A stretch of DNA of 64,000 nucleotides from an uncultured bacterium (GCA_963843795.1 CAWJLW010000006.1:2554375-2618374), one strand, 5' to 3'. Positions 1 through 64,000 are shown, counted from the stretch's first letter. Numbers and translations: made by a program. The notes: generated by a model from the sequence alone, not told the origin.

Positions 1-869
1 ACGCCGACCGTAACAGTATTTTCCTGCGCGAACGGATTGCCAATGGCAATCGCCCATTCGCCGATTTGCAAATCGCGCGCGTTCTTCAAAGTCGCCAATT
101 TCGCCTGGGGCAAATTTTTGTTGGCGAGTTCGACTAAGGCGATGTCGCTCAAACGGTCGCTTCCGACCAGACGTCCACTGAACTTCTGATTGTCCGGCGT
201 CGTGACTTCGATCGCCGTCGCACCGTAAACCACGTGCGCATTGGTCAGCATCAGGCCACGCTTCGAGTCGATGACAACGCCGGTTCCTTTGCCTTCGCGC
301 GGCCCGTCGCCTTGTCCTGGAGACGGCAAAAATTCCATCGTGCCGCCTTTGCCAAACTTACTATCGACGTTCATCACCGCTGGCCCGACGCGCTTGACCG
401 CATCGACGATCGCGTTGCCGCTGCTTTGTGTCACGCCGCTCAACGCACCCGCACCACTTATGCCGCCAATTTGCTGAACTGGATCGGGAGCGCCAGTGGA
501 AACGCCGCGCCGCGCACCCATCACGAAACCCATACCGACCAGAAGGCACGAGAGCGCACCGCCCAGCAACATCGCTGTCACAGGCTGCAACGCTTGCGGA
601 CGCGAGGCTTCAATGGGTCGCGCCATCTCATCACGCGTTTTTTGTTCGTCAACAGCCTGCGCAGAAACCACGGGAACGCCAGCCGAAACAGGAGAATCGT
701 TGAAAGTCGTTGGAAGAGAAGTATTTCCAGCGCTCTCGTCAGTGGGCGCGATGGTCTGCCAGGAGAGTGTGGCGTTCGCTGCATGGTTCGAGGTATCGGG
801 CACCGGCGTGAGAGTATTGTCTTGGGGCGCGTTGGAGCCGGAAGAATCGGGGAAGTTGGCGTTGTTCAT
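1..869 (-). CDS. HtrA/DegP-family trypsin-like serine protease (3' end beyond the window)
   Basis: Not in the ORF track because it is truncated. Manual translation from ATG 869 gives a TM segment, then GTGVVID..LTNAHVV..SDIALV..IGEWAIAIGNPF, which are HtrA protease motifs. Confidence 0.9.
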   Translation of the reverse strand, partial: MNNANFPDSSGSNAPQDNTLTPVPDTSNHAANATLSWQTIAPTDESAGNTSLPTTFNDSPVSAGVPVVSAQAVDEQKTRDEMARPIEASRPQALQPVTAMLLGGALSCLLVGMGFVMGARRGVSTGAPDPVQQIGGISGAGALSGVTQSSGNAIVDAVKRVGPAVMNVDSKFGKGGTMEFLPSPGQGDGPREGKGTGVVIDSKRGLMLTNAHVVYGATAIEVTTPDNQKFSGRLVGSDRLSDIALVELANKNLPQAKLATLKNARDLQIGEWAIAIGNPFAQENTVTVG

Positions 870-973
870 GGTGGAAAGCCTCGCATCAAGTATACAAGCG
901 CTCGGACTGAGGCTTCGCTTGCAAGCTCGCTTGGGTTCCGCCAAGTCGCGCGGCGTGATTTTACAGCTGACAT

Positions 974-1003
974 TTGATGAATGAGGCGCGAAGTTGCTAT
1001 AAT
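974..1003 (+). promoter_or_regulatory. sigma70-type promoter of accB, probably leaderless
   Basis: TTGATG(974)-18 nt-TATAAT(998) with extended TGn; ATG lies 8 nt downstream and there is no SD. Confidence 0.5.
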
Positions 1004-1011
1004 GCGTCTCC

Positions 1012-1491
1012 ATGTCGCTTTCTCTGGAAACCGTGCGCGCCATAGCGCGCTTGCTGCACGAAACCGATTTATCTGAAATCGAAATTGATACTGGCTCCGA
1101 TGTCAAAGGTGGCACCGACGCCACCGAATCTGAGGGCCCACCAACACCCGATGGCAGCCACATGGGCAGCCGCGTGCGTTTGCAACTGCGGCGCGGCTAT
1201 GCGCCTGGTTTGCCCTTGCGCGCTGCCGTTGAAGCGTCCAAGCCTGCTGAAGCACAGTCCGCAAGTACTCTCACGTCGATCACGGCGAGCGCGGTCGGTG
1301 TGTTTTTTGCCGATTGCGAAATTGGCGCGCAGGTAAAAAAGAATCAAGTGCTGGGTCGGGTCGAGGCCCTCAAGATTCCTCATGAAGTACGCGCGCAGAG
1401 CGCGGGCAAAGTCGTCGCGCTTTTGGTCGAAGACGGTCAAGGCGTTGAATACGGACAGGAATTGATTTCGTTCGAAGCTCAGGAAAATTGA
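1012..1491 (+). CDS. accB: acetyl-CoA carboxylase biotin carboxyl carrier protein
   Basis: N-terminal ..LHETDLSEIEI, C-terminal biotinyl domain (VEALKI..EV..G.V..LVEDGQGVEYGQEL); upstream of accC. Confidence 0.85.
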   Translation: MSLSLETVRAIARLLHETDLSEIEIDTGSDVKGGTDATESEGPPTPDGSHMGSRVRLQLRRGYAPGLPLRAAVEASKPAEAQSASTLTSITASAVGVFFADCEIGAQVKKNQVLGRVEALKIPHEVRAQSAGKVVALLVEDGQGVEYGQELISFEAQEN

Positions 1492-1525
1492 GAATTGAAG
1501 ATTGAAAACTCTTGAGGACCGAATT

Positions 1526-2053
1526 ATGAACGCTCGCTTTTCTTCTCGCTATCAACTTTCCTCACGCCATCAAATCGCTTCGCGTTGTCGTGGACAAAGC
1601 TACATTGGCATTTTGATCACTGGTGCTTTGCTGCTCGGCTTGGGGCTGCTTTTGTTGGGCAGCTTCAAAAAAGAAGACGGCACGCAGCAACGCAGCGTCG
1701 CTAAACGCGCGATTGATCGTGGAGAAAGCGTCAATACAGCCTCGAATATTTCTCAAATTCAGCAAGTCATCGAAATGTATAAAGGCGATAACGATGGCAA
1801 ACCGCCCACCTCTTACGAAGAATTGCGCAAATACGCACACGATTATCCTTCCGAGATGTGGGTCGATGGCGTGAGTGGCAAGCCCTTAATTTACGATCCT
1901 GCGACCGGTCGTATCATGGCGCCCGAAGGTTCCAACGCCAACGTGCCCGCAGCCGGTGCGCCTGGAGCTGTGCCCAACGCAATTCCCGGCATTCCCGGTT
2001 TGGACAAATTGCCCGCCCAAAGTTCATCTGCGGGCGATGCAGATATTCAATAA
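1526..2053 (+). CDS. pilin/pseudopilin (GspG-like) protein
   Basis: GAGGA SD before ATG 1526; RGQS followed by a hydrophobic helix; ISQIQQVIEMYKGDNDGKPP resembles the GspG helix/loop. Confidence 0.5.
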   Translation: MNARFSSRYQLSSRHQIASRCRGQSYIGILITGALLLGLGLLLLGSFKKEDGTQQRSVAKRAIDRGESVNTASNISQIQQVIEMYKGDNDGKPPTSYEELRKYAHDYPSEMWVDGVSGKPLIYDPATGRIMAPEGSNANVPAAGAPGAVPNAIPGIPGLDKLPAQSSSAGDADIQ

Positions 2054-2116
2054 GCCAAATCGTGCTTAAAACAGCCCTGCAAGTACTTGCTACCCTTCTT
2101 GTCGGGGCGTATTTTT

Positions 2117-3468
2117 ATGTTTAAAAAAGTTCTTATCGCCAATCGTGGCGAAATCGCCGTGCGCATTATTCGCGCCTGTCAGGAAATGAACATCGCCACC
2201 GTTGCGGTGCATTCCACCGCCGACGCCGATTCTCTGGCCGTCCAACTGGCCGATCAATCGGTGTGCATCGGGCCGCCTGCAGCCAAAGAATCGTATTTGT
2301 CCATTGCCAACATCGTTTCCGCTGCCGCCATCACCGGCGCCGAAGCGATTCATCCCGGCTACGGATTTTTGGCCGAAAACGCGTCGTTTGCCGACATTTG
2401 TTCGCAAGTCGGAATCGCCTTCATCGGGCCGACGCCGCGCGCCATCGACACGATGGGCAACAAAGCCGCGGCGCGCGAAGCGATGATGAAAGCCAATGTT
2501 CCTATTGTGCCCGGCACACCCGGAACCATTGCTGACGAACGCGCGGCTTTGAGTGCGGCGCGCGAAATCGGTTATCCGGTGATTATTAAAGCCAGCGCGG
2601 GCGGCGGCGGCAAGGGCATGCGCGTGGTGAAGGAAGAAAGCGAACTGGCGACGCAATTTTCGATGGCGCGCCAGGAAGCCGAGGCCGCGTTTGGCAACGG
2701 CGAAGTTTATATCGAGAAATATCTGATTCAACCGCGCCACATCGAAGTGCAGATTTTGGCCGACGCGCACGGCAACGTCGTTCATTTGGGCGAACGCGAT
2801 TGTTCGGTGCAAACCGCGCGACATCAGAAAATGATCGAAGAAGCGCCGTGTGCGTTTTTTCCCGAAGAAACGCGCAAAGCGCTGGGCGAAGCCGCTGTCG
2901 CCGGAGCCAAAGCTGTCGGTTACACCAACGCGGGCACGATTGAATTTCTGGTTTCGGCGACTGGCGAATTCTACTTCATGGAAATGAACACGCGCATTCA
3001 AGTCGAGCATCCGGTCACCGAACAAATCACTGGCATCGACTTGATTAAAGCGCAAATTCGCGTCGCGGCGGGCGAAGAACTTGGACGTCACGCAAGACGA
3101 CATCAGTTTCAGCGGCCATGCCATCGAATGCCGCTTGACCGCGGAAGACCCGGAAAAAAATTTCGCGCCCGCTTCGGGCACGGTCGAAAGCTTCGATGCG
3201 CCCGGCGGTTTGGGCGTGCGCGTCGATTCGCACCTGCGCAACGGTTATTTCGTGCCGCCATTTTACGATTCGCTGCTCGCCAAAATCATCGTTCACGCAC
3301 CGACGCGCGACGAAGCCATCGAGCGCATGAAACGCGCCTTGGGCGAAACCAAATTGGTCGGTTTGGCGACGACCAAAGATTATCATTTGAAGATTCTGGA
3401 CAACGAATATTTCGCAGCGCGGCGAAGTTTCGACCGACTTTTTGGCCCGTCGCATGGGCAGTAATTAA
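2117..3468 (+). CDS. accC: biotin carboxylase (two apparent single-base frameshifts near 3081 and 3414)
   Basis: [44 protein letters not shown]. The sequence continues in ORF 3081..3464 ([15 protein letters not shown]) and then a third frame ([12 protein letters not shown] 3468). Confidence 0.93.
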
Positions 3469-3484
3469 CTTCCGATTTCGATAA

Positions 3485-3516
3485 AAAATGCCCTGCAAGT
3501 ACTTGCAGGGCATTTT
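3485..3516. terminator. 32-bp perfect palindrome centred on GCAAGTACTTGC, terminator-like
   Basis: AAAATGCCCT-core-AGGGCATTTT immediately after accC. Confidence 0.6.
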
Positions 3517-3552
3517 CACGACACAAATTTAGAGCAACAGCACAACGCATTG

Positions 3553-3990
3553 ATGAGTATGAACAAACGACGTAGGCGCGAAGGACGCGATTTGGCCTTT
3601 CGCTTGATTTTTGGTTTAGACGTGGGCGGCGGCGCTTTGGACGACGCGTTGGACGCGATGCGCCAAAGCAGCGAATGCAGCAGTGAAGTGTGGGACTTTG
3701 GCAGCAGTCTGGGGCGCGGCGCGTGGGAGCGACGCGAAGAAGCCGATGTCGTGATTCGTCGTTTCGCCACCGGCTGGTCGCTGGAACGCATGGCCAACGC
3801 CGACCGCAATTTGCTGCGCTTGGCAATTTACGAAATCGCGCACCGCGACGATATTCCGCAAAGCGTCTCGATCAACGAAGCCGTCGAACTCGCCAAAACT
3901 TACTCGACAAATGAAAGCGCCAAATTCATCAATGGAATTCTGGGCAACTACGTCCGCAGCCGCGAAAGCGAAACCACAACCGCCGAATAA
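3553..3990 (+). CDS. nusB: transcription antitermination factor NusB
   Basis: RRRREGRDLAF, WSLERMANADRNLLRLAIYEI, SINEAVELAK, FINGILG. Confidence 0.95.
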   Translation: MSMNKRRRREGRDLAFRLIFGLDVGGGALDDALDAMRQSSECSSEVWDFGSSLGRGAWERREEADVVIRRFATGWSLERMANADRNLLRLAIYEIAHRDDIPQSVSINEAVELAKTYSTNESAKFINGILGNYVRSRESETTTAE

Positions 3991-4003
3991 TATTTTCAAT
4001 ACG

Positions 4004-4041
4004 CAAAAGCGCGGCTGCAAGTACTTGCAGCCGCGCTTTTG
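4004..4041. terminator. 38-bp perfect palindrome with core, terminator-like
   Basis: CAAAAGCGCGGCT-core-AGCCGCGCTTTTG after nusB. Confidence 0.65.
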
Positions 4042-4110
4042 TCATTTCAGCAACCCTCAATTTCCGACAAGCGTTCGGCTAAACTTGAGGCGTAAAGCGG
4101 AGGCCGACTT

Positions 4111-4698
4111 ATGGAAGCAATTGCCGAAAAACTTATCAGCGAAGAAGAATATTGGAAGTTGGAAGCTGTTTCAGAAATCAAGCACGAATATTTCAACGGG
4201 CGAATTTATGCGATGGCGGGCGGCACACCGTCGCACAATGCCGTTAGCCATAACATTCAAGGTTCGCTTTTCTCACGCTTGCGCGGCAAATCGTGTCGTG
4301 GTTACGGAAGCGACCAAGCGGTCAAAGCGAGTGGACTGATTACGTATCCCGACGCGCTCATCGTGTGCCCGCCCGAAAATTACGATAAAAATGCTCTGCT
4401 CAATCCGCGTGTGATGATTGAAGTGCTTTCGCCTTCGACCGAAAAATATGACCGCACGGATAAGTTCGAGTTCGTCAAGCAAATCGAATCGCTGAGTCAT
4501 TACATTTTGGTCGCCCAAGATCGCGTGCGCGTCGAACATTACGAGCGCAACGGCGAAAATTGGATTGTGCGCTCGTATTATCAGCGCGATGATGTGTTGG
4601 TGCTGGCAGATTTGGAACTCGAAATTCCGCTCGAAGAAATCTACGACCGTCTTGATTTGCCAGTTGGTTTGCAAATTTTGCCACATATGGAAAATTGA
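4111..4698 (+). CDS. Uma2 (DUF820) family PD-(D/E)XK endonuclease
   Basis: GGAGG SD; KHEYFNGRIYAMAGG..HN, YPDALIV, IEVLSPSTEKYDR..K. Confidence 0.9.
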   Translation: MEAIAEKLISEEEYWKLEAVSEIKHEYFNGRIYAMAGGTPSHNAVSHNIQGSLFSRLRGKSCRGYGSDQAVKASGLITYPDALIVCPPENYDKNALLNPRVMIEVLSPSTEKYDRTDKFEFVKQIESLSHYILVAQDRVRVEHYERNGENWIVRSYYQRDDVLVLADLELEIPLEEIYDRLDLPVGLQILPHMEN

Positions 4699-4709
4699 AT
4701 TTTACGAAG

Positions 4710-4745
4710 AAAACGCGCCCTGCAAGTACTTGCAGGGCGCGTTTT
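4710..4745. terminator. 36-bp perfect palindrome with core, terminator-like
   Basis: AAAACGCGCCCT-core-AGGGCGCGTTTT after the Uma2 gene. Confidence 0.65.
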
Positions 4746-4771
4746 TGTTGGGTTTGGCTAAACTGAACGGC

Positions 4772-5620
4772 ATGCAATTATTGGATGGAAAAGCCACTGC
4801 GGCGCGCGTGCGCGAGCAAGTCGCGCAGGGCGTGGCTCAATTGAAACAACGTGGCGTGAATGTGGGTTTGGGTGTGGTTTTGGTCGGCGACGATCCGGCG
4901 AGTCGGGTTTATGTCGGCATGAAAGAGCGCGCTTGCGAGGCCGCTGGCATCAATAGCGTGTCGCACCGTCTGCCCGCTGATGCCACGCAAGAGCAAGTAC
5001 TTGCTGCGGTGCGCGAACTCAATGCGCGCGACGATATTCACGGAATTCTGGTGCAAGACCCGTTGCCCGATGGTTTGAACATCGACGAAGTGAACGCGCT
5101 CATCGACCCGCGCAAAGATGCCGATGGCGTGGGCGCGGTTTCGATGGGCAATTTAGTGCTGAACGAACCCGGTTTCGTCGCTTGCACCGCTGCCGGAATC
5201 GCCGAACTTCTGGATGCTTACGAACTCGATTTGAAGGGCAAAAATTGCGTGGTGATCGGGCGTTCGATTACCGTCGGCAAGCCCGCCGCGCTGTTGATGT
5301 TGCAGCGTCACGCGACGGTGACGATTTGTCATTCGCGCACGCAAAATTTGGCCGATGAAGTGCGGCGCGGCGATGTGGTGATTGCGGCAATTGGCAAAGC
5401 AGAATTTATCACGGGCGACATGATCAAGCCGGGCGCGATTGTGGTCGATGCCGGTTACAATCGTGTTGAAGGCCGTAAAGGCGATGTCGGTGATGTCGAG
5501 TGGGAAAGCGCGAAAGACAAAGCGTCTTACATCACGCCAGTTCCGGGCGGCGTCGGGCCGATGACGATTGCGATGTTGCTGAAGCAAACCCTGCAAGCCG
5601 CCGAACGGTTTGCTTCCTAA
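4772..5620 (+). CDS. folD: bifunctional methylene-THF dehydrogenase/cyclohydrolase
   Basis: MQLLDGKA, VGDDPAS.VYV..K, VIGRS..VGKP, ITPVPGGVGPMT. Confidence 0.96.
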   Translation: MQLLDGKATAARVREQVAQGVAQLKQRGVNVGLGVVLVGDDPASRVYVGMKERACEAAGINSVSHRLPADATQEQVLAAVRELNARDDIHGILVQDPLPDGLNIDEVNALIDPRKDADGVGAVSMGNLVLNEPGFVACTAAGIAELLDAYELDLKGKNCVVIGRSITVGKPAALLMLQRHATVTICHSRTQNLADEVRRGDVVIAAIGKAEFITGDMIKPGAIVVDAGYNRVEGRKGDVGDVEWESAKDKASYITPVPGGVGPMTIAMLLKQTLQAAERFAS

Positions 5621-5628
5621 ACGCCACG

Positions 5629-6891
5629 ATGGAACCTGAACTTTTCGAGACCGAATTAGCCACCGACGCGATGCCAGACGTTGCGCTGACGGTCGCGGAG
5701 TTGGCGCAGCAGATCGCGCAAGTCGTGGGCAGCGATCCGATTTTGAGCGATGTACCAGTACGCGGCGAAATTTCCAATTGGAAAGAAGCCTCATCGGGCC
5801 ATTGTTATTTCACGCTCAAGGACGATTTCGCGCAGGTGCGCTGCTGTTTGTGGCGGCAAAATGCGCAAATGCTGCGCTTCAAACCGCGCGATGGCGATGG
5901 AGTTATCGCTAACGGGCGCGTCGAATGGTATAGCAAACGCGGCGAACTGAATTTCATCATCGAAAACTTGCGCTTCGATGGCGCGGGCGCGCTGTTTGAA
6001 AATTTAGAGCGTTTGAAACTTCAACTGGCGAGCGAAGGTTGTTTCGACGAGAAACGTAAAAAACCGCTGCCGAATTTGCCGCGTCGCATAGGGATTATTA
6101 CCTCTCCCACCGGCGCGGTCGCGCATGACATTACAACAGTTTTGACGCGACGTTGGCCGCTGGCAACGCTGGTTTTCATTCCGTCCAGAGTTCAAGGTTT
6201 CGATGCGGCGGAAGATTTGCGGCGCGCACTGACCTGGGCGGAAATTTACGGCGATCTCGATGTCGTGATCATGGCGCGTGGTGGCGGTTCGATTGAAGAT
6301 TTGTGGTGTTTTAACGACGAACAATTGGTGCGCGATGCGGCCAACTTTCCAATTCCACTAATTTCAGCTATCGGACACGAAACCGATTATACACTGCTCG
6401 ACTTCGCCGCCGATGTGCGCGCGCCGACACCCAGCGTGGCGGCAGAAATCGTCGCTCCCGATGTGCGCGAACTGGCGTCGGCCATTGGCGAACAGCGCGA
6501 ACGTTTATATCGCGCGGTGGGCGGGCCGGTGAACGCTTATCGGCAGCGTTTGAACTGGACGAAAGCGCGACCGGGCTTGAAACATCCTCGTGAAAAAATA
6601 GCGCGGGCGCGCACAGAAGTGGCGCGTCTGGGCACGCGAGTGCGAGACGCCAGCCTACGCCGTGTTAAAATAGAACGCCGTCTGCTGGCCGCGCACCGCG
6701 CCCAACTGCACGCGCTCGATCCTCAGCGTGTACTCGAACGTGGTTACGCGCTGCTTTTGGATGAAAAGGGCGTTCTGATCACTCAGGTCGCGCAATTAAA
6801 AGCTGGCCAAACAGTGCGCGCGCAACTGGCCGATGGCAGCGCGAACTTGCGCGTGGAAGATGACGTTGAAATTGAACATGAAAAAAAATGA
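5629..6891 (+). CDS. xseA: exodeoxyribonuclease VII large subunit
   Basis: VRGEISN..SGHCYFTLKD, ITSPTGAV..D, RGGGSIEDLW.FN, SAIGHETD, RAPTPS. Confidence 0.96.
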   Translation: MEPELFETELATDAMPDVALTVAELAQQIAQVVGSDPILSDVPVRGEISNWKEASSGHCYFTLKDDFAQVRCCLWRQNAQMLRFKPRDGDGVIANGRVEWYSKRGELNFIIENLRFDGAGALFENLERLKLQLASEGCFDEKRKKPLPNLPRRIGIITSPTGAVAHDITTVLTRRWPLATLVFIPSRVQGFDAAEDLRRALTWAEIYGDLDVVIMARGGGSIEDLWCFNDEQLVRDAANFPIPLISAIGHETDYTLLDFAADVRAPTPSVAAEIVAPDVRELASAIGEQRERLYRAVGGPVNAYRQRLNWTKARPGLKHPREKIARARTEVARLGTRVRDASLRRVKIERRLLAAHRAQLHALDPQRVLERGYALLLDEKGVLITQVAQLKAGQTVRAQLADGSANLRVEDDVEIEHEKK

Positions 6892-7156
6892 CAAGAGCAA
6901 ATCTCAATTTGATGTAACCGATTTGAGCTTTGAAAGCGCGCTGCAAGAATTGGAAAGCGTGGCCGAAAAATTGGAAACCGGGCGCGTGCCTTTGGAAGAA
7001 TCGTTGCAATTGTTGCAGCGGGGCACGTCGCTTATCGAACGCTGCGAAAGCGAATTGGATGAAGCCGAAGCGGTTTTGGAACAATTGATCGTTTCGAGCG
7101 ATGGCGAATTGGAAACCGTCGCGATTGCCAGCGAAGACGAAGATGATGACGTGTAG
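6878..7156 (+). CDS. xseB: exodeoxyribonuclease VII small subunit
   Basis: SFESALQELESVAEKLETG..PLEESL; overlaps the end of xseA. Confidence 0.93.
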   Translation: MKKNDKSKSQFDVTDLSFESALQELESVAEKLETGRVPLEESLQLLQRGTSLIERCESELDEAEAVLEQLIVSSDGELETVAIASEDEDDDV

Positions 7157-7237
7157 AAATCAAAACGCTGGATTATGGCGTGCAAGTCGCTGAGTGCAAG
7201 TACTTGCCGGTTAGAACCCAGCGTTTTTAGTCGAATT

Positions 7238-8158
7238 ATGAATGCAATATCGTGGCATTTTGCGCCATGTGAAATCGAGACACATCTGTCGCAATTGTTG
7301 CCCGAACTTTCGCCTGAGTGGGCCAAAGACCAGTGGGAACTGGCGCGTCTGCGCGGCGCTATGCGCTCGGCAGTCTTCAGCGGTGGCAAGCGCTTGCGCT
7401 CGCAACTGGTGCTTGAAGCCTATGCAACAACCTGTCGCGCGCGCGGAGAAACGCCACAACTGGCGCAAATCGCGCCCGCTGCCTGTGCCCTGGAACTGAT
7501 TCACGCTTATTCGCTGGTGCACGATGATTTGCCCGCGATGGACGACGCCGACACGCGGCGAGGACGGCCCAGTTGTCATATTGAATGGGGCGAAGCGCTA
7601 GCGATTTTAGTCGGCGACGGTTTGCAAACTTTAGCTTTTGAAACTTTGTGCGAACTATCGGCGCCGCCGCTATTGGTTGTGCGCGCGATGAAAATTGTGG
7701 CCAGTGCAGCGGGCGAGCAAGGCATGGTCGGCGGCCAGACGATTGATATTGAATGGTCGCAAGAACACATCACACAGGTCAGTGGCGCGCAACTTTTGGA
7801 AATGCACGCCTTAAAAACCGGCGCGCTCATTCGCGCATCGGCGGAAACCGGTGCGGTTTTGGGCGCGGGAAGCAATGAGCAAGTAACTGCCCTGCGCGAA
7901 TACGGCGCGCAGTTGGGACGCGCCTTTCAGATTCAGGATGATGTGCTGGATATCGAAGGCGATCCAGCAATGATGGGCAAGAAATCGACGGACACGGCGA
8001 ACTTCAAAATTACCGCGCCCGGCGCGTTCGGTTTGGAACAGGCCCGTCAAATGGCAATCGAAAGTTCGCAAAATGCCGAACGCGCTTTGCAGATTTTCGG
8101 GCCAGAGGCTGATGCCTTGCGAAGTCTGTCCAAATTCGTCGTCAACCGCAAAGCGTAA
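7238..8158 (+). CDS. ispA: polyprenyl synthetase (farnesyl/geranylgeranyl diphosphate synthase)
   Basis: GGKRLR, ELIHAYSLVHDDLPAMDDADTRRG, KTGAL, FQIQDDVLD. Confidence 0.92.
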   Translation: MNAISWHFAPCEIETHLSQLLPELSPEWAKDQWELARLRGAMRSAVFSGGKRLRSQLVLEAYATTCRARGETPQLAQIAPAACALELIHAYSLVHDDLPAMDDADTRRGRPSCHIEWGEALAILVGDGLQTLAFETLCELSAPPLLVVRAMKIVASAAGEQGMVGGQTIDIEWSQEHITQVSGAQLLEMHALKTGALIRASAETGAVLGAGSNEQVTALREYGAQLGRAFQIQDDVLDIEGDPAMMGKKSTDTANFKITAPGAFGLEQARQMAIESSQNAERALQIFGPEADALRSLSKFVVNRKA

Positions 8159-8273
8159 AAATTAAACGAAAACAGGAAGCAAAAATTTGAGAACGCAGAG
8201 CGTTGCCAACACCCCGCAAGTACTTGCAGGACGTTTGCGACGCTGGTTTCAAGTTTTTGATGTGGAGTTACTC

Positions 8274-10313
8274 ATGGGATTATTGGAAAACATTGAAGGG
8301 CCGAGCGATTTGCAGAAGTTAAAACCAAGCCAGCTGCCTGAAGTGGCGCGCGAGGTGCGCGATTGCATTATTGGCACCATCGCTCAAAATGGCGGTCACT
8401 TTGGCGGCCCTTTGGGCGCGGTGGAAATTTGCGTCGCTCTGCACTACGTTTTCGATTCGCCGCGCGATAAATTCGTGTGGGATGTCGGCTATCAAGCCTA
8501 CGCGCACAAAATTCTCACCGGTCGCCGCGACCGCTTCAACACGTTGCGCCAGTGGGGCGGCATCGCACCTTTTCCGCGCGTCGAAGAGTCGCCCCACGAC
8601 ACCACCAATCCCGGTCACGGCTCTACTTCGATTTCCGCTGCCCTTGGCTACGCCGTCGCCCGCGACCTCAAAGGCACCGATGAAAATGTCGTCGCCATCA
8701 TTGGCGATGGTTCTTTGGTGGGCGGTCTAGCCCTGGAAGGTTTACATCAGGCCGGACACATGGATTCGCCGATGATTGTCGTTTTGAACGACAACGAAAT
8801 GGGCATCAGCCACAATTATTCTTCGCTGGCCAAATACTTGCGCCGCGTGCGCACGGATCCGGTTTACCGGCATACCCGTCAGTCGATGGAAGAAATTTTC
8901 AAGCGTTTGCCGGGTGGCGAATTGGTCATTGAGGCGGGTGAAAAATTGCGCGCCGGTGTCAAATCGATGGTTGTGCCTGGAATGTGGTTTGAAGAGCTTG
9001 GCTATCATTATATCGGCCCGATTAATGGTCACTCGCTGCCGGAACTGATTTCGGCGTTCAAAACTGCGCGAGCTTTGAAAAAGCCGGTTTTAATCCACGC
9101 CGTTACGGTCAAAGGAAAAGGTTGGGAACAAGCCGAAGACGCTTCTGGCCAGATTGAATGGCACGCGGCCACGCCTTCAAAATTCGAGAACCGCGATGGA
9201 AAAATCGAAGCCAAAGCCAAGCAACAAGCGCCGATTGAACCCAAAACCGAAACAAAGAAATCGCTGCCGACTTACACCGAAGTTTTCTCGGACGCATTGA
9301 TCGAACTGGCCGAAAAAGACGAACGCATTGTCGCGCTGACCGCCGCAATGCCGGGCGGAACCGGAATCGATAAATTTATCGAACGATTTCCCAAGCGTGG
9401 CTTCGATGTCGGCATGGTGGAAGAACATGCCGTTACCTTTGCTTCGGGCATGGCCCTGAATGGCTTGCGTCCGGTCGTGACGATTTACTCGACGTTTATG
9501 CAGCGCGCTTACGACCAGATTGTGCACGATGTGTGTCAGGTGCGCGACGGTTTGCCTGTGACTTTCGCCCTGGATCGCGGCGGTTTGGTAGGCGAAGACG
9601 GCGCGACTCATCAGGGCGTTTTCGATTTCTGCTATTTGCGTCACATTCCGCACATGACAGTGATGGCGCCCTCCGACGAAAACGAATTGCGCGGAATGCT
9701 GGCGACCTGCTTGGCATTGGACGGCCCGGCAGCGATTCGTTACCCGCGCGGGACGTGCGCGGCGGAACCCAAAGCCGATTCTCTACAAGCGCTGCCAGTC
9801 GGCAAAGCACAGTGGCGACGCGGCGAAGACGAGAAATCGCTCGATTTAGGTGTTATCGCAATCGGTTATCCTTTGGGAGCGACCTTGGAAGCGGTCGATG
9901 AACTGATTGCTGAAGGCCATAAAATTGGCGTATTGAATGCGCGCTTTGTCAAACCGTTGGATGTCGAAGCGATTTGTGAATTGGCACGGCGTGCGAAGAA
10001 AATTGTGACAATCGAAGAAAATGCGCGTTTGGGCGGCTTTGGTTCGGCGGTTTGCGAAGCGCTGCACGAAAACGGATTGCACGACGTTGCCGTTGAAATC
10101 GTCGGCATTCCCGATGAATTTATTCATCACGGCGCGCCCAAAATTCAGCGCGAAACTTTGGGATTGGATAAAGCAGGATTGCAAAAAACCATGCGCAAAT
10201 GGCTGCCCGCCACGTCACGAAACAGGGCCAACGGCGCTTACCAAAATGGCGCGACGGCCAAAAATGTCGCAGAAAACGTAGTTGAAGAAGTTGAGGTGAG
10301 CGCGACTCGGTAA
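8274..10313 (+). CDS. dxs: 1-deoxy-D-xylulose-5-phosphate synthase
   Basis: GGHFG..LG, WDVGYQAY.HK, GDGSL, NDNEM, DRGGLVGEDGATHQG. Confidence 0.97.
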   Translation: MGLLENIEGPSDLQKLKPSQLPEVAREVRDCIIGTIAQNGGHFGGPLGAVEICVALHYVFDSPRDKFVWDVGYQAYAHKILTGRRDRFNTLRQWGGIAPFPRVEESPHDTTNPGHGSTSISAALGYAVARDLKGTDENVVAIIGDGSLVGGLALEGLHQAGHMDSPMIVVLNDNEMGISHNYSSLAKYLRRVRTDPVYRHTRQSMEEIFKRLPGGELVIEAGEKLRAGVKSMVVPGMWFEELGYHYIGPINGHSLPELISAFKTARALKKPVLIHAVTVKGKGWEQAEDASGQIEWHAATPSKFENRDGKIEAKAKQQAPIEPKTETKKSLPTYTEVFSDALIELAEKDERIVALTAAMPGGTGIDKFIERFPKRGFDVGMVEEHAVTFASGMALNGLRPVVTIYSTFMQRAYDQIVHDVCQVRDGLPVTFALDRGGLVGEDGATHQGVFDFCYLRHIPHMTVMAPSDENELRGMLATCLALDGPAAIRYPRGTCAAEPKADSLQALPVGKAQWRRGEDEKSLDLGVIAIGYPLGATLEAVDELIAEGHKIGVLNARFVKPLDVEAICELARRAKKIVTIEENARLGGFGSAVCEALHENGLHDVAVEIVGIPDEFIHHGAPKIQRETLGLDKAGLQKTMRKWLPATSRNRANGAYQNGATAKNVAENVVEEVEVSATR

Positions 10314-10354
10314 ATCGAGTTCGTGCAGTTGTTTAAGAAGTTGGTGCCGTTTCT

Positions 10355-12049
10355 ATGAAAGATAATCGTTTCGTCATTCGCCGCTGTTATTTTCAGCGTC
10401 CGCAAGTACTTGCAGGACTGTTTTTGCTGAGCGTCACGCCTGCTTTTGCACAGGAGGCCGCACCTGAAGCGCCACCTGCAAAAGCGCCGCCCGCAGAAGT
10501 GCCAAAAACAGAAGCACCCAAAGTGACAGCGCCCGACAGTGCTCCCAAGGTGAATGAAAAGCCGGCGGGCGCAAACACGCCCGTCGAAGCCGATGTCATC
10601 GCTTCCACAACTGCGTATAACGCCGGCTTGGAAGCTTTGAAGCGCAACGATTTGGACGCGGCGGGCGAACAGTTCGCGCGCGTGGTCGAGCTTTCGCCCA
10701 AAGACGTGTACGCACAAATGTTTTTGGGCTATGTACGCTTCAAACAAAATCGTTTGGATGAAGCGTTAACTTCATTGGAAGCAGCAAGACAGGGCGAAGT
10801 GCAGTTGCCGCCGAAGTCGCGCGCAGCGCTTTATAACAATTTGGGACTGACTTATTGGAATAAGCAGCAGCCCGAACCCGCCATCGAAGCTTATACCAAA
10901 GCGCTGGCCTTAGACCAAGATTCGGTCGATGTACGCTTTAATCTGGCTTCAGCTTATCTAGCGCAGCAGAACCCCGAAAAAGCACTGCCCTTGTTTCAAG
11001 ATTTGGCGCAAGACAATCCCAAAGATGCCGCTCTGCAAGACAGTCTGGGCTTGGCCTACGAGCGCGCCGGACAGTGGGGCAGCGCGCTGGGCGCTTACTC
11101 TAAAGCGCTGGCACTGGAGCCAAAAAATGCGACTTACACGCTGAATATGGCTTTGGCGTTGGAGAAAAGTAAGCGCGAAACCGATGCCGCTAAGTATTTG
11201 CGACAAACGTTGGAAATCGACCCGCAGAACACAACGGCCTTGTTGCATCTGGGCGATATTTTCATCGCGCGCGCGCGATGGGGCGATGCTCAAGATGTGC
11301 TATCCAAATACGTCGCCTTGAAACCCAACGATTTCGTGGGATGGAGCAATCTGGGCGTCGCCTATGACTACAACGCCAAATTCGATCAGGCCTTGGACGC
11401 TTATGCACAGGCCGCGCGTTTATCGCCCAACGACGCCAATATCAAGAACAATGTCGGACGCATTTATTACAAGCGCGGGCGTTTGGATGAAGCCGTAACC
11501 GCTCTCCGCGACGCGTTGACTTCGGAGCCGGGCAATTTGGACGCGCGCTACAATTTAGGCTTGGTTTTGGCCGCGCAAAACAAAAATGTCGAAGCCAGCA
11601 AGGAAATGCAAAGTGTCATCGTTTCTGCATCTTCCAAATTGCAGCGGGAAACCGATGAAGACAAAAAGAAACCGTTGCGCGCGCTCTTAGCCGTTACACG
11701 CGGCGCGCTGGCCGAAAGCTATCTCAAACAGGAATTATACGCCGACGCCGATGCCGAGCTGGGGCAATTATTGAAGCTCGATCCAAATAATATCGCTGCT
11801 TTAACCAATCGCGGCTACGCGCAGTATCACATCAAAAATTATAACGAAGCAGAAAAAACCTACCGCGATTTATTAAAGCTCGACCCGAATAATGCTTTTG
11901 CCTACAATAATTTGGGTGCGGTTTTGGAGGCGAAAAACCAGCGCGCTGCAGCACTGCAATCGTATCGTAAAGCCGTTCAGCTCAAAGCCGACTACGACGA
12001 AGCCAAAAGCAACGTCGAGCGCTTGACTCAAGCCACAGCCGTTGGTTAA
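10355..12049 (+). CDS. secreted tetratricopeptide-repeat protein
   Basis: Signal peptide ending AFA; many TPR units (YNNLG..Y..A...DP). Confidence 0.9.
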   Translation: MKDNRFVIRRCYFQRPQVLAGLFLLSVTPAFAQEAAPEAPPAKAPPAEVPKTEAPKVTAPDSAPKVNEKPAGANTPVEADVIASTTAYNAGLEALKRNDLDAAGEQFARVVELSPKDVYAQMFLGYVRFKQNRLDEALTSLEAARQGEVQLPPKSRAALYNNLGLTYWNKQQPEPAIEAYTKALALDQDSVDVRFNLASAYLAQQNPEKALPLFQDLAQDNPKDAALQDSLGLAYERAGQWGSALGAYSKALALEPKNATYTLNMALALEKSKRETDAAKYLRQTLEIDPQNTTALLHLGDIFIARARWGDAQDVLSKYVALKPNDFVGWSNLGVAYDYNAKFDQALDAYAQAARLSPNDANIKNNVGRIYYKRGRLDEAVTALRDALTSEPGNLDARYNLGLVLAAQNKNVEASKEMQSVIVSASSKLQRETDEDKKKPLRALLAVTRGALAESYLKQELYADADAELGQLLKLDPNNIAALTNRGYAQYHIKNYNEAEKTYRDLLKLDPNNAFAYNNLGAVLEAKNQRAAALQSYRKAVQLKADYDEAKSNVERLTQATAVG

Positions 12050-12194
12050 TTTTTGTTTCGCGTAGAAGATTAGAAATTTCTGGGAGAAAATTCCCGGCCG
12101 CAAGAGACTTGCGGAGCATATTTTCTTCTGCGTTTTCTGCGAAAATCTCTGCGCGGGCGTTTCTGAGCTGGCGCGAAATTCGTATCCCTGAACT

Positions 12195-13085
12195 ATGTTT
12201 TCATCTCTGGGCATTTTCGCAGCGCCGGGCAAGCCCAACGTTGGCCCGTTAGTGCGCGAACTGGTGACTTTAGCGCAGCGCCGCGATGTCGAGGTGCGTT
12301 TGCAGCCGGAAATCGCTGACCTCATCGACGCCGATCAATTGCGTGGGCGCAGCGAAGACCACATCGCGCGTAGCGACATTCTGGTCACATTCAGCGGCGA
12401 TGGCGGCGTGCTCAAAGCCGCGCGCGCCGCTGCTCCGCACAACACGCCGGTTTTAGCGGTTGATCTGGGCCGTTTGGGTTTTTTGTCTGCGGTGCGACCC
12501 AGCGACATCGAAGCCGATTTCGAGCGCGTGTGGCGCGGCGAATTCACCGTTCAAGATCGATTGATGCTGGACGCGCGCGTTCTGCGTCGCAACGATCTTA
12601 ACCAATGGCAGGAAGTCGGTGGCAGCATTGGTCTCAATGATGCCGTAGTTGCCAAAAGCGCGCTGGCGCGAATTCTACGTTTGTCGATCTCTCTTGAAGG
12701 CAGCTTAATCGCACAAACGCGCGCCGATGGATTAATTATCTCAACGCCGACCGGCTCAACCGCCTACGCTCTCGCAGCCGGTGGCCCGATTGTCAGTCCC
12801 GAAGTTCCACTGTTGCTCATCTGCCCGATTTGCGCGCACTCTATCGCGCAACGCCCTTTAGTTATCAGTCCGGATTCCGTCATTGACATCGACGCTGAAT
12901 GGGAAGGCGACGAAGTATCGCCGGAATTGCTGGAAGCGATGCTTACCATTGATGGACAAATCGGCGTGCGCTTAAAAAGCGGTGACCGCGTGCGCGTCGT
13001 GCGCTCGCCCTTGTGCGCACGTTTATTGCATTCGCCCGAATCATCGTTCTTCGCGCGTCTGCGCCAAAAACTGCACTGGATTTAA
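12195..13085 (+). CDS. nadK: NAD(+) kinase
   Basis: SGDGG, LGRLGFL, GLNDAV, ADGLIISTPTGSTAYALAAGGP. Confidence 0.95.
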   Translation: MFSSLGIFAAPGKPNVGPLVRELVTLAQRRDVEVRLQPEIADLIDADQLRGRSEDHIARSDILVTFSGDGGVLKAARAAAPHNTPVLAVDLGRLGFLSAVRPSDIEADFERVWRGEFTVQDRLMLDARVLRRNDLNQWQEVGGSIGLNDAVVAKSALARILRLSISLEGSLIAQTRADGLIISTPTGSTAYALAAGGPIVSPEVPLLLICPICAHSIAQRPLVISPDSVIDIDAEWEGDEVSPELLEAMLTIDGQIGVRLKSGDRVRVVRSPLCARLLHSPESSFFARLRQKLHWI

Positions 13086-13201
13086 CAAGAGATGAGCCGT
13101 GAGAGGAAAAATTAGAATGGCGCGCTGCAAGTACTTGCAGCGCAAAGTAAAACACCACGCTGATTCTCACCTTTCACACCTCGTCTCTTCCCTTTGAAAT
13201 T

Positions 13202-14947
13202 ATGTTGTTGGAATTGCGAATTTCTCATCTGGCGATTATCGAGTCTGCCGAAATTCACTGCGGTGCGGGCTTCAATGTCCTCACCGGCGAAACCGGTGCG
13301 GGCAAATCTATCGTCATCGACGCGCTGGGCCTTTTGATGGGCGAGCGCGCCGCATCCGAACAGGCCGGACGCAGTGGCACGGCTTCGGTCGAAGGCGTTT
13401 TCGATATTTCAAACGCGCCTCTCGTGCGCAAGTACCTGCACGACAACGAAATCGAAAGCGAAGACGATTTACTCATCATCGCGCGCGAATTGGCCGCCAA
13501 TGGACGCTCCCGCGTGCGCGTCAATGGACGTTTGACAACCGCTGCTATTCTGCGCGAAATCGGTACGCGCCTGATTGATTTACACGGCCAGCACGAATCG
13601 CAACAGTTACTCAAACCCGAAGCACATGGCGCATTTTTAGATGCCGCTGGCGACCGTACACATCACCAATTGATGAGCCAGACGCGTGACAAATATCGCG
13701 CGTGGCGCAGCGCGAAAAAACGTTTGGATGAATTGACGCGCGACGAACAGGCGCGCGCGCAGCGCTTGGATATGCTGGGCTTTCAAGCCGAAGAAATCGA
13801 CGCCGCCGAATTGCAAGCCGATGAAGACGACGCCTTAATCGACGAACGCGCGCGTTTGATGAACGCCGAAAAGTTGCGCGATGCCGCCGCCCTGTGCCGC
13901 GATGCCATCAGCGGCGACGATGAGCCGGGCGCATTGAGCTTGCTGCGCAGCGCTTTGAAAGCCGGACGCGAACTGGAAGAATTCGACAAAAGCGTTTCCG
14001 CTTGGGTCGAGTCGTTACAAAGCGCACTTTATGAAATCGAGGAAGTTGCGGGCGAAGCCGCGTCTTATGCCGACGAATTGGAAGCCGACCCGCAACGTTT
14101 GGAACAGATTGAAAGCCGCTTGCACGCCTTGAATCGCTTGAAGCGCAAATACGGCGCGACGGTCGAAGCGATTTTGGAACACCGCGAAATCATCGGCGAA
14201 GAATTGAAACGCTTGTCGGTTTCGGAAGACGAATTGAGCGATTTACGCGCGAACGTCGCCAAATTGCGCGGCGAATTCGAAAAACAAGCCGAAAAACTTT
14301 CGCAGTCGCGTCAAAAACTAGCGCAAGAATTTTCGCGTCGCGTGGTCGAAAACTTGGCGACACTGGCGATGGAACGCGCGCGCTTCGATGTGCATTTCGA
14401 GCGCGATGAAAACGGTTCTGCCAGCGGCATCGACCGCATCGAATTTTTGCTCTCAGCCAATCCAGGCCAAGCGCCGCGACCTTTGGCGCGCATCGCGTCG
14501 GGTGGCGAAATTTCGCGCGTGATGCTGGCTTTGCGCTCGGTATTGGGCGACAACGCCGATGAAAGCGACGAGCGCGTGCCGATCCTAATTTTCGATGAAG
14601 TCGATACCGGAATTGGCGGAGTGACAGCCGAAGCCGTTGGCGAAAAAATGCAGGAATTGGCGCGGCGTTTTCAAGTGTTCTGCGTCACGCATCTGCCGCA
14701 AATCGCGCGGCGCGGCGATCACCATTATCGCATTCAAAAACACGCAGGCGAAGACGATACGCGCGTCGATGTCACAGTTTTGAATGGCGAAGCGCGCGTG
14801 CAAGAACTGGCGCGCATGATGGGCCGCGAAAGCGAAGCCAACTTGACTCACGCCCGCGAATTGCTGGGCGAAAAAGCGGGGCAAGTACTTGCCCCGCAAA
14901 ATGGCGCTTTCAAGAAAACGCGGACGAAGAAAGCTGCTGCTGAGTGA
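13202..14947 (+). CDS. recN: DNA repair protein RecN
   Basis: LTGETGAGKS, IDLHGQH, ASGGEISR, IFDEVDTGIGG, VTHLPQIA. Confidence 0.97.
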   Translation: MLLELRISHLAIIESAEIHCGAGFNVLTGETGAGKSIVIDALGLLMGERAASEQAGRSGTASVEGVFDISNAPLVRKYLHDNEIESEDDLLIIARELAANGRSRVRVNGRLTTAAILREIGTRLIDLHGQHESQQLLKPEAHGAFLDAAGDRTHHQLMSQTRDKYRAWRSAKKRLDELTRDEQARAQRLDMLGFQAEEIDAAELQADEDDALIDERARLMNAEKLRDAAALCRDAISGDDEPGALSLLRSALKAGRELEEFDKSVSAWVESLQSALYEIEEVAGEAASYADELEADPQRLEQIESRLHALNRLKRKYGATVEAILEHREIIGEELKRLSVSEDELSDLRANVAKLRGEFEKQAEKLSQSRQKLAQEFSRRVVENLATLAMERARFDVHFERDENGSASGIDRIEFLLSANPGQAPRPLARIASGGEISRVMLALRSVLGDNADESDERVPILIFDEVDTGIGGVTAEAVGEKMQELARRFQVFCVTHLPQIARRGDHHYRIQKHAGEDDTRVDVTVLNGEARVQELARMMGRESEANLTHARELLGEKAGQVLAPQNGAFKKTRTKKAAAE

Positions 14948-15135
14948 AAATTGCGCTGCAAGTACTTGCAGTGTCTAGTGGCATTTATTCTCTTATCGCA
15001 AGAGTCAATTGGCTTTGTGTTGTGCTTTCAATTCAAGCGGCGAATTGCCGAACCAAATATACAGAACTGCCCAAAAACGCTAATCCACCCATAATAATAA
15101 ACGTAATCGACAAAATCTTTATCAGGGTGATGTAA

Positions 15136-16020
15136 GAGCCTATCCTAATAGGCAGTTAAACTGCGTTGCATGAAAGCAGAAAGAGACATTCAAGAGTTTT
15201 TGATTTCGGATGCACTATGGGAGCGAATCGAGCCTTTGATTCCGATTCGTGCAAAGAAAGTTCATCCCTTGGGCTGTCACCGTCCTCGTGTCCCTGATCG
15301 GCAGGTCTTGAACGGTATTTTCTTTGTATTACGAACCGGCTGCCAGTGGAAGGCGCTGGATGCCACCGGCATTTGTTCTGGCTCAACAGCCCATTTGCGG
15401 TTTCAGGAGTGGGAGCGAGAAGGCTTTTTTGTGCGCTTGTGGGAAGCGGCGTTGTGTGACTACAACGAACTTCGCGGTTTGGACTGGAGTTGGCTGGCTC
15501 TCGACGGCGCGATGACAAAGGCGCCCCTTGGAGGGGAAAAAAAGTGGTCCCAATCCGTGCGACCGCGCCAAAGGCGGTGTCAAAAGGAGCCTGCTGACTG
15601 AGGCTGCCGGGATTCCTATTGGATTGGAGATTGAAGGGGCCAATCGCCACGATATGAAACTGGTGGCCGTTACACTGGCGAGTGTGCCACAGGGGATTGA
15701 AGACAAAAGGCTTTTGCATCTGGCATCAGGACAAGCCGAGCAGAGTTTGTGTATGGACGCAGGTTACGACTCTGCCGAAGTACGTGAGATGGTGTGGGAG
15801 TTTGGCTATACCGCTCATATTCGCTGCCGAGGCCAAGAAGCTGAAGACAGACAAGCAGGTAAGCGGGCGCGCCGTTGGGTTGTCGAAAGAACCCATAGCT
15901 GGCTCAACCGCTATCGCCGCGTGTTAGTGAGATGGGAAAAGAAGGCTCATAACTATCTCGCTATGTTGCACTTTGCTTGCGCTCTCATCTCTTGGAATCA
16001 ATGCCTATTAGGATAGGCTC
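15136..16020 (+). mobile_element. IS5-family insertion sequence, 885 bp
   Basis: Perfect 19-bp terminal inverted repeats GAGCCTATCCTAATAGGCA (15136-15154; 16002-16020); TAA target duplication on both sides. Confidence 0.95.
15170..16016 (+). CDS. IS5-family DDE transposase, two ORFs joined by a probable programmed -1 frameshift
   Basis: orfA 15170-15601 (ISDALWERIEPL, LRTGCQW) and orfB to 16016 (DAGYD, RWVVERTHSWL); overlap contains GGGGAAAAAAAG near 15533. Confidence 0.9.
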
Positions 16021-16222
16021 TAAGATTGACTTTTTATGTAATTATAAAAAATATCGTTTTTTCTATTCTGATCACGTTCGTAGAACGAGAGAGCGTCTTT
16101 TTGAACGATATCAGTTTTCAAGAAGCAATAAAGCCCACATAGTAAAAAGATTAGCCCAAGAGTTACCCCTGCCCACGGATGAATAGAGTGATCTTTCATA
16201 TGTTGTAATCACCGAGAAAATC

Positions 16223-16507
16223 TCAATCGTCAATCAGCCAAACTTCTGTATTCAAAGGCACTTGCTCTTTTTTGATGTTGCAGAGAACACAAGTGTAGAA
16301 AGACTCTGAATTGATTGAATTAGAATGCGTCAAATAGAATTTTGCTTGAACAGTTTCTTGCGTTTCATCGGGGCGAACAAGACGAACGTGAGCAACATAA
16401 CCGCTTTGATTTGAGCCGATATTTTCGGGAGTTGGATTGGGAACCACGATAACGCCGCGCCCCGAAATTTGAAAACTCTCTTCGACAATCAACAATAGCT
16501 TGTCCAT
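16223..16507 (-). CDS. hypothetical beta-barrel protein resembling translation-factor domain II
   Basis: LLIVEESFQISGRGVIV resembles EF-Tu VEDVFSI.GRGTVV; AT-rich. Confidence 0.55.
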   Translation of the reverse strand: MDKLLLIVEESFQISGRGVIVVPNPTPENIGSNQSGYVAHVRLVRPDETQETVQAKFYLTHSNSINSESFYTCVLCNIKKEQVPLNTEVWLIDD

Positions 16508-16544
16508 AGTATCTGACACACCAATCAAACGTAATTGTAATTTA

Positions 16545-16576
16545 AAACCGCGCTGCAAGTACTTGCAGCGCGGTTT
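16545..16576. repeat. 32-bp perfect palindrome with core, between divergent genes
   Basis: AAACCGCGCT-core-AGCGCGGTTT. Confidence 0.85.
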
Positions 16577-16621
16577 GCGCGCTTAATTTGATAAAATAGC
16601 ACGCGTATTTCCGTTTTCACA

Positions 16622-17212
16622 ATGAACAAAAAAACCGGCTGCGGCCTTTTCGTTTTCTTAATTCTCGCCGCGTTGGGCTATGGCGCGTGGCGCGTTGTGA
16701 CACCGCCGCGCGTTGATCCTGGTGCACCAATTTCGCAGTTACCACCCGCGCAACAGCAGGAGCGGCGCGAAGAAGCTAAGCAACTGGAAACGCAAATCAA
16801 GAATATTGCGCGCGCTGGGCGTGAGCATCAGCAGAAAACTTTTTCGCTGGAAATCAGCGCCACTCAACTCAATACGCTGCTGCAAGATCGCGTCGATACG
16901 CGCAAATTTCCGATTCGCGATTTACGTATCGGTTTGGAACCCGCACAGCTTTTGTTGCAGGGCAAGGCCAAAGTTTCCGGTATCAGCGGCACGGCGACAC
17001 TCAGCGGCAGCTTGACAGCGCAAAATGGCAAACTGCAATTTCAAACTCAGGATTTGAAAATTGGTGGCATTTCCGCGCCGAGCGACTGGCAGAAAAAAGT
17101 CGATAAAAGCCTCACGGAGCGCTTGAACGAAGCTTTAAAAAACGCGCCGGGACGCATCGACACGGTGACAATTGAAACCGATAAAATGATTGTCAGCGGC
17201 AATAGCGGGTGA
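16622..17212 (+). CDS. membrane-anchored hypothetical protein (LmeA/DUF2993-like)
   Basis: N-terminal TM; beta-rich C-terminus (SATQLNTLL..., LQFQTQDLKIG). Confidence 0.6.
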   Translation: MNKKTGCGLFVFLILAALGYGAWRVVTPPRVDPGAPISQLPPAQQQERREEAKQLETQIKNIARAGREHQQKTFSLEISATQLNTLLQDRVDTRKFPIRDLRIGLEPAQLLLQGKAKVSGISGTATLSGSLTAQNGKLQFQTQDLKIGGISAPSDWQKKVDKSLTERLNEALKNAPGRIDTVTIETDKMIVSGNSG

Positions 17213-17338
17213 AGAAATTAGATTCGAAAGGTGAGAGGGCAGAAATTCCGCAATGCAAGTACTTGCAAGCAAGTTATGCACTTTGCGTGATATCTTTTCC
17301 TCTCAAATCTAACTTCTTTTCTCAAAAGGAATTAAACA

Positions 17339-17965
17339 ATGGATTTGCGAACGGTATTGTCCAACAATTTGAATTTGCAAAGTTTGGTGCAAATCGCGGT
17401 GAAAGTGATTTTCATCGCTCTGGTTTTCGAGTTCATCGCGTGGTGGGCGGGCCGCCAAATCGAAAAGAAAACCGCGCCTCTGATTCCTGTCGATGCCACG
17501 CGCGAAGCCAACTGGCGTTTGCGACGCCGCAATACCCTGCGCCAAACACCTAAAATTATTTCACGCAGTTGTTGTTATGTCGTGGCGCTTTTGCTGGTTC
17601 TGAATCAATTCAACGTCGAAATTCTGCCACTTTCAATTGGGCTTGGTGCGGTTGCCCTGATGTTCGGCGCCGCCTTGTTGCCGCTGATGCGCGACGCGAC
17701 GCAGGGTTATGCCTTGTTGGGCGAAGATGTGATTGCTCCAGGCGATGTAATTGAAGTGGAAGGCGTGCGCGGACAAGTTGAAAAATTCACCTTGCGCGCG
17801 TTGTGGCTGCGCGACACGGAAAATCGCGTGCACTGTTTCAGCAATCGCAGCGTGCGCGATGTGACAATTTTAAAGCGCCACGAAGAAACGCCGCGCGATA
17901 GCAGCGCACCTACTACGGCTAGAGCGCCGCGCAAAGCCAGTTTCGACCCGCTGGATATAGCGTAA
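17339..17965 (+). CDS. MscS-family mechanosensitive channel
   Basis: AAGGA SD; TM helices; GDVIEVEGVRGQVEKFTLR..LRD. Confidence 0.85.
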   Translation: MDLRTVLSNNLNLQSLVQIAVKVIFIALVFEFIAWWAGRQIEKKTAPLIPVDATREANWRLRRRNTLRQTPKIISRSCCYVVALLLVLNQFNVEILPLSIGLGAVALMFGAALLPLMRDATQGYALLGEDVIAPGDVIEVEGVRGQVEKFTLRALWLRDTENRVHCFSNRSVRDVTILKRHEETPRDSSAPTTARAPRKASFDPLDIA

Positions 17966-17977
17966 TTTCCCGTAAAT

Positions 17978-18098
17978 AACCACAGAGAACACGGAGGACA
18001 CAGAGATTTTTAGATAGTTTCTGAGAAACTGAAATATTCGTTCTGCAAGTACTTGCAGCGAAATTCTTTAATCAAAAATCTCTGTGTTCTCTGTGGTT
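17978..18098. repeat. inverted-repeat element with 9-bp-period arms enclosing a core palindrome
   Basis: AACCACAGAGAACACGGAGGACACAGAGATTTTT ... AAAAATCTCTGTGTTCTCTGTGGTT. Confidence 0.7.
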
Positions 18099-18124
18099 CC
18101 ATTGTTTAAATCCTCGCTCTCGCC

Positions 18125-20875
18125 ATGCCCGAAGATCGTTCCGCTCTGCTCGCCCTGCTCAACTCGCTCGCCAAACCCCTGGCGGAAGAAACCAAGCTGA
18201 GCAACTCCAACACCGCCATCGAAGGCGGCACCGACGCGCACGTTTTGTCTCTCATCGAACGCGCGTTGGAAGCGCTGGCCAATGGCGCGCTGGCTCCCGA
18301 ATGCGAGTTTCCTTTGCAGCGTTTGCAAGATTTGTGGTCGCGCTACGATGAGGCCGAAGCGAGCGAACGTCAGCACGTTTTGGATGCGACACAGCGTTTG
18401 CTGATTCATCTGCGCGCTGCCGATTTGCGCGGCAGCGCGCAGGATGAAACCGAAGCCAACAACGCTCTGCAAGTACTTGCGGGCGACCTGACGCGCATCG
18501 GCGCGCCCAATCTCAAACGCACCGCTGAAGTTGATGAGATTGATGGCAACGAAGACGAAATCATCAACGAAGAAACGATTGAAATGGACGCGGCTCAGCG
18601 CGCAATGGAAAGCGCGCCCGCAACTTCTTTTGGTGGAGACTGGGAACGCAAACCGAGCTTTCGCGATTTTCAAAAGCAGCGCGACCCCGATTCCATCGAA
18701 GACGAAAAACCGAAAAAGAAGAAAGCTACCAAGCCCAAAAAGCCCAAAGTCGAAACTATTGCGACCGAAGATTTGGACGCCGATTTGATGTATCTCAAGG
18801 GCGTCGGGCCAAAGCGCGCGCAGCAGTTGGGCAAGCTCGGGCTGCGCACCGTGCGCGATTTGCTTTATCATTTTCCGGCCCGCTACGAAGATCGTCGTCA
18901 CGCCAAAACGATTGACCAACTGGTGGTCGGCGAGAAAGAAAGCGTTTTGGTGACGGTGCTTTACGCGCCGCAAACGCAGGCGATGGGCGGACGGATGAGC
19001 GGGCGCACGATTACGCGTGTGCGTGTGGGCGATGACAGCGGACGCATGGATTTGAGCTGGTGGAATCAGGCGTGGCGCGAAAAGCAGTTTCCCGCCGGCA
19101 CGCAGATTTTCGTTTACGGGAAAGTCACCGAATTCAACGGTTTTTTGCAGATGGATTCGCCGGATTTTGAAATCGTTTCCGACCAGGAAGACGATAGTTC
19201 CAACGCCTTGCAAGTCGGTCGCATCGTGCCAGTTTATCCCTCGACCGAAGGTTTATTGCAGCCGCATTTGCGCCGCGCCATCAAATCGGCGCTAGACAAA
19301 TTCGCGCCGCAATTGGACGAAATGCTACCGCCGCAAGTACTTGCCGAACACGATTTGCCGGAACTGGAATGGTCGTTGCGCCAAATTCATTTTCCCGACA
19401 ATTGGGACGACAAAGAAAGCGCGCGTTATCGCTTGGTTTTCGAAGAATTGTTCCTGTTGCAAATCGCCTTGGCGCAGAAGAAAATGCGCGCGCGCGGCGA
19501 AGTCGCGGGTATTCGTCACGAAATCGAGGACGAGAAAATCAAAGGCTGGGTCAAGCAGTTGCCGTTTGGCCTGACCGGCGCGCAAAAGCGCGTGATGAAC
19601 GAAGTGCGCAAAGATTTGAAAAGCGGTCGCCCAATGAATCGCTTGCTGCATGGCGATGTCGGCAGCGGCAAAACCATCGTCGCGGCGTATGCGCTGTGGT
19701 CGGCGCAGCAAAGCGGCCATCAGGGCGCGCTTTTAGCGCCCACGCAAATTCTGGCAGAACAGCATTTCACGACTTTGACGCGCTTGTTCAAACCTTTGGG
19801 CGTCGAGGTCGCGCTTTTGGAAAGCAGCTTGAAAGCCAAGCAAAAACGTCGCATTCAGGCCGATTTGAGCGAAGGCCGCGTCTCGATTGTCGTCGGCACG
19901 CACGCGCTGTTGCAAGAATCTGTCGAGTTTCACCGTTTGGGCGTCGCGGTCGTCGATGAGCAACATCGTTTCGGCGTGATGCAGCGCGCGGCATTGCAAC
20001 AAAAAGGCGCCGAAGGTTTGCGACCTGACGTTCTCGTAATGACGGCAACGCCAATTCCGCGCACCCTGGCGCTCACGGTTTACGGCGATTTGGATGTGTC
20101 GATTTTGGACGAATTGCCGCCCGGTCGCCAGCCGATTAAAACCACCAAAGTCAAACCGCAGCAGCGCGAGCGCGCGTATGCCAAAGTGCGTTCTGAAATC
20201 GCCAAAGGCCGTCAGGCGTATGTGGTTTGCCCGCTGGTGGAAGAATCGGAATCGGAGAGCTTCGCGCATCTCAAAGCGGCGACGATTTTAGCCGAAAACT
20301 TGCGCGAAGGCGAATTGAAAGATTTGCGCGTCGGCTTGATTCACGGCCAGATGGACGTTTTCGAGCGCGAAGAGCAAATGGAACTGTTCCGCGCCGGAAT
20401 GCACGACGTTTTGGTCGCGACAACTGTGATCGAAGTCGGCGTCGATGTGCCCAACGCGACCGTGATTTTGATCGAAGACGCCGAGCGTTTTGGCCTGAGC
20501 CAATTGCATCAGTTGCGCGGTCGCGTCGGTCGCGGCCAGCACGCCAGCCATTGCATTTTGCTGGGCGACCCGAAAACCGATGAAGGCAAAGCGCGCCTGA
20601 CAGTGATGTGCAAAACGCAAAACGGCTTTGAAATCGCCGAGCACGATTTGCAGTGGCGCGGCCCGGGCGAATTCTACGGCACGCGCCAATCCGGTTTGCC
20701 TGATTTCCGCTTGGCCAACATCATTACGGATGTCGATGTCATCGCCGTCGCCCGCGCCACTGCTTTTGAACTGATTCGCGAAGACCCCGATTTGGAGCGC
20801 GAAGAACATCAAGTTCTGCAAGAAGCCCTGATGCGCTTCTGGGGCGATAAATTGAGCTTGATTCAAGTGAGTTAG
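18125..20875 (+). CDS. recG: ATP-dependent DNA helicase RecG with long N-terminal extension
   Basis: LKGVGPKRA, RLLHGDVGSGKT, DEQHRFG, MTATPIPRTL, QLHQLRGRVGRG. Confidence 0.97.
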   Translation: MPEDRSALLALLNSLAKPLAEETKLSNSNTAIEGGTDAHVLSLIERALEALANGALAPECEFPLQRLQDLWSRYDEAEASERQHVLDATQRLLIHLRAADLRGSAQDETEANNALQVLAGDLTRIGAPNLKRTAEVDEIDGNEDEIINEETIEMDAAQRAMESAPATSFGGDWERKPSFRDFQKQRDPDSIEDEKPKKKKATKPKKPKVETIATEDLDADLMYLKGVGPKRAQQLGKLGLRTVRDLLYHFPARYEDRRHAKTIDQLVVGEKESVLVTVLYAPQTQAMGGRMSGRTITRVRVGDDSGRMDLSWWNQAWREKQFPAGTQIFVYGKVTEFNGFLQMDSPDFEIVSDQEDDSSNALQVGRIVPVYPSTEGLLQPHLRRAIKSALDKFAPQLDEMLPPQVLAEHDLPELEWSLRQIHFPDNWDDKESARYRLVFEELFLLQIALAQKKMRARGEVAGIRHEIEDEKIKGWVKQLPFGLTGAQKRVMNEVRKDLKSGRPMNRLLHGDVGSGKTIVAAYALWSAQQSGHQGALLAPTQILAEQHFTTLTRLFKPLGVEVALLESSLKAKQKRRIQADLSEGRVSIVVGTHALLQESVEFHRLGVAVVDEQHRFGVMQRAALQQKGAEGLRPDVLVMTATPIPRTLALTVYGDLDVSILDELPPGRQPIKTTKVKPQQRERAYAKVRSEIAKGRQAYVVCPLVEESESESFAHLKAATILAENLREGELKDLRVGLIHGQMDVFEREEQMELFRAGMHDVLVATTVIEVGVDVPNATVILIEDAERFGLSQLHQLRGRVGRGQHASHCILLGDPKTDEGKARLTVMCKTQNGFEIAEHDLQWRGPGEFYGTRQSGLPDFRLANIITDVDVIAVARATAFELIREDPDLEREEHQVLQEALMRFWGDKLSLIQVS

Positions 20876-21039
20876 GCGTAGAAAGCGACGGTGCAAAAAA
20901 AGATAACAGCCTCGCAAGACCAATGGGAAGACTAGATGAAAACGGAACTTTCTCATCGCTCTTAAATGCAAAAACACTTGTGATTATTTCGTATATGCGT
21001 TAAACCCTAATAACCGGCACAAAGTGTGGAATGACAGCC

Positions 21040-21600
21040 TGCAAGACCCACTCGCTCGTGCGCATTCCTCATTGTGTCTGGATGTAGCATTGGCGCAGTG
21101 CAACTGGGGCAAACACAAGAAGTCGTGTATCAAAAAATGGGGCAGCCCATGAAATCGGAAATGCGCCGTTGTGGCACCGATGTCATCAACTTACAAACAA
21201 TTTAAAGAGGAACAAGAATTATAGGTTTGCTGAAGCCAGTTGATCATTTGGAAGCGATAAACAACCTTAAATCGCTGACACAAAAAATTTGGATGTTCCA
21301 ACGTTGTTGAAGTGATGAATACGATTCAGGGCGTAGTGGTGCAAATTACCACTACTCTCAGCGGTTATAGGACGGCAAATAATTTATCTAATTGACTCTA
21401 CGAACAAGAATTTTTGCAGCAGTTCGGCGAAGTTGAAGACAGCAACAATGTCTCGGTCGATGGCGATTCGAAAGGCCAGCTGGCGATTCGACTGCCATGA
21501 AAGACTGGTGGGATTACAAAAAGCAGGGCATAAGTATCGAAAGCCGCTGGCATTTTGAAACGTCAGACTCCGAAAGACGTAATGATTGAAGAAATTTCGT
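21040..21600 (+). pseudogene. degraded AT-rich ORF fragments
   Basis: Protein-like fragments (SIGAVQLGQTQEVVYQKMGQP; GVVVQITTTLSGYRTANN) broken by stops and frameshifts; boundaries approximate. Confidence 0.4.
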
Positions 21601-21671
21601 TCAATCCCATCAAATCAATATAGAACAACTATTGATTCAATTAAATAGTGCTCCACAGAGGAGAAGCGGAA

Positions 21672-21902
21672 ATGGTCAACACGAATTTAGAACGAGAATT
21701 ACATCAGCAAATGGAGCATTTGCCGTTGGGACAACAACGTCAGGTTTTAGATTTCGCACGCGCGTTAGCTTCGGCGCGCGCACGCGGAGTTGAAGGTCGG
21801 CAATTGTTACAATTCGCGGGAATGATCGACAGAGATGAATTGAAAATTTTTGCTCAGGCGATTGCAGACGACTGCGAAAAGGTTGATGAGAATGAATGGT
21901 AG
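21672..21902 (+). CDS. putative type II antitoxin (DUF2281-like)
   Basis: LP..QQRQVLDFARAL; overlaps the downstream PIN toxin. Confidence 0.7.
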   Translation: MVNTNLERELHQQMEHLPLGQQRQVLDFARALASARARGVEGRQLLQFAGMIDRDELKIFAQAIADDCEKVDENEW

Positions 21903-22281
21903 ATATTTGCTCGACACCAACATTCTCATTGCGCTTTTCGCGGGCGATGCTCAGGTGCAGGCCCAGTTGGGTGAGGTCAGCGAAGTGCTTATTCCAAGTA
22001 TTGTATTCGGCGAACTCTACTATGGCGCTCGTAAATCAGGTCGAGTCGAAGCAAATATCCAAAGAATAGACGAACTATTGGCCAGTAGCGCAGTTTTGGC
22101 TTGCGATGCAGAAACCGCTCAAAGTTATGCCATCGTCAAAAACGAATTGCGGCTCAACGGTAAGCCGATTCCAGAAAACGATATTTGGATCGCAGCGCTC
22201 GCCTTGCAGCACGATTTGATTTTGGTGACGCGTGATGCGCATTTTCAACAAGTGCAGGATTTGACAGTCGAAAAGTGGTGA
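21892..22281 (+). CDS. vapC: VapC-family PIN-domain toxin
   Basis: YLLDTNIL, GELYYGA, ENDIWIAA.AL..DL.LVTRD.HF. Confidence 0.93.
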   Translation: MNGRYLLDTNILIALFAGDAQVQAQLGEVSEVLIPSIVFGELYYGARKSGRVEANIQRIDELLASSAVLACDAETAQSYAIVKNELRLNGKPIPENDIWIAALALQHDLILVTRDAHFQQVQDLTVEKW

Positions 22282-22286
22282 ACTGA

Positions 22287-22320
22287 AAAAGCGCGCTGCA
22301 AGTACTTGCAGCGCGCTTTT
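22287..22320. terminator. bidirectional terminator-like 34-bp palindrome with core
   Basis: AAAAGCGCGCT-core-AGCGCGCTTTT between convergent genes. Confidence 0.75.
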
Positions 22321-22326
22321 GCTGAT

Positions 22327-23160
22327 TTATTTCGCTTCGTCTGGCGAATGTTCGCGCAGCCAGGCGCGGAGCGGCACATCTTCGTCGCTGGGCGAATAGT
22401 GGCCGTTGCTGTTCACGCCCCAGCCGAGCATTTGGCGGCGAATCGGCGAACTTTGCTCCCATAAATCGCTCACCGTCATGTCGTCTTTGGTGCGCAGCCA
22501 GCGATAACCGTAGCCGTAGAAAAGGATTTTGCGCGTGATGTCCGACCAGTTCGGGCTGGCAGTGTGCCACAAACGGCGGTCGAAAAATACTACGGTGCCA
22601 GCTTTGGCTTTCACGGGAATCGCGCCTTCGGGTTGGCCGATTCCGTCCGACGGGCGTTGCAAATTATCTTGCAGATGACTGCCCGGAATGACCCAGAAAT
22701 TGCCGCGTCCTTCTTCGCTGGTGTCGGAGAGAAAATATGCGACTTTGAGCGATAAGCGCGGGCGCGGGTGAGATTCCATTTCCTGATTGACGCGGCCCGA
22801 ATCCTGATGCCAGCCAAAGGTTTTGTCGTTGCGCGTTTGGCCCGAAGGCGGTGTCACGATGAGATGCGCGTGATACAGATAAATATTCCAGCCCAAAATG
22901 CCCCACACTTTGGGCAAAATTTGCGGGTTATCCACCAATTCGAGAAATAAATCGTCGTCGGGAATGAAGTTCGGGTAAAACAAGGCTTGCATCGGATCGT
23001 GGCCCGCATCGAGCTTGGTTTGATAAACGCGGTCGGTCGCAGCGGTGAGCGCCTTAATATGTTCGGGCGACAGCACGTTTTCAATTTGCAGCCAGCCGGT
23101 TTCTTCAAAAGTGCGGCGTTCTTCTTCGGTCAGTCGATGTTGCAAACAAGACAAATCCAT
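22327..23160 (-). CDS. phytanoyl-CoA dioxygenase (PhyH) family 2OG-Fe(II) oxygenase
   Basis: FEETGWL, WHQD, VIPGSH, AGTVVFFDRRLWH. Confidence 0.9.
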   Translation of the reverse strand: MDLSCLQHRLTEEERRTFEETGWLQIENVLSPEHIKALTAATDRVYQTKLDAGHDPMQALFYPNFIPDDDLFLELVDNPQILPKVWGILGWNIYLYHAHLIVTPPSGQTRNDKTFGWHQDSGRVNQEMESHPRPRLSLKVAYFLSDTSEEGRGNFWVIPGSHLQDNLQRPSDGIGQPEGAIPVKAKAGTVVFFDRRLWHTASPNWSDITRKILFYGYGYRWLRTKDDMTVSDLWEQSSPIRRQMLGWGVNSNGHYSPSDEDVPLRAWLREHSPDEAK

Positions 23161-23267
23161 AACAAAACACCTCTCGGCGTGGCAGTTTACAAGTTACCAA
23201 TTGGGACGTATCAGATAAAATGTCTTGAGGCCTGTGCAAATCGCTGCAGTACTTGCACCACGAATTT

Positions 23268-23897
23268 ATGAGAATTATTGGCGGAGAACTCAAAGGGCGC
23301 ACCTTGCAATCGCGCGAAGGACGGGGCACGCGGCCCACCGACGCTCGCGCGAGAGAAATGCTGTTCAACATTTTGGGTGCGCGGACGGTGGAAGCGCGTT
23401 TTCTCGATTTGTATGGCGGAACCGGTAGCGTGGGCTTGGAAGCTCTAAGTCGCGGCGCAAGTTTTTGCGTTTTTATCGAGCAAAATGCCAGTGCGTGTCG
23501 GGTAATCAAAGCGAATTTAAAAATTTTGGGGCTGAGCGAACGAGCGCAGGTGTGGAACGCGAGCGTGAAATCGGCGCTAAAACGCTTGACGGAGGACGAA
23601 AAACAGTTCGATATCGTGTTTTGTGATCCGCCGTTTGACAACGCGCGCGAATTGCCGGAACTGTGCCGTGCGTTGGACAAATCGCGGTCATTATTGCATA
23701 ATGTGACGGGACACGAAAACCGCACTGTGGCGCTCAGCGATTCTTCAGAGGGCACCGCAACTCATCCGTTTGCCCCCGAATCTTCGTCGTTTCTGATTAT
23801 TCAGCACCATCGCAAGGCCACGCCGCAGCTCAATGCGCCGTGGCAATTGCAACAGGAACGGCGTGCCGGAGAATCGACGCTGTCGTTTTTTCGATAA
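23268..23897 (+). CDS. rsmD: 16S rRNA m2G966 methyltransferase
   Basis: MRIIGG..KGR, TRPT, FLDLYGGTGSVGLEALSRGA, FCDPPF. Confidence 0.93.
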   Translation: MRIIGGELKGRTLQSREGRGTRPTDARAREMLFNILGARTVEARFLDLYGGTGSVGLEALSRGASFCVFIEQNASACRVIKANLKILGLSERAQVWNASVKSALKRLTEDEKQFDIVFCDPPFDNARELPELCRALDKSRSLLHNVTGHENRTVALSDSSEGTATHPFAPESSSFLIIQHHRKATPQLNAPWQLQQERRAGESTLSFFR

Positions 23898-24017
23898 GAA
23901 TTGCCGGATTTTTCGGCATGACAAACGTTTTTTGTGTCTGATTTAAAATAACAATTTGAAACTTTGCGGCGGCACTTTCAGCCAACGTGCCGCCATGTTG
24001 TCAGGGAGGGCTGAACC

Positions 24018-24617
24018 ATCGACGTTTATGGCATTATTGAAGAACTGGAGCAGTTAGTCGAAAGCGGCAAAGGTCGCGTTTTCGGCAGAGTAATTATTGA
24101 CGAAGAATCTTTTTACGTTCAAACCGCCAAGTTGCGTAAAACGTTGCCCGATGTCATCAAGCAGGCTTCGGACGTAGTGAAACGGCGCGACGAAGTGCTG
24201 GGGAATTCGGAAAGCGACGCCAACCGTTTGCTGACCGAAGCGCAAGAAGAATCGCAGCGTTTGCGTTCGGATGCGCGCGCGCAATCAGAGCGCATGGTGG
24301 CCAACGCGCGCGAAGATCACGACCGCATTATCGAAGATGCACGCCGCGAAGCCGAACGCATCGAAGCGGATGCGCGCGAGCATTCCGAGCAACTGGTCGC
24401 CGATAACACGATTACACAACGCGCCCAGCAAGCGGCAGACGAGATGCATCGTCAGGCCGTCGAAGAAAGCGAAGATTTGCGCGCGCAAACCATGGAATGG
24501 TCGCTGGCACGTTTGGAACAGTTGGAAGCGATTCTGGGCAAGCTGGCGCACAGCGTGGCACAGGGCAAAGAAGAGTTGGCGCGATCCAACGAATCTTACG
24601 GCGAAGACGAAGCCTAA
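24018..24617 (+). CDS. coiled-coil protein (ATP synthase b/DivIVA-like) with apparent ATC start
   Basis: GGAGG SD 8 nt before ATC GAC GTT; in-frame TGA at 24012; reads (M)DVYGIIEELEQLVE...LPDVIKQA. Confidence 0.7.
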   Translation: MDVYGIIEELEQLVESGKGRVFGRVIIDEESFYVQTAKLRKTLPDVIKQASDVVKRRDEVLGNSESDANRLLTEAQEESQRLRSDARAQSERMVANAREDHDRIIEDARREAERIEADAREHSEQLVADNTITQRAQQAADEMHRQAVEESEDLRAQTMEWSLARLEQLEAILGKLAHSVAQGKEELARSNESYGEDEA

Positions 24618-24779
24618 ACGTAAATTCCTGTCAATTCGAACCTTACAACAAGCGGCGCGCCAAAACTGGCGCGTTCGCTTTGTCACTTGTGCAGATAGCC
24701 ATTTTTCGAATCTCTGGCAACTGAAGTGCCGTGCAAGTACTTGCAGACAACAAAAACTTTTTTTGATTTTTATCTTCTC

Positions 24780-26276
24780 ATGCTGCCCACGCCACGTTTT
24801 TCTCCCTGGCTCCGCGTTCTAATTTTTGGCGTCGGCGCGGCTATCGCCAGCGTGATATTTACGGGCCTTGTTTTGCTGGCAACGAGCTTTGCAGTACAGA
24901 AAGCGGGACGCGATGTAGGCGCCGTGCAAGGCGAACTGGGCGAGTATGCACTGTGGCTAAATTTACTGGCGTATCCAACGATTTGGATGTGGCTGGTTTT
25001 CTGTCGCCGCAGCTACGACAGACGTCCGGTGCGCGCGCTGGGCTTGCGCACCCAAAGTATGATGCGCGCGCTCTCTAGCGGTGCTGTAGCGGGCGTGATG
25101 GCGGTTGCCTGGTTGTGCGGTATGCTGTGGCTGTGCGGCGGCGTGCAATTCAATGGATTCTCGACCGCGCTTTCCACCCTGAGTCCCATCGCGATTGTCG
25201 GGCAAATGAGCTTTTATGCTCTGATTTTCGCGGCGGTTGGCTTCATGGAAGAAGCGATATTTCGCGGCTACGCTCTGCACAACTTTGGCGCTGCGATTGG
25301 CTTGCGCGCTGCAATCTGGCTGCAAGCCATCTTGTTCGCCCTCATTCATCTGGGCAATATCGGCGCGGGCGGCAGCGACGTCTCGATCAATACGCAGTGG
25401 ATAGATGCGTTGCGCGCGCTGCCTTCGCTGGCGCTCATCGGGGCGACTTTCGCCTTATTTTGGGCCAAGAGCGGCACGCTGTGGTATTCAATTGGCTTTC
25501 ATGGCGCGTGGAATTTCGCGCTGGGCTGTATCTTTTCACTGCCGGTTAGTGGCCTAAAAACTTTTCGTTTATTCGACATCGCAGCTAGCGGCAACTCTTG
25601 GATTAACGGCGGCAGTTTCGGCGCCGAAGGTAGCATTTTGTTGTGGCCCATTTTGGCCGCATTGTGGCTAGTGTTACGACGCCTGCCCGATCATCCCCAA
25701 GCCCTGCACGATTTGAATTTACTTGAGCAAAGCGCTCCGCAAGTACTTGCAGCGTCTCAAAACCTCATGCCAGTCCCAGAAAATGAACCCGAAGATACCG
25801 GAGTTAACCAACGGCGCTCGCGGTTTCAAACCTCAATGCGCGCAGCGCGCGAAGCCGATGAAAACAATCTCCGCGAATTTCCAATTCTCGGACAGCTACC
25901 AGACAAAAATGAAATCAACGACCAAAGCAAATCCGCTGCATCCGCACCAAGTGTGACCGATTTTTCGCACGCCTGGACTCCGCTGCCCGAATCAGCTCCG
26001 AACAAACAGTCGATTGAAACTGCGCCCGCCGAAGACGCGCCAGAAGAAGTTGATTTTTCGGATGCAGATTTCCAATTTCAACCGCTGCCTGCCGCGCCGA
26101 AATCAGCAAGCCCGACCAAGTTGGAGTTGGAATCAGCAGCACCTGAAGGAAAGAATTCTGGCGCAGACGACACGATGGTCACCAACCAAACCTCTGAAAT
26201 TGAAGTCGCGGCGACAGAAACGTCGGCGACAGAAACGTCGGCGCCGGTGCGCCAACGTCCGACGGCGCGCTGGTAA
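24780..26276 (+). CDS. CPBP (Abi/CAAX) intramembrane protease with disordered C-terminal tail
   Basis: EEAIFRG, FALIH, FHGAWN motifs; multiple TMs. Confidence 0.88.
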   Translation: MLPTPRFSPWLRVLIFGVGAAIASVIFTGLVLLATSFAVQKAGRDVGAVQGELGEYALWLNLLAYPTIWMWLVFCRRSYDRRPVRALGLRTQSMMRALSSGAVAGVMAVAWLCGMLWLCGGVQFNGFSTALSTLSPIAIVGQMSFYALIFAAVGFMEEAIFRGYALHNFGAAIGLRAAIWLQAILFALIHLGNIGAGGSDVSINTQWIDALRALPSLALIGATFALFWAKSGTLWYSIGFHGAWNFALGCIFSLPVSGLKTFRLFDIAASGNSWINGGSFGAEGSILLWPILAALWLVLRRLPDHPQALHDLNLLEQSAPQVLAASQNLMPVPENEPEDTGVNQRRSRFQTSMRAAREADENNLREFPILGQLPDKNEINDQSKSAASAPSVTDFSHAWTPLPESAPNKQSIETAPAEDAPEEVDFSDADFQFQPLPAAPKSASPTKLELESAAPEGKNSGADDTMVTNQTSEIEVAATETSATETSAPVRQRPTARW

Positions 26277-26290
26277 ATTTGGCATGGCCA

Positions 26291-26318
26291 TTGACGTGAT
26301 TTCTGAGCGTGTTAAGAT
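26291..26318 (+). promoter_or_regulatory. sigma70-type promoter of the MFS gene
   Basis: TTGACG-16 nt-TAAGAT with extended TGn. Confidence 0.45.
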
Positions 26319-26414
26319 GCCATAGGTGCCGTAAATCATCGGCATTAGGTTTGGCAAGTACTTGCCGTTTACTTTTTCAGTTCACTGTCTGCATCTTTCT
26401 GCGCATTGTTTTTC

Positions 26415-27902
26415 ATGCCTTTGACCATCGAGCCAGACGCCGCAACTCCCACTTCTGAACCCTCAGTCCCAGCGCGTCTGCCTTCGCAAGACGTGCGCGT
26501 TTCCATGACGCGTTCGATTGCGGCGTGGGGGTTTGGCGCCGCGTATTTCAATTTGACCAGCGGCGCGATTTATACCGCCTTCGCGCGCGAGATCGGCGCC
26601 AACAACACGGCGTTTGGTATTCTCGCCGCAGTTTTGCCGTTGATGAGCTTTTTGCAGGTCATCGCTGCGTGGCAGCTCGAACGCACGCGACGGCGCAAGC
26701 GCCAATTTCTCATCACCGGCCTTATAGCGCGCTCGTTGTGGCTTCTTGTGCCACTTTTGGCCTTGACCAATTACTGGTTTCCCGCGCTGTTGCCACGCCC
26801 GTTTTTACTGCCGAGCGTAATTTTTGTCATTACGATTTCCGCTATTTGCCAAGCGTTCATCGGGCCGGCATTTTTCTCGTGGATGACCGATTTGGCGCAC
26901 TCGCGCGTGCGCGCGACTTTCTTTGCACGTCGCGTTCAAATCGGCACTTTCTCGGCTCTGCTCGTTTCAATTGCGGGCGGCTTAATCGCCGACAGTTACC
27001 CTCATTTGCCGGTTTATTGTGCAATTTTGCTACTGGCTGGCGTTGCCGGTATTCTGGATATCGCGATTTTCTTTGGAGTGCGCGAACCCCGTTTCGGGCA
27101 ATATAATCCCGCACAAGCTCGCGAAATCGAAGCGGCCCTGGACGAACTCGGACGCAATGTACCTTCGCCCCTAGCTTCCATTCGCGAACCATTGAGCGAC
27201 CCCAGCGTGCGACGTTTTCTCACTTTCGTCTGTCTGTTGTTTTGTGGCTACGGGCTTTACGGTCCATTTTTGTGGCTTCATTCGCTGGAATATTTGGGAC
27301 TTTCCAAAACCGAAACCGGCTTATTAGTAAATGCGTTACCGATGCTTGCCATCGCGCTCACTTCGCCGTTCTGGGGCCGTCTGACACAGCGTTATGGCAA
27401 TCGTCCAGTTATGCGATTGGGCACGACCGGCATGACGTTGGTGCCGATCGGCATGCTGCTCATTCAGCCTGATCCGACGTTATTCGCGAAAGTGATGCTG
27501 GGCTTTTTATTCTTCGCTTCAGGCATTTTATTCGTAGCAGTCGATTTGGCCAATGTGAATTTAGTGACGGCTTTGGCACCAGAAGTACCACGTTCGACCA
27601 TGACAGCCTTATACTCTATCGCAGCAGGTTGTTCATTTGCCATCTGTTCGGTAATCGCCGGGCGCTTGTCAGATGCTTTGAATAATTGGCAGTGGAGCAT
27701 TGGCGACCTGCAATTTGTAAACTTTCATGTGTTGTTTGCATTGTCGCTGGGGGTGCGTTTGGTCAACACTGTACTGGTAGTGCCACGCTTGCAAGAGCCG
27801 GATGCGCGTTCGATGCGCTTTATGACACGCGAGGTAGTGCCACAAATTTACAACAATTTTCTGGGTCGACTGCCACAACTGCTAACACGCGACAACGATT
27901 GA
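26415..27902 (+). CDS. MFS transporter
   Basis: About 12 hydrophobic segments; WGRLTQRYGNR motif-A-like loop. Confidence 0.88.
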   Translation: MPLTIEPDAATPTSEPSVPARLPSQDVRVSMTRSIAAWGFGAAYFNLTSGAIYTAFAREIGANNTAFGILAAVLPLMSFLQVIAAWQLERTRRRKRQFLITGLIARSLWLLVPLLALTNYWFPALLPRPFLLPSVIFVITISAICQAFIGPAFFSWMTDLAHSRVRATFFARRVQIGTFSALLVSIAGGLIADSYPHLPVYCAILLLAGVAGILDIAIFFGVREPRFGQYNPAQAREIEAALDELGRNVPSPLASIREPLSDPSVRRFLTFVCLLFCGYGLYGPFLWLHSLEYLGLSKTETGLLVNALPMLAIALTSPFWGRLTQRYGNRPVMRLGTTGMTLVPIGMLLIQPDPTLFAKVMLGFLFFASGILFVAVDLANVNLVTALAPEVPRSTMTALYSIAAGCSFAICSVIAGRLSDALNNWQWSIGDLQFVNFHVLFALSLGVRLVNTVLVVPRLQEPDARSMRFMTREVVPQIYNNFLGRLPQLLTRDND

Positions 27903-28003
27903 TTTTGCAATTATTCGCTGTCGATTAAAATAAAACTAACGGTTAAAACGGTAATAAAGGAGGCATTTTGCCTTCACGAGTTCTTGTTGGAAGGAAACAG
28001 CTT

Positions 28004-28558
28004 ATGCATCACGGAGATTTTTTGGACTACGGTTTGCGCATTCAAGAAGCAGAAGACGAATGGCGTCTTGACAATATTCTCAAGGAACTGAGCGATCTCG
28101 CTCCCGACGACGAATGTCCCGATTGTGCGCTTTTACGCGCTGCGGCCCGCCACAAACGCGATAAACGCTTAGTCTTAGTCAGCTTGGAAGAACGCGAACG
28201 CTTGCTGCCGATGGCACAAAAATGGTGTTCGATGATTTCGAAAACCAGTCGCGACAAACAACGCGAAAACTACCGCGACGCATTATGCGGCGATGGTCAC
28301 ATCCAAACCTTGTGCGAGCGAGACCGCAAAACCCGCGATTTCCACGCGATGTTGTGCAAATATACCGAAATCGAAAACAAAGCCGAAGACGACTACTCCG
28401 ACGAAGAATTGAAAACGCTCGGCTCGGCCCTGCTTCTGGTCGAAGAAGCCGCCGAACAATGGGCGCAAGGCTTCGATTCCAAACGCCGCGAACCCAAAGC
28501 CTGGCACTGCGACCATACCGTCCGCACCATTTGGACGCGCGACACCGTTCTGACATAA
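28004..28558 (+). CDS. hypothetical protein
   Basis: GAAGGA SD; host-like codon use; no recognised motif. Confidence 0.6.
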   Translation: MHHGDFLDYGLRIQEAEDEWRLDNILKELSDLAPDDECPDCALLRAAARHKRDKRLVLVSLEERERLLPMAQKWCSMISKTSRDKQRENYRDALCGDGHIQTLCERDRKTRDFHAMLCKYTEIENKAEDDYSDEELKTLGSALLLVEEAAEQWAQGFDSKRREPKAWHCDHTVRTIWTRDTVLT

Positions 28559-28560
28559 GC

Positions 28561-28612
28561 ACAAAAAGCGCGCTGCAAGTACTTGCACAAGTACTTACAG
28601 CGCGCTTTTTGT
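28561..28612. terminator. hairpin with tandemly duplicated core
   Basis: ACAAAAAGCGCGCTG CAAGTACTTGCA CAAGTACTTA CAGCGCGCTTTTTGT. Confidence 0.65.
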
Positions 28613-28656
28613 TGCGATGGCCCAATTTCAAAGCATTAGATGTTAAAGTCATTAAG

Positions 28657-29785
28657 ATGACCAAACATCTAGCAACTGCGAAATCTGGCTCTGCTTTCCA
28701 TTCCACTCATTTTGGGAGCGTGGCTTCTGCACATCAAATCGGTGCGCGACCGCGCCAATATCCCATTGCAGAATATCGTGACGCGCAAAACACGGCACTG
28801 CGAAAATCCGATGGTATCTTTGGCATTTTCACCAGACGACCGCGATTGGCGATCATTGTTGACCTGATAATTTCACGCAAATCTGGAATATGGGCTCAAC
28901 AAAATTTATCAAAAACCCTCAATTTCGCTACTATAGCCGTTCGCTTGTCTGGCGAAAAGATAATCATTTGGTAGGCGGTGCTGATAATTCTTTCAAACTT
29001 TTGATGTGGATACAAGAAAAGTTGAATTTAAATTCCCAGACCACTGCACAGAACCTTTTCTCGGCAAAATGGCTTAATTACTATTTGACTACAATTTCGC
29101 CCAGCGGAAAATTGGTAGCCACCGGTCAATTATCGGCAGCGATTTCGGTTTGGAAAGTGCAAAACGGAAAGCAGATTTGTGCCTTCAAAGCGAGCGATCG
29201 CGTAACATGTGGACTGGCTATATCCGCAGATGACAAAACGTTGGCAGTTTCCAGTCTGTTTTTCAAAACCGATCCTCGCGTGCCCGATAAAATCATGCCG
29301 AGCGTCTAGGGATAAAAGTTACTTTGTACGGATACGCAAACGGGGGCGGTGCAAAAAGTCATTAGTTGGAAGAACGCGGAACTGGTCGCCTACCTTGAGT
29401 TATGATGCTAATATGGGCGAAGCACAGATTGCGTTTTCGCCTAATGGCAGACTTATCGCAGGCGCTTCCGTGAATGGATTGACAGTATGGAGCGCAAAAT
29501 TTGGTGCAACAACTTTACACTGTGAAAGAACGTGGAAAACCCGGGGCCCTTGGACAGAAGTGGATCACTTTTTCGCCTGATGGATCGCTGATAGCAGCAG
29601 TAGGTTGGAGCGAACGAATCTACGTTTGGAACGCAAACACGGGAGAAGTTCTGCAGGAATTTAAAGGTGCTGATGTAACTACAGCGCTAACATTTTCGCC
29701 CGATGGCAAATTACTGGCAACCGGCGGACAAGACACCAGAGGAAGCGCAGTCGTCAAAATCTGGGATGTATCGAATATGAACTGA
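28657..29785 (+). pseudogene. WD40-repeat protein, fragmented
   Basis: WD40 motifs (LAFSPD, ISPSGK, IAFSPNG, FSPDGKLLATGG..VKIWD) are spread over several frames with stops. Confidence 0.75.
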
Positions 29786-29828
29786 AAAGCTCTCTACAAG
29801 TACTTGCAGAGAGTTTTTGTCTTTATTG

Positions 29829-30797
29829 TCACTGCATTTGCGCCCAATCGCGCGCGTGGTAGGTGATGATTAAATCGGCTCCGGCGCGTTTGATCGAAGT
29901 CAGCGTTTCATCAATCAGACGCGGCGCATCAATCCAACCGCGCTCGGAGGCAGCGTGAATCATTGAATATTCGCTGCTCACGTTATACGCGCACAAGGGA
30001 AGATTGAAATTTTCGCGCGCTTCGCGCAACAAATCCAAACAAAACAGCGCGGGTTTCACCATCAAAATATCCGCGCCTTCTTCCACATCTAAGACCATTT
30101 CGCGCATGGCTTCGCGTCGATTGGCAATATCCATTTGATAGCCGCGCCGGTCACCCGAACTCGGAGCCGAATCTGCCGCATCGCGGAACGGGCCATAAAA
30201 CGCGCCCGCAAATTTGGCGGCGTAACTCATTATGGGCGTGTGCAAGTACTTGCTGTCGTCCAGCGCGCTGCGAATCGCGCCGACGCGCCCGTCCATCATA
30301 TCCGAAGGCGCGATGATATCCGCGCCCGCTTTGGCGTAACACACCGAAGATTTTTGCAAGAGGGGCAAGGTGGCGTCATTATCGACAGTGCCGTTTTCTA
30401 GCACGCCGCAATGACCGTGCGATGTGTATTCGCAAGCGCAGACATCGGCGACGACCATCATTTCGGGCAGCTCGGCTTTGATCGCACGAATCGCCTGCGG
30501 AACCGGCCCGCTGTCGTCGTAGGCCATCGAACCAATCGCGTCTTTTTCGCTTTCGTCCACGACGCCAAACAAAATCACGCTCGGCACGCCCAAATTCCAT
30601 AACTCACGCGCCGCGTTGACAGTTTCTTCGATGGACAAACGAAACTGATTCGGCATCGAAGCAATCGGGTGTTTGCCGGGCGCATTTTGGACGAAAAGAG
30701 GAGCGATGAGGTCGGAGGGTGTGACAATGGTTTCGCGCACCATGCGGCGCAAAGTCGGATGAGCGCGCAGTCGGCGCGGACGTTGAATGGGAAACAT
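29829..30797 (-). CDS. hemB: porphobilinogen synthase
   Basis: RPRRLR, DVCACEYTSHGHCG, APSDMMDGR, FYGPFR, MVKPA. Confidence 0.97.
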   Translation of the reverse strand: MFPIQRPRRLRAHPTLRRMVRETIVTPSDLIAPLFVQNAPGKHPIASMPNQFRLSIEETVNAARELWNLGVPSVILFGVVDESEKDAIGSMAYDDSGPVPQAIRAIKAELPEMMVVADVCACEYTSHGHCGVLENGTVDNDATLPLLQKSSVCYAKAGADIIAPSDMMDGRVGAIRSALDDSKYLHTPIMSYAAKFAGAFYGPFRDAADSAPSSGDRRGYQMDIANRREAMREMVLDVEEGADILMVKPALFCLDLLREARENFNLPLCAYNVSSEYSMIHAASERGWIDAPRLIDETLTSIKRAGADLIITYHARDWAQMQ

Positions 30798-31183
30798 AAC
30801 AAGCAGTGTAGAATAACCGTGCAAGTACTTGCGGCGTCTGAAGTGAGATTTTCCAGCAATTAGAACAACCAAAGCGAACATAAATTATGGCGCATTACAA
30901 ATCTTATTGCTTTTATTGTCAAGTCTAAAATTGTCATTGAAATTTTTATGAGCTTGTTTTAAGATTGATCGCTGTTTCTGTATCTGAACTCTACGCTAGA
31001 TAGACAAGAACACAAAATACAAGATTATCTTTACAAATTATTTGATAGAAAATTCGCCTAAAATTTTGGAACCTGGCATGCGATTTGTAATCTAAATCAA
31101 AAAGACAGGTTACTCACTACCTGTTAATTCATTTCCCGGAGAAGACGCGAGTTTTCTTCATTTCGAAAAAGGAGGAGTTTCTT

Positions 31184-31873
31184 ATGGCAAGACAGAACAA
31201 AAGCGTAGCGCAAGAGGAGCGGGACGAAAAACCGCAAGAGGCTCAAACTCAAATCGAGCCCAGGGAACGGAACTCACAGGCGCAAAACGGTCATGCGAAG
31301 TTGGGGCAGAATGGTAGCGCTCAGATGGCGGCGGGCGCGGGCCGACCAAGTTTGAAACGGCGTGACACTGATAGTGAGATGGCGCGGACGCAGCAGTCGC
31401 TCTTACGGATGCGGCAAGCAATGGACGAGGTGGACCGCATGGGCGCATTATTTGGAATGCCTTCGCTGCGACGCATGGGCGTTCCAGCACTTTTTGATTT
31501 AGCGCCCCGTTCGTTGGGCGAAATGCAGCAAGAGCAGCAGGCGGCTTGGTCTCCGCAAGTCGAACTCTTCGAACGCGAGGGTCAGCTTGTGGTGCGTGCT
31601 GATTTACCAGGTCTAAAAAAAGACGATGTGCACATTGAAGTGGAAGACAATGTGCTGTCGTTGCGCGGCGAACGGCGCTCGGAACACGAAGAGCGTCAGC
31701 AAGGTTTTTATCGTAGCGAGCGTTCGTATGGCAGTTTTCAGCGCAGTTTCCGTTTACCCGAAGGTATTCGACCCGATCAGGTGAAAGCCAACTTTGAAAA
31801 CGGAGTGCTGGAGATCACTCTGCCTACACCACAGCCACCACAACCCAAATCGCACCGCGTAGAAATTTCTTAG
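31184..31873 (+). CDS. Hsp20/alpha-crystallin small heat-shock protein
   Basis: AGGAGG SD; DLPGLKKDDV, ERSYGSFQRSFRLP, ANFENGVLEITLP. Confidence 0.95.
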   Translation: MARQNKSVAQEERDEKPQEAQTQIEPRERNSQAQNGHAKLGQNGSAQMAAGAGRPSLKRRDTDSEMARTQQSLLRMRQAMDEVDRMGALFGMPSLRRMGVPALFDLAPRSLGEMQQEQQAAWSPQVELFEREGQLVVRADLPGLKKDDVHIEVEDNVLSLRGERRSEHEERQQGFYRSERSYGSFQRSFRLPEGIRPDQVKANFENGVLEITLPTPQPPQPKSHRVEIS

Positions 31874-31902
31874 AATGAAATTTTCTGAAACGCGTTCTGG
31901 CA

Positions 31903-31952
31903 AATCAAAAGGCGTGGGAAATACTTACCAGTACTTCCCACGCCTTTTGATT
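31903..31952. terminator. terminator hairpin with degenerate core(s) in the loop
   Basis: AATCAAAAGGCGTGGGAA-ATACTTACCAGTAC-TTCCCACGCCTTTTGATT between convergent genes. Confidence 0.7.
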
Positions 31953-32059
31953 CAGTTGAATTCTCTCGCATCGCACCACGCGATTGGAAACGCAAGGGCG
32001 TGATCTTTTTCTTTATCATGTGAAGCGCCGGCAAAAATGCGCACGCGAAATGGACATCA

Positions 32060-32566
32060 TCAAAACTTTGAAGTTAAAAGTTTCTCTTTATCCAATAGCG
32101 CGCGTTTGCGTTTGATGCCCCAGCGATAACCGGACAAAGCTCCATCGCTGCGCACCACGCGATGACACGGAATGACGACCGCTAACTTGTTCGCGGCGCA
32201 CGCACTGGCCACGGCGCGCACCGCTTTAGGAGCACCGATGCGATGCGCGATTTGCGTGTAAGTCGCGGTTTCACCACACGGAATGCCTCTAAGTTCCTGC
32301 CACACGCGCTGTTGAAAAGTGGTGCCGCGAATATCGAGCGGCACGTCGAATTTGCTGTTGGGCTTTTCTATCCATGCAAGAAGGCGTGCGAAGTCGGCGT
32401 CAGGATCGATTTGTGTGGCATTGGGAAACAGTGCGTGAAGTTGCGATAGCAAAGTTTCGGCAGCTTCATCCATTGAAATGGCGCAAATACCAGCAGCACT
32501 TTTGGCAATTAGGACAGTGCCCAGCGACGATTCGCCCAGCGCGAAAAAGATTTTTTCGTTCATCAT
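32060..32566 (-). CDS. methylated-DNA--protein-cysteine methyltransferase (Ogt/Ada C-domain)
   Basis: GTTFQQRVW, AVRAVA.AC, IPCHRVV, GYRWG. Confidence 0.92.
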   Translation of the reverse strand: MMNEKIFFALGESSLGTVLIAKSAAGICAISMDEAAETLLSQLHALFPNATQIDPDADFARLLAWIEKPNSKFDVPLDIRGTTFQQRVWQELRGIPCGETATYTQIAHRIGAPKAVRAVASACAANKLAVVIPCHRVVRSDGALSGYRWGIKRKRALLDKEKLLTSKF

Positions 32567-32628
32567 TTCATTCGTTCGGAGTTTCAATGAAAATTCAAAA
32601 CGCGCTGCAAGTACTTGCAGCGCGTTTT

Positions 32629-34134
32629 TTAAGATTCGTTTTCGATTAAAATTTGCACGAGAGCTTCGATGCTGGCATCAACCGCCACTGCATCTGGCGA
32701 GATGCCGTTTTCTTCTGCTGTGCGCGCCGTAATCGGGCCGATGCACGCGACGCGAAAATTATCGCGCTGCGCTTTCACCCAATCTTCGCCTAAGGCATCG
32801 AGAAAATTGCGAACCGTCGAAGATGACGTGAACGAAATCCAAATTTTTTCGCCCGTTGCGGTAATCGCATCGCGCGCGATTGGTGCATTGCTGTTGTCGG
32901 GCACGGTGCGGTAACAGGGCGCGATTGTGACTTGAGCACCCGCTTTTTCCAATTCCTGCCCCAGAACTTCGCGGCCTTCCAAAGCGCGCGCGATGAGAAT
33001 CTGTTGATTTTCGACGCCGATTTCGATCAAGCCTTGGGCGACATTTTCGCTAATTGAACTTTCAGGAACGAAATCAGCTTCCAATCCGCGTGCGCGCAAA
33101 GCATCGCGCGTGGCCGGGCCGATGGCAGCGATTTTCGCCCCACCAAACGCGCGCGCATCGAAACGGGAACGTTGCAAGCGCTGCCAGAAATATTCAACGC
33201 CGTTTACTGAGGTGAATACGATCCAGTTAAATTTCGCTAAGTTTTCTATCGCTTTTTCGACAATCGCGTTATCGTCGAGCGCTTCGACACGAATCGTCGG
33301 ACATTGCACGACGCGCGCGCCATTTTCGCGCAGCGCGCTGACCAATTCCGAAGCCTGTTCGCGCGCCCGCGTCACAATAACAGTGCGACCGCTGAGCGGT
33401 CGATTATCGAACCAGCCCAATTCATCGCGTAGCTTCACTACTTCGCCAACCACAATTAAAGCTGGCGGCTTCAAGCCCGAACGCGCGACTTCATCGACAA
33501 TAGTTCCCAGCGTGCCAACAACGACTTGCTGTTGCTCAGTCGTGCCCCAACGCACCAAAGCGACTGGCTTTTCGGGCGCTTCGCCGCGTTCCAATAGTTG
33601 CGCGACGATTTTGGGCAAGGCGCGCACACCCATTAGAAAAACCAGTGTGTCGGCGACCGGAAGCGCGGGCGGCGGCGCGTCATCGTCTTGCGTATGGCCG
33701 GTCACAACGGCGAAGCTCGTTGCCACGCCGCGATGCGTGACAGGAATGCCAGCATAGGCAGGCGCGGCGATGCTGCTGGAAATGCCGGGCACAATTTCAA
33801 AGGGCACATTGTGCGCGAGGCATTCCAACGCTTCTTCGCCACCGCGCCCAAACACGAACGGATCGCCGCCTTTCAAGCGACAAACACTTTGGCCTTTCAA
33901 GGCACGTTCGACTAAAAGCGCGTTGATATTGTCCTGCGTCATCGCGTGCTGAGCGGCAGCTTTGCCGACATAAATTTTCTCGGCCTCAACGGGCGCTAAA
34001 TCTAGCAATTCCATGCCGATCAAACGGTCGTAAACCACGACATCGCACGCGGCAAGTACTTGCGCGCCGCGCCGCGTCAAAAGTCCTGGATCGCCCGGTC
34101 CTGCTCCCACCAAAAACACTTTTCCAATCGCCAT
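32629..34134 (-). CDS. cobA: uroporphyrinogen-III C-methyltransferase / uroporphyrinogen-III synthase fusion
   Basis: LVGAGPGDPGLLT, RLKGGDPFVFGRGGEE; C-terminal HemD (VTRAREQ, FTSVNGV, FTSSSTV). Confidence 0.95.
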   Translation of the reverse strand: MAIGKVFLVGAGPGDPGLLTRRGAQVLAACDVVVYDRLIGMELLDLAPVEAEKIYVGKAAAQHAMTQDNINALLVERALKGQSVCRLKGGDPFVFGRGGEEALECLAHNVPFEIVPGISSSIAAPAYAGIPVTHRGVATSFAVVTGHTQDDDAPPPALPVADTLVFLMGVRALPKIVAQLLERGEAPEKPVALVRWGTTEQQQVVVGTLGTIVDEVARSGLKPPALIVVGEVVKLRDELGWFDNRPLSGRTVIVTRAREQASELVSALRENGARVVQCPTIRVEALDDNAIVEKAIENLAKFNWIVFTSVNGVEYFWQRLQRSRFDARAFGGAKIAAIGPATRDALRARGLEADFVPESSISENVAQGLIEIGVENQQILIARALEGREVLGQELEKAGAQVTIAPCYRTVPDNSNAPIARDAITATGEKIWISFTSSSTVRNFLDALGEDWVKAQRDNFRVACIGPITARTAEENGISPDAVAVDASIEALVQILIENES

Positions 34135-34384
34135 AACTCAATCAATTTTTCTGTTGTAATTTTTCTAATTTCAAAATCTCGCGACGCACAATAAACAAAT
34201 GTGGACTACAAAACATCGGTTTAATTTGTTTAAGAGCAGGCATCGATGTTCTTTAAGTGAGTTGTAACAGTTTAACGTTTGCACAACGACCGGACGCAGC
34301 CTACCTTCGGCAACGAGTACAAGTAGCGTGCTCCCGATGGAACTAATGCATTAATAGAAAATGTGGCCGTAAAATTGATAGACA

Positions 34385-34416
34385 GAAAAGCCCCGCAAGT
34401 ACTTGCGGGGCTTTTC
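34385..34416. terminator. 32-bp perfect palindrome with core, terminator-like
   Basis: GAAAAGCCCC-core-GGGGCTTTTC downstream of the 34450 gene. Confidence 0.7.
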
Positions 34417-34449
34417 AATTTTTCTACAGCGCTGAAAGTGCTTGCAAAA

Positions 34450-35649
34450 TTACGGCATCCAGCCCATGAGCGGCGTTTTCTGATAGCGTGTGGCGACTTG
34501 CTGCATCAGTTTGTCGTATTTGTCCAGTTCCGGGCCAAGAGGAACGCGCTTGTAATTGCGCGGCACGCCGAAAGCGCTTTCGGGCAAGGGCGAAGTCGAG
34601 CGTGAAATCAGTTCCATATCGGCGCGGAGTTCACCCTGACTACGCAAGACAGGCGGCGGCACAACGGTGAGATACATCCGCAGCGGCGTGCCCGCGAAAC
34701 CGGCGTTGGGCTGCCCCATGCGCGGCATCAGGGTTTCGACCGATTGATGAATTTGCTGCGGCAGCATTTGATACCAGACCGGATAGAACTCGTTGAGCCA
34801 CATCGACTGCGTCGGCCCGCCCATTTCGCGCATAAATTCTTGCGAGCGCTTCATCAAATCGCGAATCAGTTCATCGCCTTCGGCGCTGTCGCCAATCCAC
34901 CATTCGGTTTTTACGCGCGCCCAAGCAGGATTTTGTTTATCGCCGGTGTTAATTAGCCACGCCATGCGATAACCGCGCGCATCCATGCCATTGAAAGTGC
35001 GACGCTCGCCTAAGGCGTGAAAATAGGCTTTGAAATTGTCTTTGATGAACGGAGTGTAAGCCGCGCGCACTTCGGCACCTAAACGAGCGCGCTGATGCGT
35101 GGTTAAAGGCTCGATAGGTTCTTCGGATAGGCGAGGCGCTAACTTTTTCCATGGGTCAAAGCGCACGCGCTTATAAGTCGAGGTCAATGGCTCTTTCACA
35201 TAAGAACGATTGGGGGAAGTATAAAGAGTGAAAGAATCATCAGCGAAATTGGTGATCGCGCCAACTTCAATCACCGCGCCAGGCGCTTCGGTTTGAGCCG
35301 ATGGAGCTTTGAGCATGGGACGCGCGATAGGCGCCCACGTCATATTGATGTCGCTTTTACCATCCGGCAATTGCAGCGGCGGCATCTGCATTCCTGCCAA
35401 ATCGCTCGATTTGATGCGCACTACTGTGCGCTGGCGGCCTTCGCTCCATTGATTGAGGAGAGTGAATTTCGCCTGCGGTTTTGTCCACGGCTTCAAATTC
35501 TGTCCAACGCGCACGCTGATCGAATGGTGCCACGCCACATCCGCGCGCGCTGCTTTCACCGACACATTCGTGCCAGAAATCGCCAGTAATAATGCGCAAG
35601 TACTTGCCGAAGACAGCGCGCCGGCACATCGCGTAGGAGAAATGTTCAT
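34450..35649 (-). CDS. secreted hypothetical protein
   Basis: Long ORF with a signal-peptide-like N-terminus (..AARA); TATAAT 6 nt upstream of ATG. Confidence 0.7.
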   Translation of the reverse strand: MNISPTRCAGALSSASTCALLLAISGTNVSVKAARADVAWHHSISVRVGQNLKPWTKPQAKFTLLNQWSEGRQRTVVRIKSSDLAGMQMPPLQLPDGKSDINMTWAPIARPMLKAPSAQTEAPGAVIEVGAITNFADDSFTLYTSPNRSYVKEPLTSTYKRVRFDPWKKLAPRLSEEPIEPLTTHQRARLGAEVRAAYTPFIKDNFKAYFHALGERRTFNGMDARGYRMAWLINTGDKQNPAWARVKTEWWIGDSAEGDELIRDLMKRSQEFMREMGGPTQSMWLNEFYPVWYQMLPQQIHQSVETLMPRMGQPNAGFAGTPLRMYLTVVPPPVLRSQGELRADMELISRSTSPLPESAFGVPRNYKRVPLGPELDKYDKLMQQVATRYQKTPLMGWMP

Positions 35650-35746
35650 ATCGGAATTATACCGCAAAAAATAACGCTTCCCGCGCATTTGCATGCATGG
35701 AAAGCGTTATTTTTGTTGTCGCAGAATGTTAATTTCGCGCTAATTT

Positions 35747-36979
35747 TCAGCGTTCCAAAATCCAGGCGCGCACTTTCTTGCGGCCTTTGGTATTGGCCAA
35801 ATAATACGAATCGTAGGCCAAATCAATGCGTTTGCCTTTGATAGCGCCGCCGGTATCGCACGCCAAAGCGTAGCCGTAACCTTCGACATACAATTTGGTG
35901 CCCAGAGGGATCACGCGCGGATCGACCGCAGCGGCTCCATAACCAATCGGCAAACCGGTCGCTGTGGTGGTATAACCGCCATTTTCGCGCGGATCGGGGC
36001 TATAGCCAGTGGCAACTAAATCGATGTATCGATTGGCTTTATACGATTGCAACTGCGGCGTTTTGAAACGGTCGCGGGGCGAACCGCCGCGAGCGCTTAA
36101 CGACATCGAACGCGCATAGCGATTGTGGTAGGGAATTTTGCTGGGCACATAAGACGATTTGGTTCCCAGCGCGATAACTTCGGGTTGCGCTGCGCTGATA
36201 CCACGACGTGATACGCGCTGGCGTTGGGTTTCTTTGCCATCCAAAGTCCACACGCGCTCGGTAATTTCGACTTTGCCCTTGACGCCTTTTTGCACTGTCT
36301 GCTTCTGACCCGGCTTCAGATTGTTGTTGGGCTGATAGCGCGTCTCGAAGTCAAGATACTTGGTGCTTTTTTCCAATTCCGCCGTGACGCGTTGCACGCG
36401 TACCGTCATGTTGTCTTTAGCAACATCTTTCACAGCCGGATTGATGCGGTCGAGCGGATTGAGCGTAATTTGCATCAATTCCAACACTTCGCCAACCTTG
36501 GCACCGTTTGAGGGAACTTTGATTTCCTGCGTGGTAGAAACGCCGCCCACAACCGAAGTCACATGCCATGTTTGATCCGCATTCTGCGGTAAATCGGCTA
36601 TGGCGTCCTGCATGTTGGATTGAACAGTGGAAGCGGCCTCTTTCAAACCATCTACGGCAGCGGCCAGAGGCGTGGTTTCCTGATTATCGACTGGAGCCGG
36701 AGTGACTGGGGAAGTATCGGCTTGAGTCGTAGATTGGTTCGGGGAAGATTGCGTCGTCGCCTGCGAATCTGCAATAGCAGATTCGGCAATAGCGGAATTG
36801 GGCGTCCATAAATTGACGCCATAGGGCAAAATAACGCCCGCGATAATCGCGCCCATAATGGGCAAACTGGATTTGCGCGAACGTGGCGCACCTTTGGCCA
36901 AAAATTCTCGTACCCAATGCGAAGATTCGCTGTTGGATGACTGATTTTGACGCGGTGCACGCGGTGCTGGTGTAAGCAC
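35747..36979 (-). CDS. G5 + 3D domain cell-wall protein (YabE/RpfB-like)
   Basis: GGAGGTG SD with GTG start; G5 (VQKGVKG...VIALGTK); 3D (AVDPRVIPLGTKLYVEGYG..ACDTGGAIKG.RIDL). Confidence 0.92.
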   Translation of the reverse strand: MLTPAPRAPRQNQSSNSESSHWVREFLAKGAPRSRKSSLPIMGAIIAGVILPYGVNLWTPNSAIAESAIADSQATTQSSPNQSTTQADTSPVTPAPVDNQETTPLAAAVDGLKEAASTVQSNMQDAIADLPQNADQTWHVTSVVGGVSTTQEIKVPSNGAKVGEVLELMQITLNPLDRINPAVKDVAKDNMTVRVQRVTAELEKSTKYLDFETRYQPNNNLKPGQKQTVQKGVKGKVEITERVWTLDGKETQRQRVSRRGISAAQPEVIALGTKSSYVPSKIPYHNRYARSMSLSARGGSPRDRFKTPQLQSYKANRYIDLVATGYSPDPRENGGYTTTATGLPIGYGAAAVDPRVIPLGTKLYVEGYGYALACDTGGAIKGKRIDLAYDSYYLANTKGRKKVRAWILER

Positions 36980-37482
36980 CCGGCATCACCTCCATAAACT
37001 TCACGGGCGAACCATTTTCCGCTTGGAACTTCTATCAGAAAACGATTGATGTGTGATGAAAACTTCGTTGTTACACACGAAAGGCATCGAACGATTCAGC
37101 GTGAACGCCTGCGTTCGAGTTTGGTGTGTGCCCGCCGCAATATCGGTTCAACGTTCCGGCCCAACATTCAACTGGCCTGAAACCCCAAACTTTATCGCGT
37201 CCATTGTTATCGGATAAACAAATTTGATAACAATGCTTGTCGTTAGCAACTTCTAAAACTGCCAGACAAGAAAAAAGACGATTTGAAAAATCGTCCTGTG
37301 AAAATTTACACAATCCCTGCAAAAGCGTCAACTAAAAGCCGCATTTTGCTGGTTTTAATCGTTAACAACAGTAACAACTTAAAGCACGGCACCTGTAAAA
37401 GCCCCATTCTTATGCAAACAAATTACTGGCTGCAAGTACTTGCAGCCAGCGTTTTGAGAAGAACTTTTAAGGTCAGGAGAAA

Positions 37483-37555
37483 TGCGCCCGGCAGGATTCG
37501 AACCTGCGACCTAAAGATTAGAAGTCTTTTGCTCTATCCACTGAGCTACAAGCGC
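37483..37555 (-). tRNA. tRNA-Arg(TCT)
   Basis: GCGCTTGTAGCTCAGTGGATAGAGC-AAAGA CT TCT AA TCTTT-GGTTCGAATCC; CCA not encoded. Confidence 0.95.
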
Positions 37556-37796
37556 GCGTGTGGCTTTTCATTTTAAGAAGGTTGCACTTGTCGCGCAACC
37601 AATTGGCGGTTTATCGCATTTACTTTTATTAGCCAAAGCACGCTCCAGTCAATGCGTTGTTAATAATCAGGTTCTACAATCTTTTCTGGGAGAAGCGAAT
37701 ATGTGACGACCACGAAAAGCAGCAATAACTCATTGCTTCGAACACCTTCTGTCGCAGCACGTAATTTAGTGGCAGAACAAAAACAGGTAAATCAAT

Positions 37797-38423
37797 ATGA
37801 CAACAACCATTCAGCATTCCGCGCCATCCAACGGCTCGTCCAACGCGACATCGACCGTGACGACTCAAGCGCCTTATCGCATTTTATTAATCGAAGACGA
37901 TCCGCACATCGCGCGCATGATTGGCGTCAATATCGCCAAAGCGCGCATGGGCTTTCGTCACACCTCCAGCGCCACCAGTGGCCTCAGTGCACTCCAGGAT
38001 TTTGATCCGCATCTGGTTTTGCTCGATGTGATGTTACCCGATGGTAATGGCTACGACGTGTGCGCCAAAATCCGCGAAACCAGTAATGTGCCGGTAATTA
38101 TGGTGACGGCGCGCACGCAGGCCGAAGACCATTTGCGGGGCTTGAAATGCGGGGCCGACGATTACATTACAAAACCGTTCGACCCACGCGTTTTGATGGC
38201 CCACATCGGCAGTCATCTGCGCCGCGCTCATCGTTACAGCATTACGCAGCAAGACTTGGACAAAGCCAGCCAACAAGCCAGCCAGAACTGGAATCAATGC
38301 AGTCAATGCAATTACATGGGGCCAGCGGAAAAGTTCGAGCAAATCGATGATCGTTTTCAGATGAAATTGCAATGCCCGCACTGCGAAGCGCCCGAATGGA
38401 GCGTCAAAACTAACGTTAAATAA
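37797..38423 (+). CDS. response regulator: REC domain plus C-terminal Cys4 zinc ribbon
   Basis: ILLIEDD, LLDVMLP, TAR, ITKPFD; C-terminal CSQC...CPHC. Confidence 0.88.
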   Translation: MTTTIQHSAPSNGSSNATSTVTTQAPYRILLIEDDPHIARMIGVNIAKARMGFRHTSSATSGLSALQDFDPHLVLLDVMLPDGNGYDVCAKIRETSNVPVIMVTARTQAEDHLRGLKCGADDYITKPFDPRVLMAHIGSHLRRAHRYSITQQDLDKASQQASQNWNQCSQCNYMGPAEKFEQIDDRFQMKLQCPHCEAPEWSVKTNVK

Positions 38424-38438
38424 AACGTACCACCAACT

Positions 38439-38494
38439 TATACAAAGCAAAAAGCGTCCTGCAAGTAATTGCAGGACGCTTTTTGCTTTGTATA
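38439..38494. terminator. 56-bp hairpin with a one-mismatch core between the regulator and tRNA-Gly
   Basis: TATACAAAGCAAAAAGCGTCCT-GCAAGTAATTGC-AGGACGCTTTTTGCTTTGTATA. Confidence 0.75.
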
Positions 38495-38501
38495 TTTTCA
38501 C

Positions 38502-38572
38502 AGCGGGGAGCGGGAATCGAACCCGCGCCATCAGTTTGGAAAACTGGGGTTCTACCATTAAACTACCCCCGC
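38502..38572 (-). tRNA. tRNA-Gly(TCC)
   Basis: GCGGGGGTAGTTTAATGGTAGAAC..CAGT TT TCC AA ACTG..GGTTCGATTCC. Confidence 0.95.
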
Positions 38573-38701
38573 CAAAGCACAAAATATTGTAACGCAGACA
38601 CTACAACAGCGCAAGTCAATTCTCCAAAATACAGCGGCCCGCGCCATTTATTGAAAAATGATGCGGGCCGCGTTTATCTTTGCAAGTACTTGCAGCGCAT
38701 C

Positions 38702-39712
38702 TCACTTCTTTTCAAAGGTCATCGCACCTGAATTCATGCAATAACGCAAGCCAGTCGGTTGCGGGCCGTCATTGAAAACGTGGCCCAGATGGCCACCGCA
38801 ACGCGCGCATTCGATTTCAGTGCGCGTCATACCCAAAGTCGTGTCGGTTTTTTCGATGACATGACCTTTGATCGGCTGCCAGAAGCTCGGCCAACCAGTC
38901 CCCGATTCGAACTTGGTCTGGGAGCTAAACAGTTCCAAACCGCAACCCGCGCAGCGATAGGTGCCAACTTCGTGATTGTCCCACGTCGCGCCCGTAAACG
39001 GCGGTTCGGTGCCTTCGTGACGCAAGATGTTGTACTGATTTGGTGTCAGGCGCGCTTTCCATTCGGCATCACTGAGCACAACGGGAACAATGTTCTTGCT
39101 CTTAGCAGTTTTGTCGTTCGGCGCTTCTTCGCGTTGTAATTGCTCGATCAGATTAGACATTTTGGCTTCGCCGTTTTGTCCATTCGAATTCAGTTCGCCG
39201 ATCCAAGCGTAGCGCACACGACCACTTTTATCGATGAGATAAACCGTCGGCCAGTATTGCTGTTCCCAGCGTTGCCAGTTTTGGTTATTGCCATCAAACA
39301 AAACCGGATAATCAATTTTCAGCTTTTTAATTTCACGCGCCACGTTTTTCGGATCGCGTTCGTTAGCCAGTTCAGGTGTGTGAATGCCGATCACTTCAAC
39401 GCCCTGTGGGGAATATTTATCGTTCCAGCGAGAATAAATCGGCAGGTTGCGGCGACAATTGATGCAGCCAAACGTCCAGAAATGCAGAATCGTGACTTTG
39501 CCCTGCCGTCCGGCTAAAGTCAACGGCTTATCGCCAGAGGTATTGAACCAAGTTTTGCCGACGAGTTCAGGCGCTTTCATTTGTAATGTCAGCGGATTGC
39601 CGGTTGCGGCTGAAGCGGTTTGCGTATTTTTGGTGACGCGCGCGACTAAAAAAGCCGCACAGCCGAGAATTGACAACCAGATTAAGGCGCGCCGCATGGT
39701 GTGGAATTGCAT
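38702..39712 (-). CDS. msrB: exported thioredoxin-like/MsrB fusion (methionine-R-sulfoxide reductase)
   Basis: Signal peptide; [43 protein letters not shown]. Confidence 0.92.
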
Positions 39713-39823
39713 AATTTGTTGGAAACCCCAATTTTTGACGGTTTTGGAAATTTACCTATTTCACGAGTAGAAAACTCTATGCGTTCCGATTACAGCATTT
39801 GTTGACAGCAAATATTGATAAAA

Positions 39824-39855
39824 AAAACTCCACCCGGAATTTCGGATGGAGTTTT
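39824..39855 (-). terminator. terminator downstream of tRNA-Pro
   Basis: AAAACTCCA...TGGAGTTTT hairpin with an A-tract; no core. Confidence 0.65.
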
Positions 39856-39861
39856 CGTTAA

Positions 39862-39935
39862 TCGGGGTGGCCGGATTCGAACCGACGACCTTCTGTTCCC
39901 AAAACAGACGCGCTACCAAGCTGCGCTACACCCCG
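39862..39935 (-). tRNA. tRNA-Pro(TGG)
   Basis: CGGGGTGTAGCGCAGCTTGGTAGCGC-TCTGT TT TGG GA ACAGA-GGTTCGAATCC. Confidence 0.95.
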
Positions 39936-40011
39936 TTGCGAAACGATTGGGCGTGATGAATTATAATTGATTCATCGCGCCCTGTCACGTATAAAGTTTT
40001 TCACACCCATT

Positions 40012-40305
40012 ATGAGCGAACCCAACGAAATAGCCGCTATCGAAAATCAAAGCGAAACCGCGCTTGAAACAGTGCCCGAGGAAAGCGCTCGACCATTCAA
40101 CTGGCAGCGCTGGATTTGGCTGCCGATTTTGCTGGTTGTACTGTGGGTTTTCAACAATGACGGCGATGTTGACGCCCTGCGCGAACGCTTCGATTTCGTC
40201 TCGCTGATCGGCGGCTGGCTGCTCGCGGGCGCGGCGCTTATCGCCGTTCTAGTGTGGGCATTATGCAAAATTTTAGACAAAGTCCCAATGCCTTTCGATA
40301 AGTAG
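40012..40305 (+). CDS. small membrane protein
   Basis: Two hydrophobic segments. Confidence 0.6.
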   Translation: MSEPNEIAAIENQSETALETVPEESARPFNWQRWIWLPILLVVLWVFNNDGDVDALRERFDFVSLIGGWLLAGAALIAVLVWALCKILDKVPMPFDK

Positions 40306-40312
40306 ATACGGT

Positions 40313-41356
40313 TTAGGTCAGTTCCACGCGCGCTTCTCCACTGCCCTCCACGATTGCTCCCAGACGATAAGTTTCGCCACCAAACTCATCGGCAAGTACT
40401 TGCAGCGTGCGCTGCACATCTTCCGGACTCACGACCAAAACCAGACCGACGCCCATATTGAAAGTCTTGAACATTTCGCTTTCTGCGATGCCGGCACGCT
40501 CTTGAATCATCGCAAACAAAGGCGGAACTGTCCAACTGTCGCGACGAATCTGCGCGATGGAATTTTGCGGCAGCACGCGCGGAATGTTCTCCAAAAAGCC
40601 GCCGCCGGTAATATGCGCCATCGCTTTGACTGACACTTTTTCCAATAATTGCAACACCGGCTTGATATAAAGCTGCGTCGGACGCAGCATCGCCGCGCCC
40701 AAAGTTTCGCCTAATTCGGGAATTTCGGTTTCCAAACCCAGCGGCTCCAAAACACGGCGCGCCAGACTGTAACCGTTGGAATGCAAGCCCGACGACGACA
40801 AGCCCAGCAGCACATCGCCGGTCTGCACATTCGAGCCGTCGATCATTTTGGCTTTATCAACCACACCGACGCAAAAGCCCGCCAAATCGTACTCACCGCT
40901 TTGATAAAAGCCCGGCAGTTCGGCAGTTTCGCCACCAATCAGCGCGCAACCGCTTTCAACGCAACCATCGGCGATGCCTTTGACAACTGCTTCGCCAACT
41001 GCGGGTTCAAGTTTGCCGGTCGCGAAATAATCTAGAAAAAACAAGGGTTTCGCGCCGCAACACAGCACATCATTGGCGCACATCGCGACCAAATCAATAC
41101 CGACCGTATCGTGCTGATTCAAGGTAAAAGCGAGCTTGAGTTTGGTGCCAACGCCATCGGTGGAAGAAACCAAAATCGGCTCGTCGTATTGAGAAAAATC
41201 TTCTTGGAAAAGCGCACCGAAACCGCCCAAGCCGTTCATAACGCCAGGCGTAAAAGTGCGTTTGGCGTGCGGCTTGATGCGATTGACCATTTCGTTGCCA
41301 GCTTCAATCGAAACACCGGCCTGTGCGTAAGAAGTGGGAAGTTGTTCGTTGCTCAT
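40313..41356 (-). CDS. purM: phosphoribosylaminoimidazole synthetase
   Basis: YAQAGV, TDGVGTK, GGETAELPG, SSGLHSNGYSL, TFNMGVG. Confidence 0.97.
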   Translation of the reverse strand: MSNEQLPTSYAQAGVSIEAGNEMVNRIKPHAKRTFTPGVMNGLGGFGALFQEDFSQYDEPILVSSTDGVGTKLKLAFTLNQHDTVGIDLVAMCANDVLCCGAKPLFFLDYFATGKLEPAVGEAVVKGIADGCVESGCALIGGETAELPGFYQSGEYDLAGFCVGVVDKAKMIDGSNVQTGDVLLGLSSSGLHSNGYSLARRVLEPLGLETEIPELGETLGAAMLRPTQLYIKPVLQLLEKVSVKAMAHITGGGFLENIPRVLPQNSIAQIRRDSWTVPPLFAMIQERAGIAESEMFKTFNMGVGLVLVVSPEDVQRTLQVLADEFGGETYRLGAIVEGSGEARVELT

Positions 41357-41473
41357 AGGTTGAATTTATGCGCTGCAAAATCTTGGTGCGAGTACTTGCA
41401 GCGCATTTTCGACATCGAAATTCACGCACAAAAATGCGACGGCAAGCTGCCGTCGCATTTTGGTTTTCACAAT

Positions 41474-43113
41474 TTAGTTCGCGTTGACCAGTTCGGGCTG
41501 AATGGCCTCGTCTTCATTTTCTGCGCCCAGTTCGCCTTCGGATTCCGGGCCGGGATCGCCACCGCCGTGCGAAGCGGGATTGCTTTCGCCGTTGAATCCA
41601 TCGCCCAAAACCAACTTGGTAAATTTCACATCTTGCGGAATGTGAATCGGATATTCGCCATCGAAACACGCACGGCAGAACTTATCTTTGGCGTGTCCCG
41701 ACCGCTTCGATCAAATTATCCATCGAAATATAAGCCAGCGAATCGGCGCCATTATATTGGCGGATTTCCTCGACGGTACGTTGAAAAGCGATCAAATCTT
41801 TGCGCGCAGCGGTATCAATTCCGTAAAAGCATGGCCAGCGATAGGGCGGGCTGGAAATGCGCAGATGCACTTCGGTCGCGCCCGCGTCGCGAATCATTTG
41901 CACAATGCGCTTGGTCGTCGTGCCGCGCACAATTGAATCTTCGACCACGACCACGCGTTTGCCGCGCAGCACATCATCGAGGGGCGTCAGTTTCATGCGC
42001 ACGCCGAGTTCGCGCTGCAACTGGTCGGGCTGAATAAAGGTACGCGCGATGTAGCGATTTTTAATCAAGCCTTCCTGATATGGAATGCCCGAACCCGCCG
42101 CATAACCAATCGCAGCGGGCAAACCGGAATCGGGCACGCCAATAACGACATCGGCTTCGACCGGAGCTTGTTTGGCGAGCATTTCGCCCATGCGGCGGCG
42201 CGCGGCGTGAACGTTTTGTCCCATCAACTGCGAATCGGGGCGCGCAAGATAAATGAACTCGAAAACGCACAGCGCAGGACGATCTTCGCGTTCGGTCACT
42301 TTGCCTTTGAAATGTACCGACTCGACACCATCGCCGTTAATGAAAACAATTTCGCCCGGCTCGATTTCGCGCACGAATTCCGCGCCCGCCACGTTCAAGG
42401 CGCACGTTTCACTGGCCAGAACCCAACCGCTGTCGTCGGTGAGCTTGCCCAGACACAATGGCCGCACACCGTTCGGGTCGCGCAGGCCAATCAGGGTGTC
42501 CTGCGTCATCATGACCAGCGAATACGCGCCTTGAATGCGCTCCATCATCGTTAACAGCGCATGCTCGATGGGATGATCGCTCAAGGAATCCATCACGCGC
42601 GCGATGATTTCGGTGTCCATCGAAGTCTGAAATTTCACGCCATCCTGCTCCAGACGGTTCGCGTACGGTATCGGCGTTGACCAGATTTCCGTTATGAGCC
42701 AGCGCCATTTGGCCTTCGCTGGAATTCATCCAGATCGGCTGCGCGTTGCACAGTTCGCTGCTGCCCGTTGTCGAATAACGGTTGTGGCCAACGGCGATGT
42801 TGCCGGGCAAGGACGAGAGAATGTCTTCGGTAAAAATTTGCGTCACCAAGCCCATATCGGTGTGCAATTTCATCTCGTTGCCATCGGATACGGCGATGCC
42901 TGCCGATTCCTGACCGCGATGTTGCAGGGCAAAAATGCCGAAAAAGGCGCGGCGCGCAACATCCACACCGGGCGCGAAAATGCCGAAGACGCCGCATTCT
43001 TCGTGCGGCCTGTCTCCGGCATGAATATCATCGAGTTCGTTGCTCACGGCGCGAAATTCTTCGTGAGAAATAGGGTCGGATTGCAGCGAATTATCGTTTT
43101 GATGCGGATGCAT
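41474..43113 (-). CDS. purF: amidophosphoribosyltransferase (apparent frameshifts near 42655 and 41697)
   Basis: EECGVFG, LQHRGQESAG, AHNGNL, then VPDSG, VEDSIVRGTT, then FCRACFDGEYP in successive frames. Confidence 0.93.
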
Positions 43114-43136
43114 AAAACAGCCTCCCGGACAACAAC

Positions 43137-43204
43137 GCGCCTCAAAGTACTTGCACCGCAGCTTGGATATGCGATGAAAAGGTTCGGCAAGTACTTTGAG
43201 GCGC
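43137..43204. repeat. 18-bp inverted repeat of mirror-variant cores in the purF leader
   Basis: GCGCCTCAAAGTACTTGC (43137-43154) ... GCAAGTACTTTGAGGCGC (43187-43204). Confidence 0.8.
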
Positions 43205-43454
43205 AATTCGTTGGGCCAAATGCAGCGGACTTGAATCGCCCGCATAATCAGGTTTCGACTTCGGTTTCACTCTCGTCGCCAAACGCGGCGACAACTTTCA
43301 TTTTACCGCGACTGCGGATTTAACCGCAACCACCAATTTAATCGCAACTTAAAATTACACTCTCAAATTTCGGGCCGCAACAGAAGTGCTCCGCAGGGAC
43401 TTGCGCAGTACTTGCAGGGCATATTCTGCACGCCATGAGCAGTTTCCAATCCAT

Positions 43455-43949
43455 TCACCCTTCGCGACGCATCACAACGGGAATAGAAATGGTGCGGCTG
43501 AGCAAACCCGTAATCGAGCGATGTTCGTAACTCACTGTGATACGCACATAATTTCCCGCTGCCACGCCATTGCGCGCATCGGTTCCGCTGCCACTATCGG
43601 CAGGCCACGCCACATAAACCGGAACGTTTTGATAAACGGCTTGCTGCATCAAAATCGAACCATTGGTGACCTGTCCCGATGTATTGGTTTTCAAGGTGGG
43701 CGCGCCAGCGTTAGTAATGCGAGTGTAAATATTGGCCGTTGGTTGTCCGACAGAAGCCGCGCGCGCGCCTTCGCGGGCGGCGTTGGCGACTACCAATGTA
43801 GCGCGCCCCAAAAGGCCAAAATCGATGATACCCAGCACAATGATTAACAAAAGCGGTGCGACCAAAGCGAATTCGACCAAGCCGGTGCCCTGGCGCCGAC
43901 GACAAATACGAGGTCGCGCTTTAACCTTTTGAAGTGTTGGCTGTTTCAT
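43455..43949 (-). CDS. TadE/TadF-family pseudopilin
   Basis: RRQGTGLVEFALVAP..GIIDFG..AAREGARAA. Confidence 0.9.
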   Translation of the reverse strand: MKQPTLQKVKARPRICRRRQGTGLVEFALVAPLLLIIVLGIIDFGLLGRATLVVANAAREGARAASVGQPTANIYTRITNAGAPTLKTNTSGQVTNGSILMQQAVYQNVPVYVAWPADSGSGTDARNGVAAGNYVRITVSYEHRSITGLLSRTISIPVVMRREG

Positions 43950-43978
43950 AGTCTCATCTTGGCGCTGGCGCAAATTTA

Positions 43979-45107
43979 TCAGTCGGTCAAACTAATTACA
44001 GCGGGACCGCCAGCGGGCGTTGTAGCATCACCAATGATGATATCGTTACGGTCACTGCTGTAATTTTGGGACGGTAAAATTCTGAATGTCAAAATTGGCC
44101 CATCTTTGGCGCCACCTTTGCCTTTACCTTTGGGACTGCTACCGGTGATATTCAAATCAATGCTTTCAATGTAAACCGTAGCAAAGAATTTGGTTTGAAT
44201 CATCGGATTACTATTGGCGCTTGGGGTAGGATCGGCGACGACAATTGTCATCACGCGCGGATCGTTTGCCGGATAGTTAGGATAAGTGTATTTGGAACCA
44301 TGTATCGTACCACGGAGGAAGAAGTGCATTGGCGATACGAGTGTTAATAGCAGAGAAAAGTTTAGCACCCTGACTATTCATAGCCGAGTTGATGGCGTTG
44401 TTGCTTTCGTTGATTTGAGCCGTACGATCGACGCCATTGAGAACATCATCTTGAAAAACCGCGCCGCTTTTTCCGTTGTTATCCAAACGTAGATCCATGC
44501 CAACGATTTCCCCGGGATCGAAATCTTCGTCGTGGTTGCGAATGAGTTCGACATCAAAAGAAACGCCGTTCTTATAATTGTTGTAGTCGGTCGTGGTAAT
44601 CGCCAAAGGTGAGACGCCCGGTACACCTCTTAAAGCCGTGCGCCCGGCGCTGGCTTTGCGCGAAATTTGTCCACTGGTCGCGCTGTTGCTGTCGATCAAA
44701 CGGAAAATTGGCGCGAAAAAATAGTTGCGCCGAGTGCTGGCGGGCACCGTGATTTTTGTATTGGTCGCGTCGAAGGTAATCGTATTGGCGTCAAAATTGG
44801 TGATGCCGTTTTGCACCATAATATCGCGCGCCACGATACGCGCGTTGTAGGTATCGGTCGGATCGTAACCCGTTTTCTTTAATTGCGTAGCACCTGCCAG
44901 CGCTGCCGCATCGGCTGCGCGTTGCAATCGATTAGCATCGTTGACCATAATGCCGTAATCGACGCCCAACGCTGCAAAGCCGCTCAATGCGACCAAACTC
45001 AACGCCACAATCACAATCACACTGCCGCCGCGACGGTTGCCTATCCCTACGCGCGAACGATGCGTAATGAACGGGAAAGCTGAGGATACAGTCATTTTGA
45101 CTTTCAT
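43979..45107 (-). CDS. TadG-like pilus assembly protein (frameshift near 44300)
   Basis: RRGGSVIVIVAL..VDYG..LQRAADAAALAGA; C-terminus continues in ORF 43979..44368. Confidence 0.8.
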
Positions 45108-45203
45108 ATCGTTTCCTTCTTTCGACCCAGATGTTTCTATTCAACTTTTTTAGGTCGATATTGCTATGGTTTTGTATATACACAAAAATTTGTATATAGA
45201 AAG

Positions 45204-45704
45204 TTAAATTTCGCGGCGCATAGTGACTGTGACGCTGAGTTGACGGCCTTGCAAGCCGGGAATGAAACCGGTCAAGGATTGATGTTTGGTCGTCAAGATG
45301 ATGCGCACCATATTCGGCGGCGTCACGCCATTGCGCCCACCCGAATCTGCCGGCCATGCAGTGCAACTGGCACCGCGTTCATCGCACTGTTGTAGCGTAA
45401 TGCTACCGTTAGGCGCAGTCAGTTTGAGCGAACCAGCATAGCGGGTGACGCGCGCGGTGATCTCGCTGGTTGACTTGCCCAACGCCGCATAACGCGCCGC
45501 TTCGCGCGCCGCACTCGCCAAAGTCATATTGGCTTTCACCAGATAACCGAACTCCATAATGCCAATCATCAAGGCCAGTAAAGCTGGAACAACCAGGGCA
45601 AATTCGATTATCGACTGACCGCGACGACGACTCAACGGCTGCCTTGAGCGCAACCCACATCGTCTTCTCTGCTTAACTTTTGTCTCATACACAGTCGATA
45701 ACAT
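45204..45704 (-). CDS. TadE/TadF-family pseudopilin
   Basis: RRGQSIIEFALVVP..GIMEFG..AAREAARYA. Confidence 0.9.
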   Translation of the reverse strand: MLSTVYETKVKQRRRCGLRSRQPLSRRRGQSIIEFALVVPALLALMIGIMEFGYLVKANMTLASAAREAARYAALGKSTSEITARVTRYAGSLKLTAPNGSITLQQCDERGASCTAWPADSGGRNGVTPPNMVRIILTTKHQSLTGFIPGLQGRQLSVTVTMRREI

Positions 45705-45997
45705 TGCAACTTCCTGAAAATTAACTTTGAGACATCAAAACAACAGGCAAAGAAATGGCCAAATCTGGTTTTCCTTTTCGGTTTCGGTATTTTCACATCT
45801 TCCCGATTTTAGAATAAGGCAGATCAGCTTTGGTGCTTCACTCATCTTGGTTTATGCCACAACCATAAGTGTTTTTCACACTCGGTCGTAATAACAAGAG
45901 TGTTTGCGAGCATCGACAACGCCCGCCATCGTAAAAGATAGCGGGCGTTGTCGCAAGTACTTGCAATGCGAATTTTCAGCTTTCAGGCAACAATTTT

Positions 45998-47230
45998 TTA
46001 GCTCATGTGTTCGATGATATTATCGCCGAACTCCGAGCATTTAATTTCGGTTGCGCCATCCATCAAGCGCGCGAAATCATAAGTCACTTTCTTGGAAGCA
46101 ATCGCGCCGTCCAAACCTTTAATCACCAAATCTGCCGCTTCGTCCCAGCCCATGTAGCGCAGCATCATTTCGCCGCTCAACACGACCGAACCCGGGTTCA
46201 CTTTGTCCTGATCGGCGTATTTGGGCGCCGTTCCGTGCGTGGCCTCGAAAATCGCGTGGCCAGAAATGTAGTTGATGTTACCACCCGGCGCGATGCCAAT
46301 GCCGCCGACCTGAGCCGCCAAAGCATCACTCAAATAATCGCCGTTGAGGTTCAAAGTCGCGATTACCGAAAAATCATCCGGGCGCGTTAACACTTGCTGC
46401 AGGGTGATGTCGGCGATGGCGTCTTTGATAATGATGCCATCGGGCAATTTGCACCACGGGCCGCCATCAATTTCGACCGCACCGAACTCGCTTTTAGCGA
46501 TTTCGTATCCCCAGTCGCGGAACGCGCCTTCGGTGTATTTCATAATGTTGCCCTTGTGAACAAGCGTCACGCTGGGCAATTTGTTGTCGATGGCGTATTG
46601 AATTGCCGCGCGCACCAAACGCTGCGTGCCCTGACGCGAAACCGGCTTGATGCCGACGCCAACGCCTTCAACATCTTCGCCGCCGAAACGAATTTTCTTC
46701 CAATCTTCCGGCAGTTCATTTTTGATATATTCGAGCATTTTTAGCGCTTCTTCACTGCCCGCTTCAAAGTCGATACCGGCGTAAATATCTTCGGTGTTCT
46801 CGCGAAAAATCACCATATCGACTTTTTCGGGATGCTTGACCGGACTCGGCGTACCCTGAAAATAACGTACCGGACGCAAGCACACATACAAATCCAACAT
46901 TTGGCGCAAAGCCACATTCAAGCTGCGAATGCCGCCGCCGACCGGAGTCGTCAGCGGGCCTTTGATACCAACCAGATATTCGCGAAACGCTTCCACAGTT
47001 TCATCAGGCAACCAGTTTTGGGTTTGGTCGAAGGCAGTTTGTCCCGCCAAAACTTCTTTCCATTCGATTTTTTTGCTGCCGCCGTAAGCCTTTTCAACCG
47101 CTGCATCGAAAACGCGCACGCTGGCCGCCCAGATGTCGGGGCCGGTGCCATCGCCGCGCACAAACGGAATGACCGGTTGGTTCGGAACAGAAAGCACACC
47201 GTCTTGAATTGTAATTTTTTCGCCTGCCAT
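45998..47230 (-). CDS. icd: NADP-dependent isocitrate dehydrogenase
   Basis: [45 protein letters not shown]. Confidence 0.97.
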
Positions 47231-47353
47231 AAATAGGTTCTCCTGATAAATGTTGGTTTTACGCCCTGCCATTCCCAGAGCAAGTAAGAGCAAGTACTTG
47301 CAGAGCGTTTATAGAATATCAATTCGCCGCACATCGCGCGCCAGAAATGCATT

Positions 47354-47413
47354 AACTAACGCCCTGCTATTGCCTGCGCAAGTACTTGCGCAGGCAATAG
47401 CAGGGCGTTAGTT
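47354..47413. repeat. 60-bp perfect palindrome centred on the core
   Basis: AACTAACGCCCTGCTATTGCCTGCGCAAGT|ACTTGCGCAGGCAATAGCAGGGCGTTAGTT, checked base by base. Confidence 0.95.
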
Positions 47414-47414
47414 T

Positions 47415-49046
47415 TCACGACAAATCCAAAACTACCGGGGCGCTCTGGTTACCCACGCGATCAACGGCGGTCAGCGCCACGAAATCGGGCAATTTGTTGG
47501 GATCAATCCACACGTTCGAACCGACACGCGCGCCGGGAAAAATAAGCGTCGACCAGTTTCCACCGACACACAACTGCACTGCCCATTGCGCAATATTTTT
47601 CTGATCGTCGCGGTTCTTCCAGCGCAAACGCAGCGCGCGTCCCGCCACATCTAAAGTGCCACCGAAAACCGGAACTTCGGGTGCTTTAGCGCCCAGCCAG
47701 GGGCTGGCCGGAACCAGTGCCGGGTTGTGGTACATTTTCTTCAATTTGTCGCTCAACTGGTCGGGATTCGATAAGAGCGTGCGCATCGAAAACAATATGT
47801 CGCCATCGCTATCGGGACGCGCGCGTGTGAGCGCGATTTGCTCGATAATTTCTTGCGAAGAAAAGGCACGACTTTCCACTTTACTGGCGAAATGCCCGGG
47901 CCACAAATGACGATGCTGACGATTTTCGCCAGCCCACCAGTTCAACAACGCCGGATAGCTTTGCGCAGGCGGCGCAATTTTCCAATACAATTGCGGCGAT
48001 AAATAATCGACCCAGCCTTCGCGCCACCACAGTCGCGCATCGGCATACAATTCTTCATACGGATCCATGCCTTGAATGCCGCGCGGATTACCGGGACGCC
48101 AAATGCCAAATGGCGAAATTCCGAACTTCACCCACGGCTTTTCGCTTTTAATTGCCGCATTCAGTTCGCGCACCAAGGTATTCACATTTTCGCGCCGCCA
48201 ATCGGCCAGCGCGAGCTTGCCGCCACCTTGCAAGTACTTGCCATAGGTTTGCGAATCGGGAAACGGAATTACGTTACCAGCCGCATCTTTTTCGCCATAC
48301 GGATAAAAGTAATCATCGAGATGCACGCCGTCGATATCGTAGCGCTTCACGACATCGCGCGCCACGCGCACCGCATAATCGCGCACGCGCTTATCGCCCG
48401 GATCCATCCACAGCCATTTTCCATAGCGTCGCACCATATCGGGATGCGCGCGCGAAACGTGTGTCGCGCTGTAATCGGTTTTAGAGGTCACGCCTGCGCG
48501 ATACGGGTTGAACCACGCGTGAATTTCGATGTTGCGCGCGTGCGCTTCTTGCACCACGAATTCCAGCGGATCGTAACCAGGATCGCGGCCCGACGCGCCC
48601 GATAAATAATGCGACCAGGGTTCGTAAGGCGAACGATAAAACGCATCCGCCATCGGACGAACCTGCCAGACCAACGCGTTGAGATTGAGGTCGCGCGCGC
48701 GATTGAGAATGCGCAGAATTTCGGCTTTTTGTTGTTCGATGGGCAAACCCGGACGAGACGGCCAGTCCATATTGGCGACTGTGGCCACCCACGCCGCCCG
48801 AAATTCGCGCGATACCGCAGGCGGATAATCCGGCGCACCCAGCAACGGCGTGTGGCCTTTCAATTCGCGAGGTTCGAGGGCCACGCGATTGACGAGCTCA
48901 ATCTGAGCCACCAGTTGCGGTGCGGCTTTGGAAGACGGGTTTGTGGGACGAGTTTGAATTTGAGCAGGGCTACGTTTCAAAATGGCGACTCCGGTCGCGA
49001 GCAAAGCGCCGCACAGCAGCGCACTTTTGGTTTTGTGAAAAAACAT
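47415..49046 (-). CDS. GHL10/YddW-family glycoside hydrolase, secreted
   Basis: EFRAAWVATVANMDWPS, HAWFNPYR, DGVHLDDYFYPY, SPQLYW. Confidence 0.92.
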   Translation of the reverse strand: MFFHKTKSALLCGALLATGVAILKRSPAQIQTRPTNPSSKAAPQLVAQIELVNRVALEPRELKGHTPLLGAPDYPPAVSREFRAAWVATVANMDWPSRPGLPIEQQKAEILRILNRARDLNLNALVWQVRPMADAFYRSPYEPWSHYLSGASGRDPGYDPLEFVVQEAHARNIEIHAWFNPYRAGVTSKTDYSATHVSRAHPDMVRRYGKWLWMDPGDKRVRDYAVRVARDVVKRYDIDGVHLDDYFYPYGEKDAAGNVIPFPDSQTYGKYLQGGGKLALADWRRENVNTLVRELNAAIKSEKPWVKFGISPFGIWRPGNPRGIQGMDPYEELYADARLWWREGWVDYLSPQLYWKIAPPAQSYPALLNWWAGENRQHRHLWPGHFASKVESRAFSSQEIIEQIALTRARPDSDGDILFSMRTLLSNPDQLSDKLKKMYHNPALVPASPWLGAKAPEVPVFGGTLDVAGRALRLRWKNRDDQKNIAQWAVQLCVGGNWSTLIFPGARVGSNVWIDPNKLPDFVALTAVDRVGNQSAPVVLDLS

Positions 49047-49127
49047 CGCTCATCAGTTTAGAAAGACGCACGCTTTTGTGCAGAAAAGCGCGCTGCAAGT
49101 ACTTGCAACAGCAAAGTTTCCGTTAAA

Positions 49128-50393
49128 ATGACACGGACGTTATTTGCTTTAAATTTCTCGGTTGGTATATTCACTGTGAATCGCCCTACACACCTCCCCA
49201 ACGCTCAAAAGGTTGCAACGCCTGTAACGGATGTGGTGCTACCGCGTTCTGCACTGTCGGGTCAAGCCAGTGCGAAAACTTCGGAGCGCGTGTATTTTCC
49301 GCATCTGGATGGTTTACGTTTCTGGGCGTTTTTCGCAGTGTTTTTAGCCCACAGTTTTGTGTCCCACAATCCGGTCATTAAAGCCTCGCCAGTTCATCAA
49401 TTTATTGAAAAGTGGAAAATTGCTGGCACGCTGGGAGTGAATTTCTTTTTCGTGCTGAGCGGTTTTCTCATTACGTACCTTTTGCTGGTCGAGCACCAAA
49501 AATGCGGACACATTGATGTGCGCGCGTTTTGGCTGCGGCGTGCCTTGCGCATTTGGCCGCTGTATTTTGCCTGTGTCGCCGCGACCTACATTGTGCAACC
49601 CGCCCGGTCGCCCGGCGAAACAACGATACCCATCGGCTATTTTCTGGCATTTGTATCCAATTTCCTGCCCGCACACGGAACCTATTACTATGGGCCACTG
49701 GGAGTGATGTGGTCGATCAGTGTGGAAGAACAATTCTATGTCTTCTGGCCGCTGCTTTTTACTGCCTTTGTGAGCCATCGTCTGCTGCGGCAACCGCAGT
49801 GGCTTTTCGCAGCGTTGTGCGCGTTTTCGGTGGGGTTCAGTTTGTGGTACCACGATGCAGGCTTAAGCTATCGACATACGCTGGCGCAGGTCGTAACGTT
49901 GGCGCTGGGTGGCTGGGCCGCCTGGCACAGTTTTCATAATACGCGCCTGCTGCACGGCATCACTCATCTATCGCGCCGTTTTATCATTGCGTTCTATCTG
50001 GCTTTGATTGTAGCCATCATTATCTATAATCAATGGCAACACAACGGTTGGGTCGCCGCTGTGGGACGACCCATTTTAGGTGCGCTCTTCGCCTTTGTGA
50101 TTTTGGAACAATGCTACGCCCTCAATTCGTTTTACAAATGCGGCAACCAGAGATGGCTGAGCACACTGGGGCGCTACACTTATGGCCTGTATTGCCTGCA
50201 GTTTTTTGCGATTATCGCCGTCGAGAAATTGATGCTGCGCTTTGGCAATCCGAGTTCGCTACCGCAAATGCTTTTCTTGCAAACGCCCCTCGCGTTGGCC
50301 GTCAATATCATGATCGCCGCGCTCTCTTTTCATCTGCTTGAACAACCGTTTCTGCGTCTCAAACGCCGCTTCGCTCACATTCAAACCACATAA
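49128..50393 (+). CDS. acyltransferase family 3 (O-acetyltransferase)
   Basis: LDGLR, GVNFFFVLSGFLI, RRALRIWP, WSISVEEQFY; start uncertain. Confidence 0.92.
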   Translation: MTRTLFALNFSVGIFTVNRPTHLPNAQKVATPVTDVVLPRSALSGQASAKTSERVYFPHLDGLRFWAFFAVFLAHSFVSHNPVIKASPVHQFIEKWKIAGTLGVNFFFVLSGFLITYLLLVEHQKCGHIDVRAFWLRRALRIWPLYFACVAATYIVQPARSPGETTIPIGYFLAFVSNFLPAHGTYYYGPLGVMWSISVEEQFYVFWPLLFTAFVSHRLLRQPQWLFAALCAFSVGFSLWYHDAGLSYRHTLAQVVTLALGGWAAWHSFHNTRLLHGITHLSRRFIIAFYLALIVAIIIYNQWQHNGWVAAVGRPILGALFAFVILEQCYALNSFYKCGNQRWLSTLGRYTYGLYCLQFFAIIAVEKLMLRFGNPSSLPQMLFLQTPLALAVNIMIAALSFHLLEQPFLRLKRRFAHIQTT

Positions 50394-50422
50394 CGCAAAA
50401 GCGCGCTTCTCTGATTTCCGAT

Positions 50423-52156
50423 TCAACGCCAGAAATAGTGATATTGGTATTTCAATTCGATTGAACCTTTGGCCGGAACTTCCAGAATCCATTTCACTTC
50501 GCTCAAGCCATTGAGTTGGCCCGAACCGTTGGCGCTGTAGTTCCACCAACTGGGCAAAGTGCGCGCTACCAGAGGATTATCGTCATCGCCCGCACCAACT
50601 TTGCGGATTTCGCCGGCATTCGAAGCTTCATCGACCGTGCCAGCAAACTGGCGCGTCAGTTCCAGCGTAATCGACGCACTACGATATGAAGTGACAGTCA
50701 GAGTGCCGGAAATATCGACGCGCTCATAACTATCGTCGCGCCACTTTACCGCATCGGGCGTGCGCTTGATTTCGTTTTCGCGCCGTTTCACTGTCACGTC
50801 AACAGCGGGCGCCAAATCCAAATCGCTGCGTCCACCAGTCGCGGTGTAACTCATCAGCGTTTGCGCCAGCACGCGCCCGTCGCTTTCGATTAAAGCCGGT
50901 GCGGTCGTGAGCGGTTGGGTGCCGCTATTGGCCAAACGAATTTTGTGCATCACATCAGGCTTGGTCAGGCCGGTCGCGATTTCGCGCTGTTGTTGATAAT
51001 TCAGAGAATTATATAAATCTGGCGGCGGCGCGGGCGGCGTGTTCAGAGTGTAAATATCTTGATATTTCAAATCGTATTGCGCGAGAGGAAACACCATGCG
51101 CTCGCCTTTTTTCAAGTTGATGTTTTTTACCCGAAACAGAAAAAAGTCTTCGCTGCTCGCGCCTTCGCCAGCTTCTGGCCCGGCGAGGTTGCTTCTTTCC
51201 TCCGCGCTCGGCCCCGCTGCGCCCATTGCATAGGAATTGTTGGCGAACTGGCTTTGAATTCCGTTCGATAGCGCGCTTGCGCTGCGCGAATCGGAACCAA
51301 AGAGCGGCCCCAGGCGCGCGAAACTGTCTTGCAGCGCAATTGGGTCGATAACATCTTTGAAAGCGAAAGAAGGCACACCAATCACTAAGTTCGCGGTCAC
51401 ATCTTTCAAGTCGATCAGTTCGTTGGCCACTGTCGCCTGCAGCTTCACCTGCGCGTTGCCCTTGCCATCGAGCGCCAATTTATAGGACGGAATCCAGCGA
51501 ATGCCGCGCTGCAAATACAGGAAACCTACTGTGGCCCGGCGCGGCGCGGTGTCCAAATTTAAGCGCAACAAATTACGATATTCATCGTTTTGCAGACGCG
51601 GTTTGGGCGCGTTTTTGAAAACGACATCGTCGAGCGAACTCAGCGGCACCACGCGCACGCCGTCTCTGGTTTGCAACAGAATGATTTCAGGTGGTGGTGA
51701 GGAACGCGTTGGCGAGGTAATTTCGTTCGCTGTGGTTTCGTCGTCTTGCGGTGTGGGCACGCCCAAAATCGTCGCGTCGTAACGCTTATTGCCTTCGCGC
51801 ACGCTGATTCGCGCACCGACGTTGGCTTTAATCAAATCGCCAATGTTTTGTGCCGTGCGATTAACACCAACCAACTGCCGCGATGCCGTGACGGTGTTTA
51901 ATTTCGCGCCGTTTGCAGACGCCCAAAATGTGCCCAGAACAGGCATCGGCAAATCGTCCAAAACGATTTCGCCATTAGTTGCCCCCATTTCGCCTTCTTG
52001 CAATACGAAAGCGTGACCATCTTTGAAAATCGTGACTTCGCGAACCGGCAAAGGGGCACTGTTTTGCAGTGGCACCACAACTTCGCGCGCACCTGCACAC
52101 TGTGGTGCGACAATTAAAAGAGCGGCCCAAATCGTGAATTTTCGCTGGATGAACAT
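50423..52156 (-). CDS. secreted DUF4139/DUF4140-like protein
   Basis: GGAGG SD; signal peptide; EVTIFKDG, YLQRGIRWIPSY. Confidence 0.6.
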   Translation of the reverse strand: MFIQRKFTIWAALLIVAPQCAGAREVVVPLQNSAPLPVREVTIFKDGHAFVLQEGEMGATNGEIVLDDLPMPVLGTFWASANGAKLNTVTASRQLVGVNRTAQNIGDLIKANVGARISVREGNKRYDATILGVPTPQDDETTANEITSPTRSSPPPEIILLQTRDGVRVVPLSSLDDVVFKNAPKPRLQNDEYRNLLRLNLDTAPRRATVGFLYLQRGIRWIPSYKLALDGKGNAQVKLQATVANELIDLKDVTANLVIGVPSFAFKDVIDPIALQDSFARLGPLFGSDSRSASALSNGIQSQFANNSYAMGAAGPSAEERSNLAGPEAGEGASSEDFFLFRVKNINLKKGERMVFPLAQYDLKYQDIYTLNTPPAPPPDLYNSLNYQQQREIATGLTKPDVMHKIRLANSGTQPLTTAPALIESDGRVLAQTLMSYTATGGRSDLDLAPAVDVTVKRRENEIKRTPDAVKWRDDSYERVDISGTLTVTSYRSASITLELTRQFAGTVDEASNAGEIRKVGAGDDDNPLVARTLPSWWNYSANGSGQLNGLSEVKWILEVPAKGSIELKYQYHYFWR

Positions 52157-52299
52157 CCTGGCACCTCCAAGTTATTCTGCAGAGTACTGTCAAAACACCA
52201 TTTCCTACATTGTGACAGATTTCAACGAAAAAAGGACGAAAGCATATGCTTTCGTCCTTTTCAGTTTTAAAATGGCGCTGCAAGTACTTGCAGCGCGTT

Positions 52300-53440
52300 T
52301 TACGCGCTGCGTTCTTCAATCGGCTGCCATTTCAAGCCTTTTTCACCCACGTAGTCGGAATCGGGGCGAAAAATACGATTGTTGGCGTATTGCTCTAGCA
52401 AATGCGCTGTCCAACCCACGACGCGCGAACAGGCGAAAATGGGTGTGAACAAATTGTCGGGAATTCCCATCACATGATAGGCCGAAGCGCTGTAGAAATC
52501 GACATTGGGAAAAATACCTTTATCGGCGACTTTGGGCTGAAAAGTGGCTTCGACGGCGCGCGACATCTCGAACCATTTGCTATCGCCCATGCGCTTGCCC
52601 AACTCTTCGCTCATGCCTTCCAAAATTTTAGCGCGCGGGTCTTTGGCTTTGTAAACGCGATGCCCAAAGCCCATGACTTTTTTCTTGTCGCGTACCATTT
52701 GCTCGACAAATTCCGGCGCGGCCTCGACGCTGCCGATTTCGCGCAAGGTTTTCATCATCGCTTCATTCGCTCCGCCATGCAGCGGGCCTTTGAGCGTGCC
52801 GATAGCCGAAACAATCGCCGAATGCATATCGCTTAAAGTCGCCGCCGTGACACGCGCCGAGAACGTAGACGCGTTGAGTTCGTGGTCGGCGTGCAGAATA
52901 AGGGCGACATCGAAAGTGCGCGCGGCGTAGGAATCGGGTTCTTCGCCCTTCAAGGCATAAAGAAAGTTCCACGCCAAACCGTACTCGCGGCGTGGTTTGA
53001 GTGGCTCCAAACCTTGCTGCAAACGATGCCAGGTCGTGGTTAATAATAAAAGTTGTGCGGTCAGTCGAATGGCTTTGGCGCGATTAGCTTCGGGCGTCAT
53101 TTCGTCTGCCTTGCGGGTCGATCATGCCCAGAACCGAAGTCGCGGCTTGCAAGACGCGCATTCCATCGGCGTCTTTGGGCAACTGCTTCAAAACCGCCAG
53201 CAGTTGCGGCGGCAAATTCATGGCGTCGAAAAGTTCCTGCTTGAGTTCATTCAACTCGTTTTGTAGGGGCAAACGACCGTTCCACAACAGATATGCGACT
53301 TCTTCAAAGGTGGAATGTTCGGCCAGATCATCAATATCGTAGCCGCGATACACCAACTGTCCGCGCTCGCCATCGATGAAACAAATCGACGATTCGGCAA
53401 CCACGACATTTTCTAAGCCCGACGGTTTTTTCTCAGCCAT
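52300..53440 (-). CDS. citrate synthase (frameshift near 53110)
   Basis: GLENVVV..SSIC, LVYRGY; HADHELNAST, GPLHGGAN, GFGHRVY, NVDFY. Confidence 0.93.
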
Positions 53441-53472
53441 AAATCTCCTCTTTAAACCCAACCCACAGCCAA

Positions 53473-53508
53473 AATTGATGCGTTGCAAGTACTTGCAACG
53501 CATCAATT
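53473..53508. repeat. 36-bp perfect palindrome with core between aspC and citrate synthase
   Basis: AATTGATGCGTT-core-AACGCATCAATT. Confidence 0.85.
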
Positions 53509-53516
53509 ATTCAAAT

Positions 53517-54710
<1,194 letters not shown>

Positions 54711-54783
54711 AAAATAAACCGTTGTAAATAACTAATTACCAGAAAAATAACTCGTAAAGCAGTGCGTTGTCACTGCGTTTTCT

Positions 54784-55746
54784 ATGTGTTCTCCTGCTAC
54801 CGATGAAAATTTGACGCCGCAAGTACTTGCACCCGAACTTGCGCGAGAAGTTTCGCCCGAAAACGCAAACGAGGATACCAAACAAGATAATGCAAATTCC
54901 TCACCTTTGCCCGACAATTTGCTTAGCGCTGAAATTCCCGCTGAGGCAATTCCCATCGAAGCCGCGCAAGCACTTGCCGTGACTTCTGACAACGAAGCTA
55001 ATAACCGAGACATCGACCACGAACCAACTCCTGAAGAGTATGCCCAATGGGAAGCGATGTGGGGCGAAGGCGAAAATCAATTCACGCGCGTGGGACGCGC
55101 CGCCTGCACGCTGCTGGTCGGTGGCTTTTTGGCGTGGATGCAATTTCGCGCCATTTTCGATACCACTGTGCGCTGGAACGAATGGATTTGGTTCAGTGTG
55201 CTGGCGAATTTCCTCCTTCCTGCTGGCGTCGTGTGGCTTTTTTTCGCGCAAGGTTTGCGCCGGTTGAACTGGCTCAGCGACCATCGTTTAAACGCGTGGA
55301 ATTACGGCTGCAACTGGCAGTTTCGCCGTCACGCTAAAATCGCTCTGCTCGCTTTCGCAGTCTTGGCAATCCCGATGTGGTTTTTGTCGCGCGACGCGGG
55401 CACGCAAATTTTCTATCGCAATGCGTATTTTCCGCCCATTCATAATACCGCTGCCCTCTTGTGGCTTTTGGTCACCCTGATCATTTACATGGCGTGCTGG
55501 GAATGGTTTTTTCGTGGATTTTTGCTATTTGGCATGGCACAAGGTTTTGGGCCAATCGCCGCGATTGGTTTGCAAACCGTAATTTTCGGACTCGCCCACG
55601 CAGGAAAACCGCCGGTGGAAATGTGGTCGTCGTTTGGTGGTGGCTTAATTTTAGGCATACTTTGTTGGCGCGAAAAATCGTTCGTGCCCGCGTTTTTCAT
55701 TCACGCACTGATTCATGTCGCGTGGGCCGTAATGATTTTGAATTGA
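54784..55746 (+). CDS. CPBP (Abi/CAAX) intramembrane protease
   Basis: WEWFFRG, FGLAH.GKP..E, IHALIH. Confidence 0.85.
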   Translation: MCSPATDENLTPQVLAPELAREVSPENANEDTKQDNANSSPLPDNLLSAEIPAEAIPIEAAQALAVTSDNEANNRDIDHEPTPEEYAQWEAMWGEGENQFTRVGRAACTLLVGGFLAWMQFRAIFDTTVRWNEWIWFSVLANFLLPAGVVWLFFAQGLRRLNWLSDHRLNAWNYGCNWQFRRHAKIALLAFAVLAIPMWFLSRDAGTQIFYRNAYFPPIHNTAALLWLLVTLIIYMACWEWFFRGFLLFGMAQGFGPIAAIGLQTVIFGLAHAGKPPVEMWSSFGGGLILGILCWREKSFVPAFFIHALIHVAWAVMILN

Positions 55747-55756
55747 GGTTTCACTG

Positions 55757-56488
55757 ATGCGTTTTTCCACATTTTTGCTCGCTGCGCCATTGTTGTTAGC
55801 CGGTTGCGCTCGCAGCCCGGTCGGTGGCCCCACTAATCCGCAGGCCAACAACATTTTGAGCGTGAGTATCGCGGTTTCAGGCGTGGTCAATCCGGCTTAT
55901 ATTTACGATTTCGCTTTCGATGACGATGAAGATCGCACCGATGGGCCGGTCGCGCTCGCGGGCAGCAACAGCACTTACGCCAATGGCGTTACCGGCGGTT
56001 CATTCACGATTTTAGTGCGCTACACAGCAGGGCAATTCATCGCTTATCGCCGCACAATCAATTCCGACAACAGCGAAACCCTGGTGCGCGTTCCGAGCGC
56101 ATTCACCATTCCACCAACGGTCGTACAAGGCGATAAAACCATCAGTTTCGCTCTCAATCTGGATGCGACTTTGCCCGATGGCACGCGCTTGTTTCGCGGC
56201 TCGGACAACGGCATTCCGCGCCAGTTGGATGTCAACTTTGTGACCACTAACCAGATTAACATCGACCCTAATAACAATCGAATCAACACTTTCGACGCGT
56301 TAGGTAACCGCACCGGCGGCAGTTGGCTCACAATTACCAACACCAACCAACCCAAAATTGTCACGAACAGCCAGACCCTGACCGAGCCAACGGGCGATGT
56401 CACAAATTTCAGCAACTTGGATAGCACCGCAATCAATTCGCTCGATTTGACCGATTTCCGTATCGAAATTCAACGCAACTCGAATTAA
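55757..56488 (+). CDS. lipoprotein
   Basis: Lipobox LLLAGC; GAGG SD. Confidence 0.8.
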   Translation: MRFSTFLLAAPLLLAGCARSPVGGPTNPQANNILSVSIAVSGVVNPAYIYDFAFDDDEDRTDGPVALAGSNSTYANGVTGGSFTILVRYTAGQFIAYRRTINSDNSETLVRVPSAFTIPPTVVQGDKTISFALNLDATLPDGTRLFRGSDNGIPRQLDVNFVTTNQINIDPNNNRINTFDALGNRTGGSWLTITNTNQPKIVTNSQTLTEPTGDVTNFSNLDSTAINSLDLTDFRIEIQRNSN

Positions 56489-56581
56489 ATTGCAGAAGAT
56501 ATCGTAATTTTGCCTGAGATTAAATTGATTTCTTAGTAAAAAGTGTGCTGCAAGTACTTGCAGGTGTGGTGAACTGTTTTT

Positions 56582-57508
56582 ATGCAACTCATTCCGCTCG
56601 AATCGCTGATAATTTCGCCTTCCACCGAAAAGATCGACACGCTCAACGGTCAACCGCGCGTGCCGCAGTGGATGAAGCAAAAAACTGGCAAGGCGCGCCA
56701 GACCGCGCAAACCGGCGAAGTTTTGCACGGCCTCAATATCACGACCGTGTGCGAAGAAGCGCGCTGCCCGAATATCGGCGAATGCTGGAGCCATCGCACC
56801 GCGACGTTTATGATTGGTGGGGACAAATGTACGCGCGCCTGCGCTTTTTGCAACGTCTCGACCGCGCGGCCCGAAGCGCTCGATCAGTTCGAACCGGCGC
56901 GAGTGGCATTGGCTGCCAGCAAACTGGGCTTGAAATATGTCGTGATTACTAGCGTTGATCGCGACGATCTCAAAGATGGTGGCGCTGCGCACTGGGTAAA
57001 AACTATTGAAGCCGTGCGCCGCGAACTGCCGGACGCCAAAATCGAAATTCTCACGCCCGATTTTCGCGGCGATTGGGATGCGGTCTATACCGTCGCCGCG
57101 ACGCGCCCCGACGTTTACAATCACAACATCGAAACCGTGCCGCGTTTATATTCTACCGCGCGCAAAGGCTCCAAATACGCGCGTTCGCTGGAACTGCTGC
57201 GCCGCGTGAAAGAATTCGATGGCAATATCAAAGTTAAAAGCGGATTGATGGTTGGTTTGGGCGAAACCATTCCCGAAATAATTGAAGTGTTGAAAGATTT
57301 GCGCGCGCACGGCGTCGATTTCGTGACAATGGGCCAATATCTGCGTCCGAGCCCGCGCCACATCGCCTTAGAGCGTTATTATCATCCCGACGAGTTCGCG
57401 CATTTGAAAACCGAAGCGCAAAAAATGGGCTTTGCGATGGTGGCCAGCGGCCCGTTCGTGCGTTCGAGCTATCACGCGGGCGAAGATTTCGATGAAATGA
57501 ATTCGTAA
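56582..57508 (+). CDS. lipA: lipoyl synthase
   Basis: CEEARCPNIGEC, CTRACAFC, RSSYHA. Confidence 0.97.
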   Translation: MQLIPLESLIISPSTEKIDTLNGQPRVPQWMKQKTGKARQTAQTGEVLHGLNITTVCEEARCPNIGECWSHRTATFMIGGDKCTRACAFCNVSTARPEALDQFEPARVALAASKLGLKYVVITSVDRDDLKDGGAAHWVKTIEAVRRELPDAKIEILTPDFRGDWDAVYTVAATRPDVYNHNIETVPRLYSTARKGSKYARSLELLRRVKEFDGNIKVKSGLMVGLGETIPEIIEVLKDLRAHGVDFVTMGQYLRPSPRHIALERYYHPDEFAHLKTEAQKMGFAMVASGPFVRSSYHAGEDFDEMNS

Positions 57509-57570
57509 AAACGCGCGGCAAGTACTTGCAGCGCCTCCGCCACAGCTTTTTCTGCCTTAAACTGCGCGCC

Positions 57571-57999
57571 ATGAATATCTTTCTGGCTTTAATTGCGGGT
57601 GCGATTTTGCCGCTCCAAATCGGTATCAACGGTTCGCTGCGCACGGCTTTGGGCCAGCCCATTTTAGCCGCCTTCACTTCATTTCTGGTCGGGACGTGCG
57701 CATTGGGCGCGGTCAGTTTACTGGTGCGCGCCGCACCGGTCGCGGGCTTGGCGACGATTCCCGCTTGGATGTGGGTTGGCGGCGCACTGGGCGCGGTTTA
57801 CGTTTATCTGTCGATTTTTCTGGCGTCCAAATTAACCGCTGCGACTTTGGTCGGCTGCATTGTGGCCGGACAATTGAGCGCTTCGATGATCGTCGATCAT
57901 TTTGGCTGGCTCGGTTTTCCCCAGCATTCGATTTCGGCTGGCCGCATCGCGGGCGCAATTCTGCTGGGCGTGGGCGTTTATTGCATTCGCCGCTTTTGA
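57571..57999 (+). CDS. DMT-family (YdcZ/DUF606) transporter
   Basis: Q.GING.L, W.W.GG.LGA, GQL..SM.VDHFG. Confidence 0.88.
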   Translation: MNIFLALIAGAILPLQIGINGSLRTALGQPILAAFTSFLVGTCALGAVSLLVRAAPVAGLATIPAWMWVGGALGAVYVYLSIFLASKLTAATLVGCIVAGQLSASMIVDHFGWLGFPQHSISAGRIAGAILLGVGVYCIRRF

Positions 58000-58042
58000 A
58001 TCGTTGAGATTCAGTCCTGCAAGTACTTGCAGCGCGTGCTTT

Positions 58043-58714
58043 TCACGACAAAACCGGCTGCGCCACACAACAACCTTCTTCGCGCACGCAACGACACGCG
58101 AAAACGGCGCACAGCGCGCCCAAAGTCGGTGCCAGCAAATAAATCCACAACGCGTCCAGATGCCACGACATTAACGCCGGAGCGATGGAACGCGCCGGAT
58201 TCATCGACGCGCCGCAAATCGGCCCGGCAAACAAGGCTTCCAAAGCGATGACGCCACCAATCGCGATGCCCGCCGTGATGCCTTTTTCTTTCGCACCCGT
58301 CGAAACGCCCAAAATCACGAACATCAACATCGCCGTTAAAACGAATTCCAGAACGAACGATTGCCAAGCCGAACCTGCGGGTAAAGTCGCACCCAGAGTC
58401 AGGTTGGTGGGAAACAAAACGCGCAAAATCGCACTGGCCAAAAGTGCGCCTGCACATTGAGCGAAAACATAAGGCGCGACCAAACGCGCTTCAAAACGCC
58501 GCGCGGCGCAAAACGCGAGGGTCACGGCGGGATTGAGATGCGCGCCAGAAATATCGCCGACGGAGTAAATCATCGCCATCACAATCAAGCCAAAAGTCAA
58601 CGCGATGCCGACGTGCGACACCGTGCCGCCGCTGGTTTGATCGATGATAATCGCGCCCGTGCCCGCGAAAATCAAGCAAAACGTACCGATAAATTCTGCC
58701 GCCAGTTTTTTCAT
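58043..58714 (-). CDS. MIP-family aquaporin/aquaglyceroporin
   Basis: EFIGTF, SGAHLNPAVT, SMNPARS. Confidence 0.95.
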   Translation of the reverse strand: MKKLAAEFIGTFCLIFAGTGAIIIDQTSGGTVSHVGIALTFGLIVMAMIYSVGDISGAHLNPAVTLAFCAARRFEARLVAPYVFAQCAGALLASAILRVLFPTNLTLGATLPAGSAWQSFVLEFVLTAMLMFVILGVSTGAKEKGITAGIAIGGVIALEALFAGPICGASMNPARSIAPALMSWHLDALWIYLLAPTLGALCAVFACRCVREEGCCVAQPVLS

Positions 58715-58818
58715 TTCAATTGCTCTCCCATAACCAACTGAATCATTTTGCTTCTTCAAATTTAAGAGTTGGTTAATAAGCCGAAACGCCAGAAATGGTT
58801 TTCAAGTACTTGCAGTGC

Positions 58819-60543
58819 TTATTTGGAACGCAAAACATCGGGTACGAAATCTAAATCGCTGGCTTCGCGGATTGCCAGTTCAATCTGGTGCGCTAATACT
58901 TCGGGCGCAATCGGGCTTTGATAGTCTTCCAGCACGTCTTTCAGCGCCGCTTCAGTCGTCATTTTAGAAACTTTCACCAGTCGATAGACTTTTATCGCCA
59001 AAGTTTCCGCCGCGCCCGGCGTCAGTAAATTCGGCACGTAATCTTCAATTTCTGCGAAAAGATTTTCGTCCAATTCCAAATCGTGTCGTTTCAAAAGAGC
59101 TTTAATGAGATGAAAGCCTTCTTCGGGCGTCGTAGTGGGAAAGATTGGAATTTTTACATCGACACGTCCCGGACGCTTGAGATCGACTTCAATTAAATCA
59201 GGACGGCTCGAAGCCAAAATCCACACGATTTTGCCACGATTACGCGTGTTGCTCATTTCTTCGGCCAGCATCGAATAAATGCGGCCCGATAAACCGGCGT
59301 CATTATTTCCCGTATCGCGCCGCCCTAAAGATTGATCGGCTTCATCAACGAATACATAACAACGGCCCAGAGCGTGGAGCAGGCGAAAGATTTTTTCTAA
59401 ATTGCCTTCGGTCGAGCCGACCCATTTATCGCGAAAATTCTTCAATTTCACGACCGGAACGCCCGCTTCACCGGCCAGACATTCGACCATATAAGTTTTG
59501 CCCGTGCCGACCGGCCCACACAGCAGATAACCCATCGGCATCGCTTCCAAATCGTTCTGCTTCCACAGAGTGATGTCCTGACGCAGCCATTCCTTGATTT
59601 TTTCCTGTCCGTATAAATCGTCCAGAGTGCGCTTGGATTCGATGAATTCGATCAAGCCCGCGCAATCCTGCTCGACCAATTGTTTCTTGAGATGCGACAA
59701 ATCTTCTTCGCTCAAACTTTCGCGTTTGTATTCGGTTGTGCGCAGCAAATTCTCGGTTGCGGAAAGCGTTGCGCCCGCCAATTGTGCTGCGGGCACTTCC
59801 AACTGCTCGCGGTATTGACCGAGCGCGGTCGGAAATTGCGGCAGCATCCATTGCAGCGCGCGCTGCAATTCTTGGGGCGAAGGCAAGGGTACTTTCAACT
59901 GCGTGGCGCGCGTGTTGGTAGCCAAAAGTGGATGCAAATCGTTGAGATTTTCACAAATCAAAAACGTCGCCAAATCGTGTCCGGTCAAGAGCGGATCGCT
60001 CGACCATTCGCGCATCAGTGAAGCCAGCGCTGCCAAGTCGTAATCGTAATTGCCGCCCGGATTGGGCGCGACCAGATGCGCGGCGCGCACATAACAGCCG
60101 ACGCGCGTGCGCTCGCGGCCCAAGCGCTGCAAGTTGGCCGTATAGCGAAAATAGTGCGTCAAAGTTTCAACGGAAGGGCGCGGTTCGCGCGGCAGAATCG
60201 GCGTTTCCTTCCACGCCGGCCACTGCGAAAAAATCGGCCCACCCTTTTCGACGCGCACGCCATTGCCCAAGTCATAAGACAAAACTACATCGAAGCGCGA
60301 TAAAAGTACTTGTTGGAGCCATTGGTAAAGCGCGCCGAGGGCAAAGCCACCATCGGCCTGCGGCAAAACGACACGATCTTCGACGTTGCCGAAGAGAATG
60401 AATTGATTGGTCGCACCACTTTCGTAGGAAATTACCAGTTCGCGCGCCCAATCGGGCAAATTGTGGCCTAACGAAGAAAGCGCCGATTGCGGCATCGGCG
60501 CGGGTTGCGGGACCAGAGGCGTATCGAGAAAAGGTTGCGGCAT
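58819..60543 (-). CDS. classical-clade AAA+ ATPase
   Basis: Walker A GPVGTGKT, pore loop KWVG, Walker B FVDEAD, SRH ASSRPDLIEVDLKRPGRVD. Confidence 0.92.
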   Translation of the reverse strand: MPQPFLDTPLVPQPAPMPQSALSSLGHNLPDWARELVISYESGATNQFILFGNVEDRVVLPQADGGFALGALYQWLQQVLLSRFDVVLSYDLGNGVRVEKGGPIFSQWPAWKETPILPREPRPSVETLTHYFRYTANLQRLGRERTRVGCYVRAAHLVAPNPGGNYDYDLAALASLMREWSSDPLLTGHDLATFLICENLNDLHPLLATNTRATQLKVPLPSPQELQRALQWMLPQFPTALGQYREQLEVPAAQLAGATLSATENLLRTTEYKRESLSEEDLSHLKKQLVEQDCAGLIEFIESKRTLDDLYGQEKIKEWLRQDITLWKQNDLEAMPMGYLLCGPVGTGKTYMVECLAGEAGVPVVKLKNFRDKWVGSTEGNLEKIFRLLHALGRCYVFVDEADQSLGRRDTGNNDAGLSGRIYSMLAEEMSNTRNRGKIVWILASSRPDLIEVDLKRPGRVDVKIPIFPTTTPEEGFHLIKALLKRHDLELDENLFAEIEDYVPNLLTPGAAETLAIKVYRLVKVSKMTTEAALKDVLEDYQSPIAPEVLAHQIELAIREASDLDFVPDVLRSK

Positions 60544-60610
60544 AAGAATTTACTGACTTGTTATCTGGCTCATAATCAAAAAATGGATGGACTGTGTGTT
60601 TTTACTTTGA

Positions 60611-60644
60611 AAAAACGCCCTGCAAGTACTTGCAGGGCGTTTTT
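60611..60644. terminator. 34-bp perfect palindrome with core between the PspA-like and AAA genes
   Basis: AAAAACGCCCT-core-AGGGCGTTTTT. Confidence 0.65.
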
Positions 60645-60661
60645 GCGACTTTGTTAGCAAT

Positions 60662-61417
60662 TCACTCAAACGTCGCCGTCGGTCCCATCTGCTTGGCGGT
60701 GTCTTTGGCGACCGGCGCGGCGGTCGGCGAAGGCGAATCCAGAGCGATGCCTTCTTTGGCGGCGAAATCGGCCAGCGCCTGGTCGGCCATTGCTTCCTGC
60801 TCCGATTCTTTCATATTAATGCCAGTCATATCTAAACCGCCACGCGCCACACGCGAACGACCGGCAGCTTTTTCGCGCTCCTCCTGCACCATTTCTTCGA
60901 GTCGGTTCAACGTGTCGCCGCTGCCGCCAATCGTTGAAATCATGCCCGAAGCCATTTCCATCATTTCTGCCGTTGACTTTTGCACCTTCATATCGCCGAT
61001 AGCGTATTTCAACTTATCGATTTTATCGCGCGCGATTTCAACACTCACGCCACGCGCTTTTTCTAAATCTTTATAAGTGGTTTCGGCGACTTCCAACTGC
61101 TCGCGATTTTCTTTTAATTGACTTTGTACCTGTTGCAAATCGAGCGCGAAATTACCCGCCATATCGCGGTTGCCCGCTTTGAGATGAGCGGCGGTTTTGG
61201 CGCGCAGTTCGCGTTCGCGCGTTTCCAAATTTTTGACTTGCGTCATCAATTTTTCGCACAACGCGGCGTGCGAGGCCAAACCTTGATTATATTGCGCGAT
61301 TTGTTTGCGCAAGTTTTCTTTTTCGACTTCGAGCAATGCTTCGGGATTACTGCGCTCGGCATTGGACACGAACATCCCGAAAAAACCTTTGATTAAATTT
61401 CCCAATCGCTTGAACAT
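60662..61417 (-). CDS. PspA/IM30 (ESCRT-III-like) family protein
   Basis: Amphipathic MFKRLGNLIKG, NPEALLE, long coiled coil, A...LKAG..D.A. Confidence 0.85.
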   Translation of the reverse strand: MFKRLGNLIKGFFGMFVSNAERSNPEALLEVEKENLRKQIAQYNQGLASHAALCEKLMTQVKNLETRERELRAKTAAHLKAGNRDMAGNFALDLQQVQSQLKENREQLEVAETTYKDLEKARGVSVEIARDKIDKLKYAIGDMKVQKSTAEMMEMASGMISTIGGSGDTLNRLEEMVQEEREKAAGRSRVARGGLDMTGINMKESEQEAMADQALADFAAKEGIALDSPSPTAAPVAKDTAKQMGPTATFE

Positions 61418-61483
61418 TCGCCTTCTCCCTCACAAAAACAGATCGTAAAAACTTTGCGTTTCCGTCCTATTATTATCGCAAAT

Positions 61484-62443
61484 TCAGTGGCCTAACGTAG
61501 TTGGCTCTTGCGCCTCGCCCCCACTTAAGCGCGCTTTGTGATGACGCTCGCCATCAGACATTATGCCATCGCCCGCTGAACTTTTGTTGTCGTCGTGAGG
61601 ATTGTGTTCCAACGCACTGGCTTCGAGCGCACTCAGTTCCTGCAATTGCTCGCTCGCCGTTTTGGTGCGCCATAACACGCTTTCCAAATCGGCCAACACG
61701 CGCTCCGGTGCGCGCGCCCGCAACTGGTCTTGCACCAAGCCAAACGTATCTTCCAACAATTCCAGCTGCTGCAAAAGCACATCGCGCATCTGCGAAGAAC
61801 GCTCTGCCCAATCGCTGCGCCGCTGTAAAACCTCGCGGCGATTTTTCAATAATTGCTGGCGTCCAAAATCTGCTTCGTGCGCCAATTGGTTTTCTAACTG
61901 CGCGATTTCGCGCGCGTAACCATTGCGAATTCGCGCGACCATAGGCACGATTTGATTTTGCGTAACTGGCGGCGCCCCTGCGGTTTGCGCATCCGATAAC
62001 ATGGCGTGCGCTTGTTCCAAAGCGCTGCGAATTTCCTGCTCGCGCGCGCCAAATTCCAGCCATTTTTCCAACAAATCATCCAATTTATCGACGATGGGAC
62101 GAAACCATTGCGGATCGTCATCGATCTTCGCGGCGACACTCTCGCGCACATTTTCCAAACGAATCCAACGCGCCTGCATCACCGCCGAAAGTTGAGAGAG
62201 ATAAAGACGTTTCACAACCGCTCGCCGTTCGTGCTCGCCTTCTTCGTTGCGCTCTGCGAGGCGCGCGCGATACCAGCTGGAATTAGGCACCAAAACCAGA
62301 TACAAACCTTCCAGAGCCACGCCCAGAAGCAAAGGTCGCACATCTGTGGTCGCCGCTGCCAGCGTCGCGGTGGTCGCCAGCGCCACGACATTGACGTTTT
62401 CTTTGAACGCAGCCCAAAATCTGTTCATCGCTTCATTTTGCAA
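61484..62443 (-). CDS. membrane-anchored coiled-coil protein
   Basis: Two N-terminal hydrophobic segments followed by a helical coiled coil. Confidence 0.7.
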   Translation of the reverse strand: MQNEAMNRFWAAFKENVNVVALATTATLAAATTDVRPLLLGVALEGLYLVLVPNSSWYRARLAERNEEGEHERRAVVKRLYLSQLSAVMQARWIRLENVRESVAAKIDDDPQWFRPIVDKLDDLLEKWLEFGAREQEIRSALEQAHAMLSDAQTAGAPPVTQNQIVPMVARIRNGYAREIAQLENQLAHEADFGRQQLLKNRREVLQRRSDWAERSSQMRDVLLQQLELLEDTFGLVQDQLRARAPERVLADLESVLWRTKTASEQLQELSALEASALEHNPHDDNKSSAGDGIMSDGERHHKARLSGGEAQEPTTLGH

Positions 62444-62472
62444 TAATCAGCATCTGCAAGTACTTGCACGCT

Positions 62473-63978
62473 TTACAATCCATACAAATCGCCGTACTTA
62501 CCTTGCAAGTACTTGCAGTAAGGTTCGATATCCAAAGCGCGGCCCGTCGCGCGCTCGACCAATTCCGCCGCCGTCCACACGCTGCCGCTTTGATACACAT
62601 TATCACGCAACCATCCCAAAAGTGCGCTGTATTCGCCGCGCGCAATATCGTTGGAAATTTGCGGTTGAGCTTTTAAGGCGGCTTCATAGAATTGAGCCGA
62701 TAAAATGTTGCCGAGCGTATAGCCTTGAAACGCGCCGCCAATCGTGCCGCCAAACCAATGTACATCTTGCAAACAACCGTCGCTGTCATCATCGGACGCA
62801 ACACCTAAATCGGAACGGTAACGTTCGCGCCATGCATCGGGCAAGTCGGAAACTTCGAGCGAACCGTCCAACAAGGCCAACTCTAAATCGAAACGAATCA
62901 TGACGTGCAGATTGTAAGTCACTTCGTCGGCATCGGTGCGAATGAGGGACGGCGCCACGCGATTGATGGCGCGATACCAATCGTCAACGGAAACATCACC
63001 AAGTTGAGACGGAAATTGATTTTGCAAATCCGAAAACCAGTGTGCCCAGAAACCTCGCGAGCGACCGACCAAATTTTCCCACAAGCGCGATTGCGCTTCG
63101 TGAACGCCCGAACTGGTGCCATTGGCCAGCGGCGTGGCTTCGTAATCGAGATTGATATTCTGCTCATAAAGCGCGTGCCCAGCTTCATGAAACGTCGAAA
63201 ACAAGGCTTCGGTCAGGTCGTCGTCTTTAACGCGCGTAGTGATGCGCACATCGCCCAGAGAAAACTTGGTCATGAACGGATGCGGCGTTTCGTCCTGACG
63301 ACCACGCGTGAAATCGTAGCCAAAACGGCCGATCACGGTTTCGGCCCACGCGATTTGTTCGGCACCGGGATAATTGCGACCTAAAAACGCCGTTTTCGGC
63401 TCGTCTTTTTCGGCAATTTGTGCGACCATCGGCACCAAACGTTCACGCAGCGGATCGAACATCTTGCGCACGCTTTCGACCGTCATGCCTTCATCGGAAA
63501 AATCGATTAGCGGATCGGCGATGTGCGCGTATCCGGGATAAAAGTTTGCCAATTCGCGCGATAAATCCAAGGTGCGCCTGAAATCGTCTTCGACGCTTTT
63601 CCAATCGTTATCGGGCCGCGCGCGCGTCCAATTTTGATACGCTTCGCTGAGATGATCGCTCAAGCGTGCTTCAAATTCTGCCGGAACCCGCGTCGCGCGC
63701 TCCCATTGTCGTTGCGTGACGCGAATCAAAGCCGCTTCGAAATTTGCGGGGTCGCTATCTTTTTCCAGCGGCTGCAATTCATCCAACCAGCGCCCAACTT
63801 GCGGATCAATAAATTTTTCGTGTGCCAAACGATTCAAGGTCGATAGCTGACGACCACGCGCAGGGGCGCCGCCGGGCGGCATATAGGTCGATTGATCCCA
63901 GTGCAAAAGCGCGCTCGCGCCGTGCAAATCATCGACTTCGCGCAGACGATTTTTCAAGTTTTCCAAAGTTGTATTCAT
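62473..63978 (-). CDS. M32 (carboxypeptidase Taq) metallopeptidase
   Basis: LL.WDQ, HPF, HEAGHALYEQ, HEAQSR, IRTDADE, GCLQDVHW. Confidence 0.95.
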   Translation of the reverse strand: MNTTLENLKNRLREVDDLHGASALLHWDQSTYMPPGGAPARGRQLSTLNRLAHEKFIDPQVGRWLDELQPLEKDSDPANFEAALIRVTQRQWERATRVPAEFEARLSDHLSEAYQNWTRARPDNDWKSVEDDFRRTLDLSRELANFYPGYAHIADPLIDFSDEGMTVESVRKMFDPLRERLVPMVAQIAEKDEPKTAFLGRNYPGAEQIAWAETVIGRFGYDFTRGRQDETPHPFMTKFSLGDVRITTRVKDDDLTEALFSTFHEAGHALYEQNINLDYEATPLANGTSSGVHEAQSRLWENLVGRSRGFWAHWFSDLQNQFPSQLGDVSVDDWYRAINRVAPSLIRTDADEVTYNLHVMIRFDLELALLDGSLEVSDLPDAWRERYRSDLGVASDDDSDGCLQDVHWFGGTIGGAFQGYTLGNILSAQFYEAALKAQPQISNDIARGEYSALLGWLRDNVYQSGSVWTAAELVERATGRALDIEPYCKYLQGKYGDLYGL

Positions 63979-64000
63979 AATGTTCGCTGCAAGTACTTGC

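Follow-up and report, generated by a model that had tools for sequence, protein, structure and literature searches.

The window, a 64,000-nucleotide stretch of DNA (64 kb), comes from a member of the Abditibacteriaceae (Armatimonadota), with homologues named Abditibacterium or Abditibacteriaceae. Among its genes are accC, nusB, folD, recN, recG, hemB, cobA/hemD, and purM, and an Rfam scan of the window adds three tRNAs and nothing else. A 12-bp perfect palindrome, GCAAGTACTTGC (here called the word), occurs in 45 exact copies at positions 2079..64000, the number reported in the first-pass annotation, compared to 0 in 100 shuffles. By our own gene calls, 33 copies are intergenic and 12 lie in coding sequences, close to the 32 and 13 given before. 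The earlier statement that the word marks almost every gene boundary goes too far: it is found at 30 of 55 boundaries, in 30 of the 49 spacers that are 12 bp or longer, and in 1,622 of 3,088 spacers genome-wide, about half. The variants, put at over a dozen, shrink to six one-mismatch copies (51 matches when up to one mismatch is allowed). The extended consensus around the window copies is AAA-n-gcgCT-GCAAGTACTTGC-AGcgc-n-TTT. The flank extension claimed for most copies holds where one flank suffices (at least one of T and A in 37 of 45 copies) and fails for both flanks together (22 of 45). The features are collected in Table 1.

Table 1. Positions of the word and of word-bearing hairpins in the window
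Feature	Position	Strand	Details
Terminator-like hairpin between accC and nusB	3485..3516		A-run, GC stem, 12-mer tip with GUAC loop, T-run; -22.3 kcal/mol, z -7.2
Terminator-like hairpin 3' of nusB	4004..4041		Arms complementary 13 bp past the 12-mer
Terminator-like hairpin ahead of folD	4710..4745		12-bp extension; -32.3 kcal/mol, z -7.0
Copy in folD, translated QVLA	4993..5004	+	Extended hairpin absent, z +1.3
Copy in coding sequence close to recN 3' end	14881..14892	+	Gene calls
Hairpin copy	16545..16576		10-bp extension
Copy in recG, variable N-terminal part, LQVLA	18469..18480	+	Orthologue alignment
Copy in recG, PQVLA	19333..19344	+	Gap-free alignment with most family orthologues
Bidirectional terminator-like hairpin, convergent genes	22287..22320		11-bp extension; folds on both strands, z -5.6 and -6.2
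Exact copy, then two-mismatch copy, head to tail	28575..28598		Within complementary GC arms
Hairpin copy	32597..32628		10-bp extension
Hairpin copy	34385..34416		10-bp extension
Longest perfect palindrome of the window	47354..47413		12-mer with 24-bp arms
Hairpin copy	53473..53508		12-bp extension
Hairpin copy	60611..60644		11-bp extension
Other copies in coding sequences	10402, 25739, 30242 (hemB), 34052 (cobA/hemD), 40392 (purM), 48230, 54819, 62505 (span 10402..62516)		Gene calls
Six one-mismatch variants	13428, 29796, 38461, 41388, 54966, 58802 (span 13428..58813)		Mismatch scan

The genome holding the window (G000; 4.3 Mb, 11 contigs, 92% complete) shows the same enrichment on 11 of 11 contigs. 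The count against Markov and synonymous nulls proposed at the outset gives 2,567 copies, whereas an order-5 Markov model built on the masked genome predicts 7.4. Coding sequences hold 756 of these (29%), and ∼70% are intergenic. Divergent spacers (238 of 465) and tandem spacers (1,100 of 2,179) carry the word at similar rates. Both flanks are perfect around 2,567 of the 3,241 AGTACT sites, and 13 exact head-to-tail doubles occur. An assembly artefact is ruled out by a match in a public run, by the respect for reading frames, and by related words in independently assembled relatives; one contig of that run, which is perhaps the source sample, aligns to window positions 7777-8273 and is identical over the copy at 8216 (a single site). 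An 18-mer scan of genome contigs shows, among the matches listed, seven single copies in unrelated genomes, which have no bearing on the wider distribution. Our literature searches found no published description of an AGTAC-core word in Abditibacteriaceae.

Copies arise by base substitution where the protein or the spacer tolerates it. The 756 genic copies of G000 compare to 1 to 10 in synonymous shuffles (an excess of >70-fold) and are distributed over the three frames as 494/146/116, with no frameshift. At 74 of 95 aligned coding sites there is no gap within 9 nt, and gaps lie near 22% of coding sites compared to a background of 8 to 10%. Amino acid identity at the sites is 24 to 43%, compared to 59 to 60% for their genes, and the codons are variable. 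Flanks shared between coding copies average 6.94 nt versus 6.82 nt under a Markov null, an absence of excess that speaks against copy-paste. Constrained genes hold fewer copies, the density going from 0.33 per kb down to 0.13 per kb over the quintiles of codon score, and the tetrapeptide QVLA occurs 565 times, compared to 24 to 47 for control tetrapeptides. In the relative G009, the dialect reaches 0.61 copies per kb in genes, not far below its overall 0.75 per kb.

As the word is self-complementary, most strong terminator-like hairpins have incorporated it as their tip: 553 of the 781 predicted from the sequence of G000 carry it there. This use of many spacer copies goes beyond the first-pass annotation. 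Between convergent genes, the arms extend by 9.4 bp on average. Coding copies show arm complementarity no greater than that of shuffled flanks and no stable fold.

The sites are spread more evenly than expected, with a coefficient of variation of the spacing of 0.53 to 0.76 versus 0.87 to 0.94 in five genomes and control hexamers showing no under-dispersion. One metagenome pair is under-dispersed as well; the AAAAGTACTTTT loci are not significant. Fewer new copies appear near existing ones: the density of coding copies is 0.14 to 0.18 per kb at ≤1 kb from a spacer copy and 0.32 to 0.47 at 1.5 to 5 kb, which holds across strata. Copies that have formed are retained, recently acquired DNA lacks them, and the chromosome is filled to a density of about one per 1 to 1.7 kb. 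Conservation was compared between other same-dialect relatives, G000 itself being without a close relative, in comparisons that are not independent: at a nucleotide identity of 79%, 88 of 102 pairwise site comparisons are identical (86%) versus 11% for other 10-mers, with 18 of 30 in the G009 clade (controls, 13 to 17%) and 8 of 14 in the CAAGTACTTG pair L277/L287 (controls, 27%). The word is absent from IS-rich islands, an eCIS cluster, 16S, and 48 of 48 tRNA/tmRNA genes, and stretches of 26 kb without any site occur in G000. Outside island-rich bins, the density along contig C6 is 85 to 113 per 150 kb, with no dip at the GC-skew turning point (91, 91, and 95 per 150 kb; the terminus is inferred from skew). 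No strand polarity is seen: the word of G000 is symmetric, and in the relative G006, one contig with largely uniform skew has 70 single half-sites in forward and 61 in reverse orientation. The active process that had been proposed to make or keep the site is thus supported by the coding excess over synonymous shuffles, the under-dispersed spacing, and the site conservation.

The suggested survey of related genomes shows that 7 of 27 family genomes hold thousands of copies of an AGTAC-core word of their own and that 20 are motif negative. The word of the window, which the first-pass annotation had treated by itself, is one of several lineage dialects, at least six on one AGTAC core, and dialect words are found in metagenome loci too. 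On either side the words are extended by 3 to 9 bases, and A/T tracts and graded flanks accompany them. At the recG codons of the copy at 19333..19344, G009 and G019 have their own dialect, TCGAGTACTCGA, with the centre shifted by 2 nt. Two lineages show a fixed 18-bp GTAC-to-GTAC half-site distance (GTAC-N14-GTAC), G006 in 115 of 116 pairs and L275 in 8 pairs, and hybrid sites with noncomplementary arms retain this geometry. The 24-mer of G006 has an arm-spacer-arm layout, begins composite small repeats, and also takes the form of hybrids of two dialects, one of which sits at an island edge in G000; rare 24-mers turn up in motif-negative genomes too. On the methyltransferase tree (a single gene with weak deep support), dialects group into small clades but also reappear on other branches, and motif presence is patchy on the RecG and ComEC trees. 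Most sister genomes have GTAC purged, and the motif-negative sisters G017 and G003 live without any such word. A 58-kb viral contig bears the G006 word at about host density, with no obvious reader candidate among 35 of its ORFs in a Pfam search. Viral scans give mostly single copies (80 of 119 loci and 80 of at least 134 loci); four low-GC viral contigs with the word two or more times are taken as unrelated, showing no similarity to G000 proteins among the loci examined.

The proposed search for co-distributed methyltransferase, competence, or DNA-binding genes came out negative for all those tested. ComEC is found in 27, ComEA in 25, and DprA in 25 of 27 family genomes, and G000 has a type IV pilus locus and 40 proteins fitting the prepilin pattern. 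The 20 motif-negative genomes have the competence genes just as often, so these do not discriminate; the genomes without a DprA match are motif-negative G017 (84% complete) and motif-positive G001 (63% complete). MutL is present in 25 of 27 genomes, and the distribution of ComEC, ComEA, DprA, and MutL does not follow the motif. G000 contains one beta-class N6/N4 methyltransferase, with M.RsrI and M.BceJIV as the closest solved relatives. As a candidate writer or reader, this enzyme, present in 15 motif-negative genomes, tracks neither presence nor dialect, and its putative recognition residues do not change with dialect. The observed/expected ratio (O/E) of GTAC is 0 to 0.17 in 12 of the 15 motif-negative genomes with an orthologue and 0.79 to 0.88 in 3 of 5 without, a contrast that links the loss of GTAC to the enzyme only weakly, as it rests on one clade and has exceptions in G016 (0.16), G002 (0.34), and G003 (0.58). 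Five GTAC-poor genomes outside the family have no close orthologue; the methyltransferase is therefore not the general cause of GTAC loss. It is at best a weak lead to the writer or reader. Genus g2 commonly has a second beta-class methyltransferase that G000 lacks and that fails to track the trait; a C5 methyltransferase has no match in G000. A TetR reader is rejected by 0 PF00440 matches in G000 (92% complete), with the control positive in 13 of 14 genomes. Tandem-AP2 proteins occur in 7 of 7 positive and 11 negative genomes, with no single paralogue tracking the trait. Y1 matches, sought for a RAYT, occur in 4 of 5 relatives, with none in G006 and two in motif-negative G017, and the one RAYT-like gene of G000 is flanked by its own GTAG-type repeats, unlike the word. 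A search for R.PabI gave 0 of 27 family genomes, with the control silent as well.

The word behaves like HIP1 and the uptake sequences, a comparison already drawn in the first-pass annotation that fits; by membership, it is not HIP1, DUS/USS, REP, or an SlmA site. With HIP1 (GCGATCGC) and alternate cyanobacterial palindromes, as PMC4390886, PMC5861425, PMC13756078, and 10.1101/2024.09.10.611283 describe them, it shares an excess of hundreds-fold, a density of about one per kb, and occurrence in three frames and spacers. Further common features are retention between relatives, a four-base methylase-type core, differently flanked variants, over-representation in all frames and noncoding DNA (15- to 300-fold for HIP1), and regular spacing, which for HIP1 is a fitted long-range periodicity (PMC5861425) and here is under-dispersion. 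HIP1, also palindromic, raises transformation in a way that depends on methylation, according to 10.1101/2024.09.10.611283. In contrast to HIP1, the core is GTAC, the words span 10 to 24 bp in another phylum, are patchy in one family, and change within a genus; the G000 dialect is concentrated in spacers and terminator tips, and a cognate methyltransferase is only putative. CGATCG is depleted in G000 (O/E 0.2), and the host is not a cyanobacterium. Like the DUS of Neisseriaceae and the USS of Pasteurellaceae, the words reach thousands of copies by point mutation, with a conserved core and dialects (PMC7811141, PMC12616744, 10.1101/2025.10.24.684340, PMC13020248). Terminator use, a frame bias of genic copies, flanks rich in A/T, fairly even spacing, the presence of competence genes, and the absence of the word from new islands and rRNA complete this likeness; these traits are described for USS/DUS in PMC7811141 and 10.1101/2025.10.24.684340. 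The G006 half-site preceded by A (AAGTACGGT) equals the Hin-USS AAGTGCGGT at 8 of 9 bases, in one dialect only and maybe by chance. The word is a perfect palindrome in a different host family and not one of the known nonpalindromic 9- to 10-mers. As most dialects are self-complementary, one copy suffices for a terminator tip, unlike with USS; one dialect also lies on separate methyltransferase-tree branches, and a receptor here is only hypothetical. REP/BIME elements with their RAYT are likewise species specific, abundant, and palindromic and occur in spacers and terminators (PMC2817692), but the word is also abundant in genes (29% of copies), is made by substitution, has unshared flanks, and lacks a cognate RAYT, so the REP-like option of the first-pass annotation falls away. 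The SlmA-binding sequence GTGAGTACTCAC is a 12-bp palindrome with the same AGTACT centre (PMC3020112); E. coli has ∼50 such sites, kept out of the terminus and with a TetR protein as their reader, compared to 2,567 copies, no terminus gap, and no TetR match here. Chi and KOPS are excluded by the lack of strand polarity along the replichore in G000 and G006.

We put at even chances the reading of the 12-mer as a lineage dialect of an AGTAC-core "self" tag of the HIP1 and uptake-sequence kind, accumulating by biased DNA uptake or recombination; this same estimate covers, jointly, the terminator role as a probable later co-option of the tag. The reader would be two-fold symmetric, would bind double-stranded DNA over a graded footprint of ∼12 to 34 bp, and would favour word-bearing DNA in natural transformation, at binding/uptake or at recombination. 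Site-bearing fragments would replace site-less ones by molecular drive, which would plateau once most fragments have a site, and a change or swap of the reader would lead to a new dialect. More speculatively, the central GTAC may be methylated by the orphan adenine methyltransferase of the family, as HIP1 is. Some observations speak against such a tag. The large share of AGTACT sites with both flanks perfect and the fixed half-site geometry suit a cytoplasmic dimer equally, the G006 word is present on a viral contig, and even spacing of ∼1 kb is also predicted by a repair model (PMC4390886).

That Elhai-type model, unlikely in our judgment, has a methylated GTAC core and a sequence-specific nickase steer mismatch repair such that the strand with the better word wins; two rounds would fix the palindrome, and gain would end at about one site per repair tract (∼1 kb). 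It accounts for palindromy, substitution origin, saturation near 1 kb, and the viral contig, and the frequent MutL, the beta-class methyltransferase of G000, and the purging of GTAC in motif-negative genomes with its orthologue agree with it. The published form (PMC4390886) extends a methylase site by only one base per side, compared to the 3 to 9 graded bases with A/T tracts seen here; moreover, the methyltransferase follows neither presence nor dialect, the GTAC contrast stems from one clade with exceptions, and no nickase was identified. A site for an abundant dimeric chromosome-organizing protein (nucleoid, condensin loading, or division coupling), with a foothold per 1 to 2 kb, sites kept by selection, and dialects following protein changes, is quite unlikely. 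Two-fold symmetry, the GTAC-N14-GTAC geometry kept even in hybrid sites, even spacing, and the 8 of 12 bases shared with GTGAGTACTCAC (PMC3020112) are what such a protein would produce, but the TetR N-terminal domain is absent from G000, the density does not drop at the GC-skew turning point, tandem-AP2 proteins occur in positive and negative genomes alike, G017 and G003 live without the word, and 26-kb site-free stretches are tolerated.

It is improbable that the word is a REP-like element or tiny mobile repeat, or the crossover site of one, dispersed by a transposase or site-specific recombinase: the genic copies lie in three frames without frameshift, most aligned sites are indel free, flanks are not common to the copies, the RAYT-like gene has GTAG-type repeats, and Y1 matches are lacking in G006 and present in motif-negative G017. 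The intergenic majority, the 13 head-to-tail doubles, the arm-spacer-arm 24-mer of G006 with its dialect hybrids and composite repeats, and the raised frequency of gaps near coding sites would fit such an element. A primarily RNA-level signal, either a preferred terminator stem-loop with a GUAC loop or the site of an RNA-binding protein, is largely refuted as the sole cause and hardly credible. The 553 hairpins, the 9.4-bp arms between convergent genes, and the stable folds argue for it; coding copies have no stable fold and still exceed the synonymous null >70-fold, genes carry the G009 dialect at close to its overall density, and divergent spacers carry the word about as often as tandem ones.

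Extending the self-tag reading, we tentatively consider, while rating it doubtful, an independent system by which DNA is recognized as self, lying outside cyanobacteria, Neisseriaceae, and Pasteurellaceae. Its reader, symmetric and specific for a methylated GTAC core, would switch flank specificity, or be exchanged between lineages, fast enough for genus-internal barcodes, with hundreds of proteins and most terminators rewritten each time and word-less sisters driven to purge GTAC. To our knowledge, sequence-specific uptake is established in two families only, and the uptake sequences known to us are all nonpalindromic. The function and reader of HIP1 have been an open question for thirty years. 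Unlike cyanobacteria, this one small family has sister species with and without a word, no fewer than six dialects, and core-purged lineages, and tracing presence/absence and residue co-variation through its genomes should lead directly to the reader. The word reshapes the proteome (QVLA) and most terminators and, as a species-level tag, lends itself to contig binning and to tracing the origin of islands and mobile elements. The five densest loci of G000 are ordinary metabolic genes.

The 12-bp palindrome GCAAGTACTTGC, centered on AGTACT, forms a real and actively maintained system in G000, the genome containing the window. The window holds 45 exact copies, the number given in the first-pass annotation, compared to 0 in 100 shuffles. 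One-mismatch variants number 6 there, short of the dozen or more that had been reported. A genome-wide count against a Markov null, suggested in the same annotation, bears out the enrichment: across G000 (4.30 Mb, 11 contigs) the word is the most frequent 12-mer, with 2,567 exact copies and an expectation of 7.4 under an order-5 Markov model of the masked genome. One-mismatch words reach 506 (47 expected under the same-genome order-5 model), two-mismatch words 371 (244 expected), and three-mismatch words 1,534 (1,559 expected). Contig C6 shows 47 to 83 copies per 100 kb, except in its first bin (30) and final 23 kb (0). The copy at 8216 is crossed without any difference by a contig from a public run, which may be the source sample. 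Named homologues of one G000 protein come from Abditibacterium utsteinense, Abditibacteriaceae, and Armatimonadota, which places G000 in the family Abditibacteriaceae.

Gene calls from our own caller (3,482 genes) are approximate, and the assembly contains frameshifts. By these calls, 756 of the 2,567 copies lie within coding sequences and 7 at contig ends; the spacers that hold the others are tandem for 1,239 copies, convergent for 297, and divergent for 268. Of the 3,088 spacers that measure 12 bp or more, 1,622 carry a copy, as do 30 of 55 gene boundaries in the window; the word thus marks many boundaries, not almost every one as had been claimed. Where genes converge, the palindrome continues into its flanks for a mean of 9.4 bp, preceded by an A-run and followed by a T-run, a layout predicted to act as an intrinsic terminator in both directions, with a GUAC loop. 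Terminator-like hairpins are a secondary use of the word, its core being present in 553 of 781 strong hairpins of this kind in G000. No extra arm complementarity is seen at the coding copies, which keep a weak form of the spacer flank preference (controls are small for two of the three frames). All three frames are used (494 xQVLA, 146 xKYLx, and 116 ASTC). Ten synonymous shuffles yield 1 to 10 coding copies, compared to 756 observed; QVLA occurs 565 times in the proteins, compared to 24 to 47 for six control tetrapeptides, and the word encodes 459 of 528 scored occurrences. Apparent frameshifts at 3085-3087, ∼42630, ∼53090, and ∼54240 of the window interrupt accC, purF, citrate synthase, and an aminotransferase; they are probably indels of the assembly, since matching contigs are one base shorter at 3085-3087.

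Copies originate by substitution. In codon alignments of G000 with its relatives G001, G006, and G009, 74 of 95 coding sites are gap-free out to 9 nt, and the recG copy at 19333 also aligns ungapped. Gapped sites (21/95) exceed the 8 to 10% background, and amino acid identity is 24 to 43% at word sites compared to 59 to 60% over the genes, so the coding sites are permissive positions. The flanks of coding copies resemble those of other copies no more than a positional Markov null predicts (1 match of at least 16 nt, with 0.4 expected); the excess among spacer copies is modest (63, with 1 expected). For one gene, samples from 47 loci show each lineage's own variant of the word at the same few codon positions.

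Once made, copies are retained. Between same-dialect relatives, the site is identical in 88 of 102 comparisons, compared to 11% for other 10-mers; two further sets show 18 of 30 (13 to 17%) and 8 of 14 (27%). These comparisons involve relatives at 76 to 84% nucleotide identity, and the pairs are nonindependent, many coming from one gene. Spacing is saturated at about one site per 1 to 1.7 kb. Its coefficient of variation is 0.73 in G000, 0.65 to 0.76 in G009, 0.58 in G006, 0.53 in G012, 0.64 in G001, and 0.63 in the loci L277/L287, all exceeded by random spacing (0.87 to 0.94). Under-dispersion is not significant in loci bearing the dialect AAAAGTACTTTT and absent from seven hexamer control tests. 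Gaps above 5 kb make up 1.7% in G000, compared to 3.6 ± 0.3% under a gene-aware null. In-gene density is 0.14 to 0.18 per kb where a spacer copy lies less than 1 kb away and rises to 0.32 to 0.47 at distances of 1.5 to 5 kb, an effect that persists across codon-score and gene-end-distance strata; five control hexamers show a flat density. Same-gene pairs less than 500 bp apart are in slight excess (45, with 34.5 expected), which runs against simple repulsion. The excess of coding copies over synonymous shuffles, retention between relatives, and even spacing uphold the earlier proposal that an active mechanism creates or retains the site.

The word is missing from newly acquired DNA. On C6, the two word-free stretches of 26 kb correspond to IS-rich islands, one of which carries a type I restriction methylase; the initial 30 kb of C3, likewise word-free, consists of a contractile-injection gene cluster. 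The word is also absent from the 16S gene (0 copies) and from 48 of 48 tRNA/tmRNA genes of G000, and its density shows no dip at the GC-skew turning point. A run of 289 A residues adjoining an IS3-type transposase (G000:C6:529517) is probably an assembly artifact.

Among related genomes, whose survey had been proposed, dialects sharing the AGTAC core do occur. The exact 12-mer has 0 to 3 copies in each of 60 relatives. Sampled DNA shows CAAAGTACTTTG in the congener G001, TCGAGTACTCGA in G009, G015, and G019, the looser (C/T)GAGTACTC(G/A) in G012, and AGTACGGTCGA in G006. RAGTACTY reaches 2,695 to 4,371 copies in six family members and at most 481 in the other 395 of 401 phylum genomes. G006 holds 1,317 + 1,370 AGTACGGT half-sites and 833 copies of AGTACG-N12-CGTACT; of 187 sampled forward half-sites, 115 have their partner at a single constant distance, 1 has it at a different one, and 71 are unpartnered. 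Together these counts make 7 of 27 family genomes motif-positive. The positives fall in two genera, with two negatives, G003 and the G012 sister G017, lying between or next to them in trees whose deep nodes are weak (the ComEC tree is a quick one). Of 67 metagenome loci, 27 were kept, each with a 61 to 80% orthologue of the family methyltransferase, a beta-class N6/N4 orphan enzyme. They show AAAAGTACTTTT (7 loci), TCGAGTACTCGA (3), CAAGTACTTG (2), loose GGAGTACTC (4), ATGAGTACTCAT (1, three sites only), paired AAAGTACGCC (2), and bare AGTACT with mixed flanks at a spacing of about 220 to 270 bp (3); one further locus is a weak case and four lack a word. L275 has 8 AAAGTACGCC pairs at 18 bp, the G006 distance. 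Dialects turn over within the family: AGTACT at G000 sites is retained in 3 of 17 cases in G001, 2 of 43 in G009, none of 35 in G006, and none of 14 in negative genomes. Words of foreign dialects that occur in G000 are concentrated on C2 and near C6:2.96 Mb.

Coordinates of features associated with the word, its dialects, and word-free DNA
Feature	Location	Remark
RAYT-like Y1 transposase	L037:1050-2000 (G000:C6:752058)	inverted GTAG-type repeats on flanks
Extracellular contractile injection system cluster (sheath, tube, baseplate, Pvc16, AAA ATPase)	G000:C3:2600-27300 (L201, L202)	word-free
Hybrid 24-mer, one G006-type and one L275-type arm	G000:C6:517601-517624	edge of 26-kb motif-free island
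Hybrid 24-mers, G006-type arm and L275-type arm	G017:C3:5338 and C63:6000	

The word would be recognized by a symmetric reader of double-stranded DNA. The system is of the HIP/uptake-sequence kind and belongs to none of the described families, with a putative reader and function; the earlier statement that the 12-mer matches neither HIP1, DUS, nor USS stands. Descriptions of the 12-mer, five dialect words, or abditibacterial or armatimonad palindromes were not found in the freely available literature, main texts and abstracts only; supplementary k-mer tables from studies of HIP or terminators may contain these words. Transformation-linked drive ranks first, with about an even chance of being correct, because the traits match descriptions of USS/DUS and because palindromic HIP1 increases transformation, according to 10.1101/2024.09.10.611283. 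Substitution origin, retention, saturation, absence from new DNA, terminator use, and dialects are shared with USS/DUS as described in PMC7811141, PMC12616744, PMC13020248, and 10.1101/2025.10.24.684340. Comparison further drew on PMC4390886, PMC5861425, and PMC13756078 for HIP, PMC3020112 for the SlmA site, PMC2817692 for REP/RAYT, and PMC11380664.

A ratchet by methyl-directed repair predicts much of the same pattern as transformation-linked drive and is unlikely; so does a chromosome-organizing protein binding the word, which is slightly less likely still. A mobile repeat is improbable and an RNA signal hardly credible, since both are contradicted by the copies in coding sequences.

Candidate machinery occurs throughout the family: ComEC is encoded in 27, and ComEA, DprA, and MutL each in 25, of 27 family genomes. 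In G000 there is also a type IV pilus locus, and 40 proteins fit a prepilin pattern. As for the proposed search for codistributed genes, none of those tested tracks the motif. G000 encodes one N6/N4 methyltransferase and one Y1 transposase and has no match for a C5 methyltransferase or for a TetR N-terminal domain, though the latter is present in 13 of 14 control genomes. Only two more enzymes came from a motif screen, a type I enzyme on an island and one of Eco57I/MmeI type. Among enzymes of solved structure, the N6/N4 enzyme is nearest to M.RsrI, whose target is GAATTC, then to MboIIA and M.BceJIV. Orthologues, intact or broken, occur in 22 of 27 family genomes, with identical putative recognition residues in all. 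The observed/expected ratio of GTAC, measured in 9- to 66-kb samples per genome, is 0 to 0.17 in 12 of 15 negative genomes with the enzyme (0.18, 0.33, and 0.58 in the other three), 0.79 to 0.88 in 3 of 5 without it (the other two have 0.16 and 0.34), and 0.45 to 0.83 in positive genomes with their own word masked. This contrast, which comes from one clade, gives only a hint that GTAC loss is tied to the enzyme.

GTAC is nearly absent from the genera g2 and g5 of this family, from families f11 and f34, and the genome G027 (0 to 5 in 9- to 62-kb samples), and RAGTACTY often numbers 0 to 15 per genome in these groups. The methyltransferase of G020, a g2 genome (L080), clusters with genus g1 enzymes apart from g2, which suggests acquisition by transfer. 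The GTAG-type repeat GTAGGGCGC has 45 copies in G000. Two small AP2-like-domain proteins (L328:5486-6031 and L329:5447-5962) are kept in 18 of 27 family genomes. The unrelated nonpalindromic 8-mer CAGCCACG is overused in the g2 clade of G007, G016, and G018 (L066, L067, L077, L024, L093, and L170), with 29 copies in 47 kb of G007 compared to about 2 expected; its spacing is not significantly even, and it is possibly a Chi-like or other tag.

In G006 (L105-L124), composite small repeats open with a half-site followed by GGGTGCCC-hairpin-GGGCGGATACT, a layout suggestive of a small element inserting in the middle of the 24-mer. HIP1 sites are insertion points for small dispersed repeats. A 58-kb viral contig (L354-L357) bears the G006 word at about host density; it encodes a major capsid protein, ParA/ParB, and a resolvase, and one large open reading frame matches NUDIX and ADP-ribosyltransferase domains. 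Low-GC viral contigs (L484-L486, L491, L503, L504, L511, L512, and L548), which show no similarity to G000 proteins, repeat GTGCAAGTACTTGCAC, in L484 within a few bases of predicted start codons in an operator-like arrangement.
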